Part shown: positions 1-64,000 of the stretch, piece after piece
How the letters are laid out: each line of letters begins with the position of its first letter
How positions within the stretch are numbered: the first letter of the stretch is position 1
NCBI RefSeq assembly: GCF_947568905.1
Contig: NC_079170.1
Coordinates: forward strand, 67,890,001 to 67,954,000
DNA from: Ostrea edulis
Lineage: Eukaryota
Direction of reading: 5' to 3'
Length of the DNA: 64,000 nucleotides
The notes under the pieces: generated by a model
Databases searched by the model: none
Seen by the model: the letters and a program-made list of their open reading frames with translations, nothing else
What the model was told of the DNA's origin: nothing
Made by a program: the position numbers and the translations under genes

Positions 1-378
1 AATTTTGCACACATGGAACGTGGCCCGTTGCAAGAAAATGAAGTCAGAGTTGAATAGATAGAACAAGACTGTTAATAGTGAAACAAATATATAATAACGG
101 GGGTGGGGGGGGGGGGGGGGGTAAGTGTTAATATCGCGTACTTAAAAATGCCTCGCAAATGTAAAACAAAATGCATGTGTTAATTAAGATTTTGAATACT
201 TTAGAATTTAGTGAAACGGAACGGACCCAGATAATGCTAGCAACTATTTCAACTTGTTAGTAACCTCGCAAATTTACAGTCTATTTCTGTGAGGTTTTTA
301 CTCGCCATTATCATTTATGCAGAAAATTGTGCACTGACCACGATTGTGTTTTTGATTAACAACTCCTCTTATTTTCAG

Positions 379-546
379 AATGATCAACTAATAAAGCAAA
401 GAAAACACGGTACCAATCCCAATGCACCAGATGCGCATTTCGACAAAAGATGTCCCTTCAGTGATGCTAAAGACGATATTTTGTGCATTGCAATTACCCC
501 TGAGAAAATTTCAAAAGTAATGAAAGGCGAATATAACAAACAGTGA
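379..546 (+). CDS. Probable terminal coding exon of an unidentified gene starting upstream of the window
   Basis: Pyrimidine-rich acceptor (ctcttattttcag) ends at 378. Open frame NDQLIKQRKHG...MKGEYNKQ* follows, with AATAAA at 577-582. No family recognised. Confidence 0.4.
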   Translation, partial: NDQLIKQRKHGTNPNAPDAHFDKRCPFSDAKDDILCIAITPEKISKVMKGEYNKQ

Positions 547-740
547 TCACTCTCACAACTCTCACAAACTATACAAAATAAAAAACAACGCATAATTTTA
601 GAGAGCTTTTATTATAGAAAACATTTACAGAGCCAATTGAGTATACAAAAGCTCTAACCATACATTAATGTTTGAGGTTAAGCAAACTGTGATTTTTATT
701 AAGAAATACATTTTGTCTGGATTTTTGGGTATTATCTTAT

Positions 741-2641
741 TTCAACTACAGTCCAGCTGGACATGTCATTACTGGTGATGTTGATATAATTGAAAATGAG
801 GGCCTCAAATCACTTATTCTTAAAGGTCCTAAATACAGAGAACTTCGGTCTTTTAATTGGCGACAGAACTTCATCTCCATTATGAGTTCTGTCGAAGATT
901 ATGCCAGACGATGGGCTAAATATGAAAAAGAAGAACTTGATACATTGTCAGAATGGGTTAAAAGCATAAGAGGGATATTAAAATCCCGCTTTAGACACAT
1001 GAAAACAAAAGTACGTACCATCTATCCTTCTGTGTTTAGTAAACCAGAAGTGATAAAAGAATTAGATAGGTTACATGAGGAATATGTTTTGGTTCCAGCT
1101 GACAAAGCTAGTAACAACATTGTCTTTGTTTGTAAGACTCATTATTACAACTGTATTTTAAACGAACTTGGCATTAATTCCACTTTTGGTAATCATACTT
1201 ATACTCTAACTGCCCTTTCAAAAGACGAAATTCTTCAAAACCATGCTTCAGTTTTAGACAATGTAATATTCCAGTCAATGGGTCGAATGAATATGAGTTA
1301 CCGTACCTATACTGGATTCCTAAACTACATAAAAACCCTTACAAACAAAGATACATTGCTGGATCCAGTAAGTGCTCTACCAAGCCCCTATCTTTGCTCC
1401 TTACGAAAATGTTAACAGCTGTGAAGGAGAAACTTCAAACTTACTGTGCGACTACATATGCCAGAAGTGGTGTTAATCAAATGTGGATTCTAAAAAATTC
1501 TAAAGAACTTTTAGTCAACTTGAAATCACAGAATTTTTCCCAAATCAATAGCATTAAAACCTATGACTTTTCAACACTATACACGACCATTCCTCACGAT
1601 AAATTAAAGACTATACTTTTTGACATCATAGACAGTTGCTTCTTCAACAAAAACGGAAAACGGAAATATTCATATCTAGTGATCAGTCATTCAAAAACGT
1701 TCTTTGTTAAACACCACTCTGATTCCACGCAAAAGTACTCTGAAGTTGAAATAAAAAATAAGCTAGAGTTCCTCATTGACAATATCATCGTCGTCTTTGG
1801 TGATCAGGTCTTCCAACAGTCTGTTGGAATTCCCATGGGCACGAATTGTGCTCCTTTGTTATCTGACCTGTTTTTATATTCATATGAAGCAGAACTTCTA
1901 CGTGAGAAGAAAAATCTCTCGCTGTGACCTTCAATTCGACTTTTAGATATATCGATGACGTTTTGTCTATTAACAATGATATCTTCCATTCATATGTCGA
2001 TTTGATATATCCCTGTGAGCTCAAAATAAAGGACACCACAGAGTCGTCCACTTCTGCTTCATACTTAGATATTTTATTGAAAGTAGACATTAACGGCAAA
2101 CTAACAACTCAACTGTATGACAAACGGGATTATTTCAGCTTCTCCATCGTCAACTTCCCACATTTATGTAGCAATATTCCATTATCACCTGCATATGGTG
2201 TTTATATATATCAACTGATTCGATATGCAAGAGCTTGTTCTGGGTATAGTCAGTTTTTAAATCGAGGTAAGCTACTGACAAACAAGTTGATGATACAGGG
2301 ATTTCAACAGTCTCGATTGAAGTCAGCATTTCGCAAATTCTATGGTCGTTATAACGATCTAGTTCGTCAATACAACCTCGCATTGGGTCAAATGCTGTCT
2401 GATGTGTTTCATACCAATTGTTAAGCCGTTCTTGGCACACTGATTTGACTGCGGATAACTCCGTTTACCTGATCAGAATATGGGGCTCACGGCGGGTGTG
2501 ACCGGTCAACAGGGGATGTTTACTCCTCCTAGGTACCTGATCCCACCTCTGGTGTGTCCAGGGGTCCGTGTTTGCCCAACTATCTATTTTGTAATGCTTG
2601 TAGGAGTTATGAGATTGATCACTGTTCGTTATCTTCACCTT
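741..2641 (+). mobile_element. Naiad-type Penelope-like retroelement, 5'-truncated and frameshifted (copy A)
   Basis: Linker FNYSPAGHVITGD...KGPKYRE. RT motifs KTYDFSTLYTTIPH, QQSVGIPMGTNCAPLL and FRYIDDVL across ORFs 882-1415, 1394-1927 and 1924-2424. ORF ends after the RT thumb with no C-terminal endonuclease. 3' UTR ends ...ttcgttatcttcacct. Confidence 0.85.
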
Positions 2642-3050
2642 ACATGTAGATTTAATTCGATTTAAAGAACATTGTCATTTAGTCTTTAAACACCTTTAAG
2701 ATGTGCAGTTAGCGAACTGGTTATAATGAAGAAATAAAACGCAATTCAGAGCATTTCAAATCGTTCCGGAAGGCGATTAATTATTTGAAAATACTCATTT
2801 GATATTGAGTTCTCCTAGATGATTGACATTTTTGTCCAGATTGTTTGGTAAATCTTATACATGTAGATTTATATCAGTTTAAGAATATTGTCATTTAGTC
2901 TTTAAAAACCTCTATACTATGCCGCTAGCGGAAGGGTTATAAGAAAGAAATCAAATGCAATCTAGAGCATTTTAAATCATCCGTGAAGACGACTAATTGT
3001 TTCAAAATAATAATTTGATATTCATTGCCCCTAGATGCTTGAAAACACGA
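2642..3050. repeat. Diverged direct tandem duplication, period about 217 bp
   Basis: acatgtagattt...attgtcatttagtcttta...cctagatg occurs at 2642 and again at 2859. Confidence 0.6.
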
Positions 3051-4726
3051 TGAATTGATCTCATTTAAAGTACATCTTTATGAAATGTTACATTTGTTAA
3101 ATGTTGACTTTTAATATGATAAATAATATCTACTCATAGATTCCAAGAAATGTTGGGTAAAAGACTAGAACCTCTGAATTCTTAATGAACACCAATAAAA
3201 ATAAATGGACTCGTTTGAAGTACCTTGAAAAGTGGACAGGAATGAAGCTGAAATGGAAAACAAATGTCGTATTACCATTATATATTGATATTAATTAGTG
3301 TTTCCTCTCCTGGCAGTCCCACGATACCGCTAACGTGATTCCAGAAACCACGCAGATATAACACCCGGTCTCATTCTATGATCTATAAATTATGTCAGCT
3401 AAATATCTTTTTATTCACTGTAATTCGCTGTATGGAACCAAAAAAAAAAAAACGTCTACAATTACCACAGAGAAATTCCTCTCTTGCATATTACATGAAA
3501 AAAAAAAATAGAATCCACCACTGCTACTTGCTTGGTCATAAATTAAAGCCATTTGTTCTCTTGTATTTCAAATCTACTATTCTTACTTATTTGGATATAG
3601 TTTATATGTCTCGCAAAATGCATATTACTAATCTAGTGTTTATTTTTGTTTTCGATTACATTTCCATATGGAATAATATCCTGCATTTTCTTGAAAAAAA
3701 AAAGAAAAACAATGTGGAATTATTCCTCGTACCAACGCTTTCCTCTTCACAGGATCCGTGTCTACCGAGTCTCTGACTGTCTTGGGGAACTTTGTTTCAT
3801 ATTCAGTGTAAAACGAGTCTACCTGAGTTGCAATCCAACAGAGATAGTTTAACTCTGATGACATATTGTGACATCTTTTAGTTGTACAAACCCTTAGAAA
3901 ACGAGGGACCATACTATTTGCATTTGTCGGTCAGTCGTACTGTAGAACAAGTCTTAATGTATTAATAAGTATCCACTCTAGCATAATAACAATACTGATA
4001 CTAATAATTATAGTAATAACAATGATAGTAATAATAATAATAATTACAATAATAATATTAATGATAATAACAGCATTAATGTATTAGTAAGTATTCCCTC
4101 CATATCTACAAAACGGCAAGAGTCAATTGACTCCGGATCAAAGAAGATACCTGCTCAATATTTTGGATCTTTTGACAGTGGGTACCTGATCCCGATATTG
4201 AATTTAATTGTTTTGGCACTTCTATCAATTGAATGACACATGAGTAACCATAACCTAGGTATCGGTTACACCCGCCATGTGTATAACCCTTTTCAATTTT
4301 GCACCACGGGAGAGGACATACAAATGTACATTTTTTTCTGAATCACTTCTTGATTTTAGGAAGAAGTTAGATGCAGACAAGAATAATCAATTCTTTTTTT
4401 TTCAAAGCGGAGGATGGTAACCAAAGGATGATTTCTTCCCTAACATTATTGACAATTAAAATGTAAAAGCTAAAAAGGTATAGTTTGTCCAAACTTCACA
4501 CAGGTAAACTCATAATCGGCTACTCGGTTGTTATCGGATATTGTTTGACTGGTAAGTTTACTATTTCAAACTATATGCGATTGACGACCGGTTTACATTG
4601 AACCGTAAATATCAAAAGTCAAGGAAATTGTGCTGCTATATTCTATAGTGTTGATCTAGAAGAATAAGAAATTCAAAGTGTTCAATTATCAATTTTGTTA
4701 TTTTCGTCACAATTTGTTTTATATAT

Positions 4727-5567
4727 GAGGTGAATATACCGAACAGTGAGCAATCTCGACACTCCTATCAGCAATACAATATAGAGAGTTGGGCAAACAC
4801 GGACCACTTGATACAAACAGATGGAATTAGGTGCCTAGGAGGGGTAAGCATCCCCTGTCAACCGGTCACACCCGCCGTGAGTCCTATATCTTGATCAGGT
4901 AAACGGAGTTATCCGTAATCAAAATCAGTGTGCCCAAAACGGTCTATCAATTGAAATGAAATACATCAGACAGCATTTGATCCATTGATAGGTTGTATTG
5001 GCAAATTAGATCGTTATAACAACCATACAATTTGCAAATGTTGACTTTAGTCGAGACTGTTGAAATCTCTGCACCATGAACTTGTTTGTCAGTAGCCTGC
5101 CTCGATTTTAAAACTCATCATACGGAGAACAAGATCTTGCGTATCGAACCAGTTGAGAGATAAAAACAACATATGCAGGCGATATAAAATATTGCTACAT
5201 AAATATGGAAAGTTGATGATGGAGACGCTTGCAATCAGTCTGTTTGTCAACAAACTGGGTTGTTAGATTGCCGTTAATATCTATTTTCAATAAAACATCT
5301 AAGTATGAAGCAGAAGTGGACGACTTGGTGGCTTCTTTTATTTCGAGTTTAAACGGATATATAGAATCGACCTATGAATGGAAATTATCATCATTAATAG
5401 TTAAAACATCGTGGATATGTCTAAATGTCGAATGAAAGGCCGTGACAAGAGAATTCTTCTTCTGACGTATTAGTTTTTGGATCAATTCTGTCTCATAGAA
5501 ATATAAAAACAGGTCTCACAAGAACATGCTACAGACAACATCTTTGGTCGGTATTTCAAAAACTACA
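4727..5567 (-). mobile_element. Naiad-type PLE 3' part (copy B)
   Basis: Reverse complement of the copy A 3' UTR and RT C-terminus (DLFLYFYETELIQKLIRQKK...FHSTFRHIHDVL). Confidence 0.8.
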
Positions 5568-6096
5568 CTGGCTGCCTGTAAAGCAACGCATTGTGTTTAA
5601 AGTGCTGATAACCATACATAAGTCACTACACTCTTTCTCAGCATCAATATGCATGAGAGAGTAATGTCCTGTGTACCAGCCACATAGGACCTTGAGATCA
5701 TCATCTGACCAATGAAAACTGTGGAGTAAGCTGCCATTGGAACTTCGAAAAATTGAAGCGCATGTAGCCTTCCGCAAGAACGTAGAAACATTCTTGTTCA
5801 AGCGTGAATATGCCCTGTGAATGTACAATCCATCCAATATCAAGGACCACATGTGTAATCTCTTACAAACTGTGTGCCTATTATATCCTGTCTACTCAAA
5901 GTCAACGACTTCGTCATCTTGCTACCATGTTGTATGTAAAGTATACCTATTGTTTTATCATTTATTTTATAGCTTTTGTAGGTCTTTTATTGGTATATTG
6001 TCATTTATTATTAGTACAAACATTGTAGAGTGCAAATAAACTATTTGTAATTTTGCGCTTTATGAATGAATCAAATACTATTGATAATAAATAACA

Positions 6097-8574
6097 CATG
6101 AATGTGAGGGGACTCTTAGACGGAATCCCTGTCATGGATATCGTTCACCTAAAAAAAAAAAAAAAAGTATATATGATGTCACGTTTGATTCACTTTTACC
6201 GTACGTCAACAGACAATTAGGTCCACATCATATTTGTACAAAACTTTACGCTGTTCCATTGATAGTTTTACATATGTTATTTGAAAAAGCCACAGTTAGT
6301 CTATACTTGGATTTTTCAACACCTGAATATAGACTGAACTCTATGATTATAGACGTTGCCTATCACAGACTCTTTAAACCAACACGGGTCATGGACGATA
6401 TTCCTTCCAAACCATGCCACCAGTTCCTTAAGATCAAATTTACAAACAAAGGAATATATGCCGTCAACACAAGCAACATTCTTTGTCATAAAAGGGTTCA
6501 GTCGTGTATTCAGACTTATTTCACGTTCAAGTCTACACCCTGTATTTCCTACAGCTATACTTCTCCTATTGCATCCAAACTTTTTAATTATAAGCAAACT
6601 TTGTAGTGCCTAGAGATATATCTAGACCATCTTATACGTAATCCACCAACGTGTTCTTGTTCTTCATTTTCTTTCAACTATAGTCCAGCTGGCCATGTCA
6701 TCACTGGTGATGTTAATATAGTTGAAAATGAGGACCTCGAATCACTTATTCTAAAAGGTCCTAATTAAATACAGAGAACCTCGGTCTTTTAATTGGCGAC
6801 AGAACTTCATCTCTATTATGAATTATGTCGAAGATTATGTCAGAGGATGGGCTAAATATGAAAAAAAGAACTTGATACATTGTCAGAATGGGTTAAAAGC
6901 ATAAGAGGGATATTAAAATCCCGCATTAGACATACTAAAACAAAAGTACGTACCATCTATCTTTCTGTGTTATGTAAACCAGAAGTGATAAAAGAATTAG
7001 ATAGGTTACATGAGAAATATGTTTTGGTTCCAGCTGACAAAGCTAGTAACAACATTGTCTTTGTTTGTAAGACTCATTATTACAACTGTGTTTTAAACGA
7101 ACTTGGCATTAATTCCACTTTTGGTAATCGTACTTATACTCCAACTGCCCTTTCAAAACAGGGAATTATTCAAAACCATGCTTCAGTTATAGATACATTT
7201 AATATTCCAGTCAATGGGTCGAATGAATATGAGTTACCGTACCTATACTGGATTTCTAAACTACATTAAAACCCTTACAAACAAAAATATGTTGCTGGAT
7301 CCAGTAAGTGCTCTACCAAGCCCCTACCTTTGCTCCTCACGAAGATATGAACAGCTGTGAAGGAGAAACTTCAAACTTACTGTGAGAGTACATATGCCAG
7401 AAATGCTGTTAATCAATTGTGGATTCTGAAAAATTCTAAAAAACTTTTAGTAAATTTGAAATCGCAAAATTTTCCCAAATCAATAACATCAAAACCTATG
7501 ACTTTTCAATACTATACACGACCATTCCTCACAATAAATTAAAAACTAGACTTTTTGACATCATAGACAGTTGTTTCTGCAATAAAGATGGAAAAAGGAA
7601 ATATTCATACCTAGTGATCAGTCATCCAAAAACTTACTTTGTTAAACACCACTTTCATTCCACGCACAACTACCCTGAAATTCAAATTAAAAAATATGCT
7701 AGAGTTCCTCATTGGCAATATCTTCGTGGTCTTTGGTGATCAGATTTTCCAACATACTGTTGGAATTCCCATGGGCACAAATTGTGCTCCTTTGTTAGCT
7801 GACCTGTTTCTATATTTATATCAATATTCATATGAAGCAAAATTTATTCAAACACTTATACGCGAGAAGAAATTTTTTGGTGTGGCCTTCAATTCGACAT
7901 TTAGATATATCGACGACGTTTTGTAAATTAACAATGATAACTTTCATGCATATGTCGATTCGATATATCCCTGTGAGTTGTCCACTTCTGCGTCATACTT
8001 AAATATTTTATTGAAAATAAACATTAACGGCAAACTGACAACTCAACTATATGACAAATGGGATGATTTCATCTTCTCTATCGTCAACTTACCATATTTA
8101 TGTAGCAATATTCCATTATCACCTGTATATGGTGCTTATATCTCTCAACTGATTCGATACACAAGAGCTTGTTCTGCGTATGATCAGTTTTTGAATCGAG
8201 GCAAGCTACTGCCAAACAAGTTGATGGTACAGGGGTTTCAACAGTATCGATTGAAGTCAGCATTTTGCAAGTTCTATGGTCGTTATAACGATCTAGTTCG
8301 TGAATACAACCACATTTGGTCAAATGCTGTCTGAGAAGTTTCATACCGATTGTTAGACCGCTCTTGGTACACTGATTTGACTATGGATAACTCCGTTTAC
8401 CTGATCAGGATATATGGCTCACAGCGGGTGTGACCGGTTGCTAGAGGATGATTACTCCTCCTAGGCTAGTGATCCCACCACTGGTGTATCCAGTGGTCCG
8501 TGTTTGCCCATCTATGTATTTTGTATTGCTTATAGGAGTTATGAGATTGAACACTGTTCGTTATCTTCACGTTT
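6097..8574 (+). mobile_element. Naiad-type PLE, longer degenerate copy (copy C)
   Basis: CxC linker PPTCSCSSFSFNYSPAGHVITGD at about 6643-6711. RT motifs VGIPMGTNCAPLLADLFLY and FRYIDDVL. Same 3' UTR as copy A. Multiple stops and frameshifts. Confidence 0.85.
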
Positions 8575-8799
8575 CATGTTATGTTTTTTCTTCTAATATT
8601 GTTATTACATGTACATACGATGGATTATAATCACATACAGTGTATTTTCATTTGTTTGATTCGTTATATTGGAGAACTTAGGTGAGATCAACTTTATATA
8701 AGTACTAGACACTACATTAGTAGTGATACATAAATGGTGGACTGTAAATATAAAGCTTGCATTATCAATAAATTAAAGTATTTTACTCTTTTTGTTAGT

Positions 8800-9739
8800 G
8801 TATGGAGATGGGTATTTTAGAATGTTGGTGGAACATTTCTCTGATATTCTAAAGGGAGTCAGAATGAGTGTTGAAGAAGCTGAGTTGGAATTAACTCCAC
8901 TAAAAAAGTAAGTCTTTGATAGATATTGTAAATTATCAATTCCATAGTTACTGCATAATCAAATGACATGAAAACAAATCTTACAGTAAAATAATATTCA
9001 TATGAATGGAAAACAAATAGAGAGATCCTTTATTTTCAGTGATATGAAGAATTCATCATTGCTTGACTGGGTAGAAGTGCACAGACGGTTTAGTGATGAA
9101 TATCCCAACACATTGGCAGTCATGAGTTTGATTTTAACAATTGCACCATCTAGTGCACAGGCAGAAAGAGGCTTCAGTCAATTGAAACTAGTTAAACAAA
9201 TATCAGATATAGGCTTGGACAATCATCACTTAACAATGTCCTAGCAATTAAGTTTTTATCAGCAGATATTAAGGAATATAACCCCAGTAAAGCAAGTACT
9301 CACTAGAGTACATGTTCCTTGTTAACAAGGAAACCAAATACTAGAGTTAAAAGATGTGAAAATAAGGACTCTAATCAGGGTGTGGAGTCTGTTGATGAAA
9401 TAGTGGTGGTAAATGATACAAATGTTACAGTGAGTGTTGAAAACAGTAACCATCTCATCATTCCACGTGATGGCGATCATAGTATTGATTTTGGTGAAAG
9501 TGAATCTGCAAAACATGATGAGAGTGATGATGAGAGAGAAGTGATTGAAATGATTATGGAAATGGAATTGGAATATAATTGATTATTTGAATAACTAGCA
9601 AAGTGACCTGATGTTTCTTTTTTTTTTCATTTAGATAGTTTCATATGTGTGTGCTACTAAAATTTCGTGTGGGCTCAAATATGCTTTTATTTAGGGGCCC
9701 TCTTGACCCCTAATGTATTCAAGCGAAGTTGGAACCCTG
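8800..9739 (+). mobile_element. hAT transposase 3' relic (dimerization domain, ZNF862-like) with right terminus
   Basis: EYPNTLAVMSLILTIAPSSAQAERGFSQLKLVK motif at 9002-9244, then an acidic tail. Terminus ...agttggaaccctg (CAGGG end) at 9739. Confidence 0.7.
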
Positions 9740-9989
9740 ATATGTGTTGCGTCTTCTACACTGTACTTTCAGTAGTGTCCTAACTTTTGGGTAAATCTCT
9801 TCCAATTTCATGTCCCCTTTGCCTTGCCAAAATATGGTAGCATTATGGCGGTCTAACTCAAGGTTGGCACCAAATGAGGATTGTCTAGCATAACAAAAAG
9901 CAAGCTTAATTATGGACCACCTAATGATCCATATTCTTTTTGGATTAACAATGTGAATATTCATTTCATTAGTATACTTTGGTCCCCGT

Positions 9990-12500
9990 CCTGAGTTCGA
10001 GGCACAACAATATAGTGAACCTTATCTTTCCAATGTACTTCAACAAGCAACGATATTTCCACTGGCCCCTACCAGAAATATCTTGTTCGCTAGTTCCCAA
10101 GACCAAACAAAGGAAGCTGCCGCGATGCGGAGAGAATGGGTTTTCTATACTCGTTTTTCTAACTCTAAATTACTGATAGACAAATAAAAAACAGACGTGA
10201 CTTGGTATATAGTCACTGGTCTGTCCAAAAAGTGACAACAATTTTGCTGGAGGATTGGGTCCTAATTGCATAAATGATCACATAGTGCGCACTGGGCATA
10301 TAGTAGAGAATAGCGTTAGAGTTGCCCCTGGTCAGTTATTAGTGTCTAAGGAAATCGGAACTGTATTAGTGTGTTCTAGGTAGATTGCATCCTTAGCGTT
10401 AACAGCATGGACAGGTTCATGCGCTGAATTCTGAACCAGTTTTTCCATTCTAAAATACCCGAACAAACGGTTGTGAATATGGCCGATAATAGCGTACATT
10501 CACACGGGGATTTTCAAACTTTGGGCAACAAGTGAAGTATACTCGACAATATATTCAATGTAAGTGCTTTCCTGTCTTCAGTGCGCGAGTTTTAACCGGT
10601 CAATCCCACCTGGACTTTTCTGCGTAAAAACGATTGAGTTGAATCATGGATATTGTGTAACTTGCAACAGTAGGATATCCCAGATATGTTAGATTTAAGG
10701 TGGCTCACTACACCCAGAAAGAGTTGATCAAATAAATAAGAATTGGTTTAAGCATAAACGATATACTGATATATAATCAGTATATATGTAAAAAAAAAAA
10801 AAAAAAAAAAAAGGCAGAGAATTTGAAAATCTGGATAAAAACATGATTTTCAAAAAAATATTCCAACACATATAAACAAAAGGATCTGGTTGATTTGAAC
10901 TCGTGATCTACGCTTCACCAGCCCAATACTTTAACCACTGAGCCACGATGATAGACATACACATCGATCGTACAAATACTTTCACAAACCATTTAAATCG
11001 CCATCTTGTAAAATAGTCTCATAAAGAGTTTAAGCTTTAATGTCGTGAGCTACCTTAATTGCGTTGGGAGAAAATTGTATTTTTATATTCAGACCTGCTC
11101 CTGGACCAACCTTGCAAGTATGTCTAATGCTTCGTCAAAAGATGAGTATTTCAGAGAATAATGCTTTTTATCTATATGATCAGGGGGATAAATGGTGAAT
11201 TAATCCATTACCCCTCTTCTTTGGTACCATGTCCACTGGGGATAACCTAAGGTTCTGTAGAGAGGGTGATCTAATGGGCCTGTAACTCTACCCAATGACA
11301 TATCTTTAATAACTAATTGAATTGCTTTATAATTTAAACGAGCCATGGATTTAAGATTTTTTTTTTACAATCAGTGGCAACACGTTGTTCTTTATAAGAA
11401 AGCTTAAACTTGTAAGTAAAACCCTGTAACAATTTTAAATCTACCGAACTGAGTGGGTTATTGGTCAATAATTTACTTAACTTACACAAATTGACTGGAC
11501 TTGTTTTGATATTAGTGATGTCTAATTGATTAGGCATGAGGGGCTCTACTAATTGAGCGTGGTTGTGTTGATCTCAAGTGTAGTTGACATCGCCAATTTG
11601 TTTGCATATCACCAGACCTAGAATTTAAACTGGTGCCTGAGGATGTTTTTGACTGATGTAGGGGTGATTTTGTGAACATGATATGCATTCATGTCTATAT
11701 TGGCACTGCCATTTGTTACATTGTCCCTTGTAATTAAAATCGTAACACTTAAAGAGAGTGAGGCCTAGTGGTAGGGAGCCTGGATGGTCGGTGTAATGTA
11801 CATGTACAGGAGCCATAGCTCTCGGTCAAACAACAGAAAATGAAAGGGAAGGGTTAGCGTGCTCCTTCAACCTAAATTGAACATCATAATCGCGAAATCC
11901 TAAGGTCTTAACTCTACTTGCCCCCAGCCTAATGGTATGGATACACGATCATTTAAATAATTGAGCCCCGCTCTCAACATGTGCGGAAGCATAGATGAGG
12001 AAAGCATCAGCCCAAACCTGTAGATCGGTTATGACCTTGGCTTTGGACTTGAAGGTCTAAGTAAGGCTACCCTCTTTCCTGGAGAAATATTTAGTGTCAT
12101 CGTTGGGATCAACCCCCTCTGAATTTTCAACTATCAGCCACAACTTGATATAGTCCCCATTTACAATTTTATATTTCAATCTATATGGCACCGTGTTTCC
12201 CAAATCATTCTCATAACTCTGCGTTTTAGCAAGATAGTTATTAGGAAATATATCAGGTTCTGTACCTGTACTCGTCTCACCCACAAGCATGCGTGGTAGC
12301 AGGAGCTTCATAGGCGTGCCTTGATACTGCCTGGATATGATGTCTGCTACAGCGTTTGGATCTGGGGTACCGTGTTTGTTGGGTCTCTCGCTAGCTGACT
12401 TGGGGAGGAACTAAGGTAACGATGACCTGTCAGTAACCTTAGGGTGTCTCATCGACCTAACATTGGGCGTGGGTTGTTGGTACTTCCTCTTTAGCATTGT
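9990..12500 (-). mobile_element. DIRS-order (Ngaro-like) tyrosine-recombinase retrotransposon relic
   Basis: Gag-like ORF with CYDFNYKGQCNKWQCQYRHECISCSQNHP (11625-11816). RT N-terminus (GRVTGPLDHP..NLRLSPV..VPKK; KYSSFDEALDIL) at about 11070-11540. Frameshifted YR motifs at about 10000-10690 (LFGYFRM, STICPVRTM, THSLRIAAAS, GQWKY..LLKY). Confidence 0.7.
10695..11058. mobile_element. TTAA-flanked MITE (Kolobok-like termini) inserted in the Ngaro relic
   Basis: Termini ttaaggtggctcac (10695) and gtgagctaccttaa (11058) are a 13/14 inverted match. TTAA on both sides, GG...CC ends. Confidence 0.7.
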
Positions 12501-13094
12501 CAATATTGCTCGTTGAGTAATGCAAATACAAAACAAAACTAATTAAATGAGTAACCTTTGATGTGTCGCAGGATGGGAAATTGCGAGTTGCGAAAAAAAA
12601 GTATGAAAATTTGAGCTACTTATAGACGCCAAAAGATGAAAAGTTAAATCCGAGTGAAATCTGCAAATTTTGTGGTCATTGGAGATTTTAATGGTACGAT
12701 TACCTTTCAAGAAATGCTAGCACATCGCACAAGAAAATATTTTGACAAATAACCGAATGTTATATATTTCCAGTGGGCAGATCTCAAACACGTCTGACCT
12801 TATTTTTTTTAGGCAGATGACTCACGACTTTGCGTTTTATGTCATGTGTTTTGCTGTGTTCGACTAATATCCAGAAGAGCATGACGTGAATGACTCTGAA
12901 AACCCGGGGTAGAGCCCTTGGGATTCCGGAAAATTGCACAGTAATAAAAAATAAAGGCTTTGTATCACATTAATAAATGCATTTAACCTTTAGTGGTTAA
13001 ATTGCAATATCTATCTTTCAATATATCTATGGATTTATTTATCTACCTATCTATCTATCTATCTATCTATATATATATATATATATATATCTAT

Positions 13095-13533
13095 ATATCT
13101 CTCAACTGATTCGATATGCAAGAGCTTGTTCTACGTATAGTCAGTTTTTAAATCGAGGTAAGCTACTGACAAACTAGTTGATGGTACAGGGATTTCAACA
13201 GTCTCGATTGAAGTCAGCATTTCGCAAGTTCTATTGTCGTTATAACGATCTAGTTCGTCAGTACAACCTCGCATTGGGTCAAATGCTGTCTGACGTGTTT
13301 CATACCGATTGTTAAGCCGTTCTTGGCACACTGATTTTGACTGTGGATAACTCCGTTTACCTGATCAGGATATACGGCTCACGGCGGGTGTGACCGGTCA
13401 ACAGTGGATGCTTACTTCTCCTAGACACCCGATCCCACCTCAGGTGTGTCCAGGGGTCCGTGTTTGCCCAACTATATATTTTGTATTGCTTATAGGAGTT
13501 ATGAGATTGATTACTGTTCGTTATCTTCACCTT
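13095..13533 (+). mobile_element. Short Naiad-type PLE 3' copy (copy D) within TATC/TA microsatellite
   Basis: High identity to the last 430 bp or so of copy A. Flanked by (TATC)n/(TA)n on the left and (TATC)n/(TC)n on the right. Confidence 0.85.
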
Positions 13534-13642
13534 GCATATATCTATCTATCTTTTTATATATCTGTCTATCTATTTATCTATCTGTCTGTCTAAACATCTA
13601 TTTATTTATCTATATATCTGTCTATCTGTCACTAGGTCTCTG

Positions 13643-13694
<52 letters not shown>

Positions 13695-14778
13695 TCTCTC
13701 TTTCTTTCTCCGATGTAACCTACTAAGTGAGGACGTCATCACAATGTGTATATAATATATATACACATATATTATTCTTAAGGCAAAAATGTACTATATT
13801 AGATATAGTTATAGGGATACCTATGGAAAATTTTCTAATACTCCCTTTCGAATTTTGAAAAAAAGGTTTTTGAGAGAGAATATTAGTAAGGACATGTCCT
13901 CACACCACTGGTCCTCACAAAACTAATATTTTGCATCTACATCTTTCAGATGCTGTAGGTCACATTTATCAGGATGTAATTGCAAGGACATTTTTTGTTC
14001 TCCTAGTGCAGTTCTGTCCTCACAAGTTTGTCCATTGGTTGAAATTTGTCCTCACTTTACACGTTACTCTCATTATCTCTGCCTGTGAATTATTTGATTT
14101 TTTAATCATAAGTATTGAAAGAATAAATGCTTTCCCTAAGATATGAAATCAGAGGGAAAATTTGCTATTAGTATGTCTTATAAAATATCGAATATGGAAA
14201 AGAAAACTATCGCGCAACTTTATTTTGTCATTGCTTTACATATTGATTTCAGCTGACCATGCACGGGTTTGGACATTTCATAGTTTGCGTTCATGGTGAA
14301 CATCATACACGCACATATATCGCTCAGATAAACACTTTATCGACTGTAAATAAAATGTAAACAGATAATATGCTTTGTTGCTCTCGACCGTCCCATAGAT
14401 ATTGGAAGTTGACGATGGAGCTTAAGTTCCATAATTCCTACAAAGAATGCAAAATTAAGTATGGTAAACACGGATGCCTGGACATACCAAAGAAGGGACC
14501 TACTGACAAGTACTCCACAAACCCTTTTTGAACTCCTCAAATAATTTTATCGCACGTAAATGTATACATTCATCTTCTGACCTGCAAATCGTATGATATT
14601 GATAACGATAGGAATAATAGTAAATAATAATAATAGTAAATAATAATAACAATATTTATATAGTGCCTGATACATAACTAATTACTCTAAAGCTTTACAA
14701 CGGTAAGAAGAGGAAACCAACACTAAAACACAATCAAATGAAATTTAATGACAGTATGACATAACATCCCATATGTTG

Positions 14779-14812
14779 TGAGATTGATAACTGTTCGTTA
14801 TCTTCACCTTTC
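14779..14812 (+). mobile_element. Extreme 3' tip of Naiad-type PLE (copy E)
   Basis: tgagattgataactgttcgttatcttcacctttca matches the shared 3' terminus. Confidence 0.6.
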
Positions 14813-15530
14813 AGCTGTAAACATGTCAGTGAAATATAAATCAGAAGTATAACTCTCTAAGAATTAAGAAGCGGATGATAGGGTCCATGTTAAAATCAAA
14901 AGACGGAAAAGCAAATAAAGTTTGATCTTTTTTACTAGAAATATTAGAACTTTTATAATGATTTTCTTTTGCATCAGCAATATTGAAACTATTCTTCCAA
15001 AAGCAAATTTGTATGTTGTAAAACATAATAATGAGAATCTAGAATATGTCATGAAATTCTAAAACAAATTCCTGTTGGTTTTAGTATGATGAACAAACTG
15101 ACATATCCTTAGCATAACCATTGGACATTTGTCTATTACGTGACTGTAAATAATTTTGCCATTATCGATGAATTGTGCAATTCACAGAATTCATAGAAAT
15201 GTCAGAATATGCACGTTATATTGATTAATATGTTTACTGAGAAATGTGAGGTATCGGGATAATACTAACTATCATAATAAAAAACGTACACGTCACTGAA
15301 GAATAGTGACAGTATTAAAAAATAACTGCGCATGTTTGGCAATACTGCTAATTAACATATAAACCCAAGAGTAATAAAACTGAATGTTTTGCGTTATTTT
15401 GACTGTGTGCCAGAAATCTTAAACTGGTCCATTAGTTTCCTGATTCATGACGTCAGGGTATCGGATCAAAGAATGGAACTAAAAGGCAAAAATATTAGAA
15501 GTCGTTAATAATACAACAACCATACATGTA

Positions 15531-15536
15531 TATAAA
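15531..15536 (+). promoter_or_regulatory. Putative TATA box of the FReD gene
   Basis: TATAAA about 210 bp upstream of the ATG at 15745. Confidence 0.35.
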
Positions 15537-15542
15537 GCGACG

Positions 15543-15664
15543 GTAAGTCAGACAGGAGATAGTGAGGACTTCTGTTAGTCAGACAGGAGATAGTGAGGAC
15601 TTCTGTAAGTCAGGCAGGAAATAGTGAGGACTTCTGTAAGTCAGACAGGAGATAGTAAGGACTT
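15543..15664. repeat. Four tandem copies of a 31-bp unit
   Basis: gtaagtcagacaggagatagtgaggacttct at 15543, 15574, 15605 and 15636. Confidence 0.9.
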
Positions 15665-15744
15665 GGGTCTTTGACTGCGTGGTTTTCGAAACATTACTTC
15701 ATTTGATCTGGGCTAATAACTGTGTTCGTTCGCTTGCTGAGATA

Positions 15745-16045
15745 ATGAAAGCCATTACTATATTCATTCGCTGTTTCCCGTGCATTATTTTGGGTACTTT
15801 GTCAAAAGCAGATGTAAAAACCCAACGCTACATGATGAAATCTTCACTTGACGACAAGATGTCGAATATCAGCCTCATGGCAATACATCATTCGGAATCC
15901 CTCACGCAATGTTCCAGTATGTGTGGTCAACTTTGTGCATGCTTTGGTTTTAATCCCCAACTAAAGAGGTGCCGTATCCATCAGTCATGTGACCCAGCAG
16001 ATATGACCATCAACGAAACAGGATGGAGGAATTTTTATCCTGACG
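15745..16045 (+). CDS. FReD lectin exon 1: signal peptide and PAN/apple-like domain
   Basis: MKAITIFIRCFPCIILGTLSKA then SLTQCSSMCGQLCACFGFNPQLKRCRIH..C...GWRNFY. Phase-1 GT donor at 16046. Confidence 0.8.
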
Positions 16046-16159
16046 GTATGTTGTCTCACAAACCTCATTTTTGGAGTTGAAATTTCCTAGGTCATTATGT
16101 ACTCTGCTCATGAATGTATTACATAGGACTTTGGTGTGTGCTCCATCGCATCATCATTT

Positions 16160-16219
<60 letters not shown>

Positions 16220-17515
16220 GCATACAAACAGGTATATGCATATATACATGACAATTTTGGTTTTGTAAACCTCAAAGAAGATTGCTGACTTCATCGAGCC
16301 GGGAACCCACAGAAGGACAAATATCAAAGTTAAAATTGGAACTCTCCAATAAAAAAGAATTGCATTCTAGTTAAAACAAACAATCCATAGTTTCCAAAAA
16401 TGTTTTTTCCAGTTTAAAGGAACATTGAAACAATTTTTTTCAAGATTACGGATGCGCAAACAAATACCCCGCACAAAATAACAGTAAATTTAACTTTTCC
16501 AAGCAGATTTCCATCTGGACTGGGCCGACTAAGATGTGTTAGTACATGTTAAAGTGTAATTTGTTTTGTAAACAAAAGTATGGAGAGCTAACCTACTCTA
16601 TGAAAAAAAAACTTACTTCTTGAGTATACCTTTTAGCTGAGGTTTTGGACAAGCCCAGATTGCATATCTCTGATTCGAACACCAATTTTTCCTACTTATT
16701 TATTTTCTTATGAACTATTACACTTCCCACAATTATTTGTCTCTGGCATTTTATGCTAAGTTTTACTAATAACATGCAGTCTTAATGACGATCACAAGTA
16801 ATTGATTTCAACATGCAGCTAGTTAATAAATCTAAACAAGCATGGATATTGTTTATGTAAATGACATTTTACATGTAAATTACACTCAAAGAGAACAATT
16901 TCAACAATGCGCAAGAACTTACTTAAAGTTATCATGACAAAACCAAATATGCAACCTACTGGTGCAGACTGTCTAAAAAGCACAGTGAACTACAGCTCAG
17001 TACAAAAACAAAAACAAATCACATCTCTGTCCCATTTGTATTTGCTGGGAAATCTAACAACAAACGTGTGTGCTGTAACTGTAAAACCGGTCTCAGAGAA
17101 CTGGAAGAGGCAGCAACTGATGCCTTTATTATATTCGGTATATTAATACCAGTTGGTTGTAAATGTTGTTCAAAACATTTCTTGGGGAAAAACTGAATCC
17201 AAATGAAAGCATTAATACTTTACCATATTGAAAATCCTTTTCTACATTTGATTTGCACCACAAAACATCTGAGGTGTCTCATTCACATCAGTTAATATGT
17301 CAATGGAAATGCAGAGCGTGTACTGTTCGATGTTTCGAGCATATATGCTGTGTCATTTTGTACCTTAAGTACTCCAGGCATCAGTGTAATTATGTGTATG
17401 TTAAAAACCGCTTATCTGGTGATGATTTTGATCAAACATCCTTTTTTAAAGTATGATATATATATATTTGTTTTGAATTCTAAATATTTTGGACGGCGTT
17501 TAGTACGATACTGTA

Positions 17516-17644
17516 TGAAAGGTGAAGATATTGATTAATCTCATAACGCCTATAAGCAATAGTAAATAGATAGTTGGGCAAACACGAACCCCTGGACACA
17601 CCAGAAGTGGGGTCAGGTGCCTAGGAGGAGTAAGCATCCCCTGT
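17516..17644 (-). mobile_element. Short Naiad-type PLE 3' copy (copy F)
   Basis: Reverse complement of the shared 3' UTR, in FReD intron 1. Confidence 0.75.
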
Positions 17645-17918
17645 AGCTATTGTAACTATGGGTACCATCAATGCGAATTTTGAACTCCCAATTTGCAACC
17701 GGTGCCCAATCATGAATAGGCTTATTGTTCACCAACCTCTTTTGATTCGTTTTATGTTGTCCAGTAAATCTTGCAAATCCTTTACATTCTGATATGTTAA
17801 CAAACAAATGCATGAGTCGACAATCGGATCAAAATATCTACATCAGTATGTGCATTTATCAACACTACCTCTTAACATCATTAGTAGCAATCAATATCTG
17901 TTCATGTCTTTCTTTCAG

Positions 17919-18061
17919 TGCCGTATCTGCATAAAAGCTGTATGGAGATTTTACAAAGAGATCCAAGCGTGATTGGAAAAGATGGGGTATATTCGATATA
18001 TGTCAATGATGAGAAAACGAAAGTGTACTGTGACATGACTACAGATGGTGGGGGCTGGACG
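17919..18061 (+). CDS. FReD lectin exon 2
   Basis: ttctttcag acceptor. SCMEIL...KDGVYSIY...KVYCDMTTDGGGWT. Phase 1 to 0. Confidence 0.9.
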
Positions 18062-19261
18062 GTCAGTTCATAGAAATCACAAACACAATCAGTATGAATT
18101 TCTATAGAAAGTGAAAATAACGTTGTAATATTTAAAAAAAAAAATCCTCCAGAAAGAAACTTTGTGGGGAAAGTGCATTTAGGTAGGACACTTATTAATC
18201 TTAAACGTACGGTTCTATAACAGACCTCTCTGAATTGTACATCAAACACAGTGTGTTCAAATTGTGTTGCGTTGTACAGTTAAAGATAACATTTTAATGG
18301 GTCGGAATCACCTTTTTAAAGTCCAGCAAATATCAATTACACACGATTAAAAGATTTAACAATTTATATACAAGCAATTACAGCAAAATGAATCAATGGA
18401 TGAAAACTAACGTACAGTAATCAAATTTCCTAAAGCAATGCTCTATGTTGATTTACCACCTACAATGAAGTTGAATTCACATACGGGAATAAACGTGTTT
18501 AAGCGCTGTCGTAAATTGGTCATTAAGTACAGTCCCCAGTAATGGAATATCCAATATAATTCTACTATGTTGCATGTTACCACAAAAGTTAAAATGTATT
18601 TGAACAAAAATTGAAATAAAATCCTACAGAATTCTAGGTTTTGAATTTAGAGAATTGAAAACAAACAAATTGATACGTCACTGCATTTGAACTTTCCCAA
18701 GTATCGTTCTAAAATAGAACATTTAAAATATATTTAGGCGGCAATATCTAGTACAAACGTACTACAAAGTGATATATTCAAATTAAGCTGACTTGTACAG
18801 TCAAATGGATTATTTTAAAATTTTGTTGTTTTCACAGTTAAATAGGATAGGATCTTTTTTTAAGTTTCAAAGAATAGCGACAATTCTTATATATGTTGAG
18901 ATTAGTTTGATGCTGTGTTGTCATACCAAGTAAAGAGAATACAAACATAATTATGTCGTGGGGACTTGAACTTAATGCACTTCAACCAAGTGATCAGTAT
19001 CCTGCGTGTGTATAATATGTAGATTAGCCTCCCATCTACACTAAATAAAGATCTAGAAAGCATATAATCTATACGACTTTCAACATGGTCGGAAATAGAA
19101 AATGATAATTCGTATTAAGTGATGACGGCTTGAATTTTCTAAAATAATTTAAAACCGAGAAGTTATACGTTATTTCACTATTTGCAGTGATGCATACAAG
19201 AACGTTGTATACATTTGATTACCTCACAGAATATGGAATTTGTAGGTTATATATTTTGTAG

Positions 19262-19358
19262 GCTATCCAAAAACGACAGGATAATTCTACAGACTTTTAT
19301 AGGACTTGGGCAGATTACAAGAAAGGATTTGGAGACCCATCCACAAACTACTGGATTG
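19262..19358 (+). CDS. FReD lectin exon 3
   Basis: [32 protein letters not shown](G). AG/GT boundaries, phase 0 to 1. Confidence 0.9.
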
Positions 19359-19681
19359 GTAGGATTACTATTCATGTTACATGTACAACGGATGAGATAG
19401 AAAATAGATTGACATTGATTTATCATTGGTTAAATGTCGCCAATCATGTCAGCATATGGTCAATAAGTAATTCTAAGTATGTTTACGATATCATGAAATA
19501 TGTCTATCCCCAGGTTTGGTAGATTTATACTGGACCCTATCATATGCATGTACACGTAGCATGGTATGTACAGACAAAGCAAATAATTATGCATGAAAGA
19601 AGTGACCCATCTTGAATTTACATATCCTGGGGATAGTTTTATATTAATATGACCAATTAAGGTCCTGCTATTCTTGAGGAA

Positions 19682-19891
19682 TGAAAGGTGAAGATAACGA
19701 ACAGTGATCAATATCATGACTCTTATAAGCAATTCAAAATAGAATTGGGCAAACACGGACCCTTGGATATACCAGAGGTGGGATCAAATGCCTTGAAAAA
19801 AAAGCATCCCCTGTCGACCGGTCACACCCGCCGTGAGCCCTATATCTTGATTAGGTAAACGGAGTTATCCGTAGTTAAAATCAGTCTGTCA
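19682..19891 (-). mobile_element. Short Naiad-type PLE 3' copy (copy G)
   Basis: Reverse complement of the shared 3' UTR. Confidence 0.8.
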
Positions 19892-20171
19892 AGAATACAA
19901 TTTAAAGGATTTTACCCTATGTCCCCAGTTCATGCCTGGTTCTAACTGCCGCGCGATCCGTTACGAATGTGCCACCACGATTGACCATTAGCAGCTGATC
20001 GCGGAAGTTTTCTGGAGTTTCAGGTGTTGATACGAGGTGATGTGAGTTAAAACTTTCTTGTATAAATTATCGCGCTTTGATACGGAAATGTCATGATGCA
20101 TATATATCAACTGACACAATCTGAACAGCGTTAAGATGCGCTTACACAGGTTCTGAGATTATCCCGATCGA

Positions 20172-20435
20172 TCCAGTGGGAATCTGGGTTAGAATATGGC
20201 CTCAGTACCCTCTTATTTGTCGTAAGAGGCGATTAAATGGGGCGGTCCTTCGGATGAGACCGCAAAAACCGAGGTCCCGTCTCGCAGCAGGCGTGGCACG
20301 ATAAAGATCCCTCTATGCTCAATGGCCGTAAGTGCCGGGCGTAGGCTTAAATTTTGCAGCTCTTCACCGGCAAAGTGGTGACGTCTCCATATGAGTGAAA
20401 TATTCACGAAAGGGACGTTAAAACTATATTAAATG
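20172..20435 (+). mobile_element. Bivalve SINE-like element with Deu/Nin-like core, no tRNA head (copy 1)
   Basis: gtcgtaagaggcga..aaatggggcggtccttcggatgagaccgcaaaaaccgagg core and gggacgttaaa tail. A second copy lies at 59137-59400. Confidence 0.6.
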
Positions 20436-20739
20436 AAGTTCAAGATAGGACATCGATCTCATACGATCATAACGATCCGGGTTCCGATTTGGGACGATAA
20501 TGCACGTGCAGATACCTTCGTATACGTTACCATACGTTAATCATGAATAATATAATTTATTTATACAGGATTTCACAATTAGTTACATAAATTAGTTTAC
20601 ATCGTGGTCCTATCTATAACATACATACATGTCGAGAACATATATAACAAAACTAGGAAATATCGCAATTTATATACATACAGATAAGAACTAAATGAAT
20701 AGAGACAATGAACACACGAGTATCATTGAGGGTCAAAAT

Positions 20740-21310
20740 AATGTTTTGGATAGGCTGATTTAAAAGAGGTGGTAGTTATGCATTTTCTTATAAAATATGG
20801 GAATGAATTCCATAAAATTGCTGCTGAAATGATAAAAGATCTTCTAAAATATTATATTTTGGTTCTTGTAACATAAATAACATTAGTAGAGCTCTGCCTC
20901 GTATTTCTTGTGTTTACCTCATTCACAAATCTAAAAACATGCAAATACTATGTAGTCATATCATGTAAAACTTTAAATATAAGAATAATATTTCAATAAA
21001 TGAAATAGTCAATCAAAGGCATCCATCTTAAATTTGATAGCATACAAGAAGTTAACACTGAATGAGGTACTTTGATGTGTAAAATGATCCGCGATGCCCT
21101 CTTTTGTAATTTAAAAAGCCTATCAATAGCTGTCTTGTTCTTTGTATCCTGCCATACTGTACATAATAATTAAAAAGGAAAAACAGTAATATTGTAAATT
21201 TTGAGTAGTGCCTCCTTTGACATAGAAGTATTCAGTATCCTTAAAACACCTAGTTTCTAAGTTTTTTTTACCTAAGACATCTGTGTGATAAGACCACGTA
21301 AGACATTCAT
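20740..21310 (-). mobile_element. CR1/L2-group LINE ORF2 3' end, degenerate
   Basis: Minus-strand translation IDRLFKLQKRASRII...LRWMPL...FKVLHD...FRRSFIISAAILWNSFP...FKSAY. Confidence 0.7.
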
Positions 21311-22538
21311 CGATGTAAACACCTAAAAGTTTGGCACATTTGACATTTTCTTTAAATATTTCACCAACATTAATACAAAGGTTTCTACATTTCGATAATT
21401 TCTGTGACGTTCCTATTAAAATACATTGTAAATGTAAATCGATGTGCTATGTTGCGATATGATACGGTTGTGGTCGCGATGTCTTTCACGATCAGGATTG
21501 AGATGATCACTGTTTGTGCTAGCTACGAATGGACGCCGACGGGTATATATACAGCCCGACTGACCACTAGTTTCATGTTGTAACATCCAAAATAATTGAA
21601 AGACAACACACGGCCACTGAAAATGGTGGAAGTTGAGGTTGAGGACAACATGACTTTTGCAGTTTTACTGTATGCTCATGTTATAACTATATGGCAGACC
21701 TTCAGACATTGCAATGTAGCCTTTACCTTGTAAAAGATTCTGGAGGAGGAATAAAAAATAGGTAGATTTTACAGACAGAAGGAAAACAGATGACCAAATA
21801 AGCTCACTTGAGATTTTGCCACAGATGAGCAAAACGCATATTAAACTTAATGGTATCAGTAGGCAGGAATTTAAAAGAGTAGAATTCCGATGTACTTCTT
21901 ATATACTTGTACCGTACGTTTTACATGTATTACACTTTGTTTCGTAGTAACGACTTAATGCTTAATAAAAATAAACATTTTCAAATAATGATAGTTTGTT
22001 TCAAGAAGGTGACCTGATTAGTACACGCACAATCCGTCCCCAGGGCCTCCAGTTGACACATCCAATCATATACAGGAATACTCACTTGATACTACTTCTA
22101 CTACTGATAATACTAATACTAATACAATCTGTATAGCACGTTATATAAAACAAATTATTATAATGTGCTTAACACGGATGGGAAATTAAAAGGAATGCAA
22201 CAATAAAACACAATTAAATGAAATCAAAGGACAGTGTGACTTAGGCTACGAAGTCTTCAAAACAAAACGCTACGATTAAGATTGACAGCTAAAGTTTGTT
22301 TTCGTTTTTATGTAGAACACTATGCATTGTATCAGAAAGCAACAACATAAACATTAAGAAGATTTAGATATTTGCATTAAAAACGGTCATTGAACGAAAT
22401 ATATACTGTACGTATGGAGAAGGCTTAAAAAGTCGGGGAAAGCATTCTTTTTAATGGGTTTAACAGTCTCAAAAACATTAACACAATATCACGTAACAGA
22501 ATTAAGTTTATATCATTAGGGACAGAGAGATTAGTGGG

Positions 22539-22660
22539 TGCTTAAATCCATATCACATGTCTTATCAGCCCGAGTGGCCACATATCAGTCCGAGGATCGA
22601 AGTCCCGAGGGTTGATATGGGGCTCGATGGCTAATATGATATATGATATGGATTTTAGCA
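22539..22660. mobile_element. Small fold-back MITE
   Basis: tgcttaaatccatatca and tgatatggattttagca are a 16/17 inverted match. Confidence 0.55.
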
Positions 22661-23339
22661 TGTAATATTCTATTCATCATCTACTGCACTTTTTATACTA
22701 TAAGTCAATCTTGTATACATACAGTATAGTGTTTGGAGGGGGGGGGGGGTTAATCTGATATAGGGTTTGATGGCTGATTTAGTTGATGGTACTATTCTTT
22801 TTATCACATGCGGGATGATTGATTGCCTTTAAATTAAAGATAGATCAAGAAATATTTCATACATTGCCTACCTTGATTTACTATGGTAAAAACTTTCATA
22901 CACTGATTATTACGACCGAATACGTAATTTCCGTCTTGATATGTATTTTTGCAAGACGATCTGATATGTGATATGAATTTTCTGACATAATCATTTCCAA
23001 ATCTATGATAGAATTGAATATCATTAATAAGCAATCAAAACATCTAATATTCCAGATTGCGATTAAAAGATATAGATGCTTAGAATTTATATGCGAGAAG
23101 AAAAATTGCGCTTGCTTGCACGAAGCTGTTATGACGCAACGAATGTTCAATACCTGACCATGTACAGTATAGTGGGTAGTTTTTGTAAGCTTGGAATCAA
23201 ACATGCCCTAAAGTTTTAGAGTAAAAAATTAAAAAAAATAATTTCGTGTGAAAAGTTTATTTTGAACATCTCTTTAACAAACTGAATATAATGTAACTTC
23301 TGTCCATGCACCAATGTTCTTTTTTTATTTCTTAAACAG

Positions 23340-23501
23340 GAAACGATGTAATTCACTATTTAACAAAGACAAATCAGGAACTACGAGTGGAGCTGTTGAG
23401 TTTTGATGACGAGAAAGCATACGCCCTGTACTCCACATTCCAAGTTGGAAACGAGAGCAGTAAATACCAGCTTACAGTATCGGAGTATTCAGGAACAGCG
23501 G
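23340..23501 (+). CDS. FReD lectin exon 4
   Basis: (G)NDVIHYLTKTNQELRVELLSFDDEKAYALYSTFQVGNESSKYQLTVSEYSGTA(G). Phase 1 to 1, GTAAG donor. Confidence 0.9.
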
Positions 23502-23884
23502 GTAAGAATGTTTTACATATCATCATGACTCGCCACAAAACAAAGCACATTCACATCACACACACAATATCCTAAACATGAATTTAATATCCAATGGTTA
23601 CATGCAATGCTGCGGATTTCAATGGTATGTAACAAATTGTCACATACCGTGCGGGGACTGCACCTTTTTTTGGTTTTGGGTGATTCCGGAGAAAAACGAA
23701 ATCTTGTAGATTCATTTTAATCCTTGTCTTCGTGAGTAGATATGTATGTAAGACTTTCATGTAAACCCGCCTCAATATTTGTCTAATCGTGACCTTATTT
23801 GCCGTGGAGAAAAATCAGCAGCCATAACGGTAATCATTACCAGACTCCAACATTATTCTTGGGAACATATCATTTTGGTACCTT

Positions 23885-24235
23885 GTTTCCGTCTGTCTGT
23901 CTGTCTTCTGTCCATCGGCTTGTCTTTCTGTCTCCCTGTCTTCTGTATATCGGCTTGTCTTTCTGTCTTCTGTCTATCGGTGTGTTTTTCTGGCTGTCTG
24001 CAGTCCTGTCTATCGCTATTTCTTTCTGTCTTCTGTTTACCAGCATTTCTGGTTGTCAAGCTGCCCTCTGTCTATCGATTTGTCTGTCTGTCTTTTGTCT
24101 ATCGGTGTGTCTTTCTGTCTGTCTTCTTTATTTCGGTATGTCTTTCTGTCTGTCTGTCTTCTGTCTATCGCCGTGTCTTTCTGTCTGTCTGTCTTCTTTA
24201 TTTCGGTATGTCTTTCTGTCTGTCAGTCTTCTCTC
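23885..24235. repeat. Degenerate (TCTG)n-rich microsatellite
   Basis: tctg/tctatc/tctt repeats with a larger internal duplication. Confidence 0.85.
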
Positions 24236-24326
24236 TATTGACGTCGTATATTAACTTCATTCTTTCCTATTCCAATTTTACGAAAGCCCAATAGGCTCAT
24301 ATTTGAAAAGTGAAAAAAAAAATTAA

Positions 24327-24582
24327 CTCGTTATAACGAGCTAATTATCTCGTTATAACGAGTAAATTATCTTGTTATAACGAGTTCATTCTCTCGTTAT
24401 AATGATTTATTATCTCGTTATAACGAGTTAGGTTTCTCGTTATAACGAGCTAATTATCTCGTTATAACGAGTAAATTATCTTGTTATAACGAGTTCATTC
24501 TCTCGTTATAATGATTTATTATCTCGTTATAACGAGTTAGGTTTCTCGTTTTAACGGGCTAATTATCTCGTCATAACGAGTT
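24327..24582. repeat. Tandem array of 22-bp units built on the palindrome CTCGTTATAACGAG, with a 109-bp higher-order repeat
   Basis: gctaattatctcg restarts at 24340, 24449 and 24558. Confidence 0.9.
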
Positions 24583-24679
24583 ATATGGAAAGGTTTCATG
24601 GAAATCTGAAGTTTCTGGACAATTGGTTCTTCAGAGAATTTTGAATGATCCCATTCAATTTTGATTTAATTACATTTAA

Positions 24680-25410
24680 CTCTTTACTTGTGGACTACCC
24701 CTTTCCTCCTTATTGATGGACACTTTTAACTCCTCATCTTTCTTTACAACAGATGGACACAATTCTTTATGTGTATTCCTCTTTCCTCCTAATAAATGGA
24801 CGCATTTTGGTACATAATCTTTCTTCATTATAGATAGGCACATTTACCTCTTCATTTGTGGACTATACCTATCCTCCTTATTGATGGACACTTTTAGCTC
24901 CTAATCTTACTTTAAAATAGATGGACACATTTAACTCTTCATTTGTGGACTATACCTATCCTCCTTATTGATGGGCACTTTTAGCTCTTAATCTTACTTT
25001 AAAATTGATGAACACATTTACCTCTTCATTTGTGGACTATACCCATCCTCCTTATTGATGGACACTTTTAGCTCCTAATCTTACTTTAAAATAGACGGAT
25101 ACATGTACCTCTTCATTTGTGGACTATACCCATCCTCCTTATTGATGGACACTTTTAGCTCCTAATCTTACTTTAAAATAGATGGACACATTTACCTCTT
25201 CATTTGTGGACTATACCTATCCTCCTTATTGATGGACATTTTTAGCTCCTAGTCTTACTTTAAAATTGATGGACACATTTACCTCTTCATTTGTGGACTA
25301 TATCTATCTTCCTTCTTGATGGACACTTTTAGCTCCTAATCTTACTTTAAAATTGATGGACACATTTACCTCTTCATTTGTGGACTATACCTTTCCTCCT
25401 TATTGATAGA
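24680..25410. repeat. 87-bp tandem satellite, about 7 well-conserved copies plus degenerate lead-in
   Basis: catttacctcttcatttgtggactatacc...aaaatagatggaca starts at 24841, 24928 and onward. Confidence 0.9.
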
Positions 25411-27399
25411 AACATTTAAACATTGGAAATGTAGATATTTCGAAATATCATTGAGAGATCTCTGGTACAATACAAGTACATGTTTCAAACTTTTTGACAT
25501 ATATACATTCATTTAGAGATACAAATGTAGTCTAGTTCAGTCCACTCTTTCCACAGTTGAGTCCCATGGCCGTTTTCTTTGGGGAAAACCGACAAAACAA
25601 CATAAATTTTATGACTTAAGAACTTTTACATTTTCTGAATTATTTTGCAGTTTGTAATTATAAAGACAAAAAATCATAAAACAATATAAGTCTAGATATT
25701 TGGCAGCATACAGAATCTTTAATCAACTGCAAAAACTTCGAGAAGTACATATAATCTGAGCAACATGTGGATTCGACTTGATGACAAGAATGCTATTTCA
25801 TACTACTTTTAAAAAAAACCAAACATATGCTTTATGAAGATGACCAATGCAAAGTTCACATTTTCATAATTATCTGCTCATTGGCGTATGTAAACATCAT
25901 ACTAAATTTTCACTTCTCCTTTGACTTCATCTAACGCGATGTACACATGTATATGTATGGAACAAATCTTTACAAAACGAGTATTTACATGGTTATTTCA
26001 AATGGAGAATACTACATGTTGGCACGAAATAGTCAGAGGATTAGTAAGTTGCAAGAAAACAATAACATTGCAAATATTTAACTTTTTAGAGATGGGGTTC
26101 ATACATGCAGATCCAAATCTTGATACATTAATTACAAAAGGAGGGGGGTGATAAGAACCGTCTCCATTGTCTCCGAGTTTTAAGTGCCTATGTTGATGTA
26201 TCCCCATATTTTTGTGCTGTCATACTTCTTGCAAAAATCCTTATTCATAAAACAACAATGGGCATTACAGAAGTAAATTTTTTGTAGGAATCAATAAATC
26301 CAATTCAAAGTATGGTCGGAAAAATGTTTTTAAAAGTTGCTACTTTCATTTTTTTTTTAAATATACACGAGGGTATGAACTGCGACACTTTACGCCTGCA
26401 TACTTCATAGAGCACATTGATTTGGTACCAATGCTATAAAATTCAAGAATATCATTAACAAATGTAAAATTCATCCACTAATGCATTTTATTTTTTTTAT
26501 CATTAGTGGACGAAATTCCAATTTCAATTTTTATCATTAGTGGACGATTCGTCTGTCCTTTAATGGAAAAGTTTTTCATTAGCGAATGATTTATCAGTAA
26601 TGGTTATGATGGTGAATCATTAATGATATATGTTTTGCATTAGCGAACCCAAATGCATCTGTTAATGCAAATTTTATCATTAGTGGATTTTATATCATTA
26701 ATGGTTGCTACAATGGTGTCATCATTCTCATAGGCAAGTGATACTTAAATTCTATTTCTTTTCCTATCTGCAGACAATACAGTAAGGCTATTTCATAAAA
26801 TGAAGAAACGAATCATTATTTAATCAAATGTCTATATTCAATCAATTTAAGAAAGCGATAATAATCTCTACAATCGCAAAAAAAAAAGCATGTAACAAAA
26901 GTTTCTTTTTAAAACAGCCGTTACTTTTAAGTTTCAAATCTCTGTTGTATCTAAATTCTGATCTGAATTACAGTAAAACAAAGATGAATATGTTCTAGAA
27001 AATATCTGACATACCATAACCTTGCTATGTCAAAGTTTTACAGTGAACAGTTGGTCAAGCCATGGTTCAGAGGGTCAAACTCAAACAACATGTACATGGC
27101 AATATATTAACTTTTGAAGGATCCATAGATTCAATATATAACAAAGTAAAATAATCAGATGCAGGATGATTTTTTGGCTCAGAAAAGAGACTTGTATGAT
27201 AACCAAGGATCCAAGATTTTTGTCAAAATTTGGATGGGTGGGTGGGGGCTGGGAACAACCCAATAGGGCACAATCTTAGACCTCATTTAATTGGTTGCAA
27301 CACATGGATAAAAAAAGAAAGAGTTACGATGGGCGATCTGAATAGTAATCAAATTTCTGGACCATTCATGTTCATAAAAATAACTTGGGACTGGGGAGG

Positions 27400-28030
27400 A
27401 GGCGGAGGTAGATGACGCATCTTTTATCAGTTTAATAGTGTCCAGTACTCCTATCAATTTCTCTTGACACAGAATCAACTAAAGAATACACCGATTTTAA
27501 AAGTATGAATTTTCACCATAAATGATGATCAAAAGAGCCCTACCCAATTGCAACAACCACCATGCCATAATCTTAAAAACATTGATACATTTTCACTATT
27601 TATTTACAAGTAATAGAGCCACATCCTTACACCAGAACCAGAGGTCTCCTAGCCCGTCACAACCATGTGCCTAATTTAGCAGGAAAATTGCACAGGAGTA
27701 GAGAAGAGGAATTTCAAAGATTTAAGGCATTTTCAGCAAAGGACCCAGGGGTCATGGGAAGAGGCCTTCTTGTTCATCTTATCAATTAACTTAGTTTTTC
27801 TGCTAAATACTCAGGAGTAAAGGGGGATGTTTTTGAAGAAAATTTACAGCTTTTATCAAAAATCTAAGCCCCTGGGAGGTGGGGGTCATGAATGTTGACC
27901 TTTCCTTACAGATGTTAAACCAAATCTAGTCAAGATTGGCTTAGTATTTTCAGGGAATTTAAAAATGTTCAAAGTTTACTAACAATGGATGACAACAGAC
28001 AACCACGGATAGCAATAGGTCACCTTTCAA
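27400..28030 (+). mobile_element. Degenerate Helentron non-autonomous element (HINE) with Cg170-like monomers
   Basis: ggggtcatg(aa) cores and a gacaaccacggatagcaataggtcacct 3' module. Confidence 0.45.
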
Positions 28031-28891
28031 AAAATATTTCTTTTTAGCAAATATTTTCTAGACTTAAGATACACAAAAACTGGAATTAAGTCCGTCAAAC
28101 ACATATGCCCTACTTTTAATTTGTTGAACTACACAATGAAAGCGAGACAAGGTCACAAACTTTGTGCATGGTTAGAATGCTCTTAACAATGTGGATACAA
28201 ACAAAACTAGGTTAAATGGATCCAAAATTAATAACTGCTTTCAAAAATTGACTTAAAAAATGCAATCAGGAATTGCTAAGTCAAACGTCAAGCCCAAGTT
28301 AGCACAGTTAAAATGCTTTCTCTATAAAGATATAATTCTTATTTCAGAAATAATCATAGTATTTCAAAAATACGATGAAACACTAAATAGGACAAGCAAG
28401 GTAACTATAAGAGAAAGAACAATGTCATTTAACTCCCCCAACCATGAATTATTTCATTTACTCTTTGAATAAAACTGTCCGATAAATATGAATGCAAAAG
28501 CTGCTGTCAGTTTAAAATATTCAAAAAAGCTTATTTCAAAATCAATAAGTGAGAAGCCAATGTAATAAAAAGAATCTTAAAAAAATATTTAATACACTAT
28601 AGATCTGGTCTCACTAACAGGAACCTTTGTGTTAAGTTTATGAAAAATTATAGTACAATTTCTTTGTAACTGAGTTGAACACAAAATGAAATAGAAGAAT
28701 GCAAGACAATCATGATGAAAACTATGTCCTTTCACTTACAGCTTACATCCTGTGTATTTGTCGTTATTGATTATTAATCTGAATGAGTTTATCTGTTCAG
28801 ATTTTTTTTTATGTCACTAGCCTAAGTATACAGTGTAAGTATGCTGGAGAAAAATCTGTCCTGGCCTTTTGTATGACTTTTCCTTCAGAAT

Positions 28892-29110
28892 TCACTTCTT
28901 CTTGCCAAAGCTGCAGAGAAAATTATTTACTTTCTTTTTTATGGTCTCCCAATTTCGTAGGTGAATACATCCTTCATTTTGTCCTGCTGAATTCAATTGC
29001 TCTTTGGCACTCCGCTCTACTTGGGCAAGTTTTCTTTTTACCATCAAAGTATTCCTCAAAATATTTTCTCATTTCTTCTTCTTCCTCTTTAGTCCATGCC
29101 TTTCTTGTAC
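28892..29110 (-). pseudogene. YR-like gene last exon, Myb/SANT-like helix
   Basis: RKAWTKEEEEEMRKYFEEYF...CPSRAECQRAI...RNWETIKKKVNN...*. One extra base in a homopolymer near 28977-28980. Confidence 0.7.
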
Positions 29111-30654
29111 CTAAATGGTAATGATATTTTAAATGCATTTAAGTTTTTTTTTAAAATGACAACATTCGCTTACAATGTACATGTACTTCATTTAAAATCT
29201 CCATGAATCTTTTTCCACCAGTAAATTTAATCTGAACTAATCTGCAATTTGGCACTTGGCCAACAGAATACTCAATGCATCTTGACATGAGCAGCAAGAA
29301 AATATATAGTTAGGGGTGGGGATTAAAGTTTTTTTTTCAAGATATTTGACCAATTAAATAATTAGGTTGTAGGGGATGACCCCGGGGTACTTGCCGGACA
29401 TAAGAATCAATGCATCTTGACATGAGCAGTAAGAATATATATGGTTTAGGGGTGGCAACTCAGTTCTAATTCAATCATTGTACACATGGCACAAGGAATG
29501 TGTTGTTAACATGTACATGTTGACTTGACTTACTCCCTTTATTTGTTAATTTGTAACTATTATCCAGGTAATATAAAATATTTAGATATTTACTTGATTA
29601 TTTTTTTCCTATTCGACTTTTAATCATACAGGTGTGTCTTTAAAAAAAATTACGATAATATGATGATCTATGAAAAAGAATTATTTCAAATTATAATCAC
29701 CATAATCTTTTAAGCACGTTTATGAATTATAAATGTTTTGTTTTCCACTATAGTCACTTTATAATTTATTAGCAATTTGTTCATGTTTATTTCATTTCAA
29801 TCGTTCGTAAACATTTAGAGTAAACATACAAACAATAATCGTATTTATTTATTTATTATTGTTACTAGTATTATCTTTGCGAAATTATACAAGAATATAT
29901 CTGTTTAATGTGTTTAATGCATTGGAATTTGTGTTTTGAACTTTCTATGCCTTGATTTGTTTTAAATAGCCTTGATCAATTGAAACATTTATGTACCATA
30001 CATAATATAGTTTGAAGGAGAAGCCTTTATCATCAATTCACAGGTATAGGTAATCATCCACCTGTTACAGGAATATTTGGGTGGAAAGGGTAATGGAAAA
30101 ATAAAATTAGAATTTTTTTTATCTCAAATTGTGACCATGCCCCTTTAATATTAAACTATGCCAAAACATCATGTTAGCGAAATATATCCTATCTACTGGC
30201 CTCTCCTGGTATTCATTCGAAATTTACTGTAACAAGTATGTGGTTTTTATGTCTATTTTTTATTTGTTTTTATCTATTTTTTATTCAAAAGTGTACAATA
30301 CCAATTAAAAGCACAATACAATTTTTAACGCATACATTATCATACATTAAAGTTTCTTGTATATTTTTCTTTCTTCAAATGATCCATCAACTACTTTATT
30401 TACAGTGATTACTTATGAGAGATGAATACACAATGGGGATTAACTCTTTTCAAAGTTGAGTAAAAATCATAAGAATTTAAAGTCCAAAGGCCACATTTCT
30501 GCTGAGAGAAGATGAGTATATGTGTAAACTCTGTAAGTTATCAATACAAGACCATGTACTAAAAATCAACTCAATATCTGTGATCAAAAATATTTTTAAT
30601 TTTTTATTTTGTCTTGGGGGGGTATGGTTGATAACACATCCAATAGCTATAAAA

Positions 30655-31790
30655 AATTTAAATACAAAAACCCCTGACCCAGCGTAGGGGTCATGAATTT
30701 TGCGATTTTCCTTACTTATCCTAACCTTGCACTCAGTTTGCCCGCTAGATGTCCTGTGGTAAAGAAGTTTTTAAAGCATTAATGCATTTTCCCTAGATGA
30801 CCTATATATCCCAGACCCAGAACCCCCCATCCTGGGGCCACGAATTTCACAATTTTGGTAAAGGCACCTTTGTTCATCATAACCATGTACTAAGTTTGTC
30901 GGCTAGATGCCCAGTAGTAGGGGAGGTGATTTTTAGAGCCCCGCCTTAACACTAGAAACCCTGACCAAGGGTTGATCCATGAATTTCACAATTTTAGTAT
31001 AGGCTTCAATGCTCACCCTAACCATGCACTCAGTTTGCCTGCAAGATGCCCAGTAGTAGAGAATGTTTGCAGAATTAATGCATTTCACTATATGATCAAT
31101 AGAGCCCTGCTCAAACACCAGAACCCCTGACCCTGGGGCCATGAATTTCACAATTTGGGTAGAGGCACCATTGCTCATCATATCCATGTACTTAGTTTGT
31201 CTGCTTGATGCCCAGTGGTAGAGGAGATGATTTTTAAAGAATTGTATGACCAATAGAGCCCACCCTAACACCAGAACCCATAGACCATTTTCATTTCATT
31301 GGTGTTCCGAAGACCCCCACCTATCCTGGGGGCTTAACTTGCATATCATTTACTCAAGAATATTACATGTTATTACTATATACTCTGTCTGCTAGAAAGC
31401 AAGTAATAGTAAAGTTTTGAAAAATTAATGCATTTCACCAAATGACCAATAAAGCCCTGCCCTAGCACCAGAGCCTTTGATCCTGGGGTCATGAAATTTA
31501 CAATTTTGATATACGCTCCCCTGCCCATCATTATTACATACTCAGTTTGACTACTTGATGCCCAAGAGTATATAAGAAGACTTTTAAAAATTGCATTAAT
31601 TTTTACAGTTTTTACCCAGAATTTAAAGCCATAGGGGTGTGTGGTCATAAAATTTGCGTTCCCTTTCCCATGCAGATGCTACATACCAAATTTGGAGATT
31701 GGCTAAGCAGTATTTGAGAAGAAGTTAATAGTGTTTAAATGTTAACGCACAATGACAGAAGACGAATGATTGAATAGGTCATCTGAGTAA
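30655..31790 (+). mobile_element. HINE with about 6 Cg170-like monomers of roughly 166 bp
   Basis: Repeated aacccctgacc..ggggtcatgaatttcacaattttggtagaggc...cagtttg...tagagaagaagat units ending in a gacagaagacg...aataggtcatctgagt module. Confidence 0.7.
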
Positions 31791-31815
31791 TTCTCTTCTC
31801 AATTATACGACTTAC

Positions 31816-32077
31816 TCTTCTTAGGTTTCTTTCTCGTTACTAATACATCTTCTTCAATGTTCAACGTGTTTAGTGCCATGTCATCAAGAGCTAGACCTGT
31901 ATCTGGTAAAAAAAAAATAATATAAATAAATGCTTAAACCTGCTCTCAGAGAATTGCAGCCTTGAGGTGACTTAAAAAATATATTTCAAATCTTCCTAGT
32001 ACCTTCTACTGAAGGAGCTTCTTCTTCTCTATGGGCTTCTCCTTCTCTGAGGGCAATGTCTTCATTATCAATAATGT
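31816..32077 (-). pseudogene. YR-like gene, two small acidic exons (32003-32077 and 31816-31902)
   Basis: DIIDNEDIALREGEAHREEEAPSVE and DTGLALDDMALNTLNIEEDVLVTRKKPKK. 75 and 87 nt, both phase 1 to 1, AG/GT boundaries. Confidence 0.7.
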
Positions 32078-32139
32078 CTGAAAAAGAAGGATTGAAAATT
32101 ACAGAAACAGCAATATCAAAATTTTAATTGAGACTAAAT

Positions 32140-32730
32140 GAATACCCTCGCAAGCGCGGGAAATCACACTGTTCAGTTGTTAAGAAATTTAATCACTGAC
32201 CATTTTGGCCCCACCCTAATACCAAAACCCCATCCCCTGGGATCATCAAATTTACAATTTTGGTAAAGGGCTACCTGGTCATTCTAAATACATGTATCTG
32301 TTTAGCTTCAATTTAGTATCAATAGCATTAAAGAAGATGTCTTCTTTTAAAATTCTTTTTACACATAAATACTATATATCAAGTTTGGCCCCACCCTGGA
32401 GTCAGAATCTCTACCCCGGGGATCTTGAAATTTACAATTTTGGTAGAAGCCTTCCTGCTCTACATCACTATGCATTTAGTTTTTCTTATACATGTGCGGT
32501 TCTAGAGAAGAAGATTTTTGAAAACTGGTCACTTATTGGCAGTTTTTGCCCCACCCCTAACGCCCCAGGAGTATAGGAGTCCTGAAATTTACAATTTATC
32601 TCTGCTTTGTCCCAAAGATGCTTCATACCAAATTTGAAAAGAATTGGAATGTTAGTTATCAAGAAGTTAAAAATGTTCAATTGTTAACACACGAGGGAGG
32701 ACACAGACCAATTGCAAATCTAATAATTTT
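32140..32730 (+). mobile_element. HINE / Cg170-like satellite module
   Basis: ttttggccccaccct...gggatc(a/t)t(c/g)aaatttacaattttggta units, followed by a ttcataccaaatttgaaaagaattgg 3' block. Confidence 0.65.
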
Positions 32731-33446
32731 AATCCAATACATTTTGGGGGGGGGTGAACATGTTAGGATGATGGAAAACAGAAACTACATCGTCCTAAGT
32801 GAGCGTAGCGAGCCAAAAAAAAGAAAAGAAAAGAAAATTAATTTTCGACAAATTTATTGGAATTTATAGGGCTAATATAGGGAATATGCCATTTTCATGC
32901 AAAGATATAGGGATTATAGGAGGTTATCAAATATATAGGGATTTTATAGGAAATATAGGGCCGCTTGAAGGCCTGGCTACTTGAGCATCTTCTGGAAATT
33001 TCCATCAAAACTAAAATCGCAGATTGAAGAAACGAATTGCATGTTGCATTTTATCTAATTAACAATTATCACATCCTAATTCCTATATATACTTTAAATC
33101 AATTTCCTATTAATATATTGACTATTAACGGATTTATTTAATACTATGTTATTTTTTGCTGCCATTTTCATAAAAACTCCTAATGACGTAGATCCGCCAA
33201 AACGTGCTATTTCGGGTTAGTTTATCGTAAATGAAAGTAGGTTTTAAATTAATTTCACAATAATTGCTGATCAGTAAAAATCAATTATAGTTTACGGACA
33301 TCATCTCAAATGTGATGCAATATTAAAGGTGCAAGCAGTAACTCTGGTGCAAGCATTTCGTAGTTTATTAAAAAAAAATTCATTTATAAGTATAGATAAT
33401 AATCAGTTTTGCTTAATTCCCACAGAAAAGTCTACAAGGTACTTGC

Positions 33447-33634
33447 CTTCAAAAGTAATATCTTTTAAACTTTTCCCATGGAACTTCCCAACTACATTAC
33501 ATTCCTGCATAACCATAAGTTTGGCAATTTCGAGTCTTTCTATTAGATCTGATGTGCTGCGATAATGTAGTTCACGAACTTGCATTGTGTGTCCCATGTG
33601 TCTACACAAGTACTTAAGTTCATGATCCTTGAGC
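33447..33634 (-). pseudogene. YR-like gene exon with the catalytic GH...Y region
   Basis: LKDHELKYLCRHMGHTMQVRELHYRSTSDLIERLEIAKLM...ITFE. Phase 2 to 1, donor AG|GCAAGT (GC-AG intron). Confidence 0.8.
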
Positions 33635-33918
33635 CTAATAACCTAATAATGACAAAGTACAATACAATTTTAAAATGATCATCATTTTAAAACAACAAAT
33701 TACCACAAAATGCAACTTAAGCTTCTTACCACCAGGACATTGCAAGAGTTAACTGTGTCGATTATAAAGATTACAAGCTAAAAGTGTCTATCAATAAGTA
33801 GGAAATAGGTAGTCTACAAATAAAGAGTTAAATGTGTCCATCTATTATACGGTAAGATTAGGAGCTGTAAGTGTCCATCAGTTAGGAGGATTGTGTCCCT
33901 GAATTGCTACATGTAACT

Positions 33919-33920
<2 letters not shown>

Positions 33921-33955
<35 letters not shown>

Positions 33956-34565
33956 TCACCTTGGTCCATATTTAAAGATTTTCCCTACATATTCGCATGT
34001 AAAACTTTGATCCCTATTATGGCCCCAACCTACAATCTTGAATCTGTACTATGTCAGAAAGCTTTCATGTAAATGTAAAATTTTCTGGCCCAGTGGTTCT
34101 TGAGAAGATTTTTAAAGATTTTCATTATATATTTGTATGTAAAACTTTGATCCCCTATTGTGGCCCCACCCTACCTCCGGGGGCCGTGATGTTAACAAAC
34201 TTGAATCTGCACTATGTCAGGAAGCTTTTAAGTAAACGTAAACTTCTCTGGCCCAATGTTTTAAAGACTCCCCCTATATATTTCGATGTAAAACTTTGAT
34301 CCCCTATTGTGGCCCAACCCTACCCCTGGGGGCCATGGTTTTAACAAATTTGAATCTGCATCATATCAGGAAGCTTTCATGTAAATGTAAACTTTTCTGG
34401 CTCATTGGTTCTTGAGAAGAAGATTTTAAAGATTTTCCCTATATATTCCCATGTAAATCTTTGATCCAGTGTTGTGGCCCCACCCTACCCTTGGGGGCCA
34501 TGGTTTTAACAAACGTAAATCTGCACTATGTCAGGAAGCTTTCATGTAAATATAAACTCTTCTGG
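33921..34565 (+). mobile_element. HINE with Cg170-type monomers, 3'-truncated
   Basis: 5' module aacaagaggcccatgggccacatcgctcacctgag, then about 4 units of aaactttgatcccctattgtggcccc...ttgaatctgcactatgtcaggaagctttcatg. Confidence 0.8.
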
Positions 34566-34579
34566 TCCAAGTTTTAAAC

Positions 34580-34945
34580 GCGACCTTTCAAGTATGAATA
34601 AACATACAAATTCTGGCCAATTAGATTCGAGCTTCCATACACAAGTCTAAAAGAAGTTCTACGGCTTCACCTCTTAAAAGTATGATGCCCTACTGTCTGT
34701 TTTATGTTGATTGAAGTTTTTCTTGCTAAAATTGTGCATCAAGTCCGTTCAATAGGCCATTCTTTCATGCGAACAACAAAAACAAACTACCATCGACACG
34801 TTTCTAGATAGCATGCACCTCGCCTGGATTTGTTTACTACACGAAACACCTCGGGCTTTTATGTCAGTCTGTGAAAAAGAAACACGTCCGAACTACCAGC
34901 CAAGATTTCGGCAGCAGCAATCTTATTGGTTAATTGAAAGGTCGC
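34580..34945. mobile_element. Possible MITE
   Basis: Perfect 12-bp inverted repeat gcgacctttcaa / ttgaaaggtcgc. Confidence 0.4.
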
Positions 34946-35121
34946 TCTGAGGTGACCCTGTACGGAATGTTGTTAGATCCTCACAGCAACATATTAAAAA
35001 TATGGGAGCGTAAAGGATTTAATTTTAATTAAATTGATTGATTTCAGCTCTTTCAAGAACTAGTTTATTAATATCCTCAATCAAAATGAATTGCATTTAA
35101 ACATGTTTTATGACATCTTAC

Positions 35122-35245
35122 CAGTATTTGCAAAGAGAAAAGGATTTCCCTCTTTTATACCAGCCTGTTTGCGTACTTCATTTGCAAGATATTGCATGCT
35201 AGGGATGACCTCCTTCGGACATATGACTGGTACTCTGGTCCCATT
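35122..35245 (-). pseudogene. YR-like gene exon (RVPV / LFA region)
   Basis: NGTRVPVICPKEVIPSMQYLANEVRKQAGIKEGNPFLFANT. 124 nt, phase 0 to 1. Confidence 0.8.
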
Positions 35246-36059
35246 CTGACAAAAAGAGACAAACTATTTAATTTTTCTGAATCACGGAAAATTGGCTACA
35301 TCTTCTCACTAAAAAGCTCAATAAAGTTGTATGGTATTCACTACATAGGTCAATATCACTTGCCAGAGACACAATAAAATGAAAACCTAAACATTTCACT
35401 AAAAAATGATTTCTTGTTTTCAATTCTTTTTAAATTCTTTGAAATGGTATTAAAATTCAAACTAAAATTAACAAGCGGAGGATCCCCTCGCAACAGGAAA
35501 TGTTTTTCCAATGTGTTGCAATATACACACTTACAGAGTTAGCTCACCTTTCACCAGATATACTGTAAAATTTGGTCTTTCCTTGAATGTCAATACATTG
35601 AGCAAAGTTAACTGGTTCATATATTGTTTTGTATTGTTAACTTGCACATAAGATTTAAGTTGTATCAACTGGATAATATTGGATATATTGAGAAAAAATT
35701 CACCGATAACTTTGGAAATGAATTGGATTTGACTTACTACAATGCTTAAGAAGTACGCACAGTTTGATGATTCTAGGTAGTAAAGCTTTCTTTCAATCAT
35801 ACTCACAAGTTTTTGTACACTAGTATACCCACACACTTTCATACACATAGCGATGCTATATCCACTTCTCAACAAGTTGCAAAAAGAGATAATAAGACTT
35901 GCAGTACTGCCAAATACTTTAAAATATCCCACTTGGCATTTAGCTAGTTATAATGATTTAACATTATCACAGTAACACAGGTTTCAGGTTGTGAATCTAA
36001 ATACTTACATGTACTTGTATCTTAACAAATATTAAATATATTGTCTCTAAGATGCTCAC

Positions 36060-36183
36060 CTTTCCACGGATTTCAACTAACTCTTGATTTTCTAGCATTT
36101 CCTTTTCCAATTTTGTTAACTTTTCTCTGAGAGAAAGATCGGTTTCTGTGACTCCTTTTGATCTATTTATGTAACACTGCAGG
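36060..36183 (-). pseudogene. YR-like gene exon ending VEIRGK
   Basis: LQCYINRSKGVTETDLSLREKLTKLEKEMLENQELVEIRGK. 124 nt, phase 2 to 0, GTGAG donor. Confidence 0.8.
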
Positions 36184-36350
36184 CTAAAAAGAGAAACAAA
36201 AAATTTTGCATGTAGTCTACCAACCTTACCTGTACAGTAACATATAATGCTCTTGCAAGATGGAGCCATAAAAATAAGATTGACATCATAGACTTAAAAG
36301 CCTAATTTTTTGTTAAAAACAGAAATTCAATTATATGGAACTTGTCTTAC

Positions 36351-38666
36351 CTCAGAGCTTCTAGTTCTCCTGGTCTCCTGCGGTTGTATAACAGAAGACG
36401 TGCTTCCACTAACATGACAATGCGTCTGAACATCAAGCCACTGACAGCAGTGTAAGTTAAATCTAGAGATTCCAAGTTTTCCACTTGGTAAGAAGATAAC
36501 TTGACTATGTCTTCAGGGTGAGGGAGCTCTTTTTTCCTATTAAACATTCGCTCTGACAAAGTAGATCTTGCAATCTTGTTAACTTTGAAACTCCATTCCT
36601 TACTCATGGGAAACATGAATTCTTCTCCCTCTTTCTTCATTACTTTGTCTTGTGTTTTAATGGAAATTCCTACTTTTAAAGATGCCATTCTCATGAGATC
36701 GAAACCTGTTTTGACAGCTGTGCTTGGATGCTGGAGTTCACCATCTTCATTATCATTGCAAATTTGAAGCGCTATTTCTACTACTTTGTCAAAGTTGCCT
36801 GGACTGAACATTTCACTCATTGAAATGTCCATTCTTTCCACTGAATTTCTGAATGCCAATAGGAGGCGGGCTGCCAACCTCATGTGAAAACTTGCGTAGT
36901 ATTTTCTTTTTCTTTTATTGTCATTGTTTTTCATAAACCAAACATCTCCTAATAGTGGATCGGCCATACAAATCTCTGCAATTTTGTCCTTTTTCATTGA
37001 AGGGAACACTTCTTTAACAATCCTTTTGGACCCTGTAGGTTTTACTTTCCCCGTTATGATTCCTACTTGTATCATTGTGTAACCTTTGTGGTAGTCTTCA
37101 CTTCTCACTGGGCATGTTATGAAGGTGATCACCCACGTTTCGTAGCAATTTCATATCTGAAGTCAGCCTTCTCTCCAACTCTTTAATTTCCTCCTGATTC
37201 GTGTCCTTCATCTTACAGTCTCTCAGCTCTTTAATGGCTTTCACCTTGTCATGGTTTAAATGTCTACGTTCAAGATGACTTTGTATGTTGGTGAATATTT
37301 CATGACAGTAAAAACATGCATGCACACAATCATATACCCTATTGTGCTTGGAGTTTGCATTCTCCTTTTTTAATCCCTTAATGAAAACATTTGGAAACTT
37401 TTTATCAAACAGACAATCATTTTCGTCAAGTTCTCTCTTGCATGGTGGGTTGTCCAAGTTTAAATAACCATCTTCTGATGTAGTGATTTTCTTTTCCAAA
37501 ACGGATACACAATCAGACCCTCTCTTGCCTGGTTGGTCATCTGATCCAATACAGTTCTTATCCAATCCTGAAGCACTGTCTGAAAAGTTGTCTATATTCA
37601 AATATCCATCATCTGTTCTAGTAATGTTCTTTTTTAATCCTGCAACATGATTCTGTGACTTTACGACTTTTTCAACATTTTCAACATCAGTGATTGAGTC
37701 ACTGTCACTTCCATCAGTTCCTTCGCTTTCTACAATATAGTCAGGATCATTGAAATCATCAAAATCCTCAAAGTCGCTGTCGCCCTTCAACTGCTGACCT
37801 CCGTAAATTTCTAAAAGATCTCTGTCACTCTCTGGACAATTTTGCTGACACCCGTCTAGCTCTGGACAGTCTCGGTAACTCTCTGTACATTTCTGCTGAC
37901 CTCCCTCTTGTTCTGGACTGTCTCGGTCACTCTCTAGATGCTTCTGCTGACATCCATCAATTTCTGGACAGTCTCGGTCACTCTCTGGACAGTTCTGTTG
38001 ACATCCGTCTAGTTCTGGACAGTCTTCGTCACTCTCTTGACAGTTCTGTTGACCTCCATCTAGTTCTGGACAGTCTCCGTCATTCTCTGGACCGTTCTGC
38101 TGACACCCGTCTAGTTCTGGACAGTCTCAGTCACTCTCTGGACAGTTCTACTTACCTCCGTCTAGTTTTGGACAGTCTCGGTCACTCTTTGGACCGTTCT
38201 GTTGACCTCCGTCTAGTTCTGGACAGTCTCAGTCACTCTCTGGACAGTTCTGCTGACCTCCCTCTTGTTCTGCACAGTCTCAGTCACTCTCTGGACAGTT
38301 CTGCTGACCTCCCTCTTGTTCTGCACAGTCTCAGTCACTCTCTGGACAGTTCTGTTGACATCCGTCTAGTTCTGGACAGTCTCCGTCACTCTCTTGACAG
38401 TTCTGTTGACCTCCATCTAGTTCTGGACAGTCTCGGTCACTCTCTGGACAGTTGTGTTGACTTCAGTCTAGTTCTGAACAGTCTCCGTCACTCTCTGGAC
38501 GTTTCTGCTGACATCCATCCATTTCTGGACAATCTCGGTCACTCTCTGGACAGTTCTGTTGACCTTCGTTACTTTCTGGACAGTCTCTATTACTCTCTGG
38601 GCAGTTCTCCTGCTGACCACCAATTATATAACTCATCTGCTGATCTGCATACTCGATCCAATGCTC
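36351..38666 (-). pseudogene. YR-like gene large exon: 17-aa repeats, acidic region, CxxC...H...H finger, helical domain, box I
   Basis: HACFYCHEIFTNIQSHLERRH, LLRNVGDHLHN, frame break near 37110, then ...LLLYNRRRPGELEAL|GTAAG. Confidence 0.75.
37790..38600 (-). repeat. 51-bp coding minisatellite (about 15-16 units of QQNCPESDRDCPELDGG)
   Basis: Period of 51 bp, in frame with the downstream acidic ORF (37098-37790). One TAG near 38149. Confidence 0.85.
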
Positions 38667-39681
38667 CTTATCATAATTTGAAAATATTAAAATTAATCCT
38701 CAGAAGGATTTGTAGGTTCAACTTAAACTTTTGTAGACAATAAATGTATGAGAAACTCAAATGCTGCACCTTTTTCTTACATTGTGACCTTTATTAATCC
38801 TTCTTTTCTTTGGTCTTTGAGCCTTTGCATGGCTAATCTGGTAATTCTCTTTTAGTGGAGTGTCATCAATACTCTCTGAACAGATACTCTTCTTCTGACC
38901 TTCCGATTTTAATCCACTGCTCCTAATTATTATTTGAAAATACTTAAACTCATCCGCAGAAGGATTTTTCGTTTCAACTTGCTTTTAAACAAAATAATGT
39001 GTAAAAACTCTGCATCTTTTTCTTACCTTGTGTATCCTCCTTTTCTTTGGTCTTTGAGCTTCTGCAGGTGCATGGCTATTTTGGTTATTCTTTTTTAGTG
39101 GAGTGTCATCAATACTCTCTGAACAGATACTCTTCTTCTGACCTTCAGACTTCATCCACTGCTCCTAATTATTATTTGAAAATACTCAAATTCATCCTTC
39201 GAAGGATTTCTTGTTCTTTTTTTTAGACAATAAATGTACAAAAACTTTTCCTCTGTTTCTTAACTCTGTATCTTTTTTTTTTACCTTGCGACCTTTGTGT
39301 ATCCATTTTTTCTCCGGTCTTTGAGCTTCTGCAGGTGCATGACTATTTTGGTTATTCTCTTTTAGTGGAGTGTCATCAATACTCTCTGAACAGATACTCT
39401 TCTTCTGACCTTCAGACTCCATCCACTGCTCCTAATTATTATTTGAAAATACTGTACTAAAATTCATCCTCAGAAAGATTTCTTAGTAAACTTAAATTCT
39501 TTTTCGACAAAAAATGTATAAGAAATTTTCTTCTATTTCTTAACTCTGTGTCTTTTTCTCACCTCGTGACCTTTGTGTATCCTCCTTTTTTTGGTCTCTG
39601 AACTTCTGCATTGCTCTTTTGGTTATTCTCATATAGTGGAGTGTCATTAATGAGTAGGCAATCATCCGGAAAAGTAAACAC
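38666..39681 (-). repeat. Four tandem exon-plus-intron units of 242-267 bp
   Basis: Exon-like parts at 39563-39681, 39285-39431, 39027-39164 and 38781-38922, each followed by gtRaga/gtaaaa and an AT-rich ...ataattag/gataag acceptor. Confidence 0.7.
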
Positions 39682-39742
39682 CTAAAATGTTACTCCCAAA
39701 TTTTGAATGATTAAAATAAATTTCATTTGTTAGACAATATAC

Positions 39743-39882
39743 ATTTATTGCATGAATATTCGGGAGATATGAAGATTTATTCCCCCAAGAAAAATTTTAT
39801 TTCCCAAGGGCATCGCTCTAAGGAAATATGATTTTTCTGGGGGAATAAATCTTCATATCTCCCAAATATTCATGCAATAAAT
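39743..39882. mobile_element. Palindromic fold-back MITE
   Basis: About 55-bp near-perfect inverted arms (atttattgcatgaatatt..ggagatatgaagatttattcccc / reverse complement). Confidence 0.75.
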
Positions 39883-40253
39883 TGTTTATCATACTTAAAC
39901 AACATACCGCTATAGTAAAAACATTGAGTTCTAACAGTTTCAACTTTGCCAACTCTAATAAAGCAAAACTGTACATGTTCCTTTCTATGTTGATTTTTTA
40001 TTTTTTTATTTCTTTAATCATTCAAATTATATATTAGAGTTGAATTAGTTTTCTGATATAAGATGAATTAGAACATTTATACACTTTATATATCAATTAA
40101 AATAAAAAATAAAATGTTGCTATGGTATCTAGGTGTTTTTGCAAAGTTATAGTAGTCTTTCCCAGCTGAGCTGTAATTGAAAATATAAGAAAAGTGGATA
40201 TATGAGCAAAATTAAAACCTGTACTACCCACGGTTTCAATGGTAGGGGAGTGT

Positions 40254-40532
40254 CACAGCCAATTGTGCCTCATGTGAATTTCATGTGAAGAGAGCAATTA
40301 CATGATTTTCACATGAAATACACTTCACATGAATTTTATATGAAATTTTTTCGCATGAATTTCACATGATTTTTTTGTGTGCAAGATATCACAAAATCAT
40401 ATTTACATATATATGTAAACATGAAAATCACTTCATGTGAATTTCGCATGAAACGTTCTCACGTAAAATTCATGTGAGTGCTCTTTTCACACGAATTTCA
40501 CATGGAATTCATGCGAGGCAGAATTACTTGTG
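40254..40532. mobile_element. MITE with internal ttcacatg repeats
   Basis: Imperfect TIRs cacagccaattgtgcctc / gaggcagaattacttgtg. Interior rich in (a)tttcacatga. Confidence 0.55.
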
Positions 40533-40682
40533 AACAAGCATTAGAAAGTATTAAGAGTTAATAGCAATGATTGTTATGAGGTATCATTAGCATGCTTGAG
40601 TTAATATATGTCACATTCTTTAATTTTCAAGAAAAGAAAATCCACATTTAGGTATAGGACTGGGACAATTATATAAATAATG

Positions 40683-40897
40683 TAAACCAACTTTATTAGT
40701 AACAAAGTAATTTTGGGGACCACAAGCATCAAAGTAGTCCGGGACCACAAATTTACGATTTAGGTTTCATGATGTTTATTCATTGTGCATTTATGTTTAC
40801 TTGCAAAAGTTGTCTGTCCACGACTACTAATATTCATGCCAAAGAGGTCTCGCATTGTTGCAAATATTTTTTGCACACACTAATAAAAGTTGGTTTA
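40683..40897. mobile_element. Small TIR element
   Basis: taaaccaactttatta / taataaaagttggttta inverted ends. Confidence 0.5.
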
Positions 40898-40970
40898 AAC
40901 TTATCTCAATAGGCATATCAATACCATTCAATGAAATATCATTTTTGAAAATCAACTTAGATGGCATTTA

Positions 40971-41362
40971 TGAAAGGTGAAGATAACGAACAGCGACCGA
41001 CCCCATAACTCCTATAAGCAATACAAAATAGAGAGTTGGGCAAACACGGACCCCTGGACACACCAGAGGTGGGATCAGGTGTCTAGGAGGAGTAAGCATC
41101 CCCCGTCGACCGGTCACACCCGCCGTGAGCCCTATCTCTTGATCAGGTAAATTGAGTTATCCGCAGTCAAAATCAGTGTGCCAAGAACGGTCTAACAATC
41201 AGTATGAAACACGCCAGACAGCATTTGACCCAATGATAGGTTGCATTGGCAAACCAGATCATTACAACGACCATAGAACTCGCGAAATGATTACTTTAAA
41301 CAAGACTGTTGAAACCCCTGACCATCAACTTCTTTGTCAGTAGTCTGCCTCGATTTAAAAAC
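40971..41362 (-). mobile_element. Short Naiad-type PLE 3' copy (copy H)
   Basis: Reverse complement of the 3' UTR plus the RT C-terminus. The truncation point abuts the 51-bp satellite. Confidence 0.85.
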
Positions 41363-41930
41363 TGCCTCCTAATTAATGGACAACCTTAACTCCTAAAGAA
41401 TGGACTATTTTTCTTCCTCATAATTGATGGACAATCTTACCTCCCAAAGTATGGATTGTTTAACTGCCTCCTAATTAGTTGACAAACTTAACTCCTAAAG
41501 AATGGACTATTTTTCTTCCTCATAATTGATGGACAATCTTAGCTCCCAAAGTATGGACTATTTAACTGCCTCCTAATTAGTGGACGAACTTAATTCCTAA
41601 AGAATGGACTATTTTTCTTCCTCATAATTGATGGACAATCTTAGCTCCCAAAGTATGGACTATTTAACTGTCTCCTAATTAATGGACAATTTTCACTCTC
41701 AAGTACAGATTTTTCGTTTGCCTCTTAATCGCTGGACAACCTTTGTGCCCAAAGTATGGACTATTTAACTGCCTTCTAACTGGTAGACAATCTTATATCT
41801 TAAAGAATTGACTATTTATCTGCCTCCTAATTGATTAAAAATCTTAGATCTCAGAGTCTGGACTTATTGGACTTTTTATCTGTCTCATAATTGATGGACA
41901 ATCTTAGCTCAAAGTATGGATTATTTACTG
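41360..41930. repeat. 51-bp satellite arranged as a 102-bp dimer
   Basis: aactgcctcctaatt restarts at 41360 and 41462 and onward, alternating with ttcttcctcataattgatggacaatcttagctcccaaag units. Confidence 0.85.
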
Positions 41931-43299
41931 CCTCTTTATAATAACATAATGTACCTTGTAACCTCTCTGTTTTCCTTCCTCTTAGGTGCATGTCCCTTCT
42001 TAAGTGCACCATCCTGACTTTCTACAAAAAATAATCTAAACATCTGTAGACATTGAAAATACAACTGAATGGATGCATAAAAATAAAGCTATGAAACTGC
42101 TAATAACTAAAGTGCTCAAGATTGTCCGATCTTCTGCCCACTGAATTGTTAAGTGCTGTTATCTTCCTAAAAGGTGTTGCCAGTTTTTTTATACATATAA
42201 ATTAAAATTAAAAGAAATTTTACTATAGTATCAAGTTATTTTGTTTAAAGTTATAGAATTTTTAGCCAGCCGAATTGTAATGGAAAATATAGGAAAAGAG
42301 AAGACTTGTGTACAAAACTTTTAAATGGCAGACTAAAGTGTCAGACTCGCGAACTTTAAACATCAAGGATACGGGTTCTCTGTTATATCACTTAGCAAAA
42401 CTCACTGATGATTAGCAACATGCAATAGTAACACTATTAGACTACCATAAAAGCTGAAATATATGCCATTCACAAATAATTCTTGGATTTAAGAGTTATC
42501 AAATTTTGATGAGGAGTGACATTAATTTATTATCATTTGATTTAAAGATACTTTTTTCTTTAAAACTGACAAAAAGTCATCCAAAGCCCAACAGTGCTGC
42601 TCGAACAGCTAACAGACACCATTAATCTTAACCTTGGATTGAATGATCCCAAAATCTGTAGATGTCTTCCTTCAACACTTTTCTACCTATGAAATCATGA
42701 CCAGATGACCATACCCATTGCACTTTTGCTCTATATTCCTTGTAACTACCAGATGTGTTTGTAACTCCATAGATGCAAGTCAAAATGAACAGCAATAGCT
42801 CTGATGGCATATTGACAATGATGCACTACTGCGTATCATAGAATAAGCCAGCAGAGTAATAGCAGTTTATAATGCCATGGTCAAAAAAAAAGAAAAAAGA
42901 AAAAATTATATCGCTTTATCACTTGTATCAACGTGTTTCAAAATAGTATTGCTTAAAATACTAGATGATTTTACAACAATTAACACTCATGATCAGCTTA
43001 GACAAGAAGTCTAGTGTACAATGACTGTTTAAATTTACCGTCCGGATCTGGAACGCAGAATTCCAGATAAACAAGACAAAATATCGTTTAAAAATTCCAT
43101 TCCCAAATAAAATAGACCGGAAACTGAAGCATCCAGATAAATGGCATCCAGATATCTGAAGCCCAACTGTATAGCTTAAGGGAATGTATCTAAACAATTT
43201 CAAGATTTTCATATCATTGGTATAAGGATCATCCAGATGACCCCCCTTCAGGAGACTATGGCTACATATCAATTGCATATCATTTACTTTAAAAATTGC

Positions 43300-43760
43300 T
43301 TGTTATTACTAATATATACTCAGATTGTTTGCTATAGGCCTGGTAATAGAGAAGAAGATTTTGTAAAGAATTGATGCATTTTCCCTTTCTGACCAATAAA
43401 GCCATGCCCTAGCAACAGAACCCCTGACCTGGGGTAATGAAATTTACAATTTTTGGTAGAGGCCCCCTTGCGAATCATTACTATGTACTTTGTTTGCTAC
43501 ATGCCTTAGAGTAGAGAAGAAGATTTTTATAAAATGCATAAATTTTTACAGTTTTTACCCAAACTTTAAGGTCCCTTATGGGTGGGGGTCATGAAATTTA
43601 TAATTTATGTTCCCCTCACCCTACAGGTGCTAAATACCAAATTTGGTCAAGATTGGCTCAATAATATTTGAGAAGAAGTTGAAAATGATCAAATGTTAAT
43701 AGACGACAGGAACAAACACGGATCGCAAAAGGTCACATGGGTGATTCAGATGACTTAAAT
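43300..43760 (+). mobile_element. HINE / Cg170-like fragment
   Basis: Same monomer type as 30655-31790, with a gacgacagg...gatcgcaaaaggtcac 3' module. Confidence 0.6.
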
Positions 43761-44743
43761 TGCTAAAAAGTGTTGCCAGATTAACTGACATGATGGCTAA
43801 TAAAAAGCACCAATAAAAGAGATGCGAGCCTAAAAAAGATCATCTGGTTATTTTGATTACCTTTAGTCCACTTTAGGTCGTCCAAAAAACACTGTAGGGT
43901 CTTTTTCTTTCTTGCAAGACAACCTGAAAATCATAATTGTAGACGAGCATCAAAAATTAGGCCAGGCGTGTTGTTCATCTTGGAGGTATTTACGTTAACA
44001 ATTACATTGACATCCTTTTGTATCTTGTCCATTTCAGTAGAAATAAACATGTTTCCAATACTGCCCCAGATTTGCACATGGGCATGGACCTTTTACCCAG
44101 TCATTTTAGTAAAGGGCCCATTGATGAGTATAATTATGTAAAAAAAAAATTGTCTTGCAAGTCTTATCCGGTTTCCGATTAATCAAAATATTAAATTATA
44201 CAGATGTCTATTATACTGAGATGTTAGGAATATAAAACATAATATTTTTCTTTTCATTTTACAATTGTACAACTTGGCATAGAAATAGTTTACCGAGTTT
44301 GAAATCTAGTTGGGACTATATTTTCAGTGGAACAGTGGTGTATGAAAATATAACTCTTTTTTTTTGCTAATGTACCGATAAATAAATTAGGGATGGTTGG
44401 GGAACCGGAAACACACTATTTATTTATTCAGGCCTAATCAATGAATGTTTTAAAATTAGTCAAGGCCACCTTTAAAAAATTGTTTGTTTGCCCTCTCCTG
44501 ACCGACTGACAAAAAAGTACCTGACTCGAGATATTTTTATTAACAATTAATGTAAGCATAATTTTTTTTGTTGAAATCCAGTTGTTTGCACACCTTTTTT
44601 CTATTTAATTTTGGCACAAATTTTGAAAAAAAAAATAAAAATTTCCCTACCTACCGACCCAAAGATTAAACACCGAGTCGGGAGTGGGCAAACCAACAAG
44701 TTGGTAGGCTCGACTAGTAAAGAAAATAGATCCACATAGTTTG

Positions 44744-45193
44744 TAGGGCTGAAACGATACGCCCCCGGCCCTTCACGATACGATACATATTGCAATACTA
44801 AAGCCACGATTCAATACTTTCAACACAATTTACAGAAGAAACTAATAATAACATTGAAGAAAAATTTAATTACCAAGATTCACAATCATAATTTTAAAAG
44901 CAAAATGTTTCCAAACTGCCGAACGGTAAGATGCCTGTTGGCTCTGTAGTTTAAACTGATAAAGATCATTATTATTTTCGTCAGACTCAAGGCAAACAAC
45001 AGTCTGAACGTTATTGGATGCTATTTTGTCCCTCATGCAGGTTAAAATAATAAGTACAGGCTGAGCCTAATATATTTTACTGAACCCGTTTGTAATAAAC
45101 ATATCGAACTGAAAATCGAGGCAATGAATCGAACATTGAATCGAGCGTTTATATTGAACAGTATCGATATTTCGGTGAATCGTTTCAGCCCTA
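44744..45193. mobile_element. hAT-type MITE
   Basis: Perfect 15-bp TIR tagggctgaaacgat / atcgtttcagcccta. The TSD is only imperfectly recognisable. Confidence 0.75.
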
Positions 45194-46730
45194 AATTAGT
45201 TTGTGGCAATAAAATAGAAACTAAAGTTTGTATTTGAACTTGACCAAAGTATGAACTTTTCTGCCCAATGTTAAATTCACCATGCATGTAAACAGCTGAG
45301 ATATAGTTCATGCCAGTTTGGAAAAAAATCTCTAACAAATTATCACCATGACAAAAAAAATGACTTGCTTTTAATTTAGTTTCTTGCCAAAGTTATTGTT
45401 AGGCCACATAAAATTAATTTTTAGATTCCCATCATTGCCCGCCCCTCTCAAAATATCCCACCCAGCGCTTTTTATATCAGTTTTAAAATATCGGTTAAGA
45501 CCACGAGCATGAACCCTGAACAGCATTCTGTTGTCAACAGAAGCAAAAATAAACTAAGAAGAAAAAAGGAAAGAAGCTAAATTGTATGAATCATATACTT
45601 TTGGTCTTTTCTTCCCATTCTGTGTTATTTTGAAATAGCTCCACATCATCTCTCTTTAGAGAAAATCTACAGAGTGACAAGTCATATTAATTGCATATTA
45701 ATTGCAATGTTCATCTTAATTACCATTAATCACAAGTATGAGAAATCCAAATCCAATTAATACTTCAGGGGTTTTCTTTTTAAAATTTATTCGATTATGC
45801 ATTTTTTTTATCTATTGAAAAACTTTATATAGGTTGGTAAGTTAATAATAAAAAAAATACTAAAAAGCTGATGATATATACTTTATATGCCCCAATCATT
45901 TCATGGCAGGACATAATAATTGCGATGGTGCAATGCAATATGCCTGCTGATTTTGCCTGAATCAAGCCAAAACAAAGTACGTTTTAACTTTTTGATAAAA
46001 ATCGAACTTGGAAACAAGTATTATGTTAATATAATATAGAAATGGTTACAATCTAAAATATTATTTACCATTATTTACTTAATAATCATTCCAAGTACTC
46101 TTAAATTCTGCTTGTACTAAATAATGAATACTCACATAGCATCATCTGACAAGCAATAAACTTTTATGTTACAGTCATCCTCAGATAGTAATTTCACTGG
46201 CCATCGCATTTGACAGGGCACACCTTTAATTCTTGCCCATCGAAACATTTTCAACCTGAAATAGAATTTTCAAAACATTAGTATTAATGATTTTGCATTG
46301 TTCACAGGTTTGAACCTCCTAGCTCTTAGCCAGAGTTCGTTTCCACACAATCCTATTTTATAGATGAGGTCTCAACGTGAAGTTTGTGGTGCAGCATTAC
46401 CGATTTCATGACAAACTCAAGAAATTTTTTGGAGCATTTTTTCTTCACATCTTGTTTTTCTAGTTTTATTTCAGCGTGATCTTCAGCATATTAAAAAATA
46501 AAACGCTACTGCAGGTACCCTTTAAGTAAAAATTATCATAAATATCACCCATGATTTTCAAGGGTTTTTTTTTTCCTTCAGACCCTGTGTAGTTATTTTT
46601 TTATGTGCTGTATTAAGCATGCTGTCTAAGTCTACAAACTTAATAGTGAATTTCCCCTTTCGTTTATTAACTTCATTTTCTAAGTGTCCCTACATTTGCA
46701 GTCATTATTACAACAACAGTGTGCACATTA

Positions 46731-47220
46731 GGCCAAAAATAAAAATAGTTGAGTTTCCGCTAACATTCCAGAAAAAAATAGGGTAGGTAGGTAGGAAATA
46801 TTTTTTTTTTTAATTTTATTTTTCCAAAGTATGTGAAAACATTGTAAGGCCATCATTAAAAATATTTTTGTTTGATGTACTCCGACCCACATTTTTCAAG
46901 GTGGGTAGGTAGGTAGATATTTTTTATTTTTTATTTTTGCAGTATCGAAAAAATTGATTATTGTCATAAAAACGCAGATTTAGAAATTTATTGATGTTTT
47001 CATCAAACATTGGACAAGACAGATTTAATAATTATTGCTATAAAACATTCATCAAAAAAGTTTCTTAGAGAATATAAACCTTTAAAATGAAACAATGTTT
47101 ATTTCCCTGGAAACCAAATTTTAAAAAAAATTAAAAGTACTGAAAAAAAAATGATTGGGTAGGGGCGATTTTCACGGGTCGGTCGGAGTACATCAAACAA
47201 ATCAATTTTTATATTTGGCC
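46731..47220. mobile_element. MITE with GGCC termini (PIF/Harbinger-like)
   Basis: tta|ggccaaa ... tttggcc|taa, plus internal inverted gatgtactccgacc / ggtcggagtacatc. Confidence 0.6.
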
Positions 47221-47255
47221 TAAACTCCAACAAGAAATTTACCTTACAGGTCTAT

Positions 47256-47305
47256 TATTGCTTATAGGAGTTAAGAGATTGATCACTGTTCGTTATCTTC
47301 ACTTT
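47256..47305 (+). mobile_element. 3' tip of Naiad-type PLE (copy I)
   Basis: tattgcttataggagttaagagattgatcactgttcgttatcttcac. Confidence 0.7.
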
Positions 47306-47989
47306 CCATTATGATCTATTATCATTATAACTATAAATGTTCTATTGAATTTTATACTTTCAAAATAAGTTTTGCATAAATTGGATTGCAAGTAAACTTG
47401 ACTTGAGTGTTCTTTTTTTTCTGTAGAAAATTTTTCGATTTAGAGCTAAGTTCTAGCTGTCGAATGCATTACGTCATTGTGTACTGTATAGCACGTGCGC
47501 TTCGTCAAAGTATTTACCGACAGATCACAGAGTAGATAAACGAATATTTATTGGACATATTCAATTTAAATTTGCTTTATATGCTAAAAGATGGCTACAA
47601 ACGCATGCATTATACTAATAAATCATTTTTAATGTCGAATGTTTATGCTATTTTTAGAACGACCGGTGATGGTTGGAAAAACCCACACGTGCATTAACAA
47701 GTGTGTTACTTTGACGGTGTGTAATATCCGACAATAATTGATTATTTTTCACTGTAATAAATGTTTTTATCCAAAATGAAAGCTGAATATGCACCAGTAA
47801 ATTGTAATAAGCATAAATTGACAGCTATTGCATCATACCCCGTGCCGTGATTCGCACTCGACACAGGTGTGAAACATGTGACGCGAGGATTCTAGTAATT
47901 TGAGTTGTCCATGAATTAATTTATAACTGATCACAATTAAAGTAAGTCTTTTCTTAATATTAAGCTGTTATATCATTCATGATTTATGC

Positions 47990-48084
47990 ATAGCGGGAAG
48001 CATAGCGGCAATGTGTGATGCATGGCGGGAGATCGTGAATGCATGGCGGTCCCGCCATGCAAAAACGGCCTGGGGAAACACTGT
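47990..48084. mobile_element. Terminus of a hAT-like non-autonomous element
   Basis: gcatggcgg subterminal repeats ending ...ggggaaacactg (CAGTG end). The partner end was not found. Confidence 0.4.
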
Positions 48085-48658
48085 CCATATAATATTTTAA
48101 GAAAAAAATACTTTTTTCATAATATGAGAAAACTTCAATGCTGATAAAAAAAGATCTCACCTTCTATAATTCAATAACATACTTCTTATATTCAAACCCT
48201 TTCACCGAGCAGTAAGAGACAGGTGTTTGCAATTCAAGAATATCATAAAAAAAGAAAGCATTGTGTCCATCAACAAAGATTTCCAGCACATCAAAGTCAC
48301 AACCTGCACACATAATACATACTCGGAGAATTCAAATGCAGACATTATGATTAATAAACCAACAGGCAAATCATGGTTATCCATAATTCCTTGTAGAAAG
48401 TAACCACTTTCCTCAATCCTTCTTGGTCATAATGGAGTCACAGTTTCCCAATGAACCATGGGGAAATAATGACAATGTCCATATATCACGAGTTAAGCTA
48501 ATAGTAATGGACATATACTGATTTTGATACTCGTCTAATTTGCAAATATTGTGAGTGAAGTATTACTCATCGAATTATTATGAGCCAGGCCATCATTAAA
48601 AATATTTCAGTTTGCCCAAATCCGACTCATGATTATTGGGTATGGGTAGGTAGGTAGG

Positions 48659-48693
<35 letters not shown>

Positions 48694-48989
48694 GAGCGCC
48701 AGATTTTCGAAACTGAATATGTACAAATATAATGCAAGCAACAGATGTCTCTCCAACAAACCTGAAGATGTTCTGTCAGATATTTTAGAATTAAAAACAC
48801 TCAACATTCAAACTGAGTTTTAAAACTGTGTAAAACAACACATCATATCAATGACAGAACTCAGAAACACAGAGAATTACATATGGGGAAAAAAAGTTCA
48901 ATGTTCAATGCATGATTCTCTCCGATTGTCAGATCCTTCTAACAGTGTCAAAAATCATATACCGTATTTTGCCGCAGTTAAGTTTAATA

Positions 48990-49020
<31 letters not shown>

Positions 49021-49752
49021 TTGGGTTTGAAAATCCGGGGGAAAACGCAATTCGTGTGTGCAATACGCAGCAAAAATTTTGATCAAGCGGCAATCTTAAC
49101 TTTATACTTTGCAGTGATTTTCAATGAATATTTTTGCGGAAATAATTAATTACAAACAAAGAATAAGAATTTGCAAACCGCGTAACTATATTTTTGAGAC
49201 ATCAGTCATCTTGACTTTCAACATCGCGGTAATCTTCACTGAATATCCCGGGTAATCATCGTGTTAATTTCAGCAAAGCACGAGAATTTGTAGCATTAAA
49301 GTTTGAACAGACTGGGCATTTCTTTGTTGAAACTTAAAATCATTTAAATAGTCGATGTTGTAAAAATAAAATCGAAATATTAAACTAGCATTTAATTTGT
49401 TGTAATGAACATACCACCAGTGATGTACATTAGGTGCGATATATCAAACCTCTCGTTAACTTATAAAATATGGATACGGTAGAGAAATGAAAAATTCAAG
49501 CACAACCCTCTGGAATTTTGTTTCATGAAGATGGGTATCTAACGTACCCATACAAGTCGTTTGTACGGCAAAAGAAAATATAATACAGTGTATACCGACT
49601 CATGGAAATCGGACAGCGTGCTAATTCATGCTGCATTTTTTCCCCTTCACTTTAATAAAAAGTGTGAAAAAAAATTCTCGGATATTTCTTCACCCTGAGG
49701 ATGTATCTGACAAAATCAAATGACTAGCGCAGTGCACGTACTCAACTATGGC

Positions 49753-50523
49753 TAGTGATGGGAATCGGTGAGAATTTCATAATCGATGATTGGTTCACTG
49801 TAACTAACTAATAATCGATTATAATCGGACAACTATAAATTTTATGATAAAGTCATTCAACTAGTGTACAAGTGTAAATAAATATTTTGTACATTTATAT
49901 TTGTTGTTTCTATTGCTGTCAGAAAAAGTGTAAATGATTTTTTTCTGTGTGTATTTGCTTTTTTTCTATCTTAATATCCTTTAATTACACACATATATTA
50001 AAAGCCAATACAACTTTTAGAAGGGTCTACGCGCCAAAAAAAAAACCGGATATCGTTTGCTTCAGTTATATCCCCGTATATCAAAGTCACATGTCATTAA
50101 CTGACGATGATCCGACATAATTAAAATTCAGCAAAGAAAAATAAGGAAAGAAATTCAAATTATTAAAAAAGAAACAAAAAAATCTATTTTCACCAATTGA
50201 AAGCACAATACGCACGTGCAGAGTGACAATGACCTTTGAAAACGGGTTTTATTTACATATTTCACACATGGCTTTGCTTGTATCAAGATTCTGTTTGATG
50301 GATATTCCTTCGTTTATATGTCTGAATCAAAAGTAATTCGAATGTCACTGCCCTGTGACGACGAACATGCAAGTACCATGCGAACATGTTTTATTCCCCA
50401 GGTATGGCTATCTAGATCAATGCCTTTCGCTTCCATGTGCGTCGCCATTACGATAAACAAAACAAGAGAATGTGCCAACAATCGACTGATTTTCGATTAT
50501 AATTGATGATTGGAACATCACTA
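49753..50523. mobile_element. hAT MITE with 8-bp TSD
   Basis: TIR tagtgatg / catcacta, flanked by actatggc (49745-49752) and actacggc (50524-50531). Confidence 0.85.
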
Positions 50524-52559
50524 ACTACGGCTTCGTAAAACACGTGCTGGTCGCCGTCTCATTTCTTTTGCTCAAGAAAAGTTATTTCAAAGTTTCACAT
50601 TAACATTTCATTAAAAATTAGAGTAACTAACTTTTCAGTGGCAACACATTTTCCAATCTAACTTCGGTTATTTTAGCACGTGACAAGCCATTGTGTACAC
50701 ATGCTAGGAAGGTGGCATACGAGGTGAAGAATATTCAGATCCAATAAATTTTAATTTGGCTGTTTCATAATAATTTGATTTCTTATATATTGTAAGTGTC
50801 ATATTTTCTACAATTTTACGTTTTTGTAGTAATAACTAATTTTCTTGAGATAGATTTTTCGCTGCTAAATAGACGAACAACGCGAAAAAGCGTTCAGTAT
50901 CAATGAATGCTATGTCTCCGAGTGAATCTTAACCGCCGAGTTCCACCTGAAAAAAAAATGGTCAAAACCCTATATTATGATTTATAATACGCACCCCTTT
51001 CTCACACCCAACAATTCTTGAAAAGAAGTCCGTATCATGTTCGGCAAAATACGGTATATATGTATAGTCCATGTTTCTTATTGTTGAACCGATATAGTCT
51101 GTTTGAAACTGTCGGCTTTACTTTGTTGTCAATTTTTATCACAACGGATGAAGACAGCGTGAAAAATCCGTCTTCCATCTTTGAACACATGTTTACTAGA
51201 TTTAACGTTTTCGTAAATGTAGTATGACATAATCCCGAGTATATCGAGATAAAATTATAAACTGCGTCTCGCAAAGACTTCGCGGGTTTCTTTCAATAGC
51301 AAGTGTTAAGTTATTACTTCACATTAAAATTGAATACGGTGACGGCGCGGACAATTAAAAAAAGAAAGAAAAAAAAAAAATACCGAAAAACGGCAATAAA
51401 AGAATTTGACTCGGCGGGGTTTTTTTTCCGGATCAGTCGCGTTTGGGCAAACATACAATATTTTTATTTTGGTCCCACACCCTCGGGCTCAAGGAGGCAG
51501 AAACCACAATATTTCCATCTACCCAAAGATGTTCTACACATTGTTTCAGAGAAGACACTGAAAATGCTCAAAAGTTTACAATAGATGCAATATTGCAGGA
51601 CAACAAACAAAAACATGTAAAAATGGTTTTAAAATCTTCCTTAAGACTTCAAACTCCTACGATTGGACTTTAATCCTTTTTATTTTTTACAAAGCCAATT
51701 AAACTGTTGTTTTACTTTCAATCGAAAGTTATGAACTAAATATGTCTAAAATTCACGAGTCTTACAAGTCCAACATTTAGGGGTTATGAATAAGGCATGC
51801 TCTTTAAATTTTAATGACTGCGATTTTCTGTGAAGGTTTGATAATTTTGAAAAATTAAATGTGTACTACCAAAAATCAAAAGAACTACAGGGTAGCCTGT
51901 TATCTATTAAGTTTCATTAAGTTACACTCACCTTTAACAATAATGTATTTGCATGCGACAGCAGTATTGAATTACATCCTCAAATTCCACAACTGATTGA
52001 AATTCTAATACTCGTTTTATTACCATTTCCATAGACTCTGAATTGAGATAATCTTTCACAGTATATGAACACTTATAGTTATTATAAAGTGCATATGAAA
52101 TTACCAGGACAGTATCAGATTGACTTTTGAGGCAGAGTTCAAACATCATGATAAATTTCCTTCACAATAATGAAAATGTCCTAATAAACGTTTTCTCCAT
52201 TCCATCTCCTGAACATCAGATTCCATTTCACATGTTTTTTGAAAATACACAATAACACTACTAACATCAAAAGCAATACACTAAGGATCAAACTTAATAA
52301 AATGTCCTGAGAAATGAGGTGTTTCATGTAATCCTCCATTTTTAAGCATATCCTTCTTGGAAAATGATGCATTATGGGATAATGCATCTTGGGACTGCAA
52401 TTATAATCTATCCAAATATTGGGAGCCTAATAGATCAAATGAAATGTGGACCATTCTATGTTTGCATACATTTTCACTTACCTGTTCATGCTACCAATTC
52501 CCAATTTACAGCTCCTCCATTACCGGAAGTTGCGCGTAAAATCTGTTCATCGATATCGA

Positions 52560-52803
52560 AAAGGCCGAGCTATAGAGGCGAAATCCAAAGTTTATGAGCT
52601 GAATTAACTTCGTTGTTATCTAGCATGTGAAGCTCATAACAATGATATGTGTGAATTTTTTTCTCAATTTTATGTGCTAAGCTCATAAACAAATTTAGCT
52701 CACAAGTACTGCCTGGACAATATATTAAGCTCATAATTTAGAAATGTCAGAACAGACGGACGGATGGACAGACGGACAGACAGAGTGATTCCTATATACC
52801 CCT
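52560..52803 (+). mobile_element. HINE 3' part
   Basis: (gacg/gaca)n tract followed by cagagtgattcctatataccc. A separated cggggggtataaaa end lies at about 53140. Confidence 0.5.
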
Positions 52804-53189
52804 GACTTGAAAACAAGAAACATATATTTTATAATATTTAGAATTCCTGACATTTTCATAAATCATGAATATCGGTGCTTTATCTCGGTATGCTACATGT
52901 AATTATATATTTTGACTTAACATACATATTATTATATTTCTTAATGCAAGAGTATAAATGATGCATGTGAATTAAAGATAGTCTAGTAATTAGCGCCAAC
53001 AATTTACAGATGCACATGCATGACTTCAAAATTTACGAGCGCGGTTGTTTGGATTACACACAATTAAAAACAAATCCCCGAAAGGAGTCGAGATAAATGC
53101 ATTGAACAACCAGCACGGGTAAAACAGGTACATCATGTTCGGGGGGTATAAAAATCTGTATAAAACATATACCCAACCCCCTTTCTTGA

Positions 53190-53445
53190 TCATACGTTAA
53201 TCATATGTTCAAAATTTCATATGTTTGTCATTTGTTAAATATATGTTAAACATATAAATTTTTCACCTTGTGTTAATCATATGTTTGAAGTTTTCAGTAT
53301 GTTCAACATATGTTTCAAACATACGTTAAACATATGTTCAAAACATATGTTCGCCATATTATGATAAAATCATATGTTTAACATATGTTAAACATATGTT
53401 TAACATATGAATATCCAAAGATATGTTAAACATGTGTTGCAATTT
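53190..53445. repeat. Cluster of AACATATGTT palindromes (probable MITE interior)
   Basis: Many overlapping aacatatgtt/catatg copies ending in gcaattttacctgtg. Confidence 0.6.
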
Positions 53446-53454
53446 TACCTGTGT

Positions 53455-53850
53455 ATGTGGAAGTGAATATTATCAATATCTGCCAGCAAGTATAATCAGT
53501 ATATGTCAGTAAGTAATATCAATATTTGTCAGTAAGTATTACCCGCATGTGTCAGTAAGTATTATCAGTAACTACAGTAAGTATTACCTGCATGTGTCAG
53601 TAAGTATTATCAGTATTTGCCAAATTGGTCAGTATCTTTCAAAAAGTATTATCAGTATGTGTCAGTAAGTATTATCAGTACATGTTAGTATTATCAGTAT
53701 ATGTCAGTATTATCAGTATGTGTCAGTATTATCAGTATGTGACAGTAAATATCATCAGTATATGTTAGCATTATCAGTATGTGACAGTAGATATTATCAA
53801 TATGTATATCTTTTATCAGTGACTCATCGGTGTTTGTCACTGAGTATTAT
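53455..53850. repeat. Degenerate 19-23 bp tandem repeat
   Basis: gtatgtgtcagtaagtattatca-like units. Confidence 0.75.
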
Positions 53851-54029
53851 CAGTACGTATATAAATATTCAACAAATGTAAATAATAACAATTATGGATG
53901 AAGATCAAACGTTGTGATCTTTGCAATAAATTAGATGTTCCACAACGTAATTAATCATATTAATACACGAGAATAGATGTTATCAAAATGCAATGTTAAT
54001 TTGTTTGATTCAGTGTCCATGTTTATCAA

Positions 54030-55467
54030 TACTCTGTTGTAGGAGACAGTTGATGTTTAATATAGTTATCAGTACTCTGTTGTAGGAGACAGTTGATGTT
54101 TATAACAGTTATCAATACTCGGTTGTAGGAGACAGTTGATGTTTATAACAGTTCTCAATACTCTGTTGTGGGAGACAGTTGATGTTTATAACAGTTATCA
54201 ATACTCTGTTGTAGGAGACAGTTGATGTTTATAACAGTTTTCAATACTCGGTTGTAGGAGACATTTAATGTTTATAACAGTTATCAATACTCTGTTGTGG
54301 GAGACAGTTGATGTTTATAACAGTTATCAATACTCGGTTGTAGGAGACATTTAATGTTTATAACAGTTATCAATACTCTGTTGTGGGAGACAGTTGATGT
54401 TTATAACAGTTATCAATACTCTGTTGTAGGAGACAGTTGATGTTTATAACAGTTATCAATACTCGGTTGTAGGAGACATTTAATGTTTATAACAGTTATC
54501 AATACTCTGTTGTGGGAGACAGTTGATGTTTAAAACAGTTATCAATACTCTGTTGTAGGAGACAGTTGATGTTTATAACAGTTATCAATACTCGGTTGTA
54601 GGAGACATTTAATGTTTATAACAGTTATCAATACTCTGTTGTGGGAGACAGTTGATGTTTATAACAGTTATCAATACTCTGTGGGAGACAGTTGATGTTT
54701 ATAACAGTTATCAATACTCTGTTGTAGGAGACAGTTGATGTTTATAACAGTTATCAATACTCGGTTGTAGGAGACATTTAATGTTTATAACAGTTATCAA
54801 TACTCTGTTGTGGGAGACAGTTGATGTTTATAACAGTTATCAATACTCTGTTGTGGGAGACAGTTGATGTTTATAACAGTTATCAATACTCGGTTGTAGG
54901 AGACATTTAATGTTTATAACAGTTATCAATACTCTGTTGTGGGAGACAGTTGATGTTTATAACAGTTATCAATACTCTGTTGTAGGAGACAGTTGATGTT
55001 TATAACAGTTATCAATACTCTGTTGTGGGAGACAGTTGATGTTTATAACAGTTATCAATACTCGGTTGTAGGAGACATTTAATGTTTATAACAGTTATCA
55101 ATACTCTGTTGTGGGAGACAGTTGATGTTTATAACAGTTATCAATACTCTGTTGTAGGAGACAGTTAATGTTTATAACAGTTATCAATACTCTGTTGTAG
55201 GAGACAGTTAATGTTTATAACAGTTATCAATACTCTGTTGTAGTAGACAGTTGATGTTTATAACAGTTATCAATACTCTGTTGTAGGAGACAGTTGGTGT
55301 TTATAACAGTTGTCAATACTCTGTTGTAGGAGACAGTTGATGTTTATAACAGTTATCAATACTCTGTTGTAGTAGACAGTTGATGTGTATAACAGTTATC
55401 AATACTCTGTTGTAGGAGACAGTTGATGTTTATAACAGTTATCAATACTCTGTTGTAGGAGACAGTT
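54030..55467 (+). repeat. 43-bp VNTR (33 full units plus the functional copy) consisting of the FReD intron-4 acceptor and the exon-5 head
   Basis: Unit tactctgttgtag|gagacagtt gatgtttataacagttatcaa. Period 43 from 54030 to 55446, with one 40-bp unit. Confidence 0.95.
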
Positions 55468-55703
55468 TGTACATCCACAATGGATATAAGTTCAGTACAC
55501 ATGATGAGGATAACGACGATTCCAGTGGTAACTGTGCGGTTATATATCACGGAGCCTGGTGGTACAGGGAATGTGCTAACTCCAACCTGAACGGTCTGTA
55601 CGCCAGGTCCGTTGTGTCTAGTTTAAAATACCCCTACTGGTATCTTTGGAAATATCTTACCGCATTAAAGGGAACATCTATGCTGATACGACCCAAGAAT
55701 TAA
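55459..55703 (+). CDS. FReD lectin exon 5 (last)
   Basis: (G)DSLYIHNGYKFSTHDEDNDDSSGNCAVIYHGAWWYRECANSNLNGLY...YWYLWK...LKGTSMLIRPKN*. Phase 1 matches exon 4. Spliced CDS is 948 nt. Confidence 0.9.
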
Positions 55704-56933
55704 CATCAATATATACCGTGTTTGACAAATGACTAAGTCATGTCCTGGATTGACTTATTTTACATCAGATATCTCTGATGAAACGGGATAGTAACGTGTG
55801 GTTGATATAATATAAATATCAATGGAATTATCAGGATTTTTTCAATGTAATTGTTTATTAAGTAGTGAGCAGTAACATTTTGTGTAGAATGATTGAGTTG
55901 TATTCCTTTTTTAAGTATAAATCACTGATTGTTAAACTCTGACAAATGATCAACATACTCTATGTACTACATGATCTGTATTATTTTGATCAACACATGA
56001 ATATTAATTTGTGGTATATCATTAATTGTCATGATAAATGCTTTTACATAGTGTAAATATGTATGTCATTAAATAGATTCTTAAAGCAATAGTTTGTATT
56101 CCAGATAATAAACATCATATATACATTTTATTTTGATACAGTAAATAATCATCATAAAGACATCTTATTTTGATACAGTAAATAATCATCATAAAGACAT
56201 CTTATTTTAATACATGCACATATGTTTTGATATAGGCACCTATTTTACATTGTTAACAGATAAGCTAACGTAACCTGAATTCTGTAGAGATACAAACATA
56301 TGTTATATTGGGGGGGGGGGGGGGGGGGCTGATACTCCAGACAGTATTTCTCTCAATAGAGTCACGTGATCATATCAGTCACATATTTCACAACATTGGC
56401 ATTTTCCATGTTTTTTTCCCTTAATGACTTTACAAATTTTGATGGTGTCCATATTTTCATGAATGCTATGCAGTTGTGAACAATGCCCGGATGAATCTTA
56501 ACTTAAATAGCACGTCCAATGTACCGGATGCAAGATGTTCCATGATGATAAATTTATCTTATTCATTTAATATTGTTGGATGATGAATGTCTTTCTGTAG
56601 AGAAAAATATAATGCTTTGTGTTAGCTTTCTGAAAGATATTCGTGAGACTACATGTAGTTGTTCTAATTTTGCTCCAAGTTAATATTCAAGAAATAAATT
56701 TTGTAACAATGTAAGTGATAAGCAGTATCATAGTATCATGCTTTGTCTTTTTTACACATATAAATATCTCAATAGTCGCTTATATATTGTATGGCATTTA
56801 TAATTGTATGATATGTATTTCTTAAATAAATCGCTTCTGTACAAGTTCAACACATTTAGTATTTATTATTTCTATATACCTTCAACGGATCCGATTCTAC
56901 TGCATTAACAGACTTTGTAAACCAGCACAGTTA

Positions 56934-57149
56934 CTGTGGAATCACCATTATTCGTGGGGGATTGATGTTCGTGGATTTTGTGGGTCACTCTTACCCGCGA
57001 ATTTACGTGTCCTCGGACATTTTAAATAAAGTAGAGTTATCCCTCTTAGTGACATCGTATTGCTTACCCACGAAATTAAGTCGCCACAAACCAGCAACAT
57101 TTTGCTTACCCACGAACATTGTCCCCCACGAATTAAAGCAATTCCACAG
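56934..57149. mobile_element. Tc1/mariner-type MITE
   Basis: TA|ctgtggaat ... attccacag|TA. Confidence 0.75.
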
Positions 57150-57458
57150 TATGTAGTGCCCAGACTTCTATTAAATGCACTCCATCCTGAATTCTCTGCG
57201 CCTGCGCGGTTTCCATATAGGTGATGGTTGATTATGGTAGAAAAGAGGCATAAGAAATGCACACTAAAGCTAACAAAACTGCCAATGTCTGGAGTACACT
57301 GACAAGAAATGTCTTAAAACGAGCGTTCTCTGCATAACGGATATTTTAGAGTGTGTTATTGCCTGTCGTTTAAGTATTCACCAAATTTGCTTGACTTCCA
57401 GAGGTATCTAGAAGTTTGTGTTTGTTGGCGTTTTACAAATCTAAAGCTAACCATTAGC

Positions 57459-57509
<51 letters not shown>

Positions 57510-57895
57510 CGCGTGTGTGTGGGCGCATGCGTGCATGCATGTAAGTGTGTGAATTAGTGAATATGTGCGTGCGTGCGAAATCAATAATTTAAAGAAATAT
57601 GAGCTGTATTTTTAAGAATTCTATTTTCCTTTAAAATTGTGTTATTATGATTATTTTCCAAGCGTAACAGTTTATCAGATGAAATTTTTCTGTACAATGG
57701 AGTATAACGCTTTCAATAGGAAATCGATTTTGTACAGAACATCAATGCAATTATGCGTCAATCAGATCGAGCCTATCAAAGTTTAGTCGACCCAAATCGT
57801 TTATATACCTGCAGCCGTACCAAAAAGAATTCTAACATGTAAAAAAAAAAAAAAGGAAAATGAAAAAAAATCAAAAAGGTGGGGAGGAATCCAGG

Positions 57896-57948
<53 letters not shown>

Positions 57949-58566
57949 TATTTAGTAACAGTCCCTGCATTGAATTACTTTTTTTTTTAAAAATGATAAG
58001 GAAACCTGAAAAACTATTAGACACAACAAAAACTCTATCGACATCAGGGAACCCTTACGTACACATCGAGATTGAATTTTGCTGTTAATGTCGTCGTAAC
58101 TGAGCTTGTGCTAGGCCTCCAGTGAAGTTGAAAATGAACACGGAATTAAATGTGCACACTGAAATGCATTTTGCTAGCCTAGACAATTTTCTTTCTTGAT
58201 TTCAAACAGAACACATATTTTCTAACTAGACACTTACGGTAAGAATTCAATACAAACTCTACTACTACTATATCATATACTAAATGATAAAGTATTTTAA
58301 AATCCTAATGTTTCATTATAAGATATATTTTCACTGGGGGGGGGGGGGGGGGGTAGTTGACCCACCCTTCAAAGTGTGAAGTATGTGTCATGTCTTACAA
58401 AATGTACCAGATGACATCACGTAACATAGGTCCACATTGTATTACATTTGCTGTATAAATAAATATAGCAACAACGCGAATCCTTTTATAAGTTCCTGTT
58501 TTTATTCCATCTACATGTATGCCTCACTATTCACAGACACAGTTAATTACACAATAATTAGGACAC

Positions 58567-58592
58567 ATCACTGTTCGTTATATTCACCTTCC
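58567..58592 (+). mobile_element. 3' tip of Naiad-type PLE (copy J)
   Basis: atcactgttcgttatattcaccttcc. Confidence 0.45.
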
Positions 58593-58696
58593 ATTGAAAT
58601 CTCCTGTAGCAAACGGAAAGCTACACATCAAATGCCATGAAAATGTGCATCACATCAATACGTATACAGTGTATACATGCTATATACATACATATA

Positions 58697-58745
<49 letters not shown>

Positions 58746-59136
58746 CCATATGAAACTTAGTACAAAGGTATCAAATTATATTCAGGCACTCCAATCACAG
58801 TTCTTTAAAATGATCTTCGGAACGTGTTTATAAATATTTGATAAATGAGAAAAATAAGTTTTGATACGGACTTTTTTATATGATTCCTTTAACTGATAAG
58901 TTAAACATACATTGTGTTAGATATTGATTAGTAATACAATTAAGAACACCAACTGCGATGTCATTGCTTCCATAAAAAAAAATTTAAAAAAAATACAATG
59001 ATGGCAAAATAACTTAAGCGTTTGAACACTACAATCCGATTGGACAATATTAAAAAAAAGAATCCAAACCTGGTCTACGGTAACCTGAGTACATGTATAA
59101 GTAAGTAAGTACGTAATTTATTAGAGTGACGTGATA

Positions 59137-59400
59137 CCGTGGGGATCGGGGTTAAAGTAGGTCCTCAGTACTCCTTGCTTGTCGTAGAAGGCGACTAAAT
59201 GGGGCGGTCCTTCGGATGAGACCGCAAAAACCGAGGCCCCGTGTCACAGTAGGTGTGGTACGATAAAGATCCCTCCCTGCTCAAAGGCCATAAGCGCCGA
59301 TCATAGGCCTAAATTTTAAAGCCCTTCACTGGCAGTGGTGACGCCTCCATATGAGTGAAACATTATCGAAATGGACGTTAAACAATATTCAATCAATCAA
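59137..59400 (+). mobile_element. Bivalve SINE-like element with Deu/Nin-like core, no tRNA head (copy 2)
   Basis: Homologous to 20172-20435, with an (aatc)n tail. Confidence 0.65.
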
Positions 59401-59599
59401 TTATGTGTACGTACGTTAATTAACAACATTTCCATCTCTGTATATAAATGAAATAACACCCGGCCCAAGCGAACCTATACGTCACTTTGAATCAATATCT
59501 AACAATATGTACATGCTAGGGAGATATATGACATTATAACTTTTTTATTAATTTTTGCTGTCTGATATTAAAGGAATTGAATATAAAATTTGCTGTCTG

Positions 59600-59997
59600 T
59601 CGTGGATGATTGGTATAACGTTTACAAATAAAGAAGAGTCTAAAGTTAAACTGTGGTAATCATGCAGGTAACTCCATTTTTACTGAAGAAATCCTTTCTT
59701 GTCCTATTATATAACGATCAGTGTAGTAAAAAGTGTCTCTCCGTTTCTATTTCATTTGGTCACATAACATACATATCCTGTCCTCAATCGACCCACTTCT
59801 GTATCTACCGGTTTTAATTCTAAGTGGTAAAACACCACATCTAAGCATGGCCAGAGTTGATCGCACATTTTGGGGGAGATCCAGTTCCACGTATTTTTCC
59901 ACAGTATACTGATCTTTTAAGAGCGTGTAGGTTCGGAGTTCTGGAGTATTTTTGATATTTTGATAATTTTGAAGCCATTGAATTTGGACATGCTGGC
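59600..59997 (-). mobile_element. Non-LTR retrotransposon ORF2 3' end with CCHC-type motif
   Basis: LRTYTLLK...EKY...RSTLAMLRCGVLPLRIKTGRY...RICMLC, then in a shifted frame EIETERHFLLH. Confidence 0.7.
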
Positions 59998-60162
59998 CAA
60001 TCTGATTAAAATCAGATCCTCGAGTCGCTCCTCTTTGTTTTCTTGTCGCTACACGAGGTAGCGACAAGAAGAAAAAAAACAAAGAGGAGCGGATCGAGGA
60101 TCTGATAGCGACAAGAAGAAAAAAAGAGGAGCGGATCGAGGATCTGATTTTAATCAGATTGA
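59998..60162. repeat. Fold-back palindrome with a duplicated right arm
   Basis: caatctgattaaaatcagatcctcga..ttcttgtcgctac-acgag-gtagcgacaagaa..tcgaggatctgat..tttaatcagattg. The agcgacaagaa...gaggatctgat segment is repeated. Confidence 0.75.
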
Positions 60163-60699
60163 TATGCTGGCGTAATTTTGCGTCGGCAATATCAAGATCA
60201 CATGTTCTCAGAGTCGAGTAGTGTTATGCCATGTCTAGTGAATTCATGAGGTACTTAATATGGGAGGTCCAGTTTGACCGATTTGTCTGGGTCATATAAA
60301 ACGCGCCGAACCCGCACCATACTTTGGCGGGAAAATTCACATCAGACAAAATCAAAGCTGCTTGCCATCATTTGTGTATATGTTTTTAGTAGAATTTTAT
60401 CATACAATCTTATCAATCGCAATTTCAATTTAATCATAAAATTTAAAAGCTATTTACAAAATGTTCACGATGTTACACTAATGATAAGGTATGATGCAGT
60501 CTAACTTACACTGCATTTTCTGGTAGGTCTGTATGACATATTTTGTTTGATGTCAGATCTATGCTTTCGGCTACTTTCTATCCCTCCGACTTCAAAGTCT
60601 ATCTTGCGCTGCGCACTAAACATTAGGCCTACATACATGTATGTAGCCTAAACATATCTCCTGTTGTCAAGATTCCTCGCAATCCCCACGTCATGTTTT

Positions 60700-61589
60700 C
60701 AAATCTTCGTTTCTTTCTCTCCTTTACTTCATCCTCTCATCAAAATCCTTTCTTTCCTTTTTCTCTCTACTCTATTTCTTTCGTTCTCTCTTTCTTCTCT
60801 GTTTCTTTTTCTCTCTTTTCTCTTTTTATCTCCCCATTATTTCGTCTTCTTTCCTCTATTTCGTTCTCTCTCCTCTTTTTTCTCTTTTCTATATTTCTTT
60901 CTCTTTTCAAATTGTTTCTTTTTTTCTCTCCTCTATTTCTTTCTTTTTATCTCTCCTATATTTCTTTCCCTTTCCCGCTCCCTTTTATTTCTCTTTCTTT
61001 TCCCTCTTTCTTCTGTTTTATCTCTCTCCTCTTTTTTTATCCTCCATTTCTTTCTCTTTCTTCTCCCTCTCCTCCGTTTCTTGTTCTCTCTATTTCTCTC
61101 TCAGCTCTACATCTTTCTACCCTACGTTTATCTTTCTCTCTTTTTTATTTCTCTGTCCTCTGTTTCTTTTTCTCTCTCTTCTCTCTTTCTTTCATCTTTC
61201 CAACTATATCTCCAATTTCTTTCTCTTTTACTTCATTCTCTTCTCAGATTTTTTTTTCGTGACCCCCCCCCCCCTTCATTTCTTTCTCTCTTTATCCTCT
61301 ACGAGTTCTTTCTCTATTCTATATTTATCGCACTTAAAATCACACGGCCTCTCACCTCTGCCGGTGGGGATTCGAATCCGGCTCGCACCGGTAAGTGAGA
61401 ATGTTTCCCAGTTTACTTTCGGAAGGTCGGTGGAGATATATTGAGGTACATTGGAGGTACATTGTAACTGGGTTCTCTCTTCCACCAATAAAAACTGGGC
61501 GCCACCGGATAACTGGAAAATTGTTGAGTGTGGCGGGCGGAAAAGATCAATCAATCAATCAATCTTCTTTATTTCCTTTTAAACTCTTT

Positions 61590-61639
<50 letters not shown>

Positions 61640-62066
61640 TTATATCTTCTTGTATATATCCTTCTCTCCTCAATTTTTTTTCTTTCCCGTCTCTCCCCTT
61701 CATTGATTTCACTCTTGCTCTTTCTTTTTCTCATGTATGATTTCTTTCTTATCTTATGTTTATTTTTATGTCTTCTTTATTTCTTTTATATTTTTTTGTT
61801 TTCTCTCTCTTCTCTATTTCGCTCTCTCCCTCTCTCTTCTCCCTTTCTCCCTCTTGTATATATCTTTATCTCTCTCTCTCTCTCTCTAGTATATATCTCC
61901 ATTGTATATATTTTTCTCTCCTCTATTTATCTCTCTCTTGTATCTCTCTCTCTCTCTCTTTCTTGTATATTTCTTCTCTCTCTTGTTTATTTATTTTCTC
62001 TCTTGTATATATCTTTCTCTCTCCCTTGTATAAATCTTTCTTTCTCATATATATATATATATATAT

Positions 62067-62114
<48 letters not shown>
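60700..62114. repeat. Long pyrimidine-rich low-complexity tract with (TC)n and a terminal (TA)n
   Basis: Almost purine-free + strand, interrupted by a SINE. Confidence 0.85.
61346..61562 (+). mobile_element. tRNA-derived SINE (V-domain-like body), degenerate
   Basis: B-box gattcgaatcc at 61369-61379, a ttccaccaataaaaactgg...ataactggaaaattgttgagtgtggcg body and an (atca)n tail. Confidence 0.6.
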
Positions 62115-62117
<3 letters not shown>

Positions 62118-62973
62118 CACAAAAACCCAACAACACCCTACTTTCTTAAAGTGTCGGATCTGAGAAGATACAAGGCCAGTAAAGAAATTTATAAAAGCAC
62201 TGAAAAGGCCACGACACTGTTGGTTATTTAAAACTCAATTTTCGACGCAACCCGCGTCTTTATCAAGAGCCATAAATTACATAAACAAATAACACACAAA
62301 AACGACAAGTATCGATAAACTACATTGGTGAGAAGAGTGATACACTATTGTACTGAGTGATAAAAATGGTGGTGGTTACGTTGTAAAGCGTGTTTACTGA
62401 CTATGGTTTAGAGAGTTTGTACCATGGTCGGGTCGGGATGAAAATAAAATTATTCTTGAAAAATTACAAAAATCAGAAAAATTTAGAGGGAAATCTTACA
62501 AAACAATGTGATTATGGAATAAAATGGTGGGAAGATAATGATATGGAGTGATTAAGTTCAAAACAATATTAGGTAGTCCGTACCATTGATGATTCGGATA
62601 TGGTGAACAGCGAAAAATAATGATTGCCAGAAGAACACGATTAAACAACAAACAAAGTCAATCAAAGGACATGATCTAGCATTAAAATCAACAATCGAAT
62701 AGGTGAATGGGAGAGAAGTCTAAGGAAAAAGATTCAATAATATTTTTATTTTTCAGGTAATATATTTTTCAAGGTCAGACAAATTGAAGCCGCATTCTAG
62801 AAATTCTGATATCCCAACATAAAGAGCTATGCGAATCCGAATTTATGTTGATTTAGAATAATGTTTTACCATAGTTTAGAGGTCTTAAGATGATATATTA
62901 ATAAAATACTAGTCTTCAAGGTCAATACATTTTTTCCCTTATTATCATCCCCCCTTTTTTATTTTAAAATTTT

Positions 62974-63026
<53 letters not shown>

Positions 63027-63780
63027 CTATAAAATTTCATAATTGTAATGATTTCTTATGATGTTCTAACATAATTAGGAAGTATTGAAGGTCAAACAAC
63101 AATCGCAATCCTGGGAATCCTCGCTATGGCTAAACAAGGAACTCAAGGTTAAATAAAGGAACTCAAGGTCAGAGCCTTGAAACCGGGGAAACGAATTGTA
63201 TTTATATTAATCAAACAAAATAAGATATCTTATCGGGTGAATTTTGGCGATTAGGCTATGGAAACTGATTTTAACTAAGGATTTATCCTGGATTCATGCG
63301 CGTGAAATCATTCCAATTATTCATTCCACCTGGACGGAATGATTTCAAACGGTGCATCCAGGATTTTTCCGTGCTCTTTCTCTCTGCATCGGTCCATAAT
63401 GGGTTATGATCAATAACAACCACTTGCATGTCTTGCCAAATGTGACCTTCTTTGTTGAAATGTTCCCCTACGGGTTCGGTCACGCGTTTGGTTTTGATGG
63501 TTGATCGGTGATTGTTGGTCCTAAGTCTGATGTTTGTAGTTTCCCCAACATATTGTTGTCCACATTGTTTACAATTGATGAGGTATATGCAGTTGTTGGT
63601 TTTACAGGAGAGTTGACCCAATATTTTATACGTTTTGCCTGTAGTGAAGCTTTGGAACGTTTCTGAATTATGGCTAAATTTGCAAAGCAAGCACTGCTTG
63701 TCAGAGCAAGTTGAAAAGCCTCCATTGGGTAGGGGGTTGTCTAATCTGGCCCTTACCACCAAATCCTTCGACAGGGTCAA
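62115..63780 (-). mobile_element. Canonical (C-terminal GIY-YIG) Penelope-like element, inverted 3' segment with 3' UTR
   Basis: DLVVRA...CSDKQCLLC...NCIYLINCKQCGQQYVGET...RTNNHR...HFN..H...W..L...GMN at 63283-63780. A hammerhead-like motif lies at about 62240. The segment ends at a (TA)n tract, and the UTR extent is approximate. Confidence 0.75.
62233..62272 (-). ncRNA. Minimal type I hammerhead-like motif (U3-A8 variant)
   Basis: GGCUC-UUGAUAAA-GACGC(GGGUU)GCGUC-GAAA-AUU-GAGUU. Stems I and II pair, but stem III is vestigial. Confidence 0.45.
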
Positions 63781-64000
63781 CAAATTAAGTCTCATTTATG
63801 CAAACGAGGTTACAAGCCGCTATCTGTCACTAATGCCATTGATGAGGTTAAAACAATCGACAGGTCTTCACTGTTGCAGTACAGGGAGAACACGAAATGC
63901 TGTAGAGTACCTCTAGTCACCACTTACCACCCTGCATTGAAGGACCTAAACAAAATCCTAAAGGATAACTTCCCGAAACTCATGGATAATCCTAGATTGG
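63781..64000 (+). mobile_element. PLE RT-thumb/linker segment running off the window, opposite strand to the adjacent endonuclease segment
   Basis: HLCKRGYKPLSVTNAI...RVPLVTTYHPALKDLNKIL... Confidence 0.75.

What the first reader, a model, noticed from the sequence alone, without database searches (positions are those of the whole stretch)
28892..48303. Intron-rich animal tyrosine-recombinase-like gene with integrase-type motifs, nested antisense in an immune gene
Seen after splicing: YNRRRPGELEAL (fits box I R-x-x-E-L), VEIRGKNGTRVPV (compare Xer-type GKG.K.R.VP), NPFLFA and MGH...ELHY (fits LGH...Y). These follow a CxxC...H...H finger and a long helical region and precede a Myb-like C-terminus. 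No RT is associated, and the motifs differ from the Ngaro YR at 10 kb (GRW-type). Established: Cryptons are intron-containing YR DNA transposons. From memory, similar proteins are widespread in animals as uncharacterised or SET-domain-related models. Inference: this is the recombinase of a poorly described large YR-mobilised DNA element, and the best candidate here for an undescribed system. I cannot confirm novelty without searches.
Basis: partly seen in the sequence, partly recalled or inferred. Interest (0 to 1): 0.8.

Follow-up and report, generated by a model that had tools for sequence, protein, structure and literature searches.

The report
Broken zinc-finger tyrosine-recombinase gene in oyster
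The window holds a transcribed but broken copy of a gene for a zinc-finger tyrosine recombinase; its large, uncatalogued family appears in scallop and mussel as 15 to over 31 kb DNA blocks copied between chromosomes.

Summary
They lie on the minus strand in exons of a 17-19 kb gene. The gene sits antisense between fibrinogen-domain exons at 18.0, 19.3 and 55.4 kb.

The family has 1885 clusters and no Pfam model. An intact member folds as a two-domain tyrosine recombinase (Z 13.1 to XerH). R, K, R, H and Y are at least 90% conserved, with Thr at the box II His.

The window copy is damaged:
- A 146-nt deletion removes the second zinc finger and shifts the frame.
- The exon carrying the second catalytic Arg is absent, and skipping it is out of frame.
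- The coding repeat array has six in-frame stops.
- The Myb-like exon has a frameshift.

The copy is single-copy at 90% identity or more. RNA contigs confirm one splice junction.

In scallop and mussel, unlinked copies are 95-99.6% identical over 10-31 kb or more. Their sharp 3' ends lie in (GTCC)n, and they carry no RT and no terminal repeats. This supports a large recombinase-borne DNA element at family level, Crypton-like in the broad sense. It is not CryptonA/DUF3504.

Repbase could not be checked. Earlier notes of this scan (s1-287385, s1-287419) describe similar damaged elements elsewhere in this genome.

The parts
48240..48387 (-). Upstream block conserved with the closest relative's locus. 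It corresponds to an intact 88-codon ORF in L001, and the window copy has a 1-nt frameshift. Its role is unknown (first exon, small ORF or regulatory).
   Evidence: blastn 71% identity to L001 928-1076; alignment and translations; the ORF has only one other record in the protein collection
46135..46269 (-). N-terminal exon candidate (..WARIKGVPCQMRWPVKL..). It matches residues 44-79 of Pacific-oyster model P0065. It looks PWWP-like by eye, but this is not confirmed.
   Evidence: tblastn E 6e-4; no Pfam hit
43784..43930 (-). Exon candidate carrying the KKKTLQCFLDDLKW motif, which is shared with oyster (P0065) and limpet (P0163) models.
37791..38612 (-). Coding minisatellite of 51 nt x 16 copies (17-aa unit DCPELDGCQQNCPESDR). 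It has six in-frame stops at 38465, 38333, 38282, 38231, 38150 and 38129, several of the ESDRD to ESD*D type.
   Evidence: TRF; in-frame translation
37101..38126 (-). Exon A open stretch, made of repeats, an acidic region, the first zinc finger (CxxC..H..H) and GDHLHNM. It ends in a stop created by the deletion.
37098..37115 (-). Junction of a 146-nt deletion relative to L001. The deletion removes the second zinc finger (GPCPxCxEW..H..C) and shifts the frame.
   Evidence: alignment to L001; protein comparison with P0017, P0007 and P0008; DNA contig of run X1 agrees with the window over 36781-37111
36351..37093 (-). Exon B, encoding the helical core-binding-type domain and box I (YNRRRPGELEAL, first catalytic Arg).
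   Evidence: E 4e-109 to P0017; maps to model residues about 60-300 of the YR-fold model; the donor at 36351 is confirmed by RNA contigs
36060..36183 (-). Exon C (..LEKEMLENQELVEIRGK, catalytic Lys hairpin, first half).
   Evidence: acceptor at 36183 seen in RNA contigs X18 rec14 and X20 rec22; tblastn to P0019 and P0161
35122..35245 (-). Exon D (NGTRVPV...NPFLFANT). It ends in phase 1.
33643..35121 (-). Intron where the exon encoding ..VRAG....ATNLRK[YH]xAT.. (second catalytic Arg) should lie and does not. The stretch 33801-34635 is a very high-copy repeat that includes a 165-nt tandem array.
   Evidence: no tblastn match even at E 100; TRF; read depth of 1e5-1e6 against about 10
33445..33642 (-). 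Exon E (..HMGHTMQVRELHY.., candidate His and nucleophile Tyr). It starts in phase 0, so a direct D to E join is out of frame.
32003..32077 (-). Candidate acidic linker exon, predicted from splice signals only.
28892..29111 (-). Last exon, encoding a Myb/SANT-like three-helix domain (KAWTKEEEEE...WETIKKKV). It has a +1 frameshift in an A4 run near 28985. The stop codon is at 28894-28892.
   Evidence: domain model and weak GT-1, homeodomain and Myb matches; Pfam Myb_DNA-binding E 0.069, below cut-off
17950..55700 (+). Fibrinogen-related host gene context. Exons lie at about 17.95-18.06 kb (CDMTTDGGGWTV), about 19.3 kb (WADYKKGFG) and 55416-55700 (Fibrinogen_C). The recombinase gene lies antisense in the gap of about 36 kb.
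   Evidence: I did not show that the three exons belong to one transcript.

Best explanation
The locus is an old, single-copy, still-transcribed but disabled copy of a gene from a large animal family. Family proteins have this order of parts:
- a variable tandem-repeat N-terminus;
- two zinc fingers;
- a helical core-binding domain;
- a tyrosine-recombinase catalytic domain;
- a C-terminal Myb/SANT-like three-helix domain.

Shown for the family:
- The fold is that of Xer/Cre/integron integrases.
- The catalytic Arg, Lys, Arg, His and Tyr are conserved.
- No reverse transcriptase is attached.
- In scallop and mussel the gene sits in 15 to over 31 kb blocks that are nearly identical on different chromosomes. 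These blocks lie inside introns of unrelated genes and end sharply in a (GTCC)n tract.

Inferred mechanism: the recombinase excises and integrates its own large DNA unit by conservative site-specific recombination, as proposed for Cryptons. The zinc fingers and the Myb-like domain would choose the DNA sites. Recombination may take place at (GTCC)n microsatellites.

Shown for the window copy: it inserted, or was inherited, antisense in a long intron of a fibrinogen-related gene. It evolved under purifying selection for most of its history. It now carries a deletion, a missing catalytic exon, nonsense codons and frameshifts, so it cannot make a recombinase.
For: Family and fold:
- 1885 clusters at E <= 1e-3.
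- AF2 model of the intact member P0071 has pLDDT 81.
- All top 50 Foldseek PDB hits are tyrosine recombinases or type IB topoisomerases.
- VIA-align gives Z 13.1 to XerH over 280 residues (rmsd 4.4), Z 12.9 to the integron integrase and Z about 11 to Cre, covering both domains.
- Atlas structure hits to XerC/D/H clusters have TM 0.62-0.72 by target.
- K343 and E299 are invariant, and R296, R417, H443 and Y452 are >=90% conserved across 20 members.

Damage in the window copy:
- Missing Arg-II exon and splice phases.
- Comparison with relatives and the 146-nt deletion.
- Six in-frame stops.

History: dN is 0.18 with saturated dS against the closest relative. The window copy has a short terminal branch, sister to Pacific-oyster K1QY19.

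Transcription: the 36351 to 36183 splice is seen in RNA contigs of two runs.

Copy number: read depth is uniform at about 8-26 over exons and unique introns.

Mobility in relatives:
- Pecten loci on three chromosomes are 95-99.7% identical over 10-19 kb, with sharp ends and no long terminal repeats.
- Mytilus loci on two chromosomes are 99.2-99.6% identical over >=31 kb, each inside a different host gene.
- Both species share the 3' end ..GTACGTCCGTCCGTC.

No RT or other transposon domain lies within the span.
Against: - No second copy, terminus or empty site was found for the window's own copy, so its status as an element rather than a resident gene is inferred from relatives.
- The tree within each lineage roughly follows species relationships, and the exons were long under purifying selection. 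A domesticated host gene would show the same.
- The 5' ends of the scallop and mussel units were not reached. Large segmental duplication is therefore not formally excluded, and the (GTCC)n end could belong to an adjacent common repeat.
- The box II His is replaced by Thr/Ser in the whole family. No recombination activity has been shown for any member.
- The 1-nt frameshifts could be assembly errors. A contig break at 37112-37136 and an RNA contig ending at 37099 leave open that an allele without the deletion exists.
Confidence: 0.6

Rival explanations
1. The family is a set of domesticated host genes, such as chromatin or transcription regulators built on a recombinase scaffold like the ZMYM/DUF3504 genes. 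The window copy is simply a pseudogenised paralogue. The near-identical blocks in scallop and mussel are ordinary segmental duplications.
For: - Multi-exon structure with conserved intron positions and upstream exons shared from limpets to oysters.
- RefSeq models with several isoforms.
- Purifying selection.
- Lineages shared across pteriomorph bivalves, with roughly species-like branching.
- Single-copy in this genome.
Against: - The catalytic residues are >=90% conserved, unlike domesticated DUF3504 genes, which lost them (PMC3212892).
- There are 1885 clusters at 50% identity.
- Unlinked copies are 99% identical including introns and flanks, and they lie inside introns of unrelated genes.
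- Decayed copies are frequent (P0036; this window).
Confidence: 0.2
2. The window gene is intact and functional. The lesions are artefacts of assembly or haplotype choice, namely homopolymer errors and a collapsed repeat-rich intron hiding the missing exon.
For: - Two lesions are 1-nt changes, one of them in an A4 run.
- The intron lacking the exon holds a very high-copy repeat that short-read contigs do not bridge.
- A contig break and an RNA contig end abut the deletion junction.
- Exons B-E are free of stops.
Against: - The 146-nt deletion is present in contigs of an independent-looking DNA run (X1 rec6), although that run may come from the assembled individual.
- Six CGA-to-TGA-type stops in the repeat array are substitutions, not indels.
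- No trace of the missing exon exists anywhere in the 64-kb window.
Confidence: 0.07
3. The family is already catalogued as one of the Repbase Crypton groups not covered by the 2011 paper. One candidate is CryptonV, which is reported to insert into microsatellites. In that case nothing here is new beyond another dead copy.
For: - CryptonV is cited as microsatellite-specific (PMC8869645, reference 33).
- The scallop and mussel units end in (GTCC)n.
- A cnidarian look-alike cluster exists.
- Cryptons are diverse and active in oysters (PMC13465315; bioRxiv 10.64898/2026.02.10.705023).
Against: - No paper in the searchable library describes a zinc-finger + YR + Myb/SANT architecture or 15-31 kb Crypton units.
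- Animal Cryptons are described as lacking a C-terminal domain.
- There is no DUF3504 hit in 20 members.
- The motifs differ from all groups aligned in the 2011 supplement.
Confidence: 0.3

Closest known systems
Crypton DNA transposons (Goodwin et al. 2003; Kojima & Jurka 2011, PMC3212892), in the broad sense of eukaryotic YR-encoding DNA transposons
   Same: - Encodes a tyrosine recombinase without RT.
- The gene contains introns.
- No terminal inverted or long direct repeats were detected in the scallop copies.
- Copies are dispersed on different chromosomes.
- Decayed copies are frequent.
   Different: - No match to DUF3504 (CryptonA).
- Box II reads TNLRK[YH]xAT...LGH...Y rather than the G[RG]W type (CryptonF/I/S) or NHxLRAT...SGH (CryptonA).
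- It has two N-terminal zinc fingers, a tandem-repeat N-terminus and a C-terminal Myb/SANT-like domain, whereas animal Cryptons are described as lacking a C-terminal domain.
- The units are 15 to over 31 kb.
CryptonV (Kapitonov & Jurka 2012, Repbase Reports; known to me only through the citation in PMC8869645)
   Same: It is a YR DNA transposon reported to insert specifically into microsatellites. The units here end in a (GTCC)n tract in two species.
   Different: No sequence or description was available to compare. Only the 3' junction was seen here, so target specificity is not shown.
Bacterial/phage Xer-, Cre- and integron-type integrases
   Same: - Two-domain fold (Z 11-13).
- Same order and spacing of Arg, Lys hairpin, Arg, His and Tyr.
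- The LGH-type His motif is as in Xer and lambda Int.
   Different: - No sequence-level match to any solved recombinase or to Pfam Phage_integrase (1 of 20 members, at E 0.038).
- Thr/Ser replaces the box II His.
- There are eukaryotic add-on domains and introns.
Starship elements of fungi (Captain YR, DUF3435; PMC10104507)
   Same: Both are large DNA units, tens of kb long, that carry a single tyrosine recombinase gene.
   Different: - No DUF3435 match.
- The recombinase gene is not shown to sit at the 5' edge.
- No cargo genes were seen. The bulk of the unit is the intron-rich gene plus repeats.

Membership tests
Tyrosine recombinase superfamily (DNA breaking-rejoining fold) | Two-domain architecture: helical core-binding domain plus catalytic domain with the characteristic beta-hairpin | tested here: met
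   Shown for the family member P0071. Z is 13.1 to XerH over 280 residues spanning model residues 98-448, and all top hits are YR or topoisomerase IB. The window encodes the core-binding part in full (exon B) but only parts of the catalytic domain.
Tyrosine recombinase superfamily (DNA breaking-rejoining fold) | Catalytic residues Arg-I, Lys, His-II, Arg-II, His/Trp-III and Tyr | tested here: not met
   In the family, Arg-I, Lys, Arg-II, His-III and Tyr are >=90% conserved, but His-II is Thr/Ser. The window copy retains Arg-I (YNRRRPGELE), Lys (RGK), His (MGH) and Tyr (ELHY). It lacks the exon that carries Arg-II.
Tyrosine recombinase superfamily (DNA breaking-rejoining fold) | DNA cleavage and rejoining through a 3'-phosphotyrosine intermediate | not testable with these tools
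   This needs biochemistry on an intact natural member.
Crypton (YR-encoding DNA transposon, broad sense) | YR gene with no reverse transcriptase or RNase H in the same unit | tested here: met
   No RT or other transposon domain was found in ORFs within 28.9-48.4 kb. The RT fragments in the window lie more than 25 kb away. The scallop and mussel units contain no other long ORF.
Crypton (YR-encoding DNA transposon, broad sense) | Multiple dispersed copies with defined ends (mobility) | tested here: inconclusive
   Met in relatives: Pecten has 3 chromosomes at 95-99.7% identity and Mytilus has 2 chromosomes at 99.2-99.6% over >=31 kb, both with sharp 3' ends. The 5' ends were not reached. The window copy is single-copy at >=90% identity.
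Crypton (YR-encoding DNA transposon, broad sense) | Grouping with named Crypton lineages in a YR phylogeny | not tested
   Reference Crypton proteins were available only as OCR text in a supplement. Repbase is not on hand.
CryptonA / DUF3504 (PF12012) | Match to the DUF3504 profile | tested here: not met
   None of 20 members hit the profile even at E <= 10, and there is no hit on the window's pieces.
CryptonV | Insertion into microsatellites | tested here: inconclusive
   The 3' boundary lies in (GTCC)n in four copies from two species. The 5' junctions are unknown. In the window, a (GTCC)-like tract lies only upstream, at 52755-52781 on the minus strand.
DIRS/Ngaro/PAT YR retrotransposons | RT and RNase H genes next to the YR; GRW-type box II | tested here: not met
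   There is no RT within the span. The motif is LGH-type, not GRW.
Starship Captain (DUF3435) | Match to DUF3435 | tested here: not met
   No hit in 20 members.
Myb/SANT-like DNA-binding domains | Three-helix bundle with conserved aromatic core, recognised by Pfam Myb/SANT profiles | tested here: inconclusive
   Pfam Myb_DNA-binding gives E 0.018-0.069, below cut-off. The domain model has pLDDT 84. Its best PDB matches are the GT-1 trihelix (TM 0.57, E 1.3), homeodomains and a Myb domain.

The most novel reading that the evidence does not exclude
Bivalves, and perhaps many other animals, may harbour a class of very large (15 to over 31 kb) mobile DNA units without terminal inverted repeats. 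They would be moved by a zinc-finger/Myb-equipped tyrosine recombinase lying outside all Pfam families, and would integrate at (GTCC)n microsatellites, often inside introns of host genes. That would make them an animal counterpart to the fungal Starships. The window holds a fossil of one such unit that may fill most of the 36-kb fibrinogen-gene intron.
Probability: 0.25. Interest if true: 0.75.

Novelty: new variant of a known kind. Interest (0 to 1): 0.42.

Why it matters
Tyrosine-recombinase DNA transposons are the least understood class of eukaryotic mobile DNA. The described animal forms (CryptonA/I) are small and match DUF3504.

The family found here differs in several ways:
- It is very large (1885 clusters at 50% identity).
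- No Pfam family covers it.
- It keeps its catalytic residues.
- It carries its own DNA-binding add-ons.
- In two bivalves it travels in blocks of tens of kilobases that land inside host genes.

If confirmed as mobile, it would extend the known size and architecture range of animal YR elements. It would also offer natural large-cargo integrases with a possible simple-repeat target.

The copy in this window is a dead, though transcribed, fossil. It is of interest mainly as a marker of the family and as a case of antisense nesting in an immune-type gene.

Tried and rejected
- **Pfam on exon pieces and full-length relatives.** Pfam found nothing on the catalytic-candidate pieces; only the last exon gave a sub-threshold Myb_DNA-binding hit (E 0.069). 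Ten full-length relatives gave nothing useful.
- **Sequence searches against solved structures.** Searches with the exon and with two family profiles found no recombinase. The link to YRs rests on structure and motif order.
- **Search for the missing Arg-II exon.** tblastn over the whole window at E 100 found nothing.
- **Synteny test with the closest relative's locus (L001).** The contig is too short on both sides.
- **Locus of Pacific-oyster K1QY19.** It is not on record.
- **PWWP identity of the N-terminal exon.** No Pfam support, so this is left as an unverified resemblance.
- **The 88-codon upstream ORF.** No Pfam hit and only one other record.
- **(GTCC)n terminus on the window copy.** The only same-strand tract lies upstream at 52.7 kb, and a (GTCT)n array at 23.9-24.2 kb is on the other strand. 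The terminus could not be placed.
- **CryptonA membership.** Rejected on the absent DUF3504 match.
- **Retroelement (Ngaro/DIRS) membership.** Rejected on the absent RT and the different box II motif.

Full report
**Observation.** YNRRRPGELEAL is at 36388-36353 and NPFLFA at 35146-35129. Stop-to-stop translation of the minus strand between 28 and 49.5 kb shows a chain of open pieces:
- Exon A (38126-37101): 17-residue tandem repeats, an acidic stretch and a CxxC...H...H finger.
- Exon B (37093-36351): a long helical region ending in YNRRRPGELEAL.
- Exon C (36183-36060): ends ...VEIRGK.
- Exon D (35245-35122): NGTRVPV...NPFLFANT.
- Exon E (from 33642): HMGHTMQVRELHY.
- A candidate acidic exon (32077-32003).
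- A last exon (29111-28892): KAWTKEEEEE...WETIKKKV.

Splice signals fit these boundaries. The exon B to C junction (36351 to 36183) is present in RNA contigs of two runs from one study, so the locus is transcribed and spliced. On the plus strand, fibrinogen-domain exons lie at about 18.0, 19.3 and 55.4 kb, and the last hits Fibrinogen_C at E 9.5e-20. The gene is therefore antisense in a gap of about 36 kb within a fibrinogen-related gene. I did not show that those exons form one transcript.

**More than chance, and a real family.** Exon B alone finds 1885 representative clusters at E <= 1e-3, with 121 at E <= 1e-30 and a best hit of 4e-109. A UniRef entry from the Pacific oyster (K1QY19) is 80% identical and already labelled 'Tyr recombinase domain-containing protein'. 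Named members come from scallops, oysters, mussels, pearl oyster, soft-shell clam, limpets, two nemerteans and a firefly, and all are 'uncharacterized'. Pfam recognises nothing. There is no DUF3504 or DUF3435 hit, and one marginal Phage_integrase hit among 20 members.

**Fold and catalytic residues.** An AlphaFold model of the intact 600-residue limpet member, built from a 20-sequence alignment, has mean pLDDT 81.
- All top 50 Foldseek PDB hits are tyrosine recombinases, protelomerases or type IB topoisomerases.
- VIA-align gives Z 13.1 to XerH (280 residues, rmsd 4.4), Z 12.9 to the integron integrase and about 11 to Cre, covering both the core-binding and the catalytic domain.
- Bacterial XerC/D/H clusters match at TM 0.62-0.72.
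- Across members, R296 (R-x-x-E), K343 on the beta-hairpin (RGK), R417 (NLRK), H443 (LGH) and Y452 are invariant or >=90% conserved. The box II His position is Thr/Ser.
- Sequence profiles do not reach any solved recombinase, so the assignment rests on structure plus motif order.
- The C-terminal domain folds as a three-helix bundle. Its best matches, all weak, are the GT-1 trihelix, homeodomains and a Myb domain. 'Myb-like' is plausible but not firmly shown.

**The window copy is broken.** Compared with relatives it shows these lesions:
1. A 146-nt deletion at about 37115-37098 removes the second zinc finger (GPCPxCxEW..H..C). It shifts the frame, so exon A runs into a stop.
2. The exon that in relatives encodes ..VRAG....ATNLRK[YH]xAT.., the second catalytic Arg, is absent from 35121-33643 and from the whole window. 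Exon D ends in phase 1 and exon E starts in phase 0, so skipping it gives an immediate stop. That intron holds a 165-nt tandem, very high-copy repeat.
3. The 51-nt x 16 coding repeat array has six in-frame stops, several of the ESDRD to ESD*D type.
4. The Myb-like exon has a +1 frameshift in an A4 run.
5. A conserved upstream block at 48.4 kb, an intact 88-codon ORF in the closest relative's locus, is frameshifted here.

Contigs of a DNA run agree with the window across the deletion junction. However, a contig break at 37112-37136 and an RNA contig ending at 37099 leave room for a second allele. The 1-nt lesions could be assembly errors. The deletion, the stops and the missing exon are harder to explain that way.

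**History of this copy.** Against its closest relative with DNA available (L001), similarity is confined to exon-sized blocks. dS is saturated while dN is 0.18-0.34. In a tree of the exon-B region the window copy is sister to Pacific-oyster K1QY19 on a short branch. The Pacific oyster also holds a member of a second lineage shared with rock oyster, pearl oyster and mussel. Read depth over exons equals that of unique intron DNA, so the copy is single at >=90% identity. The copy is therefore old. It was constrained for most of its life and was disabled comparatively recently.

**Is the family mobile?**
- In Pecten maximus, loci on three chromosomes share 95-99.7% identity over 10-19 kb, including introns and flanks. 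Their boundaries are sharp, they differ in truncation, one carries a 5.2-kb insertion, and they have no long terminal repeats.
- In Mytilus galloprovincialis, two loci on different chromosomes are 99.2-99.6% identical over at least 31 kb. One lies inside an EGF/laminin-G gene on the same strand. The other lies inside a glyoxalase-type gene on the opposite strand, the same kind of nesting as in the window.
- The scallop and mussel units belong to different lineages of the family, yet both end at ..GTACGTCCGTCCGTC.. in a (GTCC)n tract.
- The units contain no other long ORF, and the window span holds no RT.

The 5' ends were not reached, so neither full length nor target duplication nor microsatellite specificity is established. 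In the window, a (GTCC)-like tract occurs only upstream (52755-52781, minus strand), and no terminus can be assigned.

**Comparison with known systems.** The closest known kind is the Crypton class of YR DNA transposons.
- Animal Cryptons (A and I) are described as lacking a C-terminal domain and terminal repeats, and CryptonA corresponds to DUF3504 (PMC3212892).
- The alignment in that paper's supplement shows G[RG]W-type box II motifs in CryptonF/I/S and NHxLRAT...SGH in CryptonA. This family has TNLRK[YH]xAT...LGH.
- CryptonA elements are diverse and polymorphic in oysters, but this family is not DUF3504.
- CryptonV, known to me only through a citation, is said to target microsatellites. 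I could not compare sequences with it or with any other Repbase group.
- Four literature searches found no description of this architecture.
- Earlier notes of this scan report similar damaged zinc-finger recombinase element copies elsewhere in the same genome (s1-287385, s1-287419) and call the genome flat oyster (s1-268694). I did not test those notes.

**Verdict.** It is wrong in taking this copy for a working recombinase. I rate it a new variant of a known kind (Crypton-like YR DNA element) with moderate interest. The family-level leads deserve follow-up: giant units, the (GTCC)n end and the absence from Pfam. The window copy itself is a fossil.

Noticed in passing
window 33801-34635: A very high-copy repeat that includes a 165-nt tandem array (2.9 copies at 34126-34578). 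Word depth in DNA runs is 1e5-1e6 against about 10 for neighbouring DNA. It occupies the intron where the recombinase's missing exon should be. From memory it resembles in size the 165-170-bp oyster satellites; I did not check this.
   Followed up: partly
window 41360-41934: A second tandem array with the same 51-nt (102-nt) period as the coding repeat array, at 70-83% matches. It lies in the upstream intron and may be a decayed duplicate of the coding repeats.
   Followed up: no
window 23880-24240 (+): An array of units of about 60 nt rich in GTCT/GTCC, beginning ..GGTACCTTGTTTCCGTCTGTCTGTC. It lies 4.6 kb beyond the gene's 3' end but on the opposite strand. It resembles the terminal motif of the scallop and mussel units, in the wrong orientation.
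   Followed up: partly
window 52755-52781 (-): A degenerate (GTCC)n tract (..CTCTGTCTGTCCGTCTGTCCATCCGTCCGTC..) on the gene's strand, 4-6 kb upstream of the gene. Four overlapping matches to the 11-mer are seen against 0.13 expected.
   Followed up: partly
window 37099-37136: A short-read contig break in a DNA run (37112-37136) and the end of an RNA contig (37099) both abut the 146-nt deletion junction. The RNA contig also carries a 9-nt in-frame insertion behind 36953. A second allele or close paralogue may exist.
   Followed up: no
window 1193-1924 (+), 63286-63795 (-): A reverse-transcriptase fragment (RVT_1, E 2e-4) near the start of the window, and a GIY-YIG nuclease ORF (E 5e-8) near its end. 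Both belong to other elements, far from the recombinase gene.
   Followed up: partly
L006 1-31677 / L007 3657-34806 (Mytilus galloprovincialis): Two unlinked blocks of over 31 kb at 99.2-99.6% identity, each inside a different host gene's intron. They end in (GTCC)n. A 1.5-kb insertion is present in L006 only (3129-4683), and the N-terminal coding repeat differs in copy number.
   Followed up: partly
L004 23869-25087 (Pecten maximus): Immediately after the unit's 3' end lies a satellite with a period of about 135 nt, and each of its monomers contains GTCCGTCCGTC. The flanks after the (GTCC)n end in L005, L006 and L007 also look like members of one diverged repeat family.
   Followed up: no
tree: The soft-shell clam (Mya) member groups with a nemertean (Tubulanus) member at 99/96 support, and a firefly protein sits on a very long branch. 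This could reflect ancient paralogy, horizontal transfer or contamination.
   Followed up: no
P0098 (Pinctada), atlas row 3: Some gene models fuse the recombinase to fibronectin-III repeats (pearl oyster) or to a SET domain (chordates). These may be real captures or gene-model run-ons from nested insertions.
   Followed up: no
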